DNA of 64,000 nucleotides, taken from contig JAYWIR010000004.1 in the NCBI GenBank assembly GCA_036172245.1, positions 3,720,001-3,784,000 on the forward strand, read 5' to 3'. Source of the stretch: Raillietiella orientalis (taxonomy: Eukaryota). Position numbers and translations under genes: made by a program. Below the pieces are notes generated by a model. That model saw only the letters and a list, made by a program, of their open reading frames with translations, had not been told where the DNA came from and made no database searches. Shown piece by piece: positions 1-64,000 of this stretch. The first letter of the stretch is position 1. Every line of letters begins with the position of its first letter.

Positions 1-2400
1 GTCAGAGTGGATGACTGGGACACCACGAAAGTGAACCATTCTGAGCATGAACTTTAATGTCGAACGAGGCATTAAGTCCGTTCCTCTCATACCTGGGGAG
101 GGATCCCCGGAATGGAGATCGTTTCCACCCTGGTTGTCTCCCGAAAGGGGACCCTGAAGGAAAATCTCCTTCCTTATTCTCTCCTGTGAGAGAGCACCAG
201 AGAGAGTAAGTACATAAGATGGAGTACATAAAATGGAAAAAGGGAAGAAAAGCGGAAACTGTTATGATGGAGAAAAACATTCAATTTGCACACATCTTCT
301 GAATCCAGTGCCAATACACAACATGGCAAGCCTCGAAAGACAGATGGATGAGTTGGAGCACTGTTATATGGGGCTTTACCGGAGAAAGGCACTGGGTGAC
401 ACAGTGAAACACAGGATCCTGCAGTACGCTTGCAAGGAATTGAACAAGCAACAGGAGATGGAGATGAAAGCAGAGAGAAGATGATCGAGGCAGAGTTCAC
501 GAGACTACACAAGGATGCAGCAGCGGGACCGGATAGTTTCGCAACCAATCACTGCCAGCAGCACCTTCCAGTTTATATCAGCCTGTTCCTCCAGATGGCG
601 AGAGAATCGAAGGAGAGGCGAAATTAGGAAGTCATGCCAACGTTTTACGATACCATTAGTCTCCCAGAGAAGTGACTTCATCAGAGCCACCCAATGGAGG
701 TCAATCGCTGATTTAATACGGGTACCAACCGGTTATTAAAGATCTACGCCCAAGAGTTAAGAGCAGTAATGGACTCAGTGATTATTGTCATCCAAAGGTG
801 CATAGTTTCTGGGCACCACATACGAGCAAGCATCAGTCGGCTCCCCAGCCATCATTAGTTTCCATAGAGACATCAGAAATGACCCGGTTCTGGGTTGCAA
901 TAGCATTGGAGAAGGCATCGTACACTATGGACCACAGGATGCACCTCGGAATCCTGGAAAAACCATGCTTCCCAGGACAATTATGCGCATGTGTGAAGAC
1001 AGTGATGGAGGAATAAACTTCAAGGTAATGATCAACGGCAAGGAGACAAGTGCACTTTGGATGAAAAGGGGCTCCTACAACGAGATGCCTTCAGTCCATT
1101 GCTATTCGTCCCTCATATAAAAGCCTCGTAGAGCCTTATAAAAGAAGGCACTCGACTCAAATGTTTCCAGTTAGAAAAGGAGTCTATTTATCGTAAGCCG
1201 ATGGTCACCTCCTGCTCATGAGGGATGCGGTAGAATGGCGGAAACAGGAGTGGGAGTGAAAATCTATGCCAAGAGTCCAAACCGCTGACTACAGGAGTCC
1301 TATGGGCACCCAAGAAACGAGAGGATTCAGAGCGATCAGCAAAGTGAACTGCTTGGAGATCGGCATCCACAACCCATCTGAAAGAGACCCACAGGAATGA
1401 GATTAGAAGTGATCAATTAGAACAGATCTGACTTCTGCCAAGAATAAGGCTGATCCATGGAGTTGGTCTTGGTTCTCGAGCTACTGTTTGGAGAGATCTT
1501 CTGTCCAATGCCGGAGAATTTCAAGAAGCGGATGAAATACATCGAGAGAAACTTCATTTGGGAGGAAGTGGAAGCCTGGTCGAAACGGGAATGTTTGTGC
1601 CACCCAAGAGGAGAGAAGGACATTGGGGTGAAGGAATGGCGGCACGCCGTAAAGGACTCTGAAGGACGCCAAATTCTTAGAATTGAGCAAATTTTGGATG
1701 GTTTATCTTATGCAGCTCATAATGTATACTCAAAGGTTATCAAGAGCTCCAACGGCTCAGCAGCAGCACTAGATAGAAGAACTAAACATTTGAAGAAAAT
1801 ACATCCTGGAGTGGCTCAGAAAACAAGAATGGATCATGTAAACAGTCTGAAAGTCGTCTCCAGCAAGTGAAGAACTTTTGAGAAAAAGAAGTGACATCGT
1901 GATTCCCAGTCTTTCCCCTCATTTCATGGTTTCCTTATTTGTCGGAGAATCAGACGCAGTCGCAACTGCCACGGATGAGGTGTTCCTGCGTAAATGGAAG
2001 TCCAAGCTTTCCCTCCTATGTGGTGGGTCTTAGATGGAAGATGCGCCACATCAGAGGCGAGAAAACTATGGAAAACGACCGAGGGATGGGATGGATTGCG
2101 TCACCACTCTCGAAATCACCTCTGCATCGAAGACCAAGTTGCTGCAGAAGAATCAAAGTGATAGAATCAAAGAAACTGACAGTACACACACGACGAAAAA
2201 AGTCAACTCTTTGGTAATTGGAGCAACTCTGAAGAATTCGGATCTCCCACCGAGCCGCTCGTGTTTCACAATGGAGGTCTGTTGGGTGGCACCAGTCTCT
2301 AGCACGGAACAGGGAACCCTATGAGACGAGTTCTTCAAGGCAACAGAGGGTAATCGAAGATTCCACAGATTCCACTCCACATACTCAACTGTCAAACTAT
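1..2400 (+). mobile_element. Decayed LINE ORF2 (end of APE, RT, downstream region)
   Basis: Broken frames give LINE motifs in order: SEHEL (~SDH), HKDAAAGPD (~APGPDG), IPLVSQRSDFIRATQWRSI (~LIPK..NWRPI), VAIALEKASYTMDH (~D.EKAYD.VDH), MKRG-LQRDAFSPLLFV (~GLRQGDPLSPLLF), ERNFIW..AW..LC.PR.E..IG. Confidence 0.75.
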
Positions 2401-2649
2401 TTAGTGGTTGGAAAGCAATAAAACAGAAAAAAAGCATGCAGAACAACACGATAAAGGAGACATCGATAAGGATTTTTGGAGAAGGAGACAACAGCAACCT
2501 AAATATTATGTTTCTGAGTAACCCATGTTTGGGGTTATTGCAGAGGCCTTCTCCTCTTGTTAGAAGAAAAACTTATGTTCTGTTGTGTATATGCAAATAG
2601 GGACTATAAACAAATGATGAAGAGATTTTTCATCATCTCCATAGTAAAG

Positions 2650-3540
2650 AGATTCTGCTTCACCCTCAGATACTTCTTGGTGAACGGAGCTTTCTTTTCT
2701 TCATCCTATTTGTAGTTGGAGGCCATGCACTTCTTGATTTGCCGCATCGCTACTTCATTATGAGCAGTGAATTCATGCTTCCAGTTTATGTCCCGAGAGT
2801 ACTGAATGCTGGAACAAAGCATCGCTTGCATGTGATGTTGTGCTTGGCTCTGAGGGTCTTCTACTCTTCCATCACTTTGTCGTTTGCCAGACTCATGATT
2901 CCCGGAATTCTACGACTATCGCTCATACTGGTTCAGAGATCCCTTTGGAGGCAAACTGCAGAGCCAGTCCTCGGTACTTGCTCCATGTCTGCTGTCTTGC
3001 TTCTAGAACCCCCACTGAGTTCTAGAAGGGCATGGGACGTCTAGTATTGTCACTGTTCCTGTATTCTTGGCGAAAAGATCTGGTTGAAGCTTAAACTCCA
3101 TCCTAGAGATGGGCTGGTTAGAGGTCGCTGGCTCCGAATGCTTCCAGGCAGCCCTCTCAATTCGTCCCACGGTTCATCGCACCTTTCGGCAATCAGACCT
3201 GGTTGCTGATACTCTTGAGGGACTCTTCCCATACCACACACTTACTGAAGATCTGGTCTCAGACATTCCTAGTAGACGATGTCCTATCAGACAGTATATT
3301 AAACCGTGCCACCACATGGATGGATCTGTATTCCGCAAATCTTAGGTGTCCTTCCATTACTCAGAAAAGGTCCTGTCACACGATGCCGTTCCAAGCAGGA
3401 TATTCAACACTATCGAGATGAATTAAAGAGACCATCACATAGTTCATCAGAAGTATCGTGATAAGAAGAACCAAACCAAGAAAATCCAGGGGATAGCTCA
3501 GAATCTGAGACACGCTACCCCAGGATCATGGAAGGAGCAA
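2650..3540 (-). mobile_element. Possible old LINE 3' remnant
   Basis: Fragmented minus-strand frames (e.g. WSLSFNQIFSPRIQEQ) resemble the region before the zinc finger in LINE ORF2; heavily decayed. Confidence 0.3.
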
Positions 3541-3989
3541 ATGGAAAGAACTTTAGTGTGCCTAGTTGCATTTTATTTGCTTTCATTGCATTGAGGCATA
3601 CTTTAACCTTTGGGTGCGGCGCTCATCAGGTTTAAACGTTCTGGGTTGATGGCACGCGAGTCGTGGTTGCCATCTCTGTGGACGGAATGCTTTTTCCCGT
3701 ACCACGTACTCTATCGAAGTATCCACTGACTATAGAAAGTGCTGATTAAAGTTCCTATTATAATTGTCTATTTACACCTTTATTTATTGCTTATTTATTT
3801 TATTTACACAGAGCTGTGACTCTGGAGAACCGAGAATAGTTAGCGGATATAGATGGAATTTTGTTTACTGTCGTTGCCAAGGTAATTATAAGAACGTAAG
3901 TGTACGTGCCCACCTCAAACATGGAAAGTGTTAACCTATGTCACGTGTGTAAGGTAGAAACATATGCTACACGCATACTTGCGCCCACG

Positions 3990-4400
3990 CCGATAATTTT
4001 CGTCGGATGCATATATGCGTCCATAGGACTCAAAGGGTGAATGCATATCTTGCAGCAAGCCGGACTGGAAGATAGACTAATTGCCTTTGCACCTTGAGCA
4101 GAGGCACAAATATTTTGGAAGGGTCTGAACTTTGAAGGCACGAATCACTCGTGGGAGATCTCCGGAGGAAGTGGCAAAGATCTGAAATATGGCTTTGATA
4201 ATGATGAGATTCTGAGATAGCTCGAGTTCTACTTTCATGGCTCCGAAGCTGTTCAAGCACCAGGGAGGCGAATCCAACGCGCCTTAGGTGTTTATCCAGT
4301 GAAGGTGTTGGGCTATCACCTTTAGAATGAAGCTGGACAGGAAATCATGATAGATAGAGACAGGTACGATAAGGAGGATGTATTCTCCTGAATCAAAGGC
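3990..4400 (-). mobile_element. Possible LINE ORF1 (gag-like CCHC) remnant
   Basis: LPKYLCLCSRCKG followed, after a frameshift, by SPACCKIC..H resembles the tandem zinc knuckles of LINE ORF1. Confidence 0.25.
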
Positions 4401-5989
4401 ACAATCGAGGAATTCTGCGTGCTTGCTTTTATGTTGCATCGTACCACGAAAGTTCCATCAACCGAGATGCGTCTTTCAGTTCATATCCACTTGTTCATTG
4501 TTGTGCATAGCCTCGGGTCATAGTTGTCGCTCAGCGATTCATACCTTCAATGGTCATCAGAACTCAGAAGATTTGTCATGTATGAAGTACAATGCTATTA
4601 GAGGTCTGACGAGAGGGCGATTTCTACAAAGTGGGGCAAGCGTTCTGTACCATGGGAGGAGCTCCTGCTTGTATCAACAAGGGGAGATCATTTGAGAAGA
4701 ACAGATTCTGAAGAGAAAACCATCATTCGAGTCAGCCTTCCTTTTTAGCAATTCTATTCCAAAGCTCTTGACCAACTTTGCATTTGGTGATTAGAAACGA
4801 CATTTTAGATTCAGTCGGCATGGCTTGGTTTTGTTTCTTTCTACAAAAAATCAGATTCAGTGTAAGATGATCCATGTAAACATTCTGTGCAGGGCAAAGT
4901 ATGATGTCTAGCTTGTGAGTCTTCAGAGATTACATTTTTACCTCGGAAGCACCCATGTTATACAAACAGTCTAATCCAAAGGTCAAACTAGATCAATTTT
5001 TCCGCAATCAAAATTTCAAATCATTGATTGATTGAAGAAAAAATTTGACCGAAAGGGTTCAGCGGCTAAGAATTAGCGCGAAATTGCGGAACAATGAGTT
5101 CCAAAGTGTTCTTTTGCTTCCAAAGTGTTCACAAGACTTTAACAGCGTCTTAAGGCACCAGCGGACCCATTGCACGCAACGATTACTGCACTCTTTTGTG
5201 CTCATTCACGTGGAGTTATAAGAATCCGTGAGACATCCTCTATCGAAAAATTACCTGGAAGCTGCAAATTCCTTCCTACTCCCGCTGGTGGCGATGTCCG
5301 AGATTTATTTTGAGAGATCTGCGAACTTCCCTGTCATTAATTATTATTAATCGATAATCCTCATTTGTCATGATCACCGCTTGTTATTCATTTTTATCAC
5401 CGACATCAATTTTATGGAACAAGAATCATCCCAGCTCGCTCCTATAAGTTGGTGGCAGTCATCATGAATAAATCATTCAACTGCTTCTTCCATAGTCAGC
5501 AATAATGAAGGCCACACTTCCGAGTTGGAACGGGAGCATCACCTACCAGTGTTACTCCTGTATGTATGTATGACCGTGGTTGTGAACTCAGTTTCACTTG
5601 TCTTCAGTGCTGAGGTGTCTTCGAGTAAACTGACCAGTTGCACTTTTTGCAAAGCTGCTCATCCTTGCTGACGACAGATGTTGGAAGCACATGCGTCCTG
5701 TGCAGAAACTGTTCATTCACGCCAAGGGGAAACCACGGATTTCTGGAGGACTCACTGGAATTCGAATGGGAATGACATGCTATAGGGATCTCCCTCTTTT
5801 TCTGCTTGTCAAGTCGACATTCAGAAAAAGAAGGCGATGTTAGATAATGATCAGAAAATGAAAAAGGAGAAGAGATGATTCAAGCGTTGCTGTCGAAGCT
5901 GGAACAATGTTTGGAAATTTCACTTTTCGAAGGTCTTTCCAGCGAAGTAGCACTAGCATAGAAGTGTAGGAACAGGTACGAGATTGATG

Positions 5990-8900
5990 CTCGACCAACG
6001 CTCGCCACTTTTCGAAGTTGCAGCATCCGAACACTGGAAAGCATGCCAAGATTTCGCCATCCGATGACACAGTTCACTGCAATCAACTGACGTGCGTTCA
6101 GAGTCCTCAGGTGAGTCTGCAGCCTCAGAGCCACTGTGCAGAGAAAAGTATCAATCACATGCCAACGCATTGGGGCTTCCAAACAAAATGGATTACGTTG
6201 CTACCTGGTATGGAAAGAGAGACAGACGCTGGCTACTTCGTGATTCACTGAAGTTTGCAAATGCTCCAACTTTCATGCTCAGAGTTTGAAAGTCTTTGAG
6301 ATACTTCTGTGTATCTTCTCCTTCTGCTCTTTCGGATTGAGTCTTTGCCCGTTCATATCCTCTTTTTAACCTGATTTGATGTACCGAAATCTAAATCGAT
6401 GTCTACACCTCCACTTCGACTGCATCTAAACAGGAAAATGTCACTAAAGACTCCTTCCGAGCATACGATGGTCGTAGATGAGCGGTTTCCCACAAGTTCC
6501 ACAAGTTGGCTGCATCTTGTAGCGTGGTGAGTCCTCTAAGTACGAATCCCACCTTTTTGCAAGATTCGGTTTGAGGCCATAACGCTCGTGGACCTGCTTC
6601 CCCAGGTCTGCAATGGCTTCGCAGTCTGCTAGCTTCGGGACGATGCTGCCAAGGTGGGCTAAGAACGATGGGAGGGAAAGGGAAACCTCAGAGGTAACCT
6701 GCTCAGAGGAAGGAGAAATCTCCAGCCTCTCGGTGACCAGCGTGAAAAGAGCACCTTTGAGAGCAGCTCCAGCAGCCCACTTTCTACGTTATCAAAAGCA
6801 TAAGGCTTTCATTACCAATGTTTGCATGAAGATGAACACTGCAGCTAAAGTGAGAGTACTCTCAAGGTATGGTTCTTCAACCAAAGTCTTATCTCCAGAT
6901 AGTAAATGGAGATCAACCTGATTACTTAGCAACGAAGGGGCAACGAAGGGGCTAAGTTTTTCAAAGGCTTGTGTAATCTATAATGAATACAGCACTCGGA
7001 AGATCTGCTTGCTTCTGATTTATTTCGACGTTATAAGGGAATGTAAGACGACAGACTAATGATTCTGCAGTCCACGATTTTTTCTCGGTGCTTCTGAACT
7101 CCCTAAATGTATGTTGGCAGCCGTTTTTCATCTGGAGGGTTTCCCCTCTTATTTGTGTTTCTCTCTTAGTAGCACCTGGAGTGATTGTTGACAAACATAT
7201 GTGGCAAACAGGATGGCTTAAATAATTCGTTCAATTAGTTATGCTGCATCGCATTCTGTGTTCAATTCCTGAATGCTCTTGGTTTTTCGAGGATCTTCTC
7301 TTGGAGAATCTCTTGAGTTTCCCAAACGAAATTGCACAGTGCCTACTGTTGGAAAAATGCATTACGTATTCATTATGTAGCTGAAGGAGCAAAGAATCAT
7401 GTCACCATGCCTTCCTTGTTCAACATTTCTTCGTGAGGTTTCATGCGTTTAATTTTTCGTCAGTTGCTTCGTTTTTGACTTCACCCTTCCTCTGTACAGT
7501 AAGAAACCGATTCCTCTGTGCAAGGAGTAACTGGAAAACAATTACACTCATAAGTAACGAAAGCTGTGAAGTTAAAGATCATACAAGACTCGCTGCAAGA
7601 GTCGAAAGGGATTAAGAAGCCGAATGCATATAAGACATCTAGTCGGAAACACTGTATCCTTGAAACACACAACGTGCATAAAAAAACGTTATTCTTCTTG
7701 CTTTTTATTCCATTCAAAGAATTTTAGGACGTGCTTTTATGTAAAGTTAAACGTAAACATGCTGTGGTGAAAGTTCAGCTCAAAGAATGGATCATTTTTG
7801 AGTGCTCCACAGTACTCGGTTTCTCAAGAAGCTTAAATAGAGATTCGAAGGTTTCTTTAACATTCCAAAACTGTTCTTATCCTCACAATTCATATTCATG
7901 ACTAAGGAAGAATGCTCCTTCGTTTTGAAAAACAGTGCTTGCTTTTTTGTAAGATCGCCCTCCAAAAAGAAGGGAGAAAGAAACAGATCGGTTTTCCCCG
8001 GTCCGACTTGCGGTGGGGTGAATTTATTTTCAATTTTCATTCATGGATGCGCTTGTCAATGCCATTGGTTTTCACTGTTTTTCACTTTCAGGGTGGGTCT
8101 TTGGGCATCCAGTCATTGAGTTTGTGTGGGGTATTCACTCACTTGACAATGTTCCTGAGTCCTTCGCAGGATGTAACAGTACGTCCAAGTGGGAAGACGT
8201 CCACAGCTTCTGATCCCAATTTCCCTCTTCACTAATCCTTTCAGGATTTCCACAGCTGGCACACTGTTTATTCCGGTCCGCATTTTTGCTCTTCTCACCA
8301 CGATGCTCGTGATAAAGAGGGCGATGGTGATGCGGACCATTGGGTTGTATCGGGGAACGTTGCCCTTCCCTTCAAACATCCCTGCCAGCATCTCCATCTT
8401 GTCCATCCTCTGCAGGCCTGTCACCTCCTTCAGCTTGGCCCAGTCCCGGAGCAGCCTCGGGCAGGTGAGCACGTGGACTTGGGTTAAGAAGAAGGAAGAA
8501 GGGAACAGATCGGTCAGCGAAGGCTTGTTTGGAAGAGTTTTGAGAATTCCCACAGAGAATATTTATTAAGGTTTTCAGCAATGCTTTTAACGGTAACCTA
8601 CGATTCATGACAGCGGCCGTGATTACTGTTGGAAAGATGTGTCGTGCGGAGACGGGAGAAGGGGAACTAAGTCTCCATCAGGGGTTACGTACGATCTGAT
8701 CGGTCCACAACTGTCCTGAGGCTCCTCCCTTTGATCGAAGGTTCCCGTTTGAATGACTTCATCCCAGTACGCATATCGATCGTGACTAGCTTCCTCGGAC
8801 GGCTTGGTTCTTCCTCTTCTTTCGTCTTAGAAGTCTCGGCTGCTCTTGAGCGGCAGAAAGGCACTGCTTGAGCAGTGTCATGAATTGCAAAGGAGAAGAA

Positions 8901-11900
8901 ACGTCACGAATACCATGAAGATATGGACAGCAAGCAGCTGGAAGACATCTGGATCAAGGGATTAAGGAACGACGATTCCCAAAGCTTCCTTCATCTTCGA
9001 GAAGGTTCTTGACAGCACTGATGGCTTCGAACTGGTTTCGAATTGAAAACCGGTTCCCGAGAGCTGTTTCGTCCTCTCTTGGAAGCCGTTCTGCCTCTTG
9101 TGGATTCCTTAAAGCTATACACCCCGTTTGTTAGATGTGAGTTTCACCAGTTTAATGAGTCAGCCGTGTCCAGGCTTTGCAGATAAGCAGCGCGATGAAA
9201 TATCCCTTTGGTTTCTCCACTGGCGAAAGGAATTTATCACATGTTTAATAAGAAAGCTGGAGTTGCGAGAAAAAAATCAACAAGTAGTGGCTTCTGGTAG
9301 CTGCCTGGTGCAGCAAATGAAGCAAAAGTTATCAGGAGCCTACACTGCAAAGAGCTTCAGCATCACTGGAACATCACAACAAACACGGAAAAAGCATCAA
9401 GCAGCTATTTATCCACAGATGCTAAGGAGTTTTCTGCAAGTATTTCTACACAGAAGCATCGTTTTTGCCTTCTCGAAAATGTGCATCCCAAAAGTAGCAC
9501 ATGGAATAGAATCTGAGGATCGGCTTTCCTAGGATGCGAGATGGAAAAGGAAACCGAGAGAACTCAAAACAACGGTTACAAGCTCGATGCGTCTCGACAT
9601 AAATATTTAGTGAAGAACTGTTATGTGCTCAGGAGAGGCAGGGAACTTCCAGAAGCGTAAATTCAATTAAAATAGTGCGGTGTTTATTCTTATATTTGCT
9701 AAACTTCAGCCGGTAATTGCTTGCTCCCTGCGTCAGCAATGAGGAGTGCAGTTATTAGATGCTTTGTCGGTTCATCCTGCGATCACTTCACTGCTTCCTC
9801 CATTGGGATGAGTTTCCATTTCGTGCTTCTGGCTGAATTCATTTTGCACATTTAAATTTGGTCCCATCCCTCTACCTCTACATTGCAGAACTGGATTTCT
9901 TCGTTGACCATTTTTCTTTCTGACTCATCAGTTATCTTCAGTTTTTCCAATCCGCAATCCCATGAGTGTGGTGTTTCTTATGGACCCTTCCGTCTCTCAA
10001 TGTTGTTTTCCATCACGTAATCAACTTTGAATTCCTTTTAGTTGGTGTAAGGCCTCCCCATCCCCTTTTTTTGTCTTCTATTTTCGTTTATTTGATGTTA
10101 CTCCTGCTTTGCATCCTCATTATTTTCTGCTGAGCCTCTCGGTTCTCCTTAATCCAAAAGAAAAGTTCCAATTACTAGCTAACCATTTCTACTGATCCTT
10201 CCAATCTTAACCGTTCAGCTCCCACTCACTCCTTCCAGTAACCCCAATCATTTCTTTTTTTCGTCTTAGAGAAATTTCCATAAAGAACTTTTTTCCAAGG
10301 GAGCCCGGAGTCCTTCCGAACGAATGAGGTTTCTTTCAAATGTCTCTCGGTAACCGATGTTTGTATTCTCATTCGGAGGATTAGTATGTAAACCTTTGTC
10401 GCTAAGAAATAGGAGTGAATCCTTCTCGATAATTGCCGGATTCTAGCAATCGGCAGGATGATGGGATCTAGGTTGATAAATTGACGAGAATGAGGACCCA
10501 TTAGCTACTTGCAGCTCGTCAGCAAACGGTCAGTGCCTCGTTCAATTAGGACAACTATGGCAACCAGTATGCTGACATTGCTTTTTTCCAAACGTGAACT
10601 CTGCTGGGAAACTCGTCAATCCATGTCATTCAATTCTGCAAGTCCACTTTCAACCGTGCAGGAACCTTTATATACAACCAAAGGTTTCCAAGACTCCATC
10701 ATCCCTCCAATAGCTGTTCTTACAAGTGATACTTCGGAACCAGGGCTTCGGAAAAAAATTTTGAAGATCATCGATTTACTGTCATCAGCAGTCACTTCGC
10801 AGGAATCTCTCCCGGGTTCCTGCATCTCCCAAATGTTTGCAGTTCATCTCGAGGCTCGATTCACCAGTGTGCAGGCCTTTCACACGTAGAAGTCGCAAGG
10901 CAGGCGATTTTTTCCAATCTTCATTTTAAAGCATTCCATCCCCAGGTTGATGAGTTCATGATGCTGCACACACGTGTTTGGACCATAAGCATCGTTCATG
11001 AAGGCATGCAAGAACGCAATCCCTGTCGAGAAGTGAGCTTTGGTATGACAGTCTGAGAGCGTTCCTCTGTGAGGGAACTCTAGTATAAGATTGCTTTGGA
11101 CGAAATTTCGTGTCAAAGTTTGTGATGTCTTCCAAGATTTCTGTGATTGAATTTCCCAGCTAAGAGAATAAGAATAAAAGGGTGAGGAACTTTATTCTGC
11201 AAAAACTTGTTCCGCAAACAACTGCAAAGTGCTTTTGACTCAAAGTGATTCAAACAATTTCAAATCTGAAGTGATTCGAACTGAGTTCGATTTGCAGCTC
11301 CAGAGATTGTTTTTTTCCTTGCAGCAGCAGTATTACTAAGAATAACGAAAGGATTACTCCTCGAAAGTCCTAAAAGCACAGAGATATTTTTGGAATCACA
11401 TCAGAGGCATATTTCAATCTCCGGTGAGGTCCAAAAATGGATTTCTTCAGCTCCTGGTCATTCTCAAAATTTTGCTTGTTCTGCTCTTTTCATGTGCCTC
11501 CGTCGAAACTGCACTTTGCAAAAAGAGTCATCTTATGGGGACCTCACTCAGTGAGCAGAACCAAAGGAAATGATTAAATACCGAGTCCAGTGATGCAATA
11601 CGTAAAGTGTAAAATACCTAGTCCGTGAGTGTTGTGTGCTTCAATTCCTCTGGATAATAGATCATGCCATTTGTTCCAAGAATTAGCTTTACATCATTTG
11701 CACACAAAGTATTAGTCTGTTTCGGGCTTACCAGAATTTCCTCGCTTGTCCAGGTTTCAGAATCACTGCATCGTAGCCTCACAACACCACGACTAAGAAG
11801 TCTCAAGGGAAGAAAACTTACCTCTCGCGAAGTGAAGCCGACTGTGCACTCGGAGTTGCCACGAGTTCCTCATAGACCCCTCTGGTGGTCCCCTCTGGGT

Positions 11901-14900
11901 TCGACAAGGACCACCAGCCCTCCGTTCGTTTCTTCAGCTGTGGTGAACACGGTACACACACTCCTGAAAAACTTCAGCCTCTCAGGAAATCTCTGATGCC
12001 CATAGCTTTGGCTCTCTCTCCAGTAGCGATGCAATCGTTTTCTCATATGCTTCTCTGTGCTCTGGTCAGAGCACTAGTGTATTCGCACCTCTCTGTTCTT
12101 CTAGTGTCGGAGATGAACGCCTTCAGAATCATTGAATTTAGATCTTCCAGTATAAACCGTAACTACTCATAGTCTGGAGGCATTCTTTCAGTTTAGAATC
12201 AAATAAAATGTCATCAAGGCAATGGCAGAGTGCCCTGTTCATTCTTGGCTATTTCCATGGTTCCATGTTGGGCAAATAAAATCGATGTAATTTAAAGTCC
12301 TCGATAAATCAAATTTGTCTATTGAAACAGGCCATCATTTCCCAAGGAATGCATCCGTGGAATATTTACTCAGAACAAACACCCATTTTGTAGCGTATAT
12401 CCATGTATGAAGTTGCGAGTTTATTTAGTTGATCCTACGGATCGATGCAACTGCACATTAGTTTAATTATTGAGTAGTACTCTAATATGAGACAGTGAAA
12501 GAGTAATATTTAAGCCTGCTGCTGTGGTAGAAAATCAAGTAGCAGTTCTCTATGCTAGTGTAGCATTTGCTAATCCATTATGCGAAATGGAGAATCATCA
12601 CGTGACAAGTCTCACTGTACTTGGCACTGCATATCAGTCTGATGACATAAACAGATTGCGCTCACCGTCATTTCCTTAATCTGCAAAACATTCTTAAATT
12701 GTCAGAAGACTCATTAGATGTAACAAGGAATGAAATAAAAGGGTGTCGGTGATTAAATGTAGCCTTTCCTGCTGCTTCTTCAGCAGAGTGCAGTTTCAAG
12801 GTTGAGGAACTTACGACACGCTCTTCCGAGTCCGCGGAAAAGGATTGCTGCTCTCTCTGACTCGAAGCATCTGGAACACCAATGGAACTGTTTTCAGCCA
12901 GCAATCATCTCGAAGTTTAACCTGGAATTTCACTGTTCGTCACAGGAAAGGAAGGAAGGGAACGCTGCAAGGAAATCCGTGCAGCTGGAAACGAAACGTG
13001 TGAGAACGTGCAAGCGGTATGAACTCATAAATTACACGATGCATGTGCGTGCCGTGTCATCTGACTCATCTGAAAGAAAACATGAAATTTCGTATTCCTA
13101 GAATCCTCCTGTTGAAGAACTTTACTGGTAGTTGATCATTATTTACCTAAAGTAAAGTAAAGAAAGTAGAGGACCACGTCCGGTGCAACTGAATCGGAGT
13201 TCGAAAGATGTTACGTGTGCCAGACGCAGAAGCGAGTCATGCGTGGGTGTGGCGGTTTCAATGGATAATGGTGATGAAGGAACTAGGGAATCATTTGGAT
13301 TTAACTGATGCTATCGAGAGGAACTTCTGATGAGTGCTCACGCCAGAGGTCTGTTGAAAATGCGACTCGCCACGAGGAAGAAACTGAAGTAGGCGTTGTT
13401 CGATGGGTTCAAAAACAATACCAAATGCAGGCCACCACCTCTGTGTAGAGAGCCCCGACAGCAACCTCACTTTGCATATCTCGAAATTTTTCCTAATGAG
13501 ATGAGTTTTCATGTAAAAGCATCAGGCAGGATTTTAATGTACTGCTGAAGAACGAGCATAGGAAAGGATTGTGGGAGGATTCTCTGGCTGCTAAGGACAC
13601 GTTGGAATAGGCGTTTCCTTGGAAGTTGCGACACCAAACTTCCGCTTTAAGTTTCATGGATCCTCTTTCCGATGATTGCATTTTGTTGATGATGTGAAAA
13701 TGCAGCCGCTGTTGGCATTCATAATTTTTTTTTTTCTTCAAAATCCATTTCAGTCGCATTCAGATGCTCCACATTTTAGGGATTTTTTCTTCCTTCAAGC
13801 AATCTATTTTCATCAAGTGTACTTTCTTTCCTAGCTATTCTTTACCAGTACTAGTAATTCGGCGTCTCAGCACCACAGACTCGTGCTGCCAATTTCATAC
13901 TCGAAACTGCCCTATAAGAAGATGTATTCACGTCTGAGAAGTATGCTAATCGCAGGAATAAGGTAAGTTGGAGGTGTCAAAGAAGTAGGAAAGACGTGGA
14001 AATGCTGTCTGCGAAACAGAGCGGGCCAATGTGTGTGATTAAAGGAGGTTGCTTGGTTCTACGGTGGGTGTGAAGAGATCTGAGGCAGTACCATCGTGAT
14101 CGACCGAGCACGAAGCTGAAAACATTATGGATCGTGTTATGGAAAGAAGCAACTGTTGGGTGACCTCAACACAGAAGAGTTGGTCTGAAGAAATCGATCA
14201 ACATGTTTTCACTTTTCAAAGGACCTATGCAAACTCATGGAATCGTTCCGAAGAGGACGAATCTGAACCCGCTCTAACATCCAGAGAATTCCAGAGAACC
14301 CCTGCAAATCGTGTGAGGTGAGGGAAACGAAATCATGCCTGATGACATGCAAGATTCTTTCGGGATTCACGTTCGAGATTAAAATTGCATTCTTCATGTT
14401 TCCATGGAGGAACTAGCAAGCATTGATTCAGTCTCCTGAAGGAAAACAAGAACATTCAGTTTCAGATTTCTTGGAAAGAATAACAAAGTGTCTCCACATT
14501 TTGATTCGTTTGCCTCACTTGTTTTTATCTATGATCTTAAAGACAAGCACAAGTTGAAATCCCAGAATCGTCTTTTTGAATTGAAAATAGTGAACACGGA
14601 AAAACATTGAGATTCAAAAATTCAAGAACAGTCAGCAAATGCAGTTTTCCAGTCATTCGTTGTTTGAATTGGCTTCACATTGGCTTCACATATTTACTGT
14701 CCCAGGAAAAGTTTTGTGCTCCGATAAAGGAAGGGGAATGCCCCGTTAATAATAATAATAACCAGGAAGGGAAAATCTTGGGAAGGTCTTCATCACTTGT
14801 CCCTGGTCTCCAAGCAGAATGAAGCAGATGACATCAGAGTACTCAAGTAGAAGGTTGTTATAATGAAGCACGGCAAGCAGCCGTAGAAGACGAAAATAGT

Positions 14901-17900
14901 TGCTAAAAGACATGGATTCTGCTTGTTAAAAAGCTCCCCATAATCCCTAGACACAGGATCTAAAATCAGGAAACGAACCTCTTGAAGAATTAAACAAAAC
15001 AAAACAGAAAAACAGAATCTCTAAGGCACCAGAGAAAAATCTACAAAAGTCCGACTCTTGAGCATCCATCTGGAGTATCGAACGCAAACAGATGGTTATT
15101 TCACAGCTTACTGTAAACTGACTGAGAGCAATTACAGAACCAATTGCAATCTGAGCACCTTCTCTCTATAAAATCCGTTTTTCAACTATCCTCGAGCAGC
15201 GTGCGTCAACTCAAAAACATATCCGTCTGTACCTCAAGCTGCAAGATGCTCCGTCAAAAACTGGAGGATGTTTCTGATTGCAGAGCTTGAACAGATGAAA
15301 AAATGATGAAAACATGGGGACGAGAGGAAAGATGGAGTGAAAAATTCTCTCTATAGAGCCTTCGAAAGAGAAAGACCAAGAAGGGTAGTCTTAAAAAGGT
15401 GCATCCCACCCTAATCTAGTCCTACGGAAGTTCATCCATGGATCCAGTTTCCAAAGGTTTCCCGTACTGGAAAATAGCAATCAGCTGCGTAGGGGACAAT
15501 GTGGTTGAGCCATCCACAGTCTCGATCCAATCGTGCAACTGGAACGAAATGCTCCCTCAGTTGCGTGGCATAAATTTCCAAATATTTCAAGAAATTCACA
15601 CCAAAAGTGGAAGATGCATCTATCACAGATGTTTTGATTTCCAGATCGTGAGTGTAAAACAACTGAAACGTGAAGTCGTTGTTCTGCTTTGCTGACTCTC
15701 GGCAATAAAATGGGAAGGAAGGTATTTGTTTTTTCTTTGCGATCTCATCTTGCTGTTGTCGCAGAGGCTTTGGGCATAGACAGATAAAATAAAAACTTCC
15801 TCCTCCTTGCGGATCGGGTGCGTATTTTACTATTGGTGCAATCACCATTAATCCATTGAAAAATGGATGCCATGGATAAACCATTTGACAGACCCCTCAA
15901 AAGGGATCTTTTTAACTGCTAAAGGAATTTTCTCGTCATCATTATTTCCACTATGGCTCATTTTTTTCTCCCTGCTCATTCTCGTACTGCTCTTTAGAAT
16001 GATGCTTAATTACTCTCATCGACATTCATCTCCTAATCTTTTCGTGCTTCCCCTCTCAAATCTGCATAATCTCATCCGATCATTTCTGTGTCGTTTCTAA
16101 GTGTTATCAGGTTCTTCTGGAAAGTGGAAGCAACGTTTCATTCTTTTCTTTTTTTTTCTTTTTTTTTTTTTTTAGAAAACTGCTGCATGAGTCGTATAGA
16201 AGTGTAGGATGACACACTGTCGATATAAACTGCAAAGGGTGCTACCATATAAATAGCTAAAATTAGGAAGTCATGCCAATGTTTTACGATACCATTAGTT
16301 CCCCAGAGAAGTGACTTCATCAGAGCCACCCAATGGAGGTCAATCGCTGATTTAATACGGGTACCAACCGGTTATTAAAGATCTACGCCCAAGAGTTAAG
16401 AGCAGTAATGGACTCAGTGATTATTGTCATCCAAAGGTGCATAGTTTCTGGGCACCACATACGAGCAAGCATCAGTCGGCTCCCCAGCCATCATTAGTTT
16501 CCATAGAGACATCAGAAATGACCCGGTTCTGGGTTGCAATAGCATTGGAGAAGGCATCGTACACTATGGACCACAGGATGCACCTCGGAATCCTGGAAAA
16601 ACCATGCTTCCCAGAACAATTATGATAATCACATGCGTAAATAACACACAAACAGATGCCTGAATTTTGATTCGAACCGATCTGATTGAGAAAGAAATTG
16701 AACTGATTGAAAAACGAGTAAATTGTTATAAACAGTCCATAAATTACTAAGAAAGCATATTCTGCTGTTGGACTTACATCGCACTTCTGTACTTGGATGC
16801 AATACATCCGATGTTCTCTGAATACCTTACAATGAGATTCATACCGGGATGTGCATTTCCGGCAATCTGTCCAGTATGCCTTCCGGAGTTCTCGGGAGCG
16901 AACCAGGAACCTGCGCAAACGGGAATTTTGCTTAAAGTGTTTTCCTTTTCCCTTTAGAAAGCGATTGTAATTTCGTGTGCTAAACTAATTATTCCATGTA
17001 ACGCAAATTCCATCGCTCCTCTATCCGTCCAAAGCTTTTTTCTCACATCAAGCTGCGCTGCCATAAGGATGTTCCTATGGAAGCGATCAGCATACTTCGA
17101 CTCAGCACTAGCAATGAGGGGCCGATGTGAATGCCTCCATATTACCACTACTGGCATGTGTCATGGGAATGGTGGTAGTTCCACGGATCCTTCCTGAGTT
17201 CAGCAAAATTCATGAGTTCCCATGCGTTAGATTGCGATCATAACTGCAGAAACGTTCTTCGAGAGCCTCTGTTCTTTGACATGCGTGGTAATCTCAGTTC
17301 CAAACGCAATCTCACAAAGCAAAACTCAAACGACTCGCATCTCACGTACGCTTCATGACTTCAAGGCTGCTGATTCGTTCTATGCTTGTGGATCACAAAG
17401 ATTCGATTACTTTAGACAACTTTTTTTTTTTTTTACAAATCCAGGTCTTAACATCTTCGTTTCCTCATGCAGTCTTCTCTTCAGTTATTTTTATTTCTGT
17501 CTTTTCATATTACACGTGTTTGATAAATATCGTTCCTTCGGACTTTATGCAGAATCCGCTAGACGTCGAATAATGACACGTTGGCATGGCAACCTAAACT
17601 AAAGGTGGAAGATATTGTATTTCTAGATTGCCTGCTACGTAACTAGGCAGTAGTACTTTAACAGAAACCTAAAAAATGTCATCAGTATTACTTGTAATAT
17701 TGATGATATTTCTTAATGTGAGGCTTTATCAACTGAGGTTTCCTCGTTACATTGGTGGCAAAGAAAAAGTTTCATCTTTCCTCTTGTTTTGAGGAGAAAT
17801 ACGGTGTTCCCTCCCCACCTCCTCTTCTTCCCAATCCTCACAAAACCAACCGTATCGCTCGTTTTTTCGTGGGTGAAGGCTGGTCACACTCGTCGTCCGT

Positions 17901-20900
17901 GCAAGGAATGAAACGCAGTCAGACATTTTGGATCATTTCGTGACAGCTGTACCAGGAGGCATGACATCTTTCGCGGCTACATCCAGAAGGCAAAGTATTG
18001 ACGATGGGTGATGGACATCCAAGGGACTCCCAGATTGGAGTCGTTGTCACAACCTAATCTCGTCCTGAGAAGAGGGGACCGCGTCATCATACTGGAGACG
18101 TGCTGTCCACTCCAAGACACACCAGCAGCATTCGAGGAGGCTTACAGGGGGAAACAGGGCGAATATCGGACTGGGGCCGCGCACTCTCCCTCGCCCTCTC
18201 AGCAGCCCAAGCGCCAGTTCGTGCGAATGGTCGTCGGGTCAGTGGGAGCTCGGGATCCACAGAACCACGACGTCCTGAAGGGGATGGAAACCCCTTCAGC
18301 TCTGAGGGAACGGAGGCAGCACCTTGAATGAAGAGGTCTCGGATCCTTCATCGACTTCATGCTCCGTCCATCTTCTGGCGCCCGTGCAGAGTTGCGAAAG
18401 TTTCTGTGTTCGCGGAGAAAACCCGCTGGTGTCATCCGCGAGGACCAAGTGTTGGAAGCGTGCACCAGCCCCATGACTGCCACAGTCATCCGAGTAGCGT
18501 TGCCCGATCGAAGTCGCTTCAATGACCCATCAGCGGTTCGGGCTTGCTACCGTGTGGATCGACGTACGTCTTTGAGGCGAGCTTGCGTCTACTGGCAGGA
18601 TCAGCCAGCAAGACATCAATGCCGTCCAGAATATGTCCACTAGGCACACCCTCCAGGTGACTCAGCTCGGACCTCCGTCGTCGAGTCTCCTGGTCCCCAT
18701 TCTAATGTGAAGAACTCTGTTGCATGTCTGGAGGCCATCCATCCTATGGCTTTCCCTTGTTTTGAATTGTGGATGCTTTTGGTCGAGACTGACGCATCAC
18801 GGAATCGGAGCTTGGAAGAGAAGGGGAGATGAAAGGAAAATGATGAGGATTTTGGAAAGATATGGTAAGAAATTCAATCATAGTAGCCTTCGGAAAACAA
18901 CACGTACGTCTCTCGAGCAGTGGATGGCACTTCTTTAGCTTTCACAGTGGCACAATGACGACTGGAGTGGTGGCAGACAAACAAATGGAACAAATCTTCA
19001 TCTTGCAGATTTCCAGCAAGCGTGCACATGCTACTTGTGGTAAGGAAGGCCTCACTCAACAGCAGAGGAGACCCAGCAGTAGAGATCAGAGGCTATAGGG
19101 AAAAGGTGAATCCGTTGGGCAAAGCTCAAGAACCGAAGAGCTAAGCAAGCTTTGTGGAGTATGAAGCGATCACCAGAATAAAACTGTTCAAAAAATAGAA
19201 AATTCGTCGTCATGGGTTTTGTTTCACTGTGCAGAAATATTCTTCTTGTTCCGGATAACAGTTTCCGTGGAGGCATCAAATTGGGGAGAACAGTAGATGA
19301 ACTCTTGAACACGAGCACGAAATTAGAAGGATTGTTCTCACTCGATAGTTTGAGAAGTTGGACTTCATTGGAAGTTCGCTGGCTGCGTGTGGCTCTAGAT
19401 GGTGTGAACGTGAACCACTGATTTTGCATGCTCGATTCAAGGACCACGAGGTTCCCTTAAGAATTTGTTGGTGCGTTCAAGAAAGAAAAAGCTGTTCACT
19501 CAGCACTGTTCGTGATACAGATGATAGGCAAAAAGAATTATTGCGACAACTTACCTCATCCTTTTGCCTGAGTCACAAGAGCATGGTTTGCTTCGCATCT
19601 TGTGTGCTGATCGGAACAACCTTCGGAATGTGAAGGAAGTTCGAGTTGGCTCGCAAGAACGGTTTGGTTTTCCCCTCCCTCAAATTAAAAAAAAAAAAAA
19701 CTTCAAAGCTCTGATATCCAATTTCAAGTCCAGGGCATGTCTTCGGAAATGGGTTTGTTTCAGCACCGAGTCCGTTTTCATTAAGCAAACTTTTAAAAGC
19801 AAACTCGAGAACTTAATTTAAAAAACATCCTCAATTTTCAGAATTTCATTTATTCGGAATTTTTTCTTCCGTGGCGCTATGAATGAATGAGGCATTTTTT
19901 CCGCAATCTGCGTAAAGTCCTTGAGGAAGATTCCAGATCAGATCAAAGCAGGGTCAAAGTGTTTTTCAGAAGTCAAGATATTGAAATCAGGCACTATTGC
20001 TGTTTCTCACCCGGATGCACCGAGGCGTTTATTTCTAAATTATCCAGGAACAGAGTTCCCGGACAAAGGACACAGAAGAAACGAAGAGGAGGATTCCCGA
20101 CACGCAGGTCGGTAAACCGAAAGTCCGGAACGGGAGGGAGGGGACCACAAATACACATATAAAAAATAGAAATAAAGATATGGGGAGGGTAGGGGACAGG
20201 GGACTTTGGGTTGGCCGTTCCTTTCCTTCACAACCGGCTATGGATGCCGGTGATCTCGCTCCTAACGTCTTCTGGAAGATGGGTCCACTCGGCAGCCGAC
20301 GCCATGTTCACGCCGGCTATTCCGGTGGCCTGACGGCGAATCGCCAGCTTCTCAGCTCTCGGTGGGCCTTGTCGATGGCGCGGATGCAACAGACCGTTGT
20401 GATGACAGCACCTAAGGACAGGCCGCCTGGTGTGAAGAAGCGGCGCATCAAGTCTTTTGCGGTGTCCCCCTGGTGCAGGAGAGCTGAGGCCAGTCTCTGC
20501 CACAGTCCTTGGAGGACACCGTAGTCCAAGAGCAGGTGCGGGAGCGTTTCCACGTCCCCGCACCGTTTACAGTTCGGGGAGACAACTCCCCCGGAAACAC
20601 GGTTCGTGCACTGGTTGGAGTGAAAACCCCAATGCAACCAGCATGATGACGTCCTGTTCCAGCTCAAAGGAAACACAGAAGTGTTCAAACAGGAGGGAGG
20701 GACCACAAGTTCTTCGGGGGACACACTCAAATGTTCGCTCTACCGAGAGTCCCTTCGGGATGTCGCGAGGCGTAGCGGCGTCGGCCAGCTCGCAAGTCCT
20801 CCAGCCGCCTATGGGTCGGGTTGTTCCTGCGATGGTGCAGGCGACCTCTAACCTCGCCAGTAGGCAGCTGTCATCGGCAATATTGCTGTCGTCATGCTGC

Positions 20901-23900
20901 ATAGACCCACTTGCCTGCACATATGAAGTCACGGCGGTCAGGTCAAGCGACCAATGAAACTCATTATCAAGTCAAGCGAGGCATTACCTTTCCCCAAATT
21001 GGGGTGATCCAGGCGATTCTTTAAGCATGGGGAGGAACCACGTGCCTCCATGGAAACGCAGCTTTAAATTAGTTTTGAACAGAATCCTGTAGCTAATAAA
21101 AGACGAGCTGTTCCGCCTTGTTCTTGAAACTCATTCATTAGTCTTTCTGTGTTCTTCTGCCGTTATTATAAACTGTTTAGCGTTAATCAAACTGAACGAG
21201 AAAAAAGCACCTGTAGGTAATTAGCATCGTATTAATTTAGGACGTGAAGGCTTGACAACAAAAAGTCCCAGCTGATGTGATTTCCACTTGCTATTTGCAG
21301 CTGAATCCACATACGTTATCTTGAAAATGGGGTTTCTGATGGAAGATCCAGAAGAAGAAGGCAAAACTTGTAATTTTCCCAAGCTGGAAACACGAGCATG
21401 AGTGTTCAGTCACCACCGAAGGAATGGGTTCAAATGCAACCTTGCATCCTTATTGAGCTGTTTTGCGTTTGGTCCCTCTGGAAGAAGGAGGCATAGGAGA
21501 GACAGCGCGTTACATAGACTTGTTGTCGTTCTAGATACATGTAAGAAGAGTCCCAGAGGCGACAAGCTGCGGAACAAAGTTCGAAGCATCTCTCCCTCTG
21601 ACAGGCCAAAGAATCTCCCAGTTTTCAATCAGGTCGGCTGCTCCTTCACTTCTTGCAAGACTGTAAGGGCTGGAGTTCCAAGCAAGTAATCTGTTTTCTT
21701 CGAATGAGAGCGCAAGTTAGTTAGGTATTAGTGAATTGGTAAGCTATCTGGTGCACTGATAACATTACGTTTGGTGATTTCGTAAATGATTTAGTAATAC
21801 ATTTGAACAGGAAGCTGACAAGTGACGGACAAGCTCTCATGTTATGACTTCAGTAACCGCCCTGGAAAAATGGTACATCGATCTAGTCACACAGTGGAAC
21901 TCTAAAAGCACATAAATGCAATTCCCTGATGCCGTAGTACCTAAAGGTAGCAGAGGATTTTTCAGTCTGCAGAGAGGGAGAGGCTTCATGGAGGGTCTGA
22001 TCTGAAATGACGTAGATCGATCGATATGAAATCAAGGTTTTAGCTAAAATCAGGTTCAATTCCAAAGTCTGCAACTCTTTTCAATGAGCAAAGAGCATCC
22101 ACGAAGTCAGCAATTCTCAAGGACTCCGCACACAGCCTGATGCTCCCGATTTTTCAATTTGTTTTTGGAAGTTTTCGGAGGATTCTCGTTCGCATCTTCG
22201 GAAACAACGTCGTACTTTGAATCAAACTTCAAAGATCTGCCTCAAGAGAAGGCACGCAAAGTTGCCGATGCATCATTCCATTTTGCCTCACCTCCTTCCT
22301 TCTCAACCCGTTCTTCACATAGTCCTCGTTAGCTAAACAGCTGATTTCATCGGATTTTCATACACTAAATCATGCTGGCATGTCTCTGAAAGATTATATT
22401 AAATGTCTCAAGAGCAATTTGCTCTCGTAAAACTGTCGCTTACTCTCAAAATCCTGCTAAAATCCACGAGATTTATCATTCTTATATGCTTCGTTTTCAT
22501 CCAAAGAATAAGAATGGCGAATTTTTCATGTCAGTGCATGTCTTTTGGAGTTACCGTATTGGCCAGAGTGGGAGCCACAGGACAATGTAGACTATGCCCC
22601 TGGAATCTTCGGGGGACAAGTAGGAGGGAAAACGACTTCCTGCGGAGAAATCGGACCTCATTTTCTCATATAAATCATTATTGTAAATACTGATATTAAA
22701 GTACAGTAATGTTACTCTTTAAATACTAGTACATGACACATAATATAAATGCATTCTTCAGTATTAAATTTGACGAGTGACTGTTCAAACATCATCTAGT
22801 AGAAACTCACAAATCTTTCTGAATGCAAGATACTCCGCATCTCAATTTTTAATGCGGAAACTTGGGAATGTACTGGAATATTCCTGAATAGTGTTCCCAG
22901 TGCTCTTTTTGATATTTTTTTTTTGGTGAGGAATTGAAAGACGAAATTATTTATCCATTCTGAAAAATCGAAAGACCCAGTAATTTTGGTGCACTCATTT
23001 CTTAGGACACGTTGGGGAACATCTGAAGAAATGGCACTAGGTGTAGCCAAAACTCATCTGGATGAGAGCAACTGCTATCGTTATCGTCAGAAGACCATCC
23101 AAATCAGAGTCAAACAGAATCCAGCAGATGTTGAGTCATCTACAAAGGATGGTGTATTTGTTGGTCATCTAATCTTTAGTAATTCACAGGAGCAGCGCTC
23201 GGTGAGGAGCCATCTTTACCAACATGACAGTTCAAATGAGAATGTGCGAATGGAGTTTCCCGTTGCAAAAAGAACAAGAACTTTGCAACTTTAACAAGTT
23301 CTCCTTAGCTTGCCAGATTCAGCTGCTCCTCGGAATAATTGATCCCGACAAGCCATAGAAATAATAATTTTTAATAAAACACAAATAGGGAAGAAACCAA
23401 TTTTATCTGCAGCATCTTATTCCATCTTCAAGATTTGTTCCGTAAAAAGTCCGAGTTTCTGGAATCACTGCTAATGCATCCTTGAGGGGTGATGGAGAAA
23501 TCAGTCTAAAGTCTCTCAACAGGTTAGAAGCCATGTTTTCTGGAACGCTGATGCTCACACTCTTGGGATATGTTAGTGAACCAGTGGGCCAACTTTGGTA
23601 GACAAAACCGGCACTGCAGCATGAACCGAATGGCTCTGGGCTATGATGAGAGAGAGATGCGACACGCTCGCCAGATCTCAGGGGAGGTGATGGCTGCTTT
23701 GGACGGCAGGATTGTGTCAACCATGGAAGTCTCAGTCTTCCAAGGAGTGCAAGACAGCTCTCCTGCCCGTGCACCCGACCCTATGGCGAGTGGTACTCTG
23801 GCGCCGGGGGACGACATCCAACCGCAAGGGTACTTGCTCATCTGAGACTGCACTATTTTGATTGAAGAAATGAGCAGTTTGAGAAAAGGTTTATCCAGAA

Positions 23901-24660
23901 ATGAAATGACAGACTAAATCATGTCTTCACGGCAGATGGAAGAGCGAATAAATGTCAGGGTGGTGAAAGGAGAGTGAATTCCGCTTGCTTAGCCGAACTC
24001 GAACTCCCCAAAATAGCAGAAAGCACTTTGCAGGAACCGAGTATATCTTTGCACTGCTTTTAATATCTAGATTTTTTGTGTGCAAGCTGAAGTGTGTTTC
24101 TTTTAGCAGCGTCATTGAAATGCTAAGTAACATGTGATAGATGAGTAGCCAAACTGTTTCAAACAGCCCAAGAAAAACACGGTTCTCAATAACTCGAAAA
24201 TTCCCAACATTGCTTCAACTTATCTTTCTCGGTGCAGCCACGAGCTTGTCATCCTGTATCTCACTAGCAATCTCGGTAGCAGTCAGTGTCAGAGCTGATA
24301 TAGCATTCGGATGCTCCTGCTCTAATTTTTGCAACGCCCTTGTACGGCAACCAATTTAGACATTCATTTTCAGCTAAATAAACAAGGGAGAATAGGGGGG
24401 TTGTACGTAGATTCTAGAAACCAAGAGGCCTGAAGACACATGCCTCTATGGATGCTAGCTTGGAATGTAGATTCTCCGAGTGATTTATAATGAAGTGTTG
24501 ATGCAACGGCATAATCTGATTTTTGTCGGTGCTACTTTTCAGTAGCATCGACAAGTCATCAAGTACATGCAGACTCCATCCTGCTGCTTTGGCCTTCATT
24601 TATGGGCTTCCGTAAGATGCAGATGCTCCATCATGCTTTGCCAAATGCCTTAAACTGAAC
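5990..24660 (-). CDS. Putative intron-rich host gene(s), scattered short exons, product unidentified
   Basis: AG/GT-flanked open segments on the minus strand: 6816-6917 (VDLHLLSGDK...FMQTL, followed by a 32-nt GT-AG intron at 6784-6815), ~6270-6376 (LKRGYERAKTQSE...), ~12815-12920 (VKLRDDCWLK..., donor GTAAGT), ~24240-24338 (ALQKLEQEHPNAISAL...). I could not assemble a continuous model. Confidence 0.3.
7993..8488 (-). mobile_element. 5'-truncated LINE (3' ~500 bp) with target-site duplication
   Basis: Minus frame LTQVHVLTCPRLLRDW is the tail of the ORF2 CCHC finger. Flanked by 26-nt direct repeats at 7967-7992 and 8489-8514 (3 mismatches). Ends AATAAA-ttca-CCCCaCCG caagt CGGaccGGGG-aaa. Confidence 0.7.
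8643..9046 (-). repeat. Inverted copy of decayed LINE segment 39283-39686
   Basis: Reverse complement aligns over 404 bp without visible indels, roughly 92% identity by eye. Confidence 0.9.
10150..10600 (-). mobile_element. Possible LINE ORF2 remnant (post-RT region)
   Basis: TERHLKETSFVRKDSGLPWKKVLYGNFSKTKKRNDWG resembles the R.F.W...W...PK..GG.G block. Confidence 0.3.
15330..15880 (-). mobile_element. LINE RT remnant
   Basis: ORF 15432-15884 has PQGGGSFYFICLCPKPL (~RQG..SP.LF...EPL), LEIKTSVI and FLKYLEIY (~KYLGI) in the correct order. Confidence 0.55.
16260..16624 (+). repeat. Direct copy of 621-985 (internal RT part of the decayed LINE)
   Basis: 365 bp; I count 4 substitutions. Shares the stops and frameshifts of the source. 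Confidence 0.95.
17880..18370 (+). mobile_element. Remnant of RLE-encoding non-LTR element (R2/NeSL/Utopia-like): CCHC plus restriction-like endonuclease
   Basis: NETQSDILDH (~ET..HIL.HC), TRRHD, QPNLVLRRGDRVIILETCCP (~RPDLV...II.DVT.P), AFEEAYRGKQGEY (~AF..A...K..KY), VVGSVGARDPQN (~VVG.LG.WDP.N), SRILHRLH. Confidence 0.75.
20004..20875 (-). mobile_element. 5'-truncated copy of the 59790-64000 LINE family, with intact 3' end
   Basis: Reverse complement matches ~63287-64000 (CKRCGDVETLPHLLL, 3' UTR). TSD ggca(c/a)tattgctgt at 19990-20003 and 20876-20889. Confidence 0.95.
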
Positions 24661-25169
24661 ACATCACTTCCTTTTTCCAGTGACGACTTCAGTTTGTTGG
24701 TTTTCTGCAAAATTAGAAGAACACAAAATTAGGAGTCCGTCTTTCGTTGGAGCATCTAACGTTGTGGTTATGCTTCAGAGAAAAGATCCGGTCTTTTTCG
24801 CCTTCCTTCATCCAGAGAGACAGAAGTTTTATCCTCCATATTGGAGATGTGAATTTCATGCTAAAAGTAGGTCATTGCAATATAAGTCCATTTTATTGCA
24901 GGGAACGTAATCTCACTTTGTAGAAGAAGATTCATTCCTACTTCATTAGGAATTTTATTTGTTTTGGCTTTCAGGGTCATTGCAACAAGAGTTGGATCTG
25001 TACCGTTGCATGCGTTCATTTCCAATGCTTAGTATATCATATTAGCTCCATCTACAAGCCTACGTATGCACGCCTTAATGATGAGGCACGCTCATGGAAC
25101 CTTTCTCTTTGGAGACCAGTAAAGTAATTACGTCCTTCGAAAAGAAATTCTCGATTTGAAAGCTACCAG

Positions 25170-28100
25170 CTTCTTTAGACCGTTTCTCCAGTGATCCAGG
25201 GAACCTCATTTCTTCCAGCAATTTACTTTACGCCAGAATCTGGTAAGTACGGTAAATCGCAGTGTATTTGTTGTTTAGATTGAGAATTTGGTCAGATTTG
25301 TTCCAGCACGAGCCTCAATATTTGGATGTGCAAAGGCAACTCTGCTTAAAAACGGAATCTAATTGGTAAGTTCTTTCGAGAAGGATGAACCAAACTCGTT
25401 AATATAAAGCTCTTATCCCTGACATGAGCTTATGTAGAGGAGACATGGAGGGTAAGCCTCAAGACTCATTGGCTCAAACAGAGGGTTGTTAACTGGATAA
25501 TGGTGGCCTCAGTTGGCTTTGGATGCTGGATGCATGAATTCATTGGTCCTCTGGGTTCAGTGACCAACATGAAGTATTGGGGTGCGCGAGTTCCATTGGC
25601 TGTGTCGTAAAATTCGCTCAAACAGACACGCTGCAAGTTGTTCCTTTTGGCCAGAGACCGAGTGCCCTGTGGCTGCTAGATCCAGCAAAGGACTCTCAGT
25701 CAGCCCACCTCCTGAACTCGCGTCCGCTTGTCTTGGAGGGTATGAGGACGAGCGTCCTTTGGCCATTGGAGACCAGGGGCCGAGAAGCTTTTGCTGATCC
25801 CGAAGGACGAGCTCGTCCGGAAGAAGAGGCAGCAGAAATTCGGAGCTCACCGAGGAAAACCGAACCAGCTTCGCGGCTGAGTCTGATCAGGCTTCATCCA
25901 CTAGTTGTGGTCAAAGGAAACGAGAAACCGTTGTTTCTGCGTGCGTTTCAGCTGCGTGACCGACGACGGCGATAGGCGAGACCACAGGCAACGCGAACGC
26001 GGTCTGCTGCGTAATGGGAATGGCTGCTGCTGACGTTCGTTCCAGCGAAATAGTCCCGTCCACGGCACGTCTCACTTGATCCTTCCTGGGCGCATCAGAT
26101 GCCGGGAAAACCGTAGCTAGGGCGGAACCACCGCTAGGGTGGAAAGCGACTTTTTCTCTTTCGGATGGGATTTCCCCCTGTCTCCAGCCTTGGGAAGGAG
26201 TGAAACTCAGCCTGCCGACTTAAGCAGTGATGCTTTTGGAATCCATGCTTCCGTGCAAGAAACCACAATGGAATCCTCGAAATCAAATGACAAAGCCACT
26301 CTGAGATGTTAAATGGACAAAGATCAAAGGCTGCATGATAAAAAAAGAACTGGATAGGCTCCGATTCGGAGGCTTCGCTCTTCGGAGATTCCTGCGACTT
26401 TGAAAGTGATCCCTATTATTCAACCGTGACAACAGACCCTTGTCGGTGAATGTTGAGAGGAAGGGTCAAAAGCTGAAAGTATTCCCGAATTTTCCCGATC
26501 AGGGAAGCGGCAGCTGCGAAAGCAGTGGACTCCAAAATACCAACGACATCAAAGCTTCTTACAAACGTGAAGTTTCTTTTGCCAGTGGCTAAACTATGGA
26601 CATCTTCAAAGTATGGAAGAAGAAACTCATTCACCCAGAGGTTGCATTGAAATGAACTGCAAAGAAATTGAAATGAGATTCTGGTTAATCCTCAGTACAG
26701 TCACTGAAGATCAAGTTGCCTTAAGAGGACTGAGATTTCATTTTACATGTAGTGGAAACGTAACGAAACTTATTTCTTCGTCTTGCCTTCAACGTGAATT
26801 GAGGAATTACAGTATTGTTCTTGGTGGAGTGAAAGCAAGAGAATTAAACATGAAAATTCCATGGGGGCAGAAAATCCATTCGGAGGAAAGGAGATGATTT
26901 GAGGAGTACTGGATGCCATTATCCTTTGTATCAGGATCAAATTAAATGGAAGGGTCTGTTCTCACAAAAATGCACCATGGCTTGTGTTTCACCATAAGTG
27001 ATTTATCGTATCCTTACTTTAGCAGGAAAAATCAATATTTCGTCATTGAGACTTCACTTTTCTGCGTCTGCTCGAGAGCAATTGGACAATTGCTCCAAAC
27101 TTTTGCTGATCCTCGTCATCACAAAGATACCAAGTCTGCTCAATTCCTCCTGTTTAAGGGGACAGTGCCTTAAGTTATACGTCCTGGATGACCCACCCGT
27201 GATTGGACTGCTTAGATGTCCCTGGATTATTGGATGCACGGAGCCACCATCCGGTGCCTCATCCTCTGCGAACGCTTTCTGGATGTTCAGGAACCAATTG
27301 GTTCATTCTCTTCGATAATCAAAAACTTTGACCACACTATCGAAGAGTGCATTGTGCTTGAGGCTCATGAGCGACCACAGCCAGCGTCAAGACCATTCTA
27401 CTTGTACTGTCGTAGACACTGTAATGCTCTGTGATATGTCGTACTTTCCTTTGACTCTGTTAGTTTGAAAACCGAAAAGTTCCGCATCATCGTCATCTAA
27501 TTTCCATTTCTTTCAATTTCTTTAGACTTTTTGGAAGTCCAGTACACTTTTCAAATCAAGGTGAGCTCTAAGTCTCTCATCGGCTCATTCCAATGATCCA
27601 CTTTCAGGAGGGAACTGTGAACTTCTAAGAATGATTAGATACTTGTGTTAGAAAGCAGAGATCTCACATGAAGCGGGGATGGCTGATGCAAGTCACGGGA
27701 TTGTCTATTTGTGTAGTCTTAGGCAGAATTGCTCTTTCGTATCTGTGAATCTCTCCCAACACCGTCAGTTCAGTACCTATTACCGACGTAGCATGCTAGT
27801 GCCGTCTATTCCTACGTCCCGCTGCTGATTCTCCATGGCTCCATTCCAAAGCGTCCAGTCTCTAGCACTGAAACAGGGATCGATCCATCCAATCCCGTTT
27901 GTACCCCAAGTTTTTGAAGGAGGAATTGCGCTTCTCAACCTTGAGGTTGTCCTTACCTCCTGGCAGTACAAATCTAGTTCGCTCACCGTCGAGAACTGAT
28001 TGGGCTTCTGCCATAGGTGCATCTTCCTGAGCAGATGTCTGCTATCGAAAACAGGAAGGATATTTGAGACAGTTTACGACCTCTTTCTTGGCAGTTTACT

Positions 28101-31100
28101 AGACAGCAAAATGAAAACGGGCCAAAGTCAAAGCTGAAACTTATGATTGAAAACGAACTTTGTAAGAAATTTGAAGGCAACTGATTGCAGATGACTGCAA
28201 TGTCAGTTCTAGAATAATGGGAGCAGTCGTTCTTCTTCCAAACAGAAGGGGCCGAATGCCTATCTCATATTTCTCTTTCCTGAAGTCACGTCCGCTTTCC
28301 TGGAAGCTCTTTCAGATTAGAGTTTTTGTATTCGCATATCAAAGTGGATACAGAGCCAAAGAAGCAAGACAATTAAGAAGGCTACTGAGGCTGAAACGAT
28401 GAAAATGCAAATATCAAAACTATGAATTTCCAGAGCAAGAGGGACTTTCTGAGACTCGTTCCAGAGGCAATATCCAGCAGTAGACTGTTCTCATCTTGCT
28501 TAGTGAATCGCTGAGTTTGGTAATGAGCATTTCCAAAAAAGAGAAAGCATTCAGTAAAATTCCAACTTAGGTGACATAGATTCCTTTGCATGAAGATCTT
28601 GCGATATTCTTTAAATGACTTTGGTTTCGATCGAACATACAGTTAGGAAGAACGTGGGCTACTCTCATCTCATCTTACTCGATCTAAGTCAGTTTATCAA
28701 CTGCTGATTAGATGGAATTTTTCACAAGTCGACATGAGGCTATTGAGTACTCGGAATTATTACTTTAGAAAGCAGTAGTCACAGCATTCAGCAGCCATTA
28801 CAGAGTCGTTGCAACGGTGGAATTGCTCTGATTGTGCAGGAAGTGTTCACCATTCCTCAAGAAGAATTGCTGGAAACTCTCTATCATCCTCACGAGCTTG
28901 GAATTTACGATGAGATGCCACTGGAATCTTTCATCCGATTTTCTGAAAGAATGGAATAGAATTAACCGCTTCGGAAACCTCTACGGGTAATGCGGACGCC
29001 CAAATCTAATATCTCTGTTCATCTCTGTTCATGTGCATGTGTGAGTTATTTTCCTACACGTTTGCATGCTCATCTGTATGTCTTACTGTTTCGTATACTT
29101 CAGCCTCTGAACAGAGTCCGTTGTATAAGTCTGAGCGCATTATTGACTTGAGCTACGAGTGGATATCGTACATATGCTTATCGCCGATATCGGGTCCATA
29201 AAACCATAAGAGAAATAACAGCTGAATCCCTGAACAAACGATCCCAAATGTACTAAACAGCATTTATAGCATTCGCAGATTAGTTTTCAGGAAACGTGGA
29301 TGACTGATTATCCTCGTGAGTTCGGACTAGCTGCAAACTTTCATAAGGATGTCCATAACATGTGCTCACCTCCTCAATATCAGCATCATGAATAACAAGC
29401 TTGAAGTAACTGTGAATTGATTGTTTTCCATAGAGCTGACTGAAATGTCGGCACAATAGAGTTCTACTTTCCATTTAGAAGCTAGCATCACAATATCTTA
29501 TCACAGACAGGAAAAAACAAAAGCAAAAGGTATCTGAAGACTCTGCAATTGTCCTGAATTTTTTGCCGTCGGTTAGATCTACAATCAATGAAAAAGTCAG
29601 AAATGCCCTCGCGATAGAGATTTCTCACTTCCTGGGGTCACTGCTGCAACGGGATTCAGTTTCTGCTTTCCTGTCAGCAGAAAGAAAAAGTTCTTCTAAT
29701 TTATGCTCGCAGTCATTGCTTCCGTTTTAGATGTCTTGCATGCTTCCTTAATAATCAAAGAATGGAAGAGATAAGGAAGCCGTTGTGTTCGGACGTTTCA
29801 TCCGAATCAAAAAATTCCTATCTGGTTTGCAATGATTTCCATTGAGACGAGAAGGAACATTGCTTTAGTCAGCTACAGAGTACACCCAGAAGTTCGTGTT
29901 TCCAAAGGATCTTCTGGAAAAAAATTGCCGGCCCGTCAGATGCAGAGTGGATCAAAAGTCGCTACTCCAGCAGCTGCAGAGAGGCATTTCCTAGGTGTTC
30001 GAAGATGTTGAAGGGGAAGCAAGGGTCTTCCGATTCATTTTGCAAGGTGTCGTTTTCCTCCAGGAGAAACGTTGAACTTTGGAAACGGAAATCGACTCCC
30101 AGCAAAAGCGTTTCCGATCTCATGTGAGGCTGGGGAAAGGTAGTTTGGAAGAGTGGAAGTTTATCATTGAACATGATTTCAGAGAGGATGGTTAATGGTC
30201 AGCAGCAGTTTCCTTGAAAGGAACTTCGCATCAGGAGCGATCGAACAAAGCTCAGCTTCAAGCAGTCGGGAGGTGGAAGAGACCTGGGAGAATGAAAACC
30301 TGGACAAAGAAGGAACGAACCGGTTTTCCTGCCGTGGACAACGAAATCGTCACGATTTTGTCACTAGCGTGTCCGCAGCAAGGCCCAGGAGAGGTGTCTC
30401 CACAGCTTCCCACTGCTTGGCCAGAATGCCATTCGACTTCATATCACCGATGCAGAAGGAAAAGATGAGGTGGACTTCAGGAATGTGATTCATGAATCCA
30501 GCTGCCTACAGTCCTCTGACGCATCCCAGACTTCGCGTTGAGCCAGTTCGAAAGGCAAGCGAATGCGAGAGATGATGGAGCGGATGAAATGAAAGTCCAG
30601 CCTTTTTCCGATCGGTGCGAAAATTTAGGTCCATGAAATGAGAGTGAGGACACGATAGAACTATATGGTTGGTTGCATCATTGCATAACAGAGTCAATAA
30701 CCGATTCCGATTGTTCGTTAACGAATCGGTGTGTGCAAAGCAAAAAAGAAAAACAAACAAACAAACAGTCAAACTGTGGACAATAACCGAAACGGGATTT
30801 TCTTCCAGGCAAGGCTTCAAGTCTCTTTCAGAAATAGAAGCACTGGTATCGTGAAAAATTGACGAGCTGCCTAACAGAAGAGATGCCTTCTTTCTCGAAA
30901 TTGGTAGCGTTGTGAGATAATCGAGAATGATAATGATTTCGTAGCTTTCGAACAAAGCGAATAGAGGAAGCAGCATCCGGCGATGGAAGTAAATGGCGCA
31001 TTCCAAGCGTTCAAGAGGAATACAATCTTTTTTTTATTTTGTTTTAAGCAGGACTGAGTCTCATCGAAGTAGAATTTTTCCCATTACTGGTTGCTCTGAC

Positions 31101-34100
31101 CCGTTCATTTATGAAAAATAAATCCAACACTACAAAAGTGTCAGAACTCGTCTGACGTTAGTCTACCGGGAACCCTCAACGTGAGCAGCACGTAAAAACA
31201 GGGGGGGGAGGAGATGGAAGATGGAGAGCAGAAACTAGGAATGAATAAATAAATGAGGGAGAAGCAGGACTGCTCTCTCGGTACCGGATGCTTTTGAGAG
31301 AACCAGCACGTGGACTACGACGGGGCGTGCGAGCTCAAGAACTTTGCGTGCGCGCGCAGTCACATCCTCCTTGGGAACCCTCCAGGTTCCAGCTCGGACA
31401 CGGGGTCACTTTATAGCAGTTTCGTAAAAGCGATTGAGGGCAACGAACCTTCTGCTTTGGGAGTGATGCTCCCCTATCATGCTGGTGCCCGGCGCCAAGG
31501 CTCGCACTCTACCGAATGGGGTCAGCATCAGTGACATCATGGTACGCACCGCCACTTCTCGGAGAATGTGGAGCACCCACCCAGCTCTACAGGGTTTGTG
31601 CTGGAGGGACTCGATTGGCTCGCAGTACGCACATCTCGTGGGGATGCACCCTACCCCCCTCCCCTAAGGGAGCAGCAAAGTATACTTCGTTACGAAGGAG
31701 ATCCAGCGTGCTAGTAGAACTGCTGCATGCTGGCCGATTCCTGAGAAATGCTCCTACCAGCGCCTAGCAACTCATAGGGAACCGAGAACTTCCAAAGGGT
31801 TCCTCGGGAATTCCCAGCGCTCCTCTCATCCTTGCAACTCTCCATGCCTCGCAGACGACTTGGGCTGTGCTCCAATGAGCAGTTTCCTAGGTGACCATCC
31901 ACGAGAGGGGGATTTTTCTTTTTTTTTGAAGTTTAAGAGTTGCTTTCCTCTCGTAGAAGGAAGAAGTTTCCAGGGTATATGCAAAAATGGTGGGATACGC
32001 CTCAGAAGAAGCTACTCCTTTCATCGAGGATCTCCCATGAGTTAGGACCATTTCCAGGTGACCCTTGCACCAAGCGAGGGAACTTTTGCTTTGGCTGGAT
32101 CGCCGTTCTGTTCGCGGCTTCCTTCTGTCAGACTTGCTTGCTTAGTGGGAGACAGTGACTCGTGTCGCACCCAACCTTTCATCAGATTCGCTCAGAAAAA
32201 GCCACTGGACCTCAGGCTCATTCCACTACGGAGTAGGGGAAAGAGTATGCCCCCTAAACTGGAAGGTGGCTCCGATAAGGGCGATCTCCAGAAAAACTGC
32301 CGCGAGCTCTGCAACTTCTCCACGAGCAAGCGGTTCTGGAGAAGGGTGTCTGCAGTTCCACCAAGTGCGATGGCGTAGGGTCCAAAACAGGAAGCAGGTG
32401 TTCAGGCCACACCTTAGGGCTGGACTGCCCGCTCTAGAACCGCATGACTTAGAGGCACGTTCGAGAAGAGACGGAACAAGAGGAAGAGGGGATCTCGAGG
32501 GCATTCCACTTTGTTGATCTTTTGGGCATAAGGATCCTGCCATCCCTTGTTCACCCCTTTCTCTGTGCCTCAATCGGATCTCTCTTGGCGAGGGAATCTG
32601 CAGACTACACGTCTTGGATCGATACTTCCCAGTCGTCTCTCCACACTGGGATGTGGCTGCAATGGCAAGTGATCCTCATCCACTTCGAACTCAGGAGGTT
32701 TTTCTATACGCCTAGTGGATGACTAGCCGATTCGTTCCGTATACATCGCGCGCATTGCGCCTGAACCAGACAACGGAGCGTCCCGTCAGCGGTCACATCC
32801 TACCCACGTATAGTCGCGGCACTTCCGACAGTTCCTCTCAACAGCTCGTCGTTTCGAGGAGGCCAAGAACCTAACGAGTCGAGGCGCTCGGCAATTCGCC
32901 TCTCTTCCACCTGGTGCTCCTGAATGATGAAGAAGCGCTTCAAATGAGCGAGAGACAACCACGATAATCATTTGATTACTTTTCTGGAGGAACATGTCAG
33001 GACGAAGATAAGAGCCCACTCCAGGGATCGGCTTACTTCGAGCAGTCAGCTCCCACGCACCTCTTGTTTCCCCTTAGGCACACTCCAACCAATCCTCATG
33101 GATGTACAGATGGAAATCCAGTGGCTTCGCCGCAAGCAATGGCTTCGTACACGCGGCAATGCCTTCATCCCGCACCTTTCACTGCAGGAACGGTAGGCAG
33201 TCGCGTCGGAAGCCATGTGACTGCGCGCGCGGTGCCAAGCGTTGAGGGTTCAAATCTCCACGGGGAGGATCAATGCCAGAGAAATGGGGGTGCATCGTGG
33301 GTTTTGAGCCCTCCCCCCCCCAGGATGACTCTTGTTGGCTTGTGGGTTTCGGGTGCGGCCCTGGTGGACACCCGGTCACGCCGGGGCGTTTATTTATAAA
33401 AAAATAAACACACGTCTGCGGCAGGACTTTTGATCCTGTCACGTTACTTATAACTACGAGAAGGAACCCTCAGGGAACTGGCACGCAGACCAGCGGGGTT
33501 CATCTCGGCAGCACAGGGGGAGGGGAGACAAACAAAAAGAAAAAAACAAGACAGAAAACATAGTCAAAAACATGGGGGGCTTCGGGAAGGGATCACCGTG
33601 TTCTGGAGAGTATCCACTGCATCCTTGTAAAGATGCAGGCAAGTTCCTGTTTTATGGTTCCCAGATGGGGTCATCTTGATGCTATCCTCACGAAGAGGAC
33701 AGCAAAATAGATGACGTTCCTGTCGTTTTGGCCCTTCTGGTGTTGCTCCATGATGCCATGATCCCGCATAGGCAGCGCAGCGCTGCTAGGGATGCGGCCG
33801 GCGTGAGGGCGTCGTGCAGGCAGAGGCGCTTCTGAATGTCTCTTGGGTTGCTCTCGGAGTTCCGCAGGGACGCGGCAAAGCGTTCCTACAGGGAGCAGGG
33901 AGCCCCACAATCCATGAGCAGGTGAGGGAGGGACTCTCTTTCTCGGTACCTGCTGCAGTTGGGGCTTACACTCCCCCGGGTCCAATGGTGTAGGCGGTCG
34001 TTGAACAGGCAACAGCATCAATGCCGACTCCTGCCACTTCAAAGGGAGGATGCAACACTGGTGGAAGCCGGAAGGCAGATGCCCCGTTGACCGTCGAGAT

Positions 34101-37100
34101 TAAAAGTTGTACCGAAGTCCTTCAAAGAATCAAGGAGTCAGTTCTCCCCGGCTGTGAAAATAAAACCGCTCCCCCCCCTCCCCTCACCCAGAGGGGACTC
34201 TCCATCATGTACCATGGAGCAGGTTGATATCCTCTTTCAGGGTTCGCCACTTTAGAGTGTCAAGAAGCGCGCTCCTTGTTGCTCCTATCCAGAGGAGCAA
34301 CCAGGAGCAGATCCATCCGAGGAAGAAATTTCACGCGCGGATATTTTTTCCAGGTTCCCTTCGAAGGAGGAACGAGGAGTGACACCTCCGAGGGAGTCCT
34401 CCGGAGGGAGTAGGGAGGAGGTTCCAATTCGAGGTTCCCTTCGGAGACAACCAGGGCAAGGGTTTCCTTCGGCATTCCCCACAGAGCGTGAGAGAAGGAA
34501 TGGAATCCTTCTCCGGAGCCTTCCTGAATTCATGGGGTGGTCCCTATGGGATTTCCCCTTAATTTGAAGAGTTCCACGCACCCTCTGGTGGCACGGACAG
34601 AGCTAAAGAGCTCCGTGAGCCTCCCTTAAGGAGGCGGACGGTTCTTCAGTACTAGGTGAACCCCAAAAAGAAAATCCACCCAAAGAAAAGCAGGAAGAAA
34701 AGCAACAAAACCAGAACAAAACAGACAGAACAAATCCCATCATACGAACATTTCATCCTTCCTCCTTTGCCTCAGTGCTTCCCTCTTTAAGGGACGCAAG
34801 GGACAGCGTAATCCGGGAAGGTGAGAAGTCAAATGCATAGAAGCAAAGGAGGAAATATTGGGGGCGTGGACAACTCGGGAAGCTGACGGACTCTGCGACC
34901 TCGAGTGCGATACCTCCACGGACTCGTACGCTGGGGAGAGCTGTTCGACATCCCTCTGGAGGAGGTGGAGTGGCGCTTAGCGTGGTGGAGCAGTGGCGTC
35001 GTCCACCCTCAACCGGCAAGAGTCGGCGTTGCTTGTTTCATGGGGAGATCCTGTGCAAAGCGCGCCTCCACCACTGCACACGGGAAGGCTGGAAGCTCAG
35101 TGCGACCGGTGTAGGAAGAAGGAAACCCTCCCCCACCTGCTGTTCGATTATGCTGCCGTCCAACCCCTTTGGGATCGTTTCGTGGCGATCCTAGGTATCC
35201 CGGCAGGCGGACCCAGGGACATTTGCAAACATCTCTTCGTGCCTGATGCCACACTGCCTCCAGCCGCGTCCCTCGCAGTTTTCTACTGTCTGCGAGGGAT
35301 CATTGCGGCCTGGAACGCCAGAAGAAGAAGCCAAAAGGGCAGGAATGCCATCCACTGGACACGGATCTTTCAGAAGACCGCTTCGAAACGTCTCCACCCG
35401 AGATACGAACGGAAGTTGCCGGCATCCTGAATAGGATGCAGAGAACGCCGGGAAGCGTACTGTGATCCCTTCCTCGGCTCCCTTCTTATGGTGTGAAGTT
35501 TTCCCTCCCCTGTTTCATGTGTTTCTTTTTTTTGTTTTTGTTTTCCCTTCCCGCACGCTGCCGAAGTGGACGTCGCCAGTCTGAGCACTGGTCTTTGGTG
35601 GTTTCATCGCACGTGGTAGAACCCTTGGTTCTACCACACTAATATATTTTTGTTACCTTAAGTAAGCAACGCACCGGCATAACCGGGTGATAATAATCAT
35701 CCGAACAGGAATGGTCTTTCCCTTTTGTTCGGGATGCTAGGAGAACAGGAAGGGGATTCAGCAGGACAAAGGGAGCAAACCGAAGGTCACAAACAGGATG
35801 ATAATCTCCGCTGGCGATGAGCTGGTACAGATCCTATGGAACCCAGCACAAGACACGGTTTTACCCTGGTCAGCGTGCTTCTCAATTGGGAGTGTTATGC
35901 TACGCTGCGCCGGAGGGTCTGGATATCGATCGCCGCACCGAATATGTAGTCGCTGCCAACAGTACGAGGGTTCTCCTCTAACCAACGTCCATCTCGACTT
36001 CATCTGCCATGAGGCCTCCCACTCCGAGTCGCCAGCCATTCTACTGAATCCTCCCCACATCTCCCGAGATAGATTATCGTTACATTCCATATCAGCTGGA
36101 GAAGTTATAATCCCCTTCCTTACTACGGAACGTAAAGTTGGACGAGAGGATTCCAACACTGTCTGGTCCCTTGAAGTTTAAAAGAGCAATAAATGGACGG
36201 GCCCCGTCTGTCAACTTAACGAGGTCCAGGGATTCCTTCTAGGCCTTCCAGAAAATATTCATTTGATGCTCGATTGGACAGACGAAGGCACTTCTTCACC
36301 ACCGGCCTAATATTGTTTCCTGAAAGGAGATGAGGTCGATTTTGGCAACCAGTCTCCTTTAAGGAAAATCCAAGTCTTTGTAAATGTAACAGGCTGAGGG
36401 AAGAGAATATCTTTTCCGCGTTGCTCTTAAGCCAAGTAGATAGAACTTTATCTGGAAGAAGAATCAACAATGACCTCGACCTTAGCCACTGTTTTCTCGC
36501 TTTACCGGCTCGGACTGAAACAATTCCAGCTCCAGCGCTTCTACAAATGTTTGTGGGCTTCACCAGGCTGGAGACAAGTGAAGCTGATAGTGAAGACGCA
36601 GAGCTAGGTGTACGGCACCACTTCGGAGTCCTGCGGCCAATTGCCGAGTAGCTTACTTTCGGGAGTTCATGGAGAGTTCCACGGATGGATCAGATAATGT
36701 TGACCCATCCGCAGAATCTGACGAAAACAGGAAGCCATCAGCATAAGTAAATAGCTAGTCCCTACCAAATGAGGCTCGTAGCCTGAGCAGGTTGGACCCC
36801 ATCGCGATATTAAAGTAAGGAGCTTATGGATCACTCTTGCTTAATTTTCCCCCAAATCTTTATATTCCTCATCGATTGCTTCTTGTACGAGACCAGCACA
36901 GACGCATTTCCATACGAGTTTGTGATGCTTTCGATGAGGTGGTACCAAACTCGTTCGCAAGATTTGTGAAATGCGATCCTGGTATCGTCAAATCGGATCT
37001 AAAGAATGAAAATTTTCTCTAGGACAGAGTGAAAAAGGGATAAACCCGTTCTGTGAAGTGCCTTTAATAATATGCTTCGAAGTTCCATTTCCTGACCAAG

Positions 37101-40100
37101 AGCAGCTGATTCTCTGATCCTCAAGCTGGTCCAGCTGTCCTCGAGAGCAACTTTTCGAGGTCATCGTGAGCAAGCCATCGGAAGCAACTTCCAACCGAAC
37201 TAATGAGCCCTTCACTACTAGCAAAAGCATCTCTTCAAATCAAGAATGATCTGGGTCCAGATGGGCTGCCTGCAGAGTTTCATGACCTTTTTGTAACAGA
37301 TCTGGCAGTGCTGGTGTCAAAATTACCACTGCTGATGCGGGAGGCAGACCAAGTGCCTGCCTACTTCAGTCAGTCAGGATTCGTGTCGTACACAAAAAAG
37401 GAGACCCGCACTGCCTGGGCAGCTGGCATTTGAACACGTCTGTAAACGCGAACGTTAAGTTGCTATTTAGAGCGTCAAATAAATTACGCAAAGATGGTGC
37501 GGTTCATCATCGGAGGACACACCAATGCTGTACGGGACTGAAGTATGGATGCTAAAATTCCCTTGCCCACACCTGGTTCAGGGTGTAGAAGAGGAAGATA
37601 ATTCCACCCTCAAGGGATCTCGATCTATGTCGAAAATCTAGCGCAGGATGCTACCACAGAATGGAGGACTGCCTGCTGCAGTCGATCTGCAAAAGACCCT
37701 CAGCTAGATCGATCAGGGGCTCTTTCTTAAGCCTCTAGAACGGCTCAGCTCGCTAAGCATCCTCCTGAACTTGTTATCTCTATGGAGCAAAGAGTCAAGT
37801 TTTCCGCTGATCTGCTCACCCGAGGCACTGAAGCTAGACGGGGCAATCAGACAAGAAGACAGTCAAAGTCCCAATGCTGTTCAGCCTGTTTTTAGGACGT
37901 CTATTTCTCACGACAAGTCTTAAGCAGTGGTCTATGATGACCACTCGTTTCTCCTGTTGCTTATACAGAGCCCAGCAGCCGCACTTGGAACGTTGATTGA
38001 GGTTCTCTCCAGGAGTGCTGCCGTCCAGATGAATAGATCGTGGTGTCCTCGACGAAGAACAGTCTGAGTTCAGTGTTGTCTCCGATCACCACGATGAACA
38101 CCGGACGTTGGGAATCCTCGCGAGCAAGGGTGGTCCCTGATTGGGGGCCCACATGGTTCTCTCTCTCCGAGAGGGATCTGGTCAGCTTTCTTGGAGAAAG
38201 AATAGTGAGTTCGGGTTTCCTTTCACAACGGCAGATCCATTTTGGCCGGAAGGGCAGCATGCTGGAGCACTTTCGCTGCTCCCATTTAGCGTCTCGTCGT
38301 TTGATGCTTCTCTTCTTCTCCTGAGTGTGCTGACGAGTTACAGGGATGATATGGGGCACCACCAAATCCCAAGACCGCGAGCCCAGACCCGATCCCCTCT
38401 CGAAGATGCCGACTGGAATTTGTTTTTTGCTAAGACACGAACGAGTTTTTTGCTAAACACGAACAAAGTTTTCCTCTCCTCGCCATTGAGGTGCTGAAGG
38501 GAAATAACGAGTAGATATTTCGCCCAACAGAACAAGAGTAGACATGTGGATCCTCCTGGAAAAATTAGCTTTTCTCAAGTGTCATTAGAATTGAGATTCG
38601 CTCCTTTGAAAAACTCCTTCGGAGCGACCTTGGATAGCAGGAGTCTGCTTCCTGAGGCACGTGACGAGACCATTCGAGATGCCATGAGATTACGTCTGTC
38701 AGAGGGAAGAGTTGGATCCTCCTGCAGCGTGAGGGCTGACCTATCGGATCACTAGGATCAAAAGTGCATCAATGAAGAATACAATGGAGAGAGAGGCAGC
38801 TCACTCACAGAGGCATGCCCGCGAAATCCTGCAAAGGTGGATTGTCTTCCTTGGAATTTCTGGAGAAAAATTGAAGATCCAAGGTTTCCTGAAAAATATC
38901 CTCATACTTGCTTCAAGCTACCAGCACAATGGCATTTTGCTGATGCGATGAGTGGGATTTTTCCCACCCAGCGTATTAGCCGAAGCCGATCTCCACCGTG
39001 CATTCGCGGGGAGATTTCCAAGGATTCTGGATTCCCAAGAGATTGCGCACTGTCGGAAACCTCATGCACGTCTGCAATACAGAAAGAATACAAAAGAGGT
39101 CAAATACAAAAGAGGCTATAGTAGAGCTGGGATCTCATCACAAAGGCTCTCCAACCATCCAACGAGGCGCTCTGGGACCATATGAGAAGAATGTTCACCT
39201 CTTCAAGCTTGCTAGCTGTATCCTTGCTGACGATTTTCTGCCTCTTAAGAGCAACGGTGGCTTCCAAAACGGAAGAGGAAGCTCGATTCGAAAGCAGTTC
39301 GAAGCCATCAATGCTGTCAAGAACCTTCTCGAAGATGAAGGAAGCTTTGGGAATCGTCGTTCCTTAATCCCTTGATCCAGATGTCTGCCAGCTGCTTGCT
39401 GTCCATATCTTCATGGTATTCGTGACGTTTCTTCTTCTTTGCAATTCATGACGCTGCTCAAACAATGCTTTTCTGCCGCTCAAGAGCAGCCGAGGATTCT
39501 AAGACGAAAGAAGAGGAAGAACTAAGCCGTCCGAGGAAGCTGGTCACGATCAATATGCGTACTGGGATGAAGTCATTCAAACGGGAACCCTCGATCAGAA
39601 GGAGGAACCTCAGGACAATTGTGGACTGATCAGATCGTACGTAACCCCTGATGGAGACCCAATTCCCCTTCTCCCGTCTCCGCACGGTACAGATCACGTT
39701 CAACACCGTTAGGCCACACCCATTTATTCCCCCTTTCTTCCACATCTTCCGTTTCTCATCCAGTCGTGTCCCCGGTGAGGTTCGCACCTTTTCTTTTCAA
39801 ACCAGAAAGTGGTCCTGGGTCCAGCGAGCGATCAAACACTTCCCGATCTGCCCCGGCCCTACGCCGATAGCGTGAGAGAGAGTTCGCGGCTCCTTCCAGC
39901 ATCGCATGAAGCAGAAACTTCTGTTGGGCGACCCCCAGGTCAGCTGGCGATTCGATGCGCCAGAGCGGATCGATGCGGCAAACGTGAAAACCCCTCGCAA
40001 CGTGCGTCTATCGACGGGCAGCTCCGGTTTTTGGGCGGCGGCCGAGCAACGGAAGGGTGAGCTTCCATGGGAGTAACCGAACGAGCGCGCGAAGAGGAGC

Positions 40101-43100
40101 TGCTGTCTCGGCCCCGCCAACTCGACGTCGAACTCCACGAACAGAGATGGAAGGAACCTCGAGGGCGGTGTGCTGCCCGAGTGGGGCGCGTTCCTTCGGG
40201 TCGAGCTGCGTGGGAAGTGGGCTACCAAGTGAAGGTGGAGAGGAAGCGGGGTCGAACTTTGTTGATGAGCCCCATCCCGGGAGCGCCGGTTCTCCTGCTG
40301 AAGAGATTTAGAATTTGAGGGCAGCATGATTGACAGGAAAGCTTTTATCCGGTGACTCCGGGACGTTTACTTAAAAAATAAACCATAGTTCAGTGTTCAG
40401 AATACAAGAGATTCTTCCCCATTCCAAACAAAACAAAACAAAAAACATGAGTTGATTGGGGGTGACCACCAGCACAAAGGCGAGCTTCTAAAAAAGCGGG
40501 GAGCGAAGGGAGGGAACAATCATAAACGAAAAATGTCGGGAGGTGGGGGACAGGGAGGTCTTTGGATTCAGTTGTTCCTTTCTTCCTAGAAGAGGCTGTG
40601 TGTGATGGCAATCTCACTGAAGAATTCTGCGAGATGAGACCACCTTGCTTCTGTCTTCATGAGGGCTGCTACTATGCTGGTGGCCTCTCTGCGTCGCAAA
40701 ACTGGCTCAAACACATGGCGGACTATCACCATAGAGATTGTTGCTATCACAGCGCTCTTCTTCCGACTCCGGTGAGGAAGCGTCTCAGAAAATCCAGAGC
40801 AGTGTCCTGTGATCAACGGAGCGCCGAAGTGAGTCTCCGATACATATCCTCCAGGGCACTGCAGTCCAACAAAAGGTGCGGGAGCGATCCAATCGCCCCG
40901 CATCTAGAACAGTTCGGGGAGACAACTCTCCCGGAAACCAGTGTCTGCTCTGATTGCACTGGAGTCTCCACTGCAATCCCCAATGCAGAAGAGGAAGAAC
41001 ACCCCGTTTCCAACGGAGGTGTCCGCACACAAGGAAGGGACCACGAGTTCAGGACACACCGAGCACGTCACTCCACCTAAGGAGTCTCTTTTCCCGGAAA
41101 CGAGGAATGGCGGCGTTCACCAACTCGCTCGTCTTGCAGCCGTCCAGGAGTTTTTCCACTCCTGCAATGTTGCAGGAAAACTCCTATATCCGGTTGGCTG
41201 CCGATTTTGTTTGTTTTGAGGGCACAAAGTGCTCCGGCAAGGGATGTGATGGCCATCCGGAACCACTGAGTCCAATCCTGAAGGACATCTCCCAGCTGTT
41301 TTCCTAGGAGATTCTGCAGTGATCGCAGTTCCTCTGAGCGCACTTCCAGAGTGGCAACCCAGGACTCCAATGTCTCCTGCCTCCAGGCGTTCCAGTTTTG
41401 GTAATGGCAGGAGATCTATGGTTAATTAACCAAAAGTAAGGGTAGATGCCTCAGAAGGTAGTCAAATCCAGTCCTCCTATGTGGGCTGCTCAGCAGCATC
41501 GAAAGAAGTCCTGAGCTTCCAGCGCATCGCCAGAGGATGAGGTGTGCCGGAGCACACCAATGGGATGACCACAATTTTTCACAAAGAATCAAAAGTCGGA
41601 ACTGCATCTGTAGTCCGATCTTCGGATGAGACCTGCAGCGGATTTGCAGCGGATGGTCAGGATGACCAAGCCAGCATCATGCGACGGCGCCACCAAGTCT
41701 TTCAGTCGGATCCGGGACATATGAGCGCCCCACAAAATTCTTCTTATTAGGCGCAGATCCCGGAACTTCAGGGGTCAACAGGAAGAAGGATGTGGAAATA
41801 GTGAAAACTCTTCCTCCATTCTGTCACAGACTCGGTAACTTATTTGTGTGAAATGAATGAGACGGCCTGACGATTCCATAGACTCGCCGAGGCCTGCCTC
41901 CTGTTTGTCACTCAGCTTTGGTCGCGTGTTCTTCAACACGTCGCTCGCCTGGTCGGCGCGTTGTTCGTGTGACTCGAACAGAGTTGAGGAGGATATCAGT
42001 ACAGTACTTTACCTAATGGAAAAAAAGATGAAACTTATGAGATCTTATGCTGAACCAAGACAACGATGTGAATCAATGGAAATTTGCATCCAAATGACGC
42101 GAAGAAGCAGGATGCATCTTCATGTTTCAAAGATAGCTTGTTCTCTTAGTGTTCTTATTTTCTCATCATCTTTAGATTGGCATCTTATCAAAGCAGAATC
42201 CGATGTTTTTTTCTACTGAAACACTGAGCTGCATATTCTCTGCCATTAATCTTCATCATTATGCCGCAATGAGTGATCTCTTTGAGCTGCTCCATCATGC
42301 TGATGGTCTTAGTAGAATACTGGGTAGGAATGTTGTTGCTAGAAGCCCATTATTTCTTATGCTCATCGCAGTTGCGTTTCTGCAGTGATAGGCGCTCCTA
42401 TCAGAATGCTGATGAGGAAGCAAAGGAAACTGAATGTTGGCTCATTCAGGATCTTCGAGTTGAAAGCATAGCCACGAAGTATTGAAAACCTTCATCGGAA
42501 TCATAAGAGATCAGAGCCATTTTGCTGTTTCCTTGGATTTTTCCTACATTTTCTGATTTTTGATCTTTCAATGGTGCGGCTGCAAGCGGAATCTCATTCT
42601 TTCTTACGTCTAATCACTCTCGATACGGGAGAAGGCCCTTGGAACGTCAATCAGCTTAATAGCATCCAAGTTGGCTGCCATTTTAAAGTTCCTACTAAAC
42701 TATCCGCGAAGATATCACGGGAACTCTTCAAAATGGAGATGTTGGCTCAGGATCTCTGACGTGCCCTCAGAGAGAGCGAGGGAGAAAGAGAGAAAAGGAA
42801 GCTTCCTTCAGGACTCATGTGCCTCTGAGATCGCATCGCAAAGCGCAGTTCCAGACTGGGGTCTGTTGCAATTGGAAGGGGAGACGTGGCTACCAGTACT
42901 GCGCATTTCTGCGTAGCCCTAGAGACTCATCCGCTTGTATGGACGTCGTGAGCATTGGCCGTCTGATTAACGAGATGTGGACGTGTTCCTTCTCGGATGA
43001 CTTAAGGTGTAGGAGGCTGCGAGGGGGGTTACTGAATTGAAAGTGTGAAATTAATATAGCTCAACTGTGCAAGTGGCTTGATGAAATGAAAGAACGACCC

Positions 43101-46100
43101 TACGCTCTCATCACTTCGACAGGTACATCAACATTGCAGAAAGAAAAAGAAGAAGAATGTGTCATAAACAGCGCCTATTATTTTCCAACACATGCGCTTA
43201 CTTTTTGATAGCCTCATCTAAGAGACTCTTAAATGTGAAGGTTCTCTGATTCTCGGCTCTCAGAGAGTTTCCTCCCTGTGAAGGAGTTCCTCATTGGGAT
43301 TCTGTCATCAGAAATGTCTGCTGCCATAACTTATACAGCAAATGAGCATTTTATATCTAGCTGTGATGGAAGATGTCTTCTTCAGATACACGGGGATGCA
43401 GAGGCAAGATCGAATGTAACGATTTAGCATCAGTAAAACGGAGTTCTTGCATCCGTATGGAAGATGCAGAAAGAAGCTGTTAATGATGAGAAAATCAGAT
43501 ACATGGAAGCTTGAATTTATGGTCGCTCCTCCTGTTCGCTTGCTCTCCGGCTATTCTCCGTCTCTTTTTTCTACTGAGAAAAAAATAAAAATTGCCAGAA
43601 GAGCCAATTTTCTCAACGCTGTTCAATTTGCCAAAATCTCCGGAGAAGCAAACTTTGCTCCATCTTGCCAAGAATGTCTTTTTTTTTTTCTCGGATAAGA
43701 GAGTTATGGGGATGCAGTAAACAACCAAGAAGTAATGTTTTGGATTCGATCCATTTTTGATTACGTAGCTCACGCGTTTTCACCTCTCTAGTTCTTCTTG
43801 GATGTTTCCTGAAGCATTCTTCATCCTCGCCCAATCATAAAGAACTGTTGCTCTCTTGCGGATTTTCTTTCGGAGAAAGCTCTCCAGGATCACGTTCCAA
43901 TATGAGGCACATCGTATGAAGTACTCGACACATGCGGCATCCGGTCGTTTCGATGCCCTGCTGTCGTACGACAGTCATTACAGAGTAATTGCTGATTTCG
44001 TTTCGTTTGATTTTCGAAAACAAAAACAAAAACAAGTTCGCCACCATTGTTCGTCCCTTTTTAGGCGCCATTTGAAGAACCATGGAAATCTGGTTCCTAT
44101 GGCTTCTGGCTACGTTTCTAAAGTATCTCGCTTCCCTATCCTCTCCACCATCATCCTCATTCTGTTTAAAAACTTTTCCGCGGTTTTTCTCTTCCTGGGA
44201 GTTGGCGCCCGACGAGTTTGAGTTTTGAGATGGAACAGATTGACACGCGCTCTAAAACCCCATGATCTTCTCCTATTGGATCATTATAGGATACATGAAA
44301 GTAGAATAGTCGAAAAAGAGACGCTTTGCCAAGCTGCTAAGAAAATTTACCTGCATATTCAGTAAATGGAAGGAATGCAGCTTTGTTGCCGGAAGCTCGA
44401 AGGTGTGCTTTCTGTAGCATCATCTACCCCTATTCTTTTTTGAACGGCTTTAGGGTTGGTTGGGATGTGTTGTGCTACTTGCAAGCGACGAAGAAAATCG
44501 CTAAAAGTATTTTTTTCTTCTTCTCATACGTCTAAGCAAAGCAAAAATGAGTGGGTTTCTGAGACAAAATCCATGGTTTTCAGTGCACAAGGACCTCGCT
44601 GTCCAAAGATTGGGAAGCGAGGTTTGTCACGAGTGCTCTAGAGTTGACTGGGAGCTCGACGCATGCCGAAGCCTTCCGTTTCCATTCAGGTGGTGCCGAA
44701 GATTCATCGAAAATGGGTAAAATGTGTCAGAATGACTAGGTTTGACGGAAGCCAGTGGGTTTCTCTTCCTCGTGATGAAGAAGGGTCAGAGAGACCCCCG
44801 ACTCGGGAGGGAATGCAGGTGGATAGGGATGGAGAAGGACCAACAAGTAAATACATAGAATGGGAATAGGACTTTGAATACTTACAACTCCCGATGGTAC
44901 TTGTGAAGAAAAGAATTGGTGAAGAAGGGAATGGAGGTGCCTTCATCGGAGCTTTCATCGCTTCGCGACCTTTTGTCTCAGATCAAAGTCCGCAGTTCCA
45001 AGGCACGGGCTTTGCATCTTCTGCAGTGTGGGGCTACTTCGCACTTTGCGTGGAACTCACGAAAATCAGTAGATGGTCCCCGATGTTTCTCTTCCATCCC
45101 TGCCGCTCACAGATTGACAGAAGGTAGTCAAAAAAGAGGCAACTAACGGAGTATAAGAGTCCAAATATCTGCCGCAACAAAGTCACTAGGCAAAATGGAG
45201 TCCTTCGTGATGAGGTGCTCCCCCAACCATGCTTAAACTTTGCTGATTCCAGCAGTTGGTGAAAAATAGCTTCCGCGATGGCCACACCGCTCATGTTCTA
45301 TAAGAATTTTCTCCGTAAACGTGTGGTGATCTTTCATCAGAGAGTAGACTCAAGTATATCATCAGTTAAAGTCTATCCATCTCTGAGAAAGCTTCCTTGA
45401 GAGAGCCCTCATGCATCGCTATCCCTTCCGCAATAGGGGCTTGCAGCCCTTTTCAATCTGGAAGTCATCTTCCATGCCACAGAACAACCTGTACCTCAAG
45501 GTGCAAGAGAAGCAGGACTCTAAAGAAGACATGGAAAATGCACCATAGGAGTCGGGTGCACGTAGTCCAAGATCTTGGCCAGAAAGCGGCACGTCTGTTG
45601 AAGATCCATATGCTTGATCCATATGCCAGAGCTCCTGCTTAGCAGACAGCAGAGAATCAGATATGCTTCTTCAACAACATCACAATTCAGCACAACCGAA
45701 AGCTTTGCAAGCACCCGAAATCACAGGGTAGAGCTTGTGTACCATTCAATCTGTGTGCATTGTGACCGTCGTGGCATCTGGACTTCTGGACGATGTTTCT
45801 TGCTTCTTTGCTTACTTCGTCCCGCACCACGATGATTCAATGGTGACCCATGTTCTCATTAGGAGTGCGCAGAAGTGAAACTGCCAACCTGAATCGAAGG
45901 AATCGTGTACACTAGGAGATGTGTGCATTGAGAGAACTCTGGTCTCAATTTAGGACTGTGAAGAAGAATCAAAATAGCGGTCTCCTTTTTAGCTAAGTTA
46001 GTGGAAGGTTTTGTCATTTGAAATGGGACAACAAATGCACCAAAAATCACAACTAGGAAGTTACGGGGAAGGGAGTGTATATGTGGCTATAGTGATCAAA

Positions 46101-47120
46101 GAAAATGAGATCACAGGATCATCTCTAAAGGGAATAAATGTATGAAATAAAAGAATTCTGGGGTTAAAATAAGATATGCTTCATACTGTTGTTGAATAAT
46201 TTGTAGAGTTGACGTGATCTCTATCATTTCGACAACAGTTGAAGAGTGCACAGTCCCTAGGTAGAGTGTTATCACACCCATGGCTATCTTACTGAAATAT
46301 CCACTCAGCTGAGTTCTATCTGGAATTTTCCGGTCATCTGCATAGAGTTATGTGCAGCATGAGTAACATGATAACAAATGAGACACAGAGCAGTGCTATT
46401 TCTCGTTTGATCCCCTCGTCTTAAGCATGCAATATTTATTGCCAGCTTCACAGCTGAGGAAGTCATCAAATCTCATTTAATCATTTCTCCGTATTTCACA
46501 TCATGTCAGTTATTTAATTCTGCTTAACCAATAAAACAGTCTAACGTTTTTTAGCATAACTATGAAGAAATCTATGCATTTTGCATCTCAAGAGAAAGAC
46601 TCGTTTGACACGCACATTTCATCTTTCAACACGTGGAATTTGACTCAGTAACATCAGTAGCACTCTTCATATTGTTAGTTTTGATCATCAACATTGGGAA
46701 GAGATGACAGCAACAATTTTTTTTCTCTTTTTCATTCCTTGATTACCTCTCGAATCAATCGAGAAAGTTTGTAAGCACCAAGAGGTTTGCTTAAAAGTAT
46801 CTGTCAAAAGAAGTGGGCCAACAGAGTAGTGTAATACGAAGTGATTCTCTCTTGGTCTCGACGAGTTCAGTTGACAAGTGCTGATTTGGATTCTCAATAT
46901 ACTACTTATTCCGAAAAAAGGCACCTCTGCATATTGAAATGGAAATCGCTGTGCTGGTTCCATGATGGTTATCCGTCCAGATGGCAGTGCCAAGCATGCA
47001 GAGAATCTGTTTGGTTTTTTCCACGAAGACAGCACAAAACTCATGAAAAGCTCCAGTTACAGGAACTCAGACAACTGGCGAAAAGACCAAGATGTTATCA
47101 AGATTGTTCAAATTAAGAAG
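25170..47120 (+). CDS. Putative intron-rich host gene(s) on the plus strand with LINE-filled introns, product unidentified
   Basis: GT/AG-flanked open segments, e.g. a 36-nt intron at 25243-25278 (gtaagt...tttag), ~27160-27253 (GQCLKLYVLDDPP...), ~42386-42478 (DRRSYQNADEE...), ~43888-43985 (ITFQYEAHR...). No continuous model established. Confidence 0.25.
31085..34530 (-). mobile_element. Long decayed LINE ORF2 plus 3' UTR, interrupted by a younger copy
   Basis: Minus frames show PPRGDLNPQRLAP (~PKGD...NWRP), RERGEQG..SLCP (~RGVRQG.PLSP), RMRGALGIP (~GGLGIP), a Cys/His finger remnant and a pyrimidine-rich UTR. Confidence 0.6.
33369..34057 (-). mobile_element. 5'-truncated LINE nested in an older LINE
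   Basis: Homologous to 53613-54300 (KWQESAL..., 3' UTR). Perfect 8-bp TSD ctggtgga at 33361-33368 and 34058-34065. Confidence 0.88.
34530..36800 (-). mobile_element. Decayed LINE 3' half, split by the 34751-35695 insertion
   Basis: Minus frames with WEASWQMKSRW...SYCWQRLHIRCG resemble the region before the zinc finger. T-rich UTR at 34660-34740 and a terminal GC hairpin at 34534-34558. Confidence 0.5.
34751..35695 (+). mobile_element. 5'-truncated LINE with TSD
   Basis: CDRCRKKETLPHLLFDY finger, 3' UTR, ends ccgggTGATAATA. TSD atcat(a/c)cgaaca at 34739-34750 and 35696-35707. Confidence 0.9.
36850..37980 (+). mobile_element. LINE RT remnant
   Basis: LGPDGLPAEF...LMREADQVPAYF, VNANVKL, AAVDLQK..IDQ..L..LERL, AIRQEDSQSP, VVYDD: collinear with ORF2 at 61600-62400. 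Confidence 0.75.
37990..38330 (-). mobile_element. Possible AP-endonuclease remnant
   Basis: ELTILSP... followed by PVFIVVIGDN (~IV.GDFN). Confidence 0.3.
38340..39780 (+). mobile_element. Decayed, internally deleted LINE ORF2
   Basis: DMGHHQI (~SDH), EITSRYF (~EK.TKYF), GGLSSLEF (~DGLP.EF), KMKEALGI (~GGLGI). Contains the segment duplicated at 8643-9046. Confidence 0.5.
39790..40320 (-). mobile_element. Second RLE-class element fragment (linker and CCHC before the endonuclease)
   Basis: ORF 39797-40327 ends FTFAASIRSG...W...FCFMRCWKEPRTLSHAIG...IARW, resembling F.FA...R...CR.C..E.ETL.H...C....RH of R2/NeSL-type ORFs. Confidence 0.5.
40343..41770 (-). mobile_element. 5'-truncated LINE related to the 59790-64000 family
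   Basis: LCEKLWSSHWCAPAHLILWRCAG, NAWRQE and SGRVVSPNCSRCGAIGSLPHLLLDC match the ORF2 C-terminal third. Terminal CCGG hairpin at 40349-40361. Confidence 0.88.
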
Positions 47121-48603
47121 AAGCCATCATAAGCTTGCAGTCTCTTGCCCAAACAAACTATATTCTTTCGTTTCTTATCTCCTGTTCCAAGATGCTTGTT
47201 TTCTTAACAAAGAGACAGCGAAGAAACTTTCAGCCGCTTGCATTCATTTTCTATCGGGTGCATACAATTTCATCTGCTGGAATGTCGCAGCTTCCTTTCC
47301 ATTTATTTTGTGCGTGGGTTGTAGAACTTTCTTTCCTTTCCATCTTCTAGCAGCCTCACAGATCTCTGCATGTGTTTTTTTTTTTCTTTTAAGATTTTCC
47401 TTGTGAATTATAGTGTCCACCGTTCTAAAATGTCCATTTGGAGGAATCCTGCACCCCTTTTCCACAGTGCACAAGGCTTGCTTGAAGTTCAATCACATTT
47501 CGGAAATCATGGGTCTGCGTTCTCATGCCCAGTATCTCCGATTTCACTAGATTTCATCTTTTCTGATAGCAAAGAACACACACAATAAGTTAAAATTTCC
47601 GTTTCTGGAATTCCATGACTTCTCGTTTCTTTGTTCGTCCAAATTTTCTTTCTTTCACACTCGGAAGAACGGAACGATAATTTCCTCTGAAATCATATCT
47701 CAGAAAGAACTCGGCTCAACGAAGGAATGAAAGAAATATGTGACTTCTATGAAACATCCATGCATCACTAGAGCAACCTCTCCGTGCACAGGATCAAAGC
47801 ACGAAAGCGTTATGAATTCTTAACGAGTTTCCGAAGCATAAAGAGTTGAGCGTCCAGGGATACGCTTTGAGGAACTGGTCTGTCGGAAGCCATAGTAACA
47901 ATGTGTTTCTAGGCTGGTTCTCGTTTCCATGGGATTTGGGAAAGAAAGGGACTTGCGCTCGTGATCACTGCTGCCCATGTATTTCGTCAAGCACTTCCTT
48001 GGCATCATTCACGATGGGGTCACTTCCTTTCCGTGTATCTCATGTGTCTTGAGGAGGTTGTCTGTGCGGAATGGATACTACGCATTTGGTACTTCCTTTT
48101 GTGATGATGACACAGATGTGTCTCCATGGGCAAGATCGATTTCATACGATAATCGCATTCTTTGGTAGGGTGCGACCACCATGTGAAACCAAACAAAGTA
48201 AGCCGGATAAGAGGCGATTTATTCTCATCTAGAAGACTGGTACAAAAGTATACATCGGCCTGTAGGGTCACGTTATTGTGTACTTATATTCTTGATGGAA
48301 TCTGCTCTTTCGCTTTGAAGGTGTTCTACGCTTCTACGTAGGCATGAATCATCTGTTAATGCTTAGATAGAAATAAACTCCCTCATCCCATGGTGCCAGC
48401 CATCTGTTTACATTAAATAAGGAGAAATACAAAAAAAAAATTCAAAATGAATCTAAGGTGAGCAATCTTTAGAACTTGGAAAAGAGAGAAAAAGGATAGT
48501 GAGAACAAACATGAGTTAATAAATAAATAAAGGTGGAGGGAGGAACTGGTTTCTTGGTACAACGCTTTCTTAGGTCTGCTCCGGGAAAATAAGAGGAGAT
48601 GTG

Positions 48604-48642
48604 CACCTCGGAATCGGCACAATTGGTGCCGATTCCGAGGTG
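48604..48642. repeat. Perfect 17-bp inverted repeat with 5-nt spacer
   Basis: cacctcggaatcggcac-aattg-gtgccgattccgaggtg. Confidence 0.95.
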
Positions 48643-48689
48643 TTTCCCCTATTGTCTTGAGGCGCTCTGAAGCACCCGCAGTCAGATGA

Positions 48690-49150
48690 GCACGCTATGC
48701 ATCCGTGAGGCTGTGATCAAGAGAAGGAATCCTGAGAATGACAGTGGTACTCTCCTTCTAAGAGGGCCATCACCACTGTCCTCAACGGGAAGGAGCTGCC
48801 AACGAGGAGACAGCTGGTGGGGAGAGAAAAAAATAACCTCACACCGCAAAAGAAAGAAACGATGGTCTCTTGAGAGAAACAACAGGAAAATATTCGTTGC
48901 TCAGGGAAGTCGTCACGAAAGGTTGAAGATTCCGGAAGATCGAGCCATCTCATGTCTAGAACGGGGAAGGAGATCACCAGCCAGAAGAGAGCAGTTTCTG
49001 GAGAATCATGTCACGAGAGTTTCTTTCTTGATGTAAGAAGCGGCTGGAAAACCAAAGTGAAAAAGAGACGGAATTCAAGTTCCCCAAAGTTTACGACAAA
49101 CTGCAATTCTTTCTTAGCACCTTGTGAAGATCCAAGCGTTGATGAGTTAG
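48690..49150 (+). mobile_element. Possible LINE ORF2 remnant (APE-RT linker)
   Basis: EGHH (~SDH), RETTGKYS (~GEK.TKYF), GEGDHQPEE..F. Confidence 0.35.
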
Positions 49151-49299
49151 AGGTGAGCTAGAGGAGACGGGATCATATAAGGATTACAAGAAGGAGGTAC
49201 GAAGTCGTCTGAAGCAGAAAAAGAGGCGATACACTGAGACGTCTTGACGGGAGACCACAGGCATTCTCCGTGAGTGAACGATTATGCAAGAATAAAAGA

Positions 49300-50100
49300 G
49301 GTCGAATGGTGGCTGCTCCTTGCCACAGAGGCTTGAAGAATGTACATGCAGACAGCTAGGGAGAAGTTGTTTCCAGCAAATGAGAGGTGACTTCTCTGAA
49401 GGAAGGGGTCGACACCCTAAACCGTGACCTTTTCCGATTGGAAAATAGTCTGGGGCTTCGAGTGATAACTAGCATCTACCAAGACACAATGACAAGGAAA
49501 TGCAGCCCCCAGGGAGCAGGGTGTCGTCCAGACAGCCACAGGAGTCGAGAGAGGGTTTCGATCTAGGGAAACTGGTCCAAGGAACGCGGAACTCTCCACG
49601 TTCCCCATGTTTGGTTGCGTGCTTCACCGTGACTCCCTTCCCTTCTTTAGTACAGGCCAGCTCTTTCCTCCCAGTCCTAAATTATCTGCACTTCAGGTAG
49701 CTCCCCACGATCTGAGTTCATGTTTTCATTGTGCTTCTGGGATCCAGTATTCGGGTGGACCTCTTGGTTTCCATAAGTTCTGGAGCCATGCACGGTTGCT
49801 CCCTTCGGTGGCGGATGCCGTTTTCCCTGCAGCCATTCTTCCTCCACCATCCTAATTCATGGGGTATCTCCCGCAATTAGGCTCCTTGCAATCAGATCTC
49901 ATAAACAGTCAATTCCATGAAATCCCACAAAAACGGTGGATGGAGCAGCATGCAAATGATGCCGAGGGTCAACGTCCTTCTCCTTTGTCTTTGTTTGCTG
50001 TGACAGGTGTGACGTCACCTTGTTGGCTGTGCAAGGTTATCCCATTCGCCCAGCTGCCCGTATGATCGCGTAGCTGCGGAAACCCTCTGCAGCAAAGCCT
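49300..50100 (-). mobile_element. Possible LINE ORF1 remnant
   Basis: PDYFPIGK...PLICWKQ...CLH..SLCGK resembles the ORF1 P..V.IG...P..C..C...H....C zinc-knuckle region. Confidence 0.3.
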
Positions 50101-50149
50101 CCGAGGAATTCCTGCTCCGGAGGAGAGCTCTGATACTGGGGACAGTTGT

Positions 50150-53100
50150 GGGGAGGAAGGCGATCGAGCGTGGAGAGCTAGCATCTTCGTTGTTTGCTCG
50201 AGCGCCTATCACAATCCGCCATCGGATTGGCTAATCGCTTGCGAATCTTGGAAGATCCCGAGCTCGGTCAAGGTTCGAGGCGAGCGCCCGAAGGACCGGC
50301 GTTCGAAAGGCCAGAGGATGTCACGGGAAAGGAATGAAAATGTGGTTGGTTACTTGGTGTTTCGGGTGGGTCAAGGGGGAGAGAGAGGGGTGGGGAAAGG
50401 GCGAGGCGCCTGTAAGGCTCCAAAGCGCCTCAGTGTCCGGCGAGCTCATGAGGGATCCATCTCGGGGCTGCTGGTTGCGTGTCTTCCCGCTTCCACCCTG
50501 CCAACGGGTGTTGAAGTGAGGCCGTGGTGACGAGGTGGCCCCGAGGAAGGGGAGAGGGCGCTCTTCAAATCGATCGGTTTCCTCTTCGTTGCTTGCGAGG
50601 CGACCGCGGGCGAAAGGAAGAAAGGCGACTGCGATCTCGAACGCCGGAAGCTGCTAAGGTTTGCGGAACTTCCGGAAATTTCCGGATCTCGTAAATCCCA
50701 CGCGCGCGTGTGCGTCTCGCGATAATGATCCAGGGAAGAGAAGGATGTCCGTCCGCATCCACGCCGGCTCCTTGTGTGTGCGTCTGCGAGAGCTCTCCCG
50801 CACCCAGACGCGTCTCGGAATCGATTTTTAGGATCGACTATCGGGGAAATCGAGTTAGCCAGGTTCCTGGTTCCTTATTTTTTTTCCCCCTTTCATCCTC
50901 CTCCCCTCCCCCTCTTTCCTCTCTCCCTTCCTCATCCTCCTCCACATCCTCCTCCTTACTGGAAAGTTCCTTCCTCCGCCCTTTGTGCAAGCAAATAAAC
51001 TCGGAGAGCTTTGCCCGACAGACGGCTGGGAGGAAGCAAGGAGCTTCGAAGGATTTCCAACACTCTCCCTTATCCTCTAGACGGAAAGCGTAAGGACAGC
51101 AACGGCTTCAGAGGCGGTATCGAAACCCTTCTTGAAGTCTGGAGGAGGATTTCAGTCCCGAAGATAGACAAGCGGGAGTTCAGGGCACACGACGCAGACG
51201 TGCTGCCTTTTCGCGAACTGCACTGAGAACGAAAAGAACTTGAAGATGGACAAGGCGGCCCCTTCGAGGGCCGTGTTGCTTCCCAGGTCTCCCTCCCGGA
51301 ACCGTTGCAGTCAACACAAAAGAAGGAGGTTTGCTCTCGAATCTCCCCCCTCTCTTCCGAAAACTTCCTCTCCCTCCTCTTCCTTCGTTGTCGCCAGCTT
51401 CTCCCTGCATCCTCGCTTCTTCCCCGAGAACGAGAACTTATCGCGAGAACATCGTGGGTCATCCTAGAAGCAGACCCCCTTCCAGCCGTCATCTGATCGA
51501 GGATAATCGATAGTCGAGAGGAGCAAAAGGGACTGTCTGGAGATCGTACAGGGTTGCTGTTCTGGGGTAGGAATGAGTGGATGCGGAGGAGGGATCCATT
51601 GGCCCCGTAGGGAGAACTCGCCTATCGCAGAGGCTGGGTCTCAGGTCTGGCGTCCCTAAGCTAATGAGTTCTTCCCGAAGCTAAGCGTGGGACCACTTCG
51701 TGGGACCACGGTTGTCCCCCTTCCCTCACCATCCGTGTTGCTCTCTGCCTTTGGAAACGAGCAAGCGTCGCTGCTGCAGCTGCCAGAGACAGACCCGCGA
51801 GCAGAATCCCGATTCTGGAAGAAGAGAAAATCAGACGAAGAACGCTCGTCCAATGAGGGCATAATGATAATGATAGCAATAATGATGAGAAGAAGAGGCA
51901 GAACAGCAGGGACCCTCTTTAACTGAAGTATATGGAAACGACTAGGCGTTGAGGATACGAGCGGGCGCTGAAGAGTGTTCTTTTCAAGGCATTTCCTCTC
52001 TGGAACCATTTGTGGTGTCTCGGAGCGTCAAAGTTCGCGACCTCTGCGCCTCTCACTTGAAACGGCGGCGGAAGCGCAGAGACATCAGGAGCTTCCCAGA
52101 CCAAGTTGACGGACCCGAAAAGTGACTCGTGAAGGGGAAAGCCGTCAGCCGCCACGCAGGGGCTTTCGACTCGACGAACTCAGCAGGTTCCTAAAGGTGA
52201 CGAGGGGGGGGGGGGAGTTCGGGCGAACTTGGCAACGCCTTCGTCCTCTGGAGAGGCACGACGGAAGCGAAAGAACGGAAGGGTCCTTGCGGATGAGCAG
52301 ATCAGCGCGCGCACCTCTTCAAGAGTGGTTGGAAATTCTGGAAAGGTTGTGCTTCTCACGTCTTGGGAGGGAGTGAACTGACCAGAGTCTCCCTCATGCT
52401 ATCCCAGAGCGACGACTTCGGACACGCGGCACTCCGGGTTTCCTCTGCAGAGCTGTGCCCCGGGGCAAGCTTTCCTCTGACCCGAGGAGGAACGTGACTA
52501 CCAGGCTCCGCTGCCGACCTGCTCCTGCCGTATCAGTGAGTCCCGTGCAGCTGTACCCAGAGAGCAAGTCAGTGGCACTTCGTTGACTGCGAATGTCCGT
52601 CGCGTCGCGTGGAGAGGGGTCTTCCTCTCCGCTGACTTCTTTCGGATGCCGGCAACGACAGATTTCCTCTTCCTCCTCCTTTCTCTCCTTTCCTTGCACG
52701 CTCGCAGGCTCCCTGCAGGATAAGCAGAGGGTCGAGCGTTCTTCGGAAACACCCGCCTTCTTCCCAGAGTGAGCGGGGGTCCCTCTCCGGCAGCAGCGGC
52801 AGCAGCGCTCGTGCCAGGCGCGCTTCCGACTCGCGACTCGTTCCCGGAGGGGAAAACAAGGGCAGCGGGAAGCTAGGACGGTTCGTAGCCTCAGCTAACG
52901 GCTGCAGGCATTCTCCAAACGTTGGCTCTCCCGTGGTCTTGCTCCGTGGGACCACTCGGGAGAGCGTGGATTCTCCGAGCGACAGAAAAGCATAGAAGTC
53001 CAGTGGGGTGCGCCGTGCGTTGCATCTACTACGGCTCGGGTACGCTCGTCCACACGAGCAGGCTGTTCTTTGGCGCGACTGCGCCGATACCTGAGCCTCA

Positions 53101-53500
53101 CCGCGCGGAATGGCCAGCGTGGGTGCGCTTGTCCCGTTGCGGGGGAGGTTTTGGGCTTGGCCCAGAAAGCTCCGACGTCCTCTTGTTCTTGGAATCCTTT
53201 CTGAGCAGGGGAGTCTTCGGCAAATCGGTGGAGGAGACGGCGACATCAGAAGAGTAAAGAGGGTGGAAGAGTTGCACACCAATCCTTTTCCATTTTTTTC
53301 CGGTCGCGTGCCGCCTCTCACAGCCGTGGTGCGAAACGTCCTTCTTTTCCTACTGCAAAAACACTTCCTTCTCTAAGCTCCGTCCATCTCCTCACGATCC
53401 ATGGTCACCGCTCGTTTGCTGTTTCTGCAACAGCAGTCCATTTCCGGTTTCCCCTTCGTGGACGACCCTTTTCCCGGTCACCTGGTTACGTGAATTCTCC
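50150..53500. promoter_or_regulatory. CpG-rich, promoter-like region
   Basis: Visibly GC/CpG-rich with no convincing ORF. Palindromes tccggaaatttccgga (50671-50686) and cacgcgcgcgtg (50699-50710), ATTGG at 50226, TCTCGCGA at 50716, and gtgggaccac three times. Confidence 0.35.
50165..50240 (+). ncRNA. Candidate (imperfect) HDV-like ribozyme fold
   Basis: Order P1 cgagcg / P2 gagcta / P3 gca / L3 tcttcgt / tgt / tgctcg / ag / P4 caatccg-ccat-cggattg / gctaa / tcgctt. Has mismatches, a C at position 1 and a long J1.1/4. Confidence 0.2.
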
Positions 53501-53612
53501 ATGACACGAAGTCCGTTTGACATCTTTCGCTCCAGAAGGCACAGGAACTGACCTCAGTTCTTGTCGATCTGGACCCATGCTCTCCATAGGACTAGGAACT
53601 CCTAACTTTGGT

Positions 53613-55900
53613 TTATCATCCGGTCACGCCGGGACGTTTATTATAGAAAATAAACATCCATGTGAAGAGTCATCGGCCCTACATTGTCCGAAAATGCTCA
53701 GAACCTACCGAATAACCGGCACGAAGGCCGACGGGGTTCGCCTCGGAGGAGGAGGGGGGAGAGGAGGGGCAAACAAAAATAAAAATAAAATAAAAAATCG
53801 ATGAAAACAACTCTGAGGGGCACGGGATGGGATCTCTGTCCGCTGGATGGCGTCCTCTGCATCCTTTCCAGGATGCCGGCAAGTTCCACCCGAGTGCACT
53901 CCAGGTGGGGACATCTTGCTGCCGTCCTCATGAAGCGCAGGCCGAAGCAGATGGCGTCCCTATCGCGCCGTCCTCCTATCGCGTAGCTCCAGGTCGCCAC
54001 AATCCCTCGTAGGTAGCAGCAAAGAGCTGCTAGGGATGCGGCAGGCGAAAGGGCATCGCGCACGAAGAGGAGTTTCATCACGTCCCTGGGGTTGTCCAAT
54101 CGTGCATCAAGGGCCGTTGCGTAACGCAATCACAGGGGCAAGAGGGCACGACAAGCTGGTGCGTGAACTGGGATTCCCGTTCCCCGTGCCTGCAACCGTT
54201 GGGGTCCATAGCATCCCGGGTCCGGTGGGAGCGGCGGGAGTTGCACGAAAGACCCCAGTGCAACAGCGGAAGTGCCGACTCCTGCCACTTCAAGGGGAGG
54301 GCTCGGTTGTTCTTCAGCGCTGGGCCTGTCACTCGAGGTCTTTCTGTGGGATTGTCACCTCAGCGCAATAGTCCTTTCGGTGGGACACTTGGGATCGCAG
54401 TGTCCATGATCTGGCCCGTGGTCCAACCTAATTCCTTCGCTCTTCCTCCGATCTCACATCGGACCTCCCATTCGGCCGGCTGGTTGCTGCCCAGGTGCTG
54501 AGGGAGAGCAGTGCCGTGGCTAGGTGCCGAGGTTCTTTGTGTCCATGCACACATGGTGGGCTGCATGATGGCGTCCTGCAGCGAGCGGTTGTTGTAAAAG
54601 GAGTGCAGCAGTCGCTGCCGCATCTCTGGGCTCGCTCCATTCTTGGCCCATGTGCGAACGGTTTCCTGCAACCAAGCATTATCGTTCGCGAATGGGCAGA
54701 AGATACTTTTGTTGGTGCTGGTCAGCTTGACCAGCCGCCGGAGCTCCAGTCCGAAGCGGGACACGTTGCGTCTGCGCCTCTGTGCCAGCAACGAATAGAG
54801 TCCCGCATAGCCGGTGGTTCGCTTGACCAGGTACCGTGCGGGCTCGCACCAGTTCGTGCTCCGAAGCTTCTCTACTACGGCAAGTGTTCTCCACTGCAGC
54901 TGCCTCTCCAGGCTCTTCAGCGTTGGGAGGCCGAGGCCTCTGTCGCGACGCGGAGAGCGGAAGTTCTTCAGGCGGACTCGGGGTCTCGAGGAATTTGCAG
55001 TGATGATTCGGGCAGGTGTGCACTGCTCGCGCACGCGAGGACGCTGGTCGCCGACGCCTGGTGCATCGTGTTCAGGACATCCACCATCGCTTCCCGGTGA
55101 AACGTGCCGCTCCGCTGACAAAGCGAGCCCTCCGCTATGAAGGAAAGGCCCGATGCCTGGGAGATGCCTGCTCCCTATCCGCTCCATGAGGGAAGAAAAG
55201 GGAGAGGGAACTAAGTTGGAGCGACAAATCACCTGGAGGCGCTTGTACTCCTGGTTGCATTGTGTTCCTGCTGAGGTGGAAGAGAGGAGATCCTCCCTCC
55301 TTTCCCACTGTGCATGACTGTGAGCCCCTCCTCCCTTCCGTCTCTCCCGCCCATACCATCCTCATGCTCTGCTCCTTCCTACCATGCATAACCCGCGCTT
55401 TCCGCCTCAGGGGAAATCGCTCCCGGCACGAGTTTCCAGACTCCTGCGCGATACTGTAAAAGCGGCAATTGAAGCTTTTCAGGAAAAGTGCCGCTCCACA
55501 GGTGGTTTCTCTAGCTACCGGCGAGAACCAGGTCACAGGTTCCACTGCTAACTCTGGTGCCGCGCCGCACACCAGCAGCTGAGGTGGAAGAATGGGGAGC
55601 GGCAATAGAGTAAAAACCAGGGGTAATCGGCCGAGAGCAAGTTCCATCTTATCTCCTTCTGTCTACCATCACCAAGGAAAAGAAAATCCCTTAGCAAGTG
55701 AGTCCTTACTCTCACAAAAAGGTTCGGACAGAGGACATCGTGGGTTGAGCCCTAAGAGGTCACTGTTCGGGATGGTCTGAGGGAAATGGAGACAGGAATG
55801 GATAAGGTGTGGTACGGATATGCGGGAGAACCTCCTTTGAAGTTCACTAATTTCGCCAGTGGATCCAAACGAAATGAGAAGCGGATCCGAGGAAAAGATC
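53613..55900 (-). mobile_element. LINE 3' portion (RT remnant to 3' end)
   Basis: RVRLKNFRSPRRDRGLGLP, KLRSTNWCEPA, AWLQET, LPLKWQES, LAGILERMQ are collinear with the full ORF2. Terminal hairpin at 53620-53632. Confidence 0.85.
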
Positions 55901-56420
55901 AGGAAAGGACTTTGCTTCATGCAACTCCCGGATGCATGAGATCTACTTCATCTCTCTTCCCGAACGATTTTCCTCTCCAGTCTCCCGGAATCATTCCTGT
56001 ACCAGAAAGCTGGAGGCCCCAGCCGCAAGAGCACCGAAAGTAGCGGAGGAGGTGCTCAGGCCGCGCACCCGGAAAGAACCGCTTGCAGCTGAACATGGAG
56101 GAGTTGCCACGGAAGAATCGCTTTTTGCCCATCCAGCGCGCACGAATGACGGCAGCGGTGTGCGTCGGAAAGCTCCGAGAGATCCTCTGTTCACTTCGAA
56201 TCGTCGGTGCCCCTCCTGGACCCTCTACCCGATCAGCGCCTTTTTGTTAAATGAGTCCAATCTCTGAGGGCCCTTCGACCTGCGGGCTGCGAGGTCCCGC
56301 ATATCGAATCGTCCCCGCAGCTGTTGCTGGACTGTGATGCCCTTCAAGAATCCCGTGGCGTAGGCTGGCTTCATTGCTCCTGCACCCGGAGGGCATCTAC
56401 TCTGCAGCAACCTTCCGCAG
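55900..56420 (-). mobile_element. Possible LINE ORF1 remnant
   Basis: FRRTPLPSFVRAGW, then MFSCKRF...RCSCG after a frameshift: gag-like knuckle pattern. Confidence 0.3.
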
Positions 56421-56439
56421 CATGTTAGGATGTTGAGCT

Positions 56440-56776
56440 CAATGACAGATGGTCACGCTCATGGCAGTCACCTGCATGAGGACGGAGGCAAGGTGACCCC
56501 ATTTGAAAGAAGTCATCAGGGAAATTCTCTACACCTTGCGCTGATTCTGAGAAGGAGGGAGGTCACCAGCCAAAAGATCCCTGACCTCATCCTTCCTTTT
56601 CTCTTTTTTTTATTTATTAATTGATTGCCCCTTCCCTCCGGAACTTCCTCAGTTACTGATCTACGTGTCGGTGACCCCTCTTCATGAGCTTCTTCTCTTT
56701 CCCTTTGGGAAGTCGGTCCCCAACTTGTGCATTTTTTTCTCTCCCTTGATGAATGCCCTGGATCGACCGGCTGTAA
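56440..56776 (+). mobile_element. Short decayed LINE 3' end
   Basis: MRTEAR*PHLKEVIREI..LR*F* matches the ORF2 terminus MTSVAEWAYLPEDVRSEITGIHSRF. The UTR matches that of the 20004-20230 copy (ctgat-ctacgt-gtcgg) and ends gaatgccctgg-atcga-ccgg-ctgtaa. Confidence 0.7.
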
Positions 56777-57667
56777 CGCGCTGTTCCGCCGTCGGCGGGG
56801 GAAGTGGGGCTACCTGTCCGAGGGAAGAAGTCAGCTATCGATGCATGGAAAGCTCGGTGAGAGGCTCGCGTCGCTTCCTAGGAAGACAGGTTTCCGGAAG
56901 CGAGTCCTTCATCCTGGCAGCATCAATCCCGCCAGTTTTCCGCTCTCCCGCTCCAGCTCTACCTCCCGGTTCCCTACACGACGGCGCTTCCTTTCGTCAC
57001 AGACAGCAATCTGGAATCCCCTCCCTCCTCATCCTTTCCCCGCTTCCTGCTACTGACTTTGGCGAGCCAACCTGGAAACGGGAGGTGGAAGCTCGCGTCA
57101 ATCCCAGGAGCCGTGGAGGAAGAGGAGGAGGAGAGTGCTGCACTGGCGAGGAAGGACGCCTGGGGACTCCGGAGGCGGAAAACGGAAAGGAGCAGCATCT
57201 GAAGCATCCCAAGAGGACTTGGAGGCACCCTGATCTGCTGAGGGGATTCACAAGGGTGAACGATAGGGTACAGGTTGCCGTCCCGGGAGCCGGGAGGAGC
57301 TACCGCTTCCAGGATCCGCGAGCAACATCCCCCCCTCCCCCCTCCCCCTTTGGAATTACAGAAGGGAGCCGGAGATTCGATCCGCACATATGCCGGCGTG
57401 AGAACGGCGAGCAGAACCTCGCCCCGTCCATTTCCGTTTCCAATGCCCCTTTGACGTGCTACCCCGCGTCGATCCCTATAGGGCCCTCCATGGTGCGAAC
57501 GCCTGCCTGCAGGAAATCTTGGAAGGCGTGCTCAGCAAGCGGGGTGTCACATCAAGTGCACACGCGTAAGCGCTCAAGGAGTGCGTGCGTAATCAGACAG
57601 AGGTGGTCAAAAGTCTGCCAGGTCAGAGTAGCCCAAAGGGCTCGCCCTTTGGGCTACTCTGACCTCT

Positions 57668-57899
57668 GACCTCGCAGCCCGCAGGTCGAAGGGCCCTCAG
57701 AGATTGGACTCATTTAACAAAAAGGCGCTGATCGGGTAGAGGGTCCAGGAGGGGCACCGACGATTCGAAGTGAACAGAGGATCTCTCGGAGCTTTCCGAC
57801 GCACACCGCTGCCGTCATTCGTGCGCGCTGGATGGGCAAAAAGCGATTCTTCCGTGGCAACTCCTCCATGTTCAGCTGCAAGCGGTTCTTTCCGGGTGC
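57668..57899. repeat. Inverted duplicate of 56065-56296
   Basis: 232 bp; no differences seen on reverse-complement comparison. Confidence 0.95.
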
Positions 57900-58658
57900 A
57901 TCAAGATGAGAACGAAAGATAGATGACCATTTGATCACCCATCTGCAACAACGGAAAAAAGTAGGCATTCGATCGTCTGGCAGTATTAGAAGCTGACATC
58001 AATTGCTTGCATGCCGAGATCACTTCAAGGTGAGGTGGTCTCCAGAGAGAGCTATGGAGTGGTCCCCGTCCGTTATCAACAGGGCGAAGCCTTGGAAGTT
58101 CTCTTGAATGACCCCTTGTAAGGAAATGAGGCGTGATCACACACCACGGGCAAAACCTGTCTGTGAGCTATGACCGCACGCCGAGGATGCGCTCCAAGAG
58201 TATGCATCGGCCCACTTCTTGGAATCTTTTCCAGAAAGGTCAAATCACGTCCAGGCCTTGGAGGCGATCCGTTACTCCCGGTCGCATCGACCCATGCCGT
58301 GTAAACTGTACATCGGGGTCTCCGAGTCCTCGGATAGCTGGCTTGACACCAGGAGATGTATCGGGTGGCCATGAGAGCGCCTGAAGAGCCAGTCGACCTC
58401 TGTGAGCTCGCGTCACTCGACACTTCCAGAGTTTCGAAACAAAAGGATAGTTTGAAAATGCTGAAGACACGGCAGGAGGGATAATTCGAATGATTCAAAA
58501 GATGTCTCGAGGGAGGATGCAGTGCAAAGGATGACCGCTTCACCGAACGCTCTTCTGCGTCGATAGCAGCAAGATGAGCATTTTTGTCGACCTACGAAGA
58601 AACCAAAGAGACCCCCGGTGCACCCTGAACGCCAAAGTCGTTCACCGTTCACTACTGG

Positions 58659-59780
58659 ATCTTCTGCCCATTCGCGAACGATAATGCTTGGTTGCAGGAA
58701 ACCGTTCGCACATGGGCCAAGAATGGAGCGAGCCCAGAGATGCGGCAGCGACTGCTGCACTCCTTTTTACAACAACCGCTCGCTGCAGGACGCCATCATG
58801 CAGCCCACCATGTGTGCATGGACACAAAGAACCTCGGCACCTAGCCACGGCACTGCTCTCCCTCAGCACCTGGGCAGCAACCAGCCGGCCGAATGGGAGG
58901 TCCGATGTGAGATCGGAGGAAGAGCGAAGGAATTAGGTTGGACCACGGGCCAGATCATGGACACTGCGATCCCAAGTGTCCCACCGAAAGGACTATTGCG
59001 CTGAGGTGACAATCCCACAGAAAGACCTCGAGTGACAGGCCCAGCGCTGAAGAACAACCGAGCCCTCCCCTTGAAGTGGCAGGAGTCGGCACTTCCGCTG
59101 TTGCACTGGGGTCTTTCGTGCAACTCCCGCCGCTCCCACCGGACCCGGGATGCTATGGACCCCAACGGTTGCAGGCACGGGGAACGGGAATCCCAGTTCA
59201 CGCACCAGCTTGTCGTGCCCTCTTGCCCCTGTGATTGCGTTACGCAACGGCCCTTGATGCACGATTGGACAACCCCAGGGACGTGATGAAACTCCTCTTC
59301 GTGCGCGATGCCCTTTCGCCTGCCGCATCCCTAGCAGCTCTTTGCTGCTACCTACGAGGGATTGTGGCGACCTGGAGCTACGCGATAGGAGGACGGCGCG
59401 ATAGGGACGCCATCTGCTTCGGCCTGCGCTTCATGAGGACGGCAGCAAGATGACCTCACCTGGAGCACACTCGGGTGGAACTTGCGGGAGGGAAGGAAGA
59501 GGAGGCAAATGATGACAAGGATAGGAAATGAAGCTGAGCGGCTCGGTTCGCGAGGCATCCTCTCTTTACGTCCGAAAAAGGCTCATCGTCGAGACTAGGA
59601 GAGAGTGTAGCGGACACTGAAAGCGAAGCCGCCTATTATCTCGGAGATGGCTGGACGAAGGAAAGCAGACTAGGTGGGAGGAAGGGGATTCGTCGTCTTT
59701 GGGAAGAGAGGGCACGCATTCACCTCCACCGTGACTTTATATGGAACTTGCGGGCATCCTGGAACGGATACAGAGGACCC
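58659..59780 (+). mobile_element. LINE 3' segment, inverted near-identical copy of 53880-54704
   Basis: Identical ORF translations on opposite strands. One homopolymer indel (~58763-58768); sequences diverge after ~59452. Confidence 0.92.
59489..59741. mobile_element. 253-bp unclassified insertion with 13-bp TSD
   Basis: tggaacttgcggg at 59476-59488 and 59742-59754. Removing the insert restores collinearity with 53850-53890. Confidence 0.8.
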
Positions 59781-59789
59781 TGCAGGCCC

Positions 59790-62700
59790 TCGCGCCCAGA
59801 CGAGGCAAACCAGAGTACGGCGAGGCTGGCTGGTTTTTCGTTGGTGGGAAGAAGGAGAGGAAATGACGCGATCCTTCACACTTCCCCATCATTAAGGTAG
59901 GCGGGGTGAAGAGGCAGCCCCGCGCGCCAAGGAAGGCGCACGAAAAAGCCTCCGCTGCCGTTGCGCGCGCCGTCGCTGTCGTTGTGCGCACCGGGAGGGG
60001 AGCTGACGACACGATCCCGCAAGGGGGATCGGCGCCGAAGGCACCCTCTACGGGTGCTGGACCAGCTTTGAGCTGCCAGCCAAAGAGACGGAAGGCAAAA
60101 CGCCTGCCGCGAGTGCGAAATTCGGACTCCGAGGTGGAGTCCGAGGGCAGTGCAAAGGCTCGCCAAGCCCCGGTCAAGGCCAGGGCTGCGCGCAAGCCGA
60201 AACTTTCCAGGCAAGAGCTAGATGCCGGGAACCGTTCCCGATGCTCCTCGGAGCCCGAGGCAATGATCCTCGACTCAACCGAGCCAGCCGCGTGCGACGC
60301 GGCGGAGACGGTGCGCTTCCGCTCCCCAATCCACCGTGCTCCCGGCTGATGCCTCGCCGGACGAGGCGAGGAACGCACCTCCATGTCCGCAGCCGTAATG
60401 CGCGGGCTCGCATCTTCTCGTCGCATCCGTGTGGCCTGTTGGAACCTCAACGGGCTGCAGCACAACGAGAAGAGGCGATTGGTAGCTAACATCTTCGCGA
60501 CTTCGATCTGGCCCTGCTGAAGGAGATTCACGCTCTCTCCGAACAGCAAGCGGCCGATCTGGCAGGTTGCGCAGGCGGGACGCTACATTGGAGGTCAGGC
60601 TCCCAGAATACTTGCGGAGTAGCATTCCTTGTCCGGAGCAGGGTGGTGGGGGCAGTGCGGAACGTTTGTTTCGACGAGGAAGGTCGTGTGGGCCAACTTG
60701 TTCTCAAGTGGTCCGAATCGACCGACCTTGTCATCACGAACGTGTACTCGCCGTGCGGCTCCGCGCGTCACACCGAGAAAATTGAGTTTTTCGAGGGACT
60801 GCGCGTCCACTGGCTCAGCAACTCCGGCCCCGACGTGGCTCACCTTGTTGCCAGGGACTTTAACGTCCACGCGCTATCGGAGGAGACACACCTTCGGCGG
60901 GAGGAGCGGCTGGTGAACGAGGTGTGCGCGTCAGTGCACGCTTCGAATTTGCTGGCCGACGATCCTGGGATGCGTGCCTTGCCGCACCATGTGTTCTTCG
61001 ACGATCACCTGCATTTTCATTCCTCTGCGCCGTCCGAGCTCTCCGACCACCACAGACTGGAGTTTGAGCTACTCCCGCCTGGCAAGGGCCCTCCGACGCA
61101 CGTCTGGAGGCTGCTGGCGGACTGGCTGAGAAATCCGGTGGCTGCGGAGCACCTCCGCCAGCATCTCCGGGGCTTGGTCGTTCGGGAGCTCGTGGACTGT
61201 GACGATCTGAAAAGATCGGTCCACGAGTTTTGCAGCCTGTTCTCCTTGCGCCTGCTTCCCCGTGGCTTCGGTGAAGGCGTGGCCAATAGCAGAGCGTTTC
61301 TGCAGGCCCGCCGCTTCTCCCGGTGCCCGGACGTCCGGCATCTTGAGGAGTACAAGGCCAAGGTCGAGCGCCAGGTCTGGCAGTCAGGAGCGGCTTGTCT
61401 GCTCGACGACCAGGGCCTGGAATGCTCGGGCGCGGCCGGTGTTCGCCGCCTCTTAAAGCGCTACTACTCCTCGTTGTATGTTAGGAAGTCGACGGAACGC
61501 AGTCTCTGAGCTGCTTCTGCCGGCGGATGCTCCTGCTGTCGACGAGGAGAAACGCGCCACTCTAGACTTGCCCTTCACGGCGAAAGAAGTGTCTTCCGCC
61601 ATAACGGGCCTCAAGAGGCGAAAGGCGCCAGGTGGGAATGATCTGCTTGCGGAGTTCTTCCAGTGCGGCGAAACTCATCCCCCTGGTGCTGAGCCTTTCT
61701 ACGCTGATGCGAGAGACGGGCAATGTCCCGGCCTCGTTTCGCTCAGCAAGGGTGCGTCACCTGCCGAAAGGCGGAGACATGTGCCAATTAAACAACTGGC
61801 GTCCGACCACCTTGGTGAATGCGGACGTCAAGTTGTTCTCCAGGCTCTGGGTCGCGCGCCTAGGCAGGATCGCAGGATCCTTGGTAAGTCCGGAGCAGTC
61901 CTACGTTGTTCCTGGACGGTCCATGGAGGCGAACCTGTTCTTCGTGCGCACGTGGCTCGAGCTGCAACGCTGCGTGGCGCACGACAGCCAGGTAACCGCA
62001 TCTGCGGCTGCCGAGGCTAGGCGTCGCTGCATTCGGCCTCAGGAAGCGCCGGGTGCCTTGGCGGTCGCGGTCGATCTCAGCAAGGCGTTTGACTGCGTGA
62101 ACCAGGAACCTCTTCTGGAGCTCCTGGAACGCCTCGGTCTCCCGGTGCACCTCGTGGCCTATTTGCGCGCTTGCTGGCGCCACGCGCTGATCTCCATCTC
62201 TTTCAGAGGCTGCCACGTGTACGGCGTGCCGGTGCGGCGGGGCATCAGGCAGGGCGACAGTTTAAGTCCGTTGCTCTTCAGCATCTTCTTTGAGTTGGTG
62301 CTGAGGGCGTTCAGACTGACGCTGGCCAGCCTGCCGATCTCTTGTCCAGGTACGCCGTCCGTGGCGGCCTATGCCGATGACCTGCTTCTCCTTTTACCCA
62401 TGACCACCCTGGCGTCCAGTCTTGAGGATTTCTTCGAACTGATTCGCTGGGGAGCGGGCATGAGCGTAAACCGGAGCAAGAGCGTGGTCGTTCCTGTTGG
62501 TGCGGCGTGGGAGGGGCAGTCCGACTGGATCCGCCTGGGGATCCCGACCGCTACGTCTTTCAAATACTTAGGCGTCCCGCTGGGGAACATCAGCCCAGTG
62601 GAAGCATGGTCGGGCTGCCTTCAGAAGGCTACGAGTGTTTTAAGCCCGTTCCACCTTGGCAGGTTCCTCCTGCCGGAGCGGGCCACCGTTTGGAACACCT

Positions 62701-64000
62701 TCGTTGCCCCCCTCTTATGCCCCGTGTTTTTTGTTTGTCCACCCCTCTACTCGGCCAAACTCCAGGCGCAAAGCATGTTGAGGAACGCTCTGTGGGGACC
62801 TGCGAGGTCCAGGATCCGCCTCAAAGACTTGGCGGCTCCGCGTCGGGATGCTGTCTTGGGCATCCTGACGGAGAGAATCGAGCTGCAGGTGCAGCTTCGA
62901 ATGTTGGCCCTGTGCGCCAACCTTTGGTCTACTCCGTGGTGTGCTCCCGCGCTCTTGCTCCTGCGGCGCTGCACCGGCAGCGATGGCCTTCTGTCTCTCC
63001 GGTCGCATACGGAGAGCGCCACGAGAAGCTTCGGTTTCCCTTTGAAACCTCTCTACCGGCTCCTGGTAGCCCACGCATGGATCTCCTGCCGCCCAACGAA
63101 CTTCGACGCCTGGCGGCAGGAACCGTTGCATGCCTGGGCAAAGCAACAGAATGTTTCGCTCTTCGAACTCCGTTGCGCCAACCTCTCCCCGTACTGCACG
63201 GTGGATGAGGTGTGCAACAGCCAGGAGAAGTGGACTCGCCTGGCCGTCACGCCCCTCGCCGACGCGCTGTCAGCCCTCAGGGCAAGTGATGACAGCTGCC
63301 TACCGGCGAGGTTAGAGGTCGCCTGCACCATCGCAGGAACAACACGACCCATTGGTGGCAGGAGGACTTGCGAGCTCGCAGACGCCGCCACGCCTCGCCA
63401 CATCCCGAAGGGACTTCTTCGATGGAGTGAACACTTGAGTGTGGCCCCCGAAGAACTTGTGGTCCCTCCCTCCTGTTTGAACACTTCTGTGTTCCCCCTT
63501 TCGTGGAAGCAGGACGTGATCATGCTGGGGCATTGGGGTTTTCACTCCAACCAGCGCACGAACCTTGTTTCCGGGGGAGTTGTCTCCCCGAACTGTAAAC
63601 GGTGCGGGGACGTGGAAACGCTCCCGCACCTGCTCTTGGACTGCGGTGTCCTCCAAGGACTGTGATGGAGGCTGGCTTCAGTTCTCCTGCTTCAGGGGGA
63701 CACCGCGAGGGATTTGATGCGCCTCTTCTTCACGCCAGGCGGTCTGTCCTTAGGTGCTGTCATAGCAACGGTCTGTTGCACCCGCGCCATCGACAAGGCT
63801 TACCGAGAGCTGGAGAAGCTGGCGATTCGTCGTCAGGCCACCGGAATAGCCAGCGAGAACATGACGTCGGTTGCCGAGTGGGCCTATCTTCCTGAGGACG
63901 TTAGGAGCGAGATCACCGGCATCCATAGCCGGTTCTGAAGGAAAGGAACGGCCAAACCAAAGTCCCCTGTCCCCTACCCTCCCCATATCTTTATTTCTAT
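59790..64000 (+). mobile_element. Near-complete L1/Tx1-like LINE (5'-truncated in ORF1; 3' UTR runs off the window)
   Basis: Low-complexity ORF1 tail (GWFFVGGKK..., 59906-60349) followed by an APE-RT-CCHC ORF2; no RNase H seen. Confidence 0.95.
60398..63938 (+). pseudogene. LINE ORF2: AP endonuclease + reverse transcriptase + C-terminal zinc finger, disrupted
   Basis: IRVACWNLNGL, DLALLKEIH, GVAFL, NVYSP, RDFN, SDH; KAPGGND..AEF, NWRP, VDLSKAFD, GIRQGDSLSPLLF, YADD, FKYLG; CKRCGDVETLPHLLLDC. Frameshifts near 60490, 61500 and 61665; TGA at 63663 where the 20 kb copy has TGG. Confidence 0.95.

What the first reader, a model, noticed from the sequence alone, without database searches (positions are those of the whole stretch)
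20004..56776. Divergent LINEs share a terminal CCGG-N5-CCGG hairpin instead of a poly(A) tail
Seen (element sense strand): aataaacgcctcgg-tgcat-ccgggtgagaa (20004-20033), aataaacgccccgg-cgtga-ccgggtg (33369-33394), gcaacgcaccgg-cataa-ccgggtgataata (35666-35695), gtaaacgtcccgg-agtca-ccggataaaa (40343-40370), aataaacgtcccgg-cgtga-ccggatgataa (53613-53642), atgaatgccctgg-atcga-ccggctgtaa (56749-56776). The stem and 5-nt loop length are constant while the loop sequence varies. In three copies a TSD starts within ~10 nt, which fixes this as the true 3' end. Known: L2/CR1-type LINEs use 3' stem-loops for RT recognition, whereas L1-type elements typically end in poly(A). Inference: this APE-RT-CCHC lineage uses a conserved structured 3' handle for target-primed reverse transcription or 3'-end formation, potentially allowing cross-mobilisation between families.
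Basis: partly seen in the sequence, partly recalled or inferred. Interest (0 to 1): 0.75.

Follow-up and report, generated by a model that had tools for sequence, protein, structure and literature searches.

The report
Shared hairpin tail of tail-less LINEs
Several only distantly related copies of a LINE-type jumping gene all end in the same small folded RNA tail instead of a poly(A) stretch, which is a new example of a known way these elements mark their own RNA for copying.

Summary
All six quoted motifs are at the stated coordinates. Exact CCGG-N5-CCGG occurs 6 times against 0.42 expected. Four of these, plus two one-mismatch versions, lie 422-522 nt downstream of a LINE C-terminal Cys/His motif. 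Similarity among copies stops within about 7-9 nt after the hairpin. No copy runs into poly(A). One copy has a 13/14 target-site duplication starting 7 nt after the hairpin.

The copies belong to at least five families with 33-57% amino-acid identity. It includes a second hairpin about 95 nt upstream, with a 6-bp stem, 4 of 6 pairs compensated, and a CUNNGY loop. The terminal hairpin is really a 7-bp bulged stem with only one compensated pair.

The best reading is a stringent-type 3' tail of an L1-like lineage. That is a known kind, already described for L1-clade elements in monocots and green algae (PMC3472496). Function is inferred, not shown. No relatives were found outside the window. Interest is modest.

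The parts
20004..20875 (-). E1: 5'-truncated LINE copy (C-terminal ORF2 plus a 3' UTR of about 313 nt), 91% identical to E7. It ends ...CCGGGTGAGAA.
   Evidence: blastn 20166-20875 against 64000-63288 at 91%; tblastn to P0001; sequence
20876..20889 (-). E1 5' target-site duplication; its partner is 19990-20003 (13 of 14 identical)
20008..20027 (-). E1 terminal hairpin SL3 (bulged 7-bp stem, 5-nt loop)
   Evidence: core pair probability 0.34-0.93
20096..20113 (-). E1 upstream hairpin SL0 (stem plus CUGCGU loop)
   Evidence: pair probability about 0.9
33365..34051 (-). E2: LINE 3' fragment (decayed Cys/His motif, 3' UTR, tail). SL3 is 33369-33388 and SL0 is 33477-33494.
34751..35695 (+). E3: LINE 3' fragment. 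SL0 is 35575-35592 and SL3 is 35670-35689. A possible 11/12 TSD lies at 34739-34750 and 35696-35707.
40342..41789 (-). E4: LINE 3' half (RT C-terminal part, CCHC, UTR). SL3 is 40346-40365. SL0 is 40468-40485 and has one broken pair.
53611..55010 (-). E5: LINE 3' half. SL3 is 53617-53636 and SL0 is 53715-53732.
56303..56777 (+). X: decayed LINE 3' remnant (remains of the ..LLLDC motif). SL0 is 56655-56672. SL3 is 56754-56773, with two C-to-T changes at CpG sites and one broken pair.
   Evidence: leave-one-out profile E 5.7e-06
60490..64000 (+). E7: most complete copy. The APE-like ORF (60490-61509) and the RT/CCHC ORF (61605-63665) are in different frames. Its 3' tail lies beyond the window end.
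58587..59488 (+). E6: inverted 99.3% duplicate of part of E5; the tail is not present
37203..38942 (+). E8: further diverged RT-bearing copy. No tail was found where one would be expected; the place is occupied by another repeat (39283-39686).

Best explanation
The six sites are the 3' termini of copies from at least five diverged families of one L1-like, APE-type non-LTR retrotransposon lineage.

The families share a homologous 3' tail of about 200 nt, made of these parts in order:
- a T-rich tract, then a C-rich tract;
- SL0, a hairpin with a 6-bp compensated stem and a CUNNGY hexaloop;
- a variable region;
- an AU-rich hairpin that contains AAUAAA or a variant;
- SL3, the terminal hairpin, CG[Y]-n-CCGG-N5-CCGG-[R]UG;
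- 7-9 nt such as UGA(U/G)AA, and then the target-site duplication.

Inferred mechanism: this is a stringent-type tail. ORF2 protein binds the structured tail of its own RNA. SL0, with a conserved loop and a free stem, is the more likely specific contact. SL3, with a conserved stem and a free loop, fixes or protects the very end. Target-primed reverse transcription then starts in the last few nucleotides after SL3, so new copies carry no poly(A).

Shown here: position, conservation, end of homology, one good TSD, and pairing on the sense strand. Inferred: protein binding and the start site of reverse transcription.
For: - Motif excess: 6 observed against 0.42 expected.
- All 5 copies in the window whose 3' ends are present, plus remnant X, carry the motif at a fixed distance (422-522 nt) from the Cys/His motif.
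- The families share only 33-57% amino-acid identity. Even so, a profile built from any five tails finds the sixth (E 1e-08, 2e-23, 4e-17, 1e-09, 2e-20, 6e-06) and nothing else in 64 kb.
- Conservation comes in islands. SL0 scores 0.59-0.64 and the terminal motif 0.58-0.70, against 0.13-0.45 between them and 0.31 or less beyond the end.
- SL0: 94.4% of cells paired, and 4 of 6 pairs changed on both sides. Only 2 of 500 shuffles reach the score, and slid controls give 17-53% paired.
- SL3: 95.2% paired; the CG:3/UA:2 pair is compensated; slid controls give 26-48%.
- 18 of the 78 cells are G-U pairs, which would be A-C mismatches on the other strand. The fold therefore fits the sense RNA.
- E1 has a 13/14 TSD starting 7 nt after SL3.
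- No A run longer than 4 follows any hairpin.
- The RT is non-LTR type and nearest to human L1 ORF2p (E 4e-18, against R2 at 2.6e-14). A rough tree places it with all zf-RVT-bearing rows.
- Precedent: conserved 3' hairpins in L1-clade LINEs (PMC3472496), and ORF2 binding of tail stem-loops (PMC4176376).
Against: - There are only six copies, all from one 64-kb window and related by descent. Covariation counts on so few rows are weak.
- SL3's covariation is not distinguishable from shuffles (80 of 500). Its conservation could be a sequence constraint rather than a structural one.
- In the roughly 120-150 nt context, SL3's core is predicted with probability 0.69 or more in 4 of 6 copies, but 0.16 in E5 and 0 in X. 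SL0 is at 0.75 or more in 4 of 6 and near 0 in E4 and E5.
- The ACG before SL3 can pair either upstream, in the AU-rich hairpin, or downstream.
- No copy in the window is shown to be intact or active. E7 has a frame change, and its tail is off the window.
- No relatives were found elsewhere to test the model: 0 of 40 fetched loci.
- No SINE with this tail was seen.
Confidence: 0.6

Rival explanations
1. The conserved end is mainly a 3'-end processing signal. AAUAAA (or AGUAAA) together with a downstream hairpin sets the cleavage site about 25 nt later. Conservation would then reflect transcript maturation, not recognition by the reverse transcriptase. This reading can coexist with the main one.
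For: AAUAAA is present in 3 of 6 copies and AGUAAA in 1 of 6, directly before the hairpin. In E1 the element ends 25 nt after AAUAAA, which is within the usual 10-30 nt cleavage distance (established knowledge). Vertebrate L1 3' UTRs likewise have poly-T and poly-C tracts and end in AATAAA (PMC5381506, passages read).
Against: If cleavage and polyadenylation were all, copies primed on the poly(A) tail should carry A tails; none of the six does. E3 and X lack a canonical signal. SL0, about 95 nt upstream, is not explained by this reading.
Confidence: 0.2
2. The shared tail is inherited or exchanged sequence with no present function. It would be either slow decay from a common ancestor or a 3' module swapped between families by template switching.
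For: The whole tail of about 200 nt is homologous, not just the hairpin. All copies are old and decayed (stops and frameshifts).
Against: Conservation is in islands that coincide with stems and one loop, with background-level identity in between. A recent swap would give even, high identity. Nucleotide identity in the islands (0.6-0.7) stands beside only 33-57% amino-acid identity in the ORFs. SL0 has compensated pairs.
Confidence: 0.12
3. The motifs are terminal inverted repeats of a DNA transposon. The sites at 33369-33394 and 35666-35695 face each other 2.3 kb apart, and those at 53613 and 56776 face each other 3.1 kb apart. Failing that, the pattern is a chance palindrome.
For: Two pairs of sites are in inverted orientation.
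Against: Each site follows its own LINE C-terminal coding remnant on the same strand at a fixed distance. E1 and E4 are solo sites. E1 and E3 each have their own TSD candidates. No transposase family was found in 99 ORFs. Chance is excluded.
Confidence: 0.03

Closest known systems
Stringent-type L1-clade LINEs: the monocot LINE1-1_ZM group and Chlamydomonas L1-1_CR (Ohshima 2012, PMC3472496; main text read, supplements not seen)
   Same: These are L1-like ORF2 elements whose last roughly 45-80 nt are far more conserved than the rest. They have a hairpin with compensatory changes and conserved loop or flank bases. Green-algal L1 families often lack (A)n: the paper's table gives 8 of 15 with other repeats such as (TAA)n and 5 of 15 with none.
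   Different: There is no sequence relation to those tails that I could test, because the supplements with the sequences were not seen. Here there are two conserved hairpins about 95 nt apart. The terminal one has a fixed stem and a free loop. No partner SINE was seen, and there is no poly(A); LINE1-1_ZM and L1-1_CR end in poly(A) according to the paper.
L2-clade UnaL2 (eel) and ZfL2-1/ZfL2-2 (zebrafish) 3' tails (PMC4176376, abstract and Discussion read; PMC1636434, listing only)
   Same: A 3'-terminal stem-loop is required in cis. The stem is recognised generally and the loop specifically by a region of ORF2. A single bulged base in the UnaL2 stem matters, and SL3 here also has a single bulge.
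   Different: The clade is different (L2 against L1-like). Function here is untested. The terminal loop varies between families, whereas the upstream loop is the conserved one. The short terminal repeats of UnaL2 (recalled, not checked) have no clear counterpart here.
L1 of non-mammalian vertebrates (Boissinot and Sookdeo 2016, PMC5381506; passages read)
   Same: The 3' UTR has poly-T and C-rich pyrimidine tracts and an AATAAA near the end. Many diverged families coexist in one genome.
   Different: According to the paper those L1s all end in AATAAA followed by a poly(A) tail. Here a hairpin follows AATAAA and there is no tail. CpG observed/expected here is 0.72-0.81, which does not look like a vertebrate genome.
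Human L1 ORF2p (PDB 8c8j, 8sxt and others)
   Same: This is the best solved relative of the RT (E 4e-18, query residues 23-293).
   Different: Similarity is confined to the RT core. The C-terminal 300 residues have no detectable relative. Human L1 is the relaxed, poly(A)-dependent type.

Membership tests
Stringent-type LINE 3' tail (RT-recognition stem-loop) | The 3'-terminal sequence is conserved among diverged LINE families well above the rest of the element | tested here: met
   Islands score 0.58-0.70 against 0.13-0.45 for the adjacent UTR. ORFs share 33-57% amino-acid identity. Leave-one-out profile hits have E 6e-06 to 2e-23.
Stringent-type LINE 3' tail (RT-recognition stem-loop) | A stem-loop supported by compensatory changes | tested here: met
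   SL0 has 4 of 6 pairs compensated and 94% of cells paired, with 2 of 500 shuffles as good. SL3 has only 1 of 7 pairs compensated, with 80 of 500 shuffles as good, so it is inconclusive on its own.
Stringent-type LINE 3' tail (RT-recognition stem-loop) | The tail is required in cis for retrotransposition and is bound by the cognate ORF2 protein | not testable with these tools
   This needs retrotransposition and binding assays.
Stringent-type LINE 3' tail (RT-recognition stem-loop) | A partner SINE shares the tail | tested here: inconclusive
   A profile search of the window finds only the six LINE-linked tails. 64 kb is too little to judge, and no genome is held.
L1 clade (including Tx1) of non-LTR retrotransposons | The RT groups with L1 rather than other clades | tested here: inconclusive
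   The best PDB hits are L1 ORF2p at 4e-18, against R2 at 2.6e-14. In a FastTree tree the query plus P0003 sit in a 15-row clade (support 99) that holds all zf-RVT rows. The tree has no curated clade references and has long branches. Atlas look-alikes are RVT_1 plus zf-RVT.
L1 clade (including Tx1) of non-LTR retrotransposons | An APE-type endonuclease lies N-terminal to the RT | tested here: inconclusive
   Exo_endo_phos scores E 0.044 and 14 bits, below the 24.5 cut-off, in ORF 60490-61509.
L1 clade (including Tx1) of non-LTR retrotransposons | A C-terminal Cys/His (CCHC) motif | tested here: met
   C-x2-C-x7-H-x4-C is present in E7 and E4, and present with the last Cys replaced by Tyr in E1 and E3. 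It is decayed in E2, E5 and X. The Pfam zf-RVT model itself gave no hit.
L1 clade (including Tx1) of non-LTR retrotransposons | A poly(A) tail at the 3' end (relaxed type) | tested here: not met
   No A run longer than 4 follows any of the six ends. In E1 the TSD starts 7 nt after the hairpin.
Any described RNA family in Rfam 15, including LINE 3' elements | A match to a covariance model | tested here: not met
   There were 0 matches at gathering score in the window. Permissive searches over four tails gave only chance-level miRNA or lncRNA hits with E 0.15 or more, and none on the tails themselves except a mir-973 hit at E 2.7.
DNA transposon with terminal inverted repeats | Paired inverted ends that flank a transposase or a non-LINE body, with a TSD | tested here: not met
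   Each end is tied to its own LINE coding remnant. Solo ends exist. No transposase family was found among 99 ORFs.

The most novel reading that the evidence does not exclude
The tail is an undescribed, ancient RNA module of a deep-branching and almost unsampled L1-related lineage. Among 1.84 billion cluster representatives, only two are above 50% identity to the RT. In this reading the polyadenylation signal is buried in one hairpin. A loop-conserved hairpin (SL0) is the ORF2p address tag. A stem-conserved, loop-variable terminal hairpin (SL3) sets the exact start of reverse transcription, which yields tail-less copies. The module would then be a natural system in which general (stem) and family-specific (loop) RNA recognition by an L1-like ORF2p can be separated.
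Probability: 0.25. Interest if true: 0.5.

Novelty: new member of a known kind. Interest (0 to 1): 0.32.

Why it matters
How LINE reverse transcriptases choose their template is well worked out for L2, R1 and R2-type elements. It is still debated for L1-type elements, whose best-studied members rely on poly(A). A tail-less L1-like lineage with two conserved hairpins adds a case to the idea that L1 relatives were ancestrally stringent (PMC3472496). It would also give concrete mutants to test. For genome annotation, the tail is a sharp marker for the 3' ends of these otherwise badly decayed elements. The effect on the field is incremental.

Tried and rejected
- Whole genome: none is held for this window.
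- Sequencing runs: none was listed for window 54001-64000, and no RNA holder was listed.
- Pattern scans for the motif. Viral contigs gave 2 loci, metagenome contigs 14 loci and genome contigs 24 loci. All 40 look bacterial or phage-like. None has LINE protein similarity, and the tail profile matches them only over the part the pattern itself selected.
- Protein searches. P0001 has one relative at 58% identity (P0003, an unnamed metagenome protein), and the rest are at 31% or less. Its C-terminal 307 residues found nothing. The exhaustive search gave 7 representatives at E 1e-30 or better. The named ones are vertebrate L1-like gene models at about 30-35% identity. The organism stays unknown. 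My guess of a coccidian was not supported by anything and was dropped (one search was a listing only).
- No tRNA or Rfam family was found in the window.
- Earlier-findings look-ups returned nothing.
- The careful or quick IQ-TREE run did not finish, so FastTree was used instead.
- MAFFT and RNAalifold on whole tails recovered only SL3, because the upstream part misaligns. SL0 was counted on a short gap-free alignment instead.
- The AU-rich hairpin (SL2) and the variable hairpin (SL1) appear in single-sequence folds. I could not align them reliably, so I make no covariation claim for them.
- TSD searches found nothing for E2, E5 and X.
- The TIR and chance readings were rejected (see rival explanations).
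- Structure prediction, complex prediction and fold search were not used.
Full report
**What is in the window**

The 64-kb window looks eukaryotic and gene-poor.
- Among 99 stop-to-stop ORFs of 110 aa or more, only one has a Pfam family above threshold. It is RVT_1 in ORF 61605-63665 (+), E 5e-23.
- The ORF just upstream (60490-61509, +) has a sub-threshold Exo_endo_phos match, E 0.044.
- There are no tRNA genes and no Rfam families.
- CpG observed/expected is 0.72-0.81 in the non-LINE parts.
- No genome is held for the window, and no sequencing run was listed.
- The organism is unknown.

**The LINE copies**

tblastn with the RT ORF (P0001), the APE-like ORF (P0002) and the one close database relative (P0003), together with self-blastn, defines these copies:

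| Copy | Strand | Coordinates | Note |
|---|---|---|---|
| E1 | - | 20004-20875 | 91% identical to E7 |
| E2 | - | about 33365-34051 | |
| E3 | + | about 34751-35695 | |
| E4 | - | 40342-41789 | |
| E5 | - | 53611-55010 | |
| E6 | + | 58587-59488 | inverted 99.3% duplicate of part of E5; no tail |
| E7 | + | 60490 to past 64000 | tail lies beyond the window |
| E8 | + | 37203-38942 | no tail found |
| X | + | about 56303-56777 | weak remnant |

Translated comparisons give 33-57% identity between families. Only E1 and E7 are close, at 83-91% in the translated comparison. "Divergent LINEs" is therefore correct.

**Check of the observation**

- Exact CCGG-N5-CCGG occurs 6 times against 0.42 expected, and 0 of 100 shuffles reach 6. 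Four of the six are reader sites.
- Two exact matches lie elsewhere, at 20313 and 40277.
- Every copy whose 3' end is present in the window (E1-E5, 5 of 5) has the motif, and so does X.
- The distance from the C-terminal Cys/His motif to the hairpin is 497, 522, 522, 496 and about 511 nt in E1-E5, and 422 nt in X.

**Is it the true 3' end, and is there no poly(A)?**

- In the six-way alignment the mean pairwise identity is 0.58-0.70 across the motif. It drops to 0.02-0.31 within 7-9 nt after it.
- E1 has a 13/14 target-site duplication (20889-20876 and 20003-19990). This puts the element's last bases 7 nt after the hairpin.
- E3 has an 11/12 candidate that starts 9 nt after the hairpin. I estimate about 0.3 such matches by chance.
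- For E4 I saw only a 7-nt match. Nothing was found for E2, E5 or X.
- The bases after the hairpin are short and A/U-rich, such as UGAGAA and UGAUAAUA. The longest A run is 4.
The absence of poly(A) is confirmed for all six.

**What is actually shared**

The shared unit is larger than the hairpin.
- A profile built from any five of the roughly 230-nt tail segments finds the sixth. The E-values are E1 1e-08, E2 2e-23, E3 4e-17, E4 1e-09, E5 2e-20 and X 6e-06. It finds nothing else in the window.
- Conservation comes in islands: a T-rich tract, a short segment about 95 nt before the end, and the terminal motif. Identity between the islands is 0.13-0.45.
The motif is more conserved than the adjacent UTR, and no copy continues into poly(A).

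- On a gap-free alignment, a 6-bp stem with a 6-nt loop is paired in 94.4% of 36 cells.
- 4 of 6 pairs change on both sides. Only 2 of 500 shuffles reach the covariation score.
- Sliding the partner by 1-3 columns gives 17-53% paired and at most 2 compensated pairs.
- The loop keeps C, U and G invariant (CUNNGY) while the stem varies.
- This is the classic pattern of a hairpin read by a protein through its loop.

**The terminal hairpin (SL3)**

- RNAalifold and direct counting give a 7-bp stem with a one-base bulge: CG[Y]-n-CCGG, a 5-nt loop, then CCGG-[R]UG.
- 95.2% of 42 cells are paired. One pair is compensated (C-G in three copies, U-A in two).
- Slid controls give 26-48% paired. However, 80 of 500 shuffles do as well, because the stem hardly varies.
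- The loop differs in 5 of 6 copies.
- The evidence for structure here is therefore pairing, a fixed loop length and a free loop, not covariation.

**Strand and stability**

- 18 of the 78 cells in the two helices are G-U pairs. On the opposite strand they would be A-C mismatches, so the folds fit the sense transcript.
- In single-sequence ensembles, SL3's core has probability 0.69 or more in 4 of 6 copies. It is 0.16 in E5 and 0 in X.
- SL0 has probability 0.75 or more in 4 of 6 copies and is near 0 in E4 and E5.
- These are old, mutated copies. X's changes in the motif are C-to-T changes at CpG sites.

**Other predicted hairpins**

- Between SL0 and SL3, single-sequence folds show a variable hairpin. 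They also show an AU-rich hairpin whose 3' arm is the AAUAAA-like stretch.
- I could not align these reliably and make no covariation claim for them.
- The ACG before SL3 can pair either way.

**Clade**

- The RT's best solved relatives are human L1 ORF2p (E 4e-18), then R2 proteins (2.6e-14 and weaker).
- Language-model look-alikes carry RVT_1 plus zf-RVT.
- A rough FastTree tree of 38 rows puts the query and P0003 in a 15-row clade (support 99). That clade holds all rows with zf-RVT and is apart from the rows with Exo_endo_phos_2. The tree has no curated clade references and many long branches, so "L1-like" is a working label.
- The lineage is barely sampled. Among 1.84 billion representatives, 7 reach E 1e-30. 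Only P0003 (57%) and a 132-aa fragment (59%) are above 50% identity.
- The C-terminal 307 residues find nothing.

**Search for relatives of the tail**

- Three pattern scans returned 2, 14 and 24 loci. All 40 are bacterial or phage background.
- None of the 40 has LINE protein similarity, and the tail profile matches only the selected motif in them.
- Everything said about conservation therefore rests on six copies in one window.

**Comparison with what is known**

- Ohshima 2012 (PMC3472496, main text read; supplements not seen) reports the following:
  - One monocot L1 lineage has a conserved last 45 nt (divergence 0.144, against 0.570 for whole elements).
  - That lineage has a hairpin with compensatory changes and conserved loop and flank bases.
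  - A Chlamydomonas L1 shares its tail with a SINE.
  - Of 15 green-algal L1 families, 8 end in repeats other than (A)n and 5 in none.
- Hayashi et al. 2014 (PMC4176376, abstract and Discussion read) show that zebrafish L2-clade ORF2 proteins bind their own tail stem-loop. The stem is read generally and the loop specifically. A bulge in the UnaL2 stem is needed.
- Boissinot and Sookdeo 2016 (PMC5381506, passages read) describe poly-T and poly-C tracts and a terminal AATAAA in non-mammalian vertebrate L1 3' UTRs, always followed by poly(A).
- The present tails combine that UTR layout with a stringent-type structured end and no tail.
- No Rfam family matches them.

**Mechanism I commit to**

The tail is a stringent-type 3' recognition module.
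- SL0 is the likelier specific contact for ORF2p.
- SL3 fixes the terminus.
- Reverse transcription starts in the last 7-9 nt, so copies are tail-less.
- Confidence is about 0.6.

AAUAAA sits about 25 nt before the end and may also direct cleavage of the transcript there. That rival (0.2) is compatible with the main reading, but alone it does not explain the lack of A tails or SL0.

Neutral inheritance or module exchange (0.12) fits the overall homology but not the island pattern or the compensated pairs. The TIR and chance readings are rejected.

It is not implied, because the differing SL3 loops could confer specificity as in ZfL2.

**Verdict**

This is a new member of a known kind of system. 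It is of moderate-to-low interest unless the genome shows it to be a large, active lineage with partner SINEs.

Noticed in passing
window 53876-54704 and 58659-59488; 56065-56296 and 57668-57899: There are two inverted duplications, at 99.3% and 100% identity, around 56.7-57.0 kb. Their centres differ by about 300 nt. This could be a recent inverted duplication or an assembly artefact. It copies part of LINE E5 without its tail.
   Followed up: partly
window 621-985 and 16260-16624: A direct repeat at 98.9% identity lies 15.6 kb apart. Weak RT-like similarity lies beside both copies (894-1122 and 16518-16622, E 0.011-0.41 to P0003).
   Followed up: no
window 8643-9046 and 39283-39686: An unclassified repeat at 94% identity, inverted. 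The second copy sits where the 3' UTR and tail of LINE E8 would be expected.
   Followed up: no
window 61509-61605 and 63663-63665; 20317-20521: In E7 the APE-like and RT ORFs are in different frames, and the ORF stops 5 codons after the Cys/His motif. The 91%-identical copy E1 reads on for 67 codons. The youngest-looking copy in the window is therefore not intact as assembled.
   Followed up: partly
window 20313-20325 and 63841-63853; 40277-40289: There are further CCGG-N5-CCGG-type palindromes that are not element ends. One lies inside the C-terminal coding tail of E1 and is kept as CTGG..CCGG in E7. Another lies about 60 nt beyond E4's end.
   Followed up: no
window 34758-34855: A hairpin-like palindrome of about 98 nt lies just inside E3's 5' end. 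It gives weak miRNA-precursor matches on both strands (E 0.15-3.1, far below gathering scores).
   Followed up: no
window 1-64000: CpG observed/expected is 0.72-0.81 in the non-LINE parts, and GC rises from about 0.42-0.46 to 0.55-0.62 in the LINE-rich right third. The LINE ORFs are much more GC-rich than their surroundings.
   Followed up: partly

Follow-up and report, generated by a model that had tools for sequence, protein, structure and literature searches.

Within the window, a stretch of 64,000 nucleotides from one contig of the Raillietiella orientalis genome, several LINE copies carry a hairpin of five base pairs and a six-base loop in the 3′ untranslated region, with a stem sequence that changes from copy to copy. 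The question that this locus raises is whether the hairpin is a conserved RNA structure and, if so, what it might be for. The original prediction listed five such hairpins and placed them about 80-110 nt upstream of the element terminus; all five 16-mers are present at the coordinates and on the strands given in Table 1, by measurement the hairpins stop 89-109 nt short of the final base of the terminal motif, and the three further hairpins described downstream of them (at 20043, 33422 and 35613) were also correctly located. A sixth, decayed hairpin (40469-40484, minus strand) was absent from the original list, and its flanks contain neither of the two outer helices discussed below.

The LINE family and its 3′ tail

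Each of the five hairpins sits 3′ of a remnant of the ORF2 C-terminus; for the hairpin of lineage E this is a 74% match to the end of ORF2 at 56306-56383. The most complete ORF2 of the window belongs to a subfamily D copy, the own hairpin of which lies just beyond the window end, at position 64054; the piece upstream of its reverse transcriptase (RT) looks endonuclease-like in its motifs, by eye. The solved structure that best matches the RT is human L1 ORF2p (E 4e-18), and R2 is matched at E 3e-14. Since the named homologues are at most 34% identical (range 22-34%, with one other relative without context at 58%), the term L1-like is used here for likeness and not for a placement in a tree. 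A Pfam search of 61 ORFs of the window gave no useful host-gene match. The five copies represent five different subfamilies, for which a first look at the genome (210 Mb, 491 contigs) gave 2151, 1293, 432, 858 and 3 candidates. The short copies encountered are 5′-truncated LINEs.

Table 1. Hairpins, candidate helices and ORF2 segments of LINE copies in the window
Feature	Position	Strand	Remark
Hexaloop hairpin, subfamily A	53716..53731	-	stem cells paired in subfamily: 135/147
Hexaloop hairpin, subfamily B	33478..33493	-	stem cells paired in subfamily: 134/145
Hexaloop hairpin, subfamily C	35576..35591	+	stem cells paired in subfamily: 121/145
Hexaloop hairpin, subfamily D	20097..20112	-	stem cells paired in subfamily: 144/150
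Hexaloop hairpin, decayed low-copy lineage E	56656..56671	+	3 genome matches only
Hexaloop hairpin, sixth, decayed, subfamily F	40469..40484	-	stem cells paired in subfamily: 80/99
Terminal hairpin (4-5 bp, 5-nt loop) and last motif bases, D copy	20008..20024	-	element end a few nt beyond
Terminal hairpin, B copy	33369..33385	-	
Terminal hairpin, C copy	35673..35689	+	
Terminal hairpin, A copy	53617..53633	-	
Terminal hairpin, decayed, E copy	56757..56773	+	
Terminal hairpin, F copy	40346..40362	-	
Second hairpin, lineage-specific, D copy	20043..20063	-	9 bp including one G-U
Second hairpin, B copy	33422..33438	-	core of 5 bp
Second hairpin, C copy	35613..35637	+	perfect 11 bp
Second hairpin, A copy	53664..53682	-	decayed
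Second hairpin, E copy	56705..56723	+	imperfect
Two candidate outer helices, B copy	33464..33511	-	complementarity present, covariation not found
Outer-helix arms, B copy	33504-33511/33467-33474 and 33497-33501/33464-33468	-	
Two candidate outer helices, A copy	53701..53748	-	
Outer-helix arms, A copy	53742-53748/53705-53712 and 53735-53739/53701-53705	-	
Candidate enclosing helix, C copy, decayed	35558..35601	+	arms 35558-35565 and 35594-35601
ORF2 RT and C-terminal region, subfamily D copy	61605..63665	+	Pfam RVT_1, E 5e-23
ORF2 upstream piece	60490..61509	+	endonuclease-like by eye, no Pfam match
ORF2 C-terminal remnant 5′ of D hairpin	20503..20878	-	tblastn
ORF2 C-terminal remnant 5′ of B hairpin	33901..34002	-	tblastn
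ORF2 C-terminal remnant 5′ of C hairpin	35014..35169	+	tblastn
ORF2 C-terminal remnant 5′ of A hairpin	54171..54989	-	tblastn
ORF2 C-terminal remnant 5′ of F hairpin	40843..41780	-	tblastn

The tail consists, in order, of a pyrimidine tract, the hexaloop hairpin, a lineage-specific second hairpin and a terminal hairpin, with no poly(A); the element stops 3-5 nt beyond the terminal hairpin. Its terminal motif, made up of an AAUAAA-like hexamer and, after it, a CCGG-N5-CCGG hairpin, was matched exactly at 1504 sites in the genome and at none in a reversed control; a scan of metagenomes for the same motif returned eight loci, none of them with ORF2 similarity or the hairpin. Target site duplications (TSDs) of at least 11 nt (length 11-17 nt) were found at 44 of 208 ends, as opposed to 0-5 in 20 shuffles, and at 39 of the 208 when offsets were restricted to 2-6 nt after the motif, mostly at 3-4 nt; among the six copies of the window none of at least 10 nt was found. 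The longest run of A after the motif is no more than five bases across the 208 ends. The absence of poly(A) and the position of the TSDs 2-6 nt past the terminal motif fit an RT that reads a specific tail, and by these 208 ends and their TSDs the family resembles stringent-type LINEs, the ends of which are defined by the tail without dependence on a long poly(A). A target preference has been noted in Tx1 elements (PMC4494074); here the terminal hairpin is ruled out as a target site because the TSDs start after it. The terminal hairpin was found in every aligned subfamily, with many single copies of it decayed or truncated, and is a better candidate than the hexaloop hairpin for the essential signal.

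Compensatory changes in the stem

The motif is common by chance: stems of five base pairs around CUGCG, with G-U allowed and at most one mismatch, number 30 in the window and 13-19 in ten first-order Markov controls, so the evidence lies in positional homology and not in the motif itself. Moreover, part of the difference among the five window copies is copy-level decay, as at 35576, where an A-U pair replaces the G-C of the subfamily majority and the loop is also off the majority, and at 33478, where a G-U closing pair replaces C-G. The hairpin was studied in copies chosen by the terminal motif, independently of the hairpin: 90 of the first 100 listed matches, 30 of them taken automatically and 60 picked with a bias to varied terminal loops. 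Seventeen were dropped (nine truncated in or below the module, two with internal deletions, one duplicate, one unalignable and four of a lineage without the hairpin), and a tree of the remaining 73 was built without the hairpin columns.

Pairing was found in 328 of the 361 stem cells. On internal branches of the tree the stem underwent five double changes, four one-sided changes that kept the pair, four breaks and two restorations, while six controls in which the 3′ arm was slid by 1-3 positions had no internal double change. The double changes arose independently at four of the five pairs. Terminal branches account for 25 breaks, as expected for dead copies. In an R-scape-like test of our own making, only the loop-closing pair was significant (E 0.006 among 1540 pairs), and the second-ranked pair was another pair of the stem (E 0.25). 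An independent count gave 90.8% pairing, a level that none of 500 shuffles reached, with 61 double-change cells, and 18.7-44.7% pairing in slid alignments. CpG decay was rejected as a source of the apparent compensation, the rates of CpG and non-CpG transitions being alike in five subfamilies. A sixth base pair would be formed in 39 of the 73 copies and is not conserved; two rows (L168 and L173) lack one stem base. In subfamily F the hairpin is kept amid unrelated flanks. The prediction that the stem letters differ while pairing is maintained thus holds in the larger sample, and the compensating changes show that the stem has been under selection between source lineages. A conserved 3′-tail stem-loop with compensatory changes is a further trait shared with stringent-type LINEs.

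A loop resembling a pseudo-triloop

The first and fifth bases of the loop are C and G in 66 of 73 copies and U and G in three, and neither position changed on an internal branch, whereas the sixth changed five times. Positions 2-4 and 6 vary between subfamilies, giving the forms CUGCGN, CUUAGC, CUCAGC and CAUAGN. Two additional subfamilies follow the same pattern. In 25 fetched copies of subfamily H (555 candidates), CUUAGC occurs ten times, CUCAGC five times, CAUAGC three times, CUUAGU twice and others once each, with C1 in 23 and G5 in 21 of the 23 intact loops; in 25 fetched copies of subfamily I (279 candidates), which lack one stem base, the loop is C(C/A)UAGN, with G5 in all and C1 in 23. 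The hexaloop thus has first and fifth bases able to pair and a free sixth base, as is characteristic of pseudo-triloops; in the proposed fold a cross-loop pair of C1 and G5 would close a loop of three bases and push the sixth base out as a bulge. Among 72 distinct rows, 28 close the loop with C-G, 28 with U-A and 5 with G-C; the sixth base is a pyrimidine in 56 of 73 copies (a count made before two rows were realigned) and A in 13; and C1 and G5, both invariant between lineages, do not covary. On account of these closing pairs, the A at position 6 and the lack of C1-G5 covariation, the fold is a supported inference and not a result.

Pseudo-triloops are described for the 5′ hairpin of a foamy virus, the epsilon element of hepatitis B virus (HBV), the iron-responsive element and HIV TAR (PMC3884659, PMC1636360), with which the LINE hairpin shares the hexaloop, the fixed C1 and G5 and the free sixth base. 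The foamy-virus hairpin was found by NMR to have a UGC triloop, a cross-loop C-G pair and a bulged U, and its loop, as inferred from the text of the paper, appears to match CUGCGU, the commonest form here; UUA is named there as the most stable triloop (PMC3884659). The HBV epsilon loop CUGUGC, a pseudo-triloop to which the virus's RT binds (PMC1636360), is one base away from the CUGCGC form. The LINE hairpin differs from these in its location, the 3′ UTR of a non-LTR element, and in its closing pair, which is mostly C-G or U-A and not G-C. According to the NMR data, the pseudo-triloop is favoured when G-C closes the loop, and the cross-loop signal is lost with C-G in that place or with a bulged A, but functional natural exceptions to the stability rules are also reported (PMC3884659). 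A full-text literature search found no paper joining pseudo-triloops with retrotransposons, and a search on CUGCGU hairpins gave nothing on LINEs among the matches listed. The iron-responsive element itself was rejected as an identity of the hairpin, for its loop CAGWGH occurs in none of the 73 copies and a C at the place of its unpaired C, five pairs below the loop, in only three (definition from 10.1101/524991).

The six-base likeness may be due to convergence or to chance. The more far-reaching proposal, that the loop is a true pseudo-triloop like that of foamy virus and, approximately, HBV epsilon, read by the LINE RT or by one shared host factor, so that three unrelated groups of retroelements would have converged on one RNA docking motif, is considered unlikely.

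A subfamily that lost the hairpin

Of the 236 candidates of subfamily G, 40 were scored, at 81-100% identity. All of the 25 copies fetched have lost the loop and the 3′ arm, and retain the second and terminal hairpins; ORF2 ends were found in 24 of the 25 and TSDs in seven. The hairpin is also decayed in the L182 clade. Because subfamily G amplified without it, the hairpin is accessory and is not needed by every lineage. The family thereby departs from stringent-type LINEs in which the stem-loop is required for retrotransposition, a comparative result from 25 of 25 copies of one subfamily that leaves room for other lineages to need theirs. In zebrafish ZfL2, by contrast, deletion of the stem-loop or a change of its loop abolishes retrotransposition (PMC4176376).

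Possible functions of the hairpin

The reading favoured here, with about as much confidence as doubt, is that the hairpin is a cis-acting signal, by which the RNA of these L1-like LINEs without poly(A) offers a handle to a protein, most likely their own ORF2p or perhaps ORF1p. Precedents are the loop-specific recognition of ZfL2 tails (PMC4176376) and other pseudo-triloops that serve as sites for proteins, among them HBV epsilon (PMC1636360, PMC3884659). With C1 and G5 paired, three bases would loop out and the sixth would bulge; the resulting shape would be recognised at the RNA level, on the sense strand, by the element's protein; the bound protein would help the element to hold its own RNA; and the separate terminal hairpin would set where reverse transcription starts. 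Such a handle, proposed from comparison of sequences, would probably be helpful without being essential, and is probably not a ribozyme. As one lineage spread without the hairpin, the handle would be an accessory. Counted against this reading are the loss in subfamily G, the single significant pair, the four internal breaks, the weak predicted folding, the lack of covariation between C1 and G5, the bias of the closing pair and the strand-neutral wobbles.

The reader of the hairpin could instead be an RNA-binding protein of the host, with a role in stabilising, exporting or processing a transcript that has no long poly(A). The same loop occurs in lineages with ORF2 ends only about 35% identical, subfamily G can dispense with the hairpin, and the authors of PMC3884659 suggested that the foamy-virus and HBV loops, being nearly identical, share a factor; but the loop switches by lineage, which is more easily explained by coevolution with a protein of the element, and the features of the iron-responsive element are missing. 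A host reader is therefore rather unlikely.

The hairpin could also be part of a larger tertiary fold, with an enclosing helix, the pseudoknot of the original prediction, or contacts of the loop with a downstream GCAG or the terminal loop. GAACC/GGTTC flanks do surround the copies at 33478 and 53716, and CCGA upstream with TTCGG or TTTGG downstream was found in the copies at 53716 and 35576, so the complementarity noted in the original prediction is real. Across the alignment, complementarity of the enclosing CUGCCG/CGGCAG helix, within which the CCGA/UCGG pairing lies, holds in 254 of 318 cells, and for the GAACC/GGUUC helix 195 of 272 cells are paired; single copies (L129 and L131) have compensated outer helices; and the UGC of the loop can pair with an almost invariant downstream GCA in 54, 48 and 44 of the 55 copies that have GCA. 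Neither helix, however, has a double change on an internal branch, internal breaks number ten and nine respectively, and both helices are missing from the 18 copies of the D clade and from subfamily F, which keep the loop. Shifted into other registers, the outer helix fits no more than some of the clades. The terminal loops vary in sequence and do not match the hexaloop, and a kissing interaction between the two loops was rejected, being complementary, by eye, in subfamily D only. As conserved structures, then, neither the GAACC/GGUUC helix nor the CCGA/UCGG pseudoknot is borne out; the outer helices may form in some lineages, and are not the conserved unit. A tertiary fold of this kind is quite unlikely.

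It is more unlikely still that the structure works at the level of DNA or cDNA, or that it is mostly a neutral relic in which a few compensations arose by chance. The wobble counts (12 G-U cells in the sense strand and 12 A-C or C-A cells) do not pick a strand, the folding predicted for these decayed copies is weak (by ViennaRNA only 29 of 73 have a mean probability of the stem above 0.5, and RNAalifold recovers four of the five stem pairs at only -0.65 kcal/mol), and the loss in subfamily G and the decay in the L182 clade would suit this reading. Against it stand the double changes that arose independently at four of the five pairs and a loop that hardly varies between flanks that cannot be aligned.

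The original prediction did not recognise the hairpin as a hammerhead, HDV or twister ribozyme, and this agrees with the Rfam searches, which gave no match in the window at the gathering score and, in 31 loci (18 and 13) at E up to 0.5-1, only weak matches away from the module; hammerhead, twister, twister sister, pistol and hatchet were rejected for want of a covariance-model match in the window or these loci. The hexaloop is reminiscent of the L3 loop of HDV, and the candidate helices follow one another in a strand order like that of a nested pseudoknot. A loose HDV descriptor, which includes details such as the position of P1.1, places the hexaloop as L3 in two of 73 copies, yet fits 94 of 219 shuffles somewhere. 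The strand order and tolerances of the descriptor were guided by PMC3774820. The HDV-like ribozymes of R2, L1Tc and RTE (PMC3774820, PMC6765202) share with the module a short stem, a loop rich in C, U and G that ends in CGY, and a retrotransposon context, but the module has a stem of five base pairs and a six-base loop in a 3′ location, and an HDV-like identity was rejected because the module does not fit the nested double pseudoknot of that class, in which P1′ comes immediately behind P3/L3 and which has P1.1 and a catalytic C before P2′; the module has neither such a P1′ nor a P1.1/J4/2/P2′ arrangement. A conserved CA in an internal loop, which twister-sister-like cores require (PMC11620745), was not seen here by eye. 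Ribozymes are present in many LINEs (PMC6765202), and those described in PMC6765202 and PMC8501958 sit at 5′ ends; a cut at the module would split the priming end from the ORFs, and the 5′ ends of 39 TSD-defined copies range from 34 to 1647 nt and do not cluster at the module. That the module cleaves itself, as an HDV-like ribozyme or as one of a new class, is highly improbable.

Relation to other LINE tails

The description of the hairpin as a candidate new structured RNA module stands in so far as it has no Rfam match, and is overstated in that both the tails of stringent LINEs (PMC3472496, PMC4176376) and the pseudo-triloop motif (PMC3884659, PMC1636360) have been described. Tails with a variable stem and a fixed loop are known in stringent LINEs, including one L1 lineage (PMC3472496, PMC4176376). 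ZfL2-1 and ZfL2-2 of zebrafish and UnaL2 of eel share with the present family a stem-loop in the 3′ tail, an exchangeable stem, a lineage-specific loop and the lack of a long poly(A), and recognition of ZfL2 is specific for the loop and tolerant of stem exchange (PMC4176376). In contrast to these, the present RT is L1-like and not L2, about 90-110 nt separate the hairpin from the end, with two more hairpins 3′ of it, there is no terminal microsatellite repeat, and one lineage spread without the hairpin, whereas ZfL2 needs its own stem-loop. A precedent within the L1 clade is the monocot lineage 1a (LINE1-1_ZM), which has a compensated hairpin and a conserved tail loop (PMC3472496, PMC3747384); there the loop and flank, UCU and CGAG, and the location in the last 45-50 nt are as described in PMC3472496, and the loop and flank of the present hairpin differ. 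New here is the constancy of C1 and G5 across subfamilies that differ at loop positions 2-4 and 6, which is the pseudo-triloop pattern.

Elements of the L1 clade mostly recognise poly(A), and PMC3472496 reports three SINE/LINE pairs among more than 800 L1-clade entries; L1 lineages with a specific tail are rare in print. A large and diverse L1-like family of this kind, lacking poly(A) and ending in three hairpins, with natural variants of the loop and a natural deletion, gives direct access to the questions of how an RT of the L1 type chooses its RNA and of which parts of the tail are essential. If the pseudo-triloop is true, LINE tails would be linked to a protein-docking motif of HBV and foamy viruses; if the convergence is true, the natural loop swaps (UGC, UUA, UCA and AUA) together with the natural loss would form a ready series for finding the reader of the hairpin.

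Repeats and further reverse transcriptase sequences

The window contains two nested inverted duplications involving LINE ORF2 sequence, two repeat pairs unrelated to LINE tails and an additional, decayed reverse transcriptase (RT) remnant, as tabulated below. A protein search identified a single metagenome protein (P0073) with 58% sequence identity to the window RT.

Repeats and additional RT remnant of the window
Feature	Position	Partner	Strand	Identity
Nested inverted duplication, LINE ORF2	53876-54704	58659-59488		99%
Nested inverted duplication, LINE ORF2	56065-56296	57668-57899		100%
Direct repeat pair	621-985	16260-16624		99%
Inverted repeat pair	8643-9046	39283-39686		94%
Decayed RT remnant	37289-38286		+	only ~30%, to the main RT

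Flanks and locations of the LINE subfamilies

A common sequence flanks the 3′ side of 13 of the 28 copies of subfamily B (loci L031-L060 and L128; window 33330-33368), in a sample picked with a query that itself contained a few flank bases. Farther along this flank, a motif resembling an antisense tRNA B box was recognized by eye; ARAGORN and Rfam searches of the subfamily B 3′ flanks found no gene. A hairpin with a T run, looking like the 3′ end of a small RNA, is common to the 3′ flanks of at least three of 30 copies of subfamily C (L062, L068, L090 and others), and has no match in Rfam. At locus L086:207-253 (-), Rfam gave a weak match to a fragment of U2 snRNA (E 0.01, below the gathering score).

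The subfamily B flanks suggest Tx1-style targeting of a tRNA-derived repeat. Subfamily G (L242-L266) is an amplified lineage without the hexaloop hairpin, and its copies share a short common start in their 3′ flanks, hinting at a target preference. Many copies of subfamily I (L292-L316) lie close to the end of a contig or on a small one, and this subfamily possibly has a preference for subtelomeric sites or repeat arrays.
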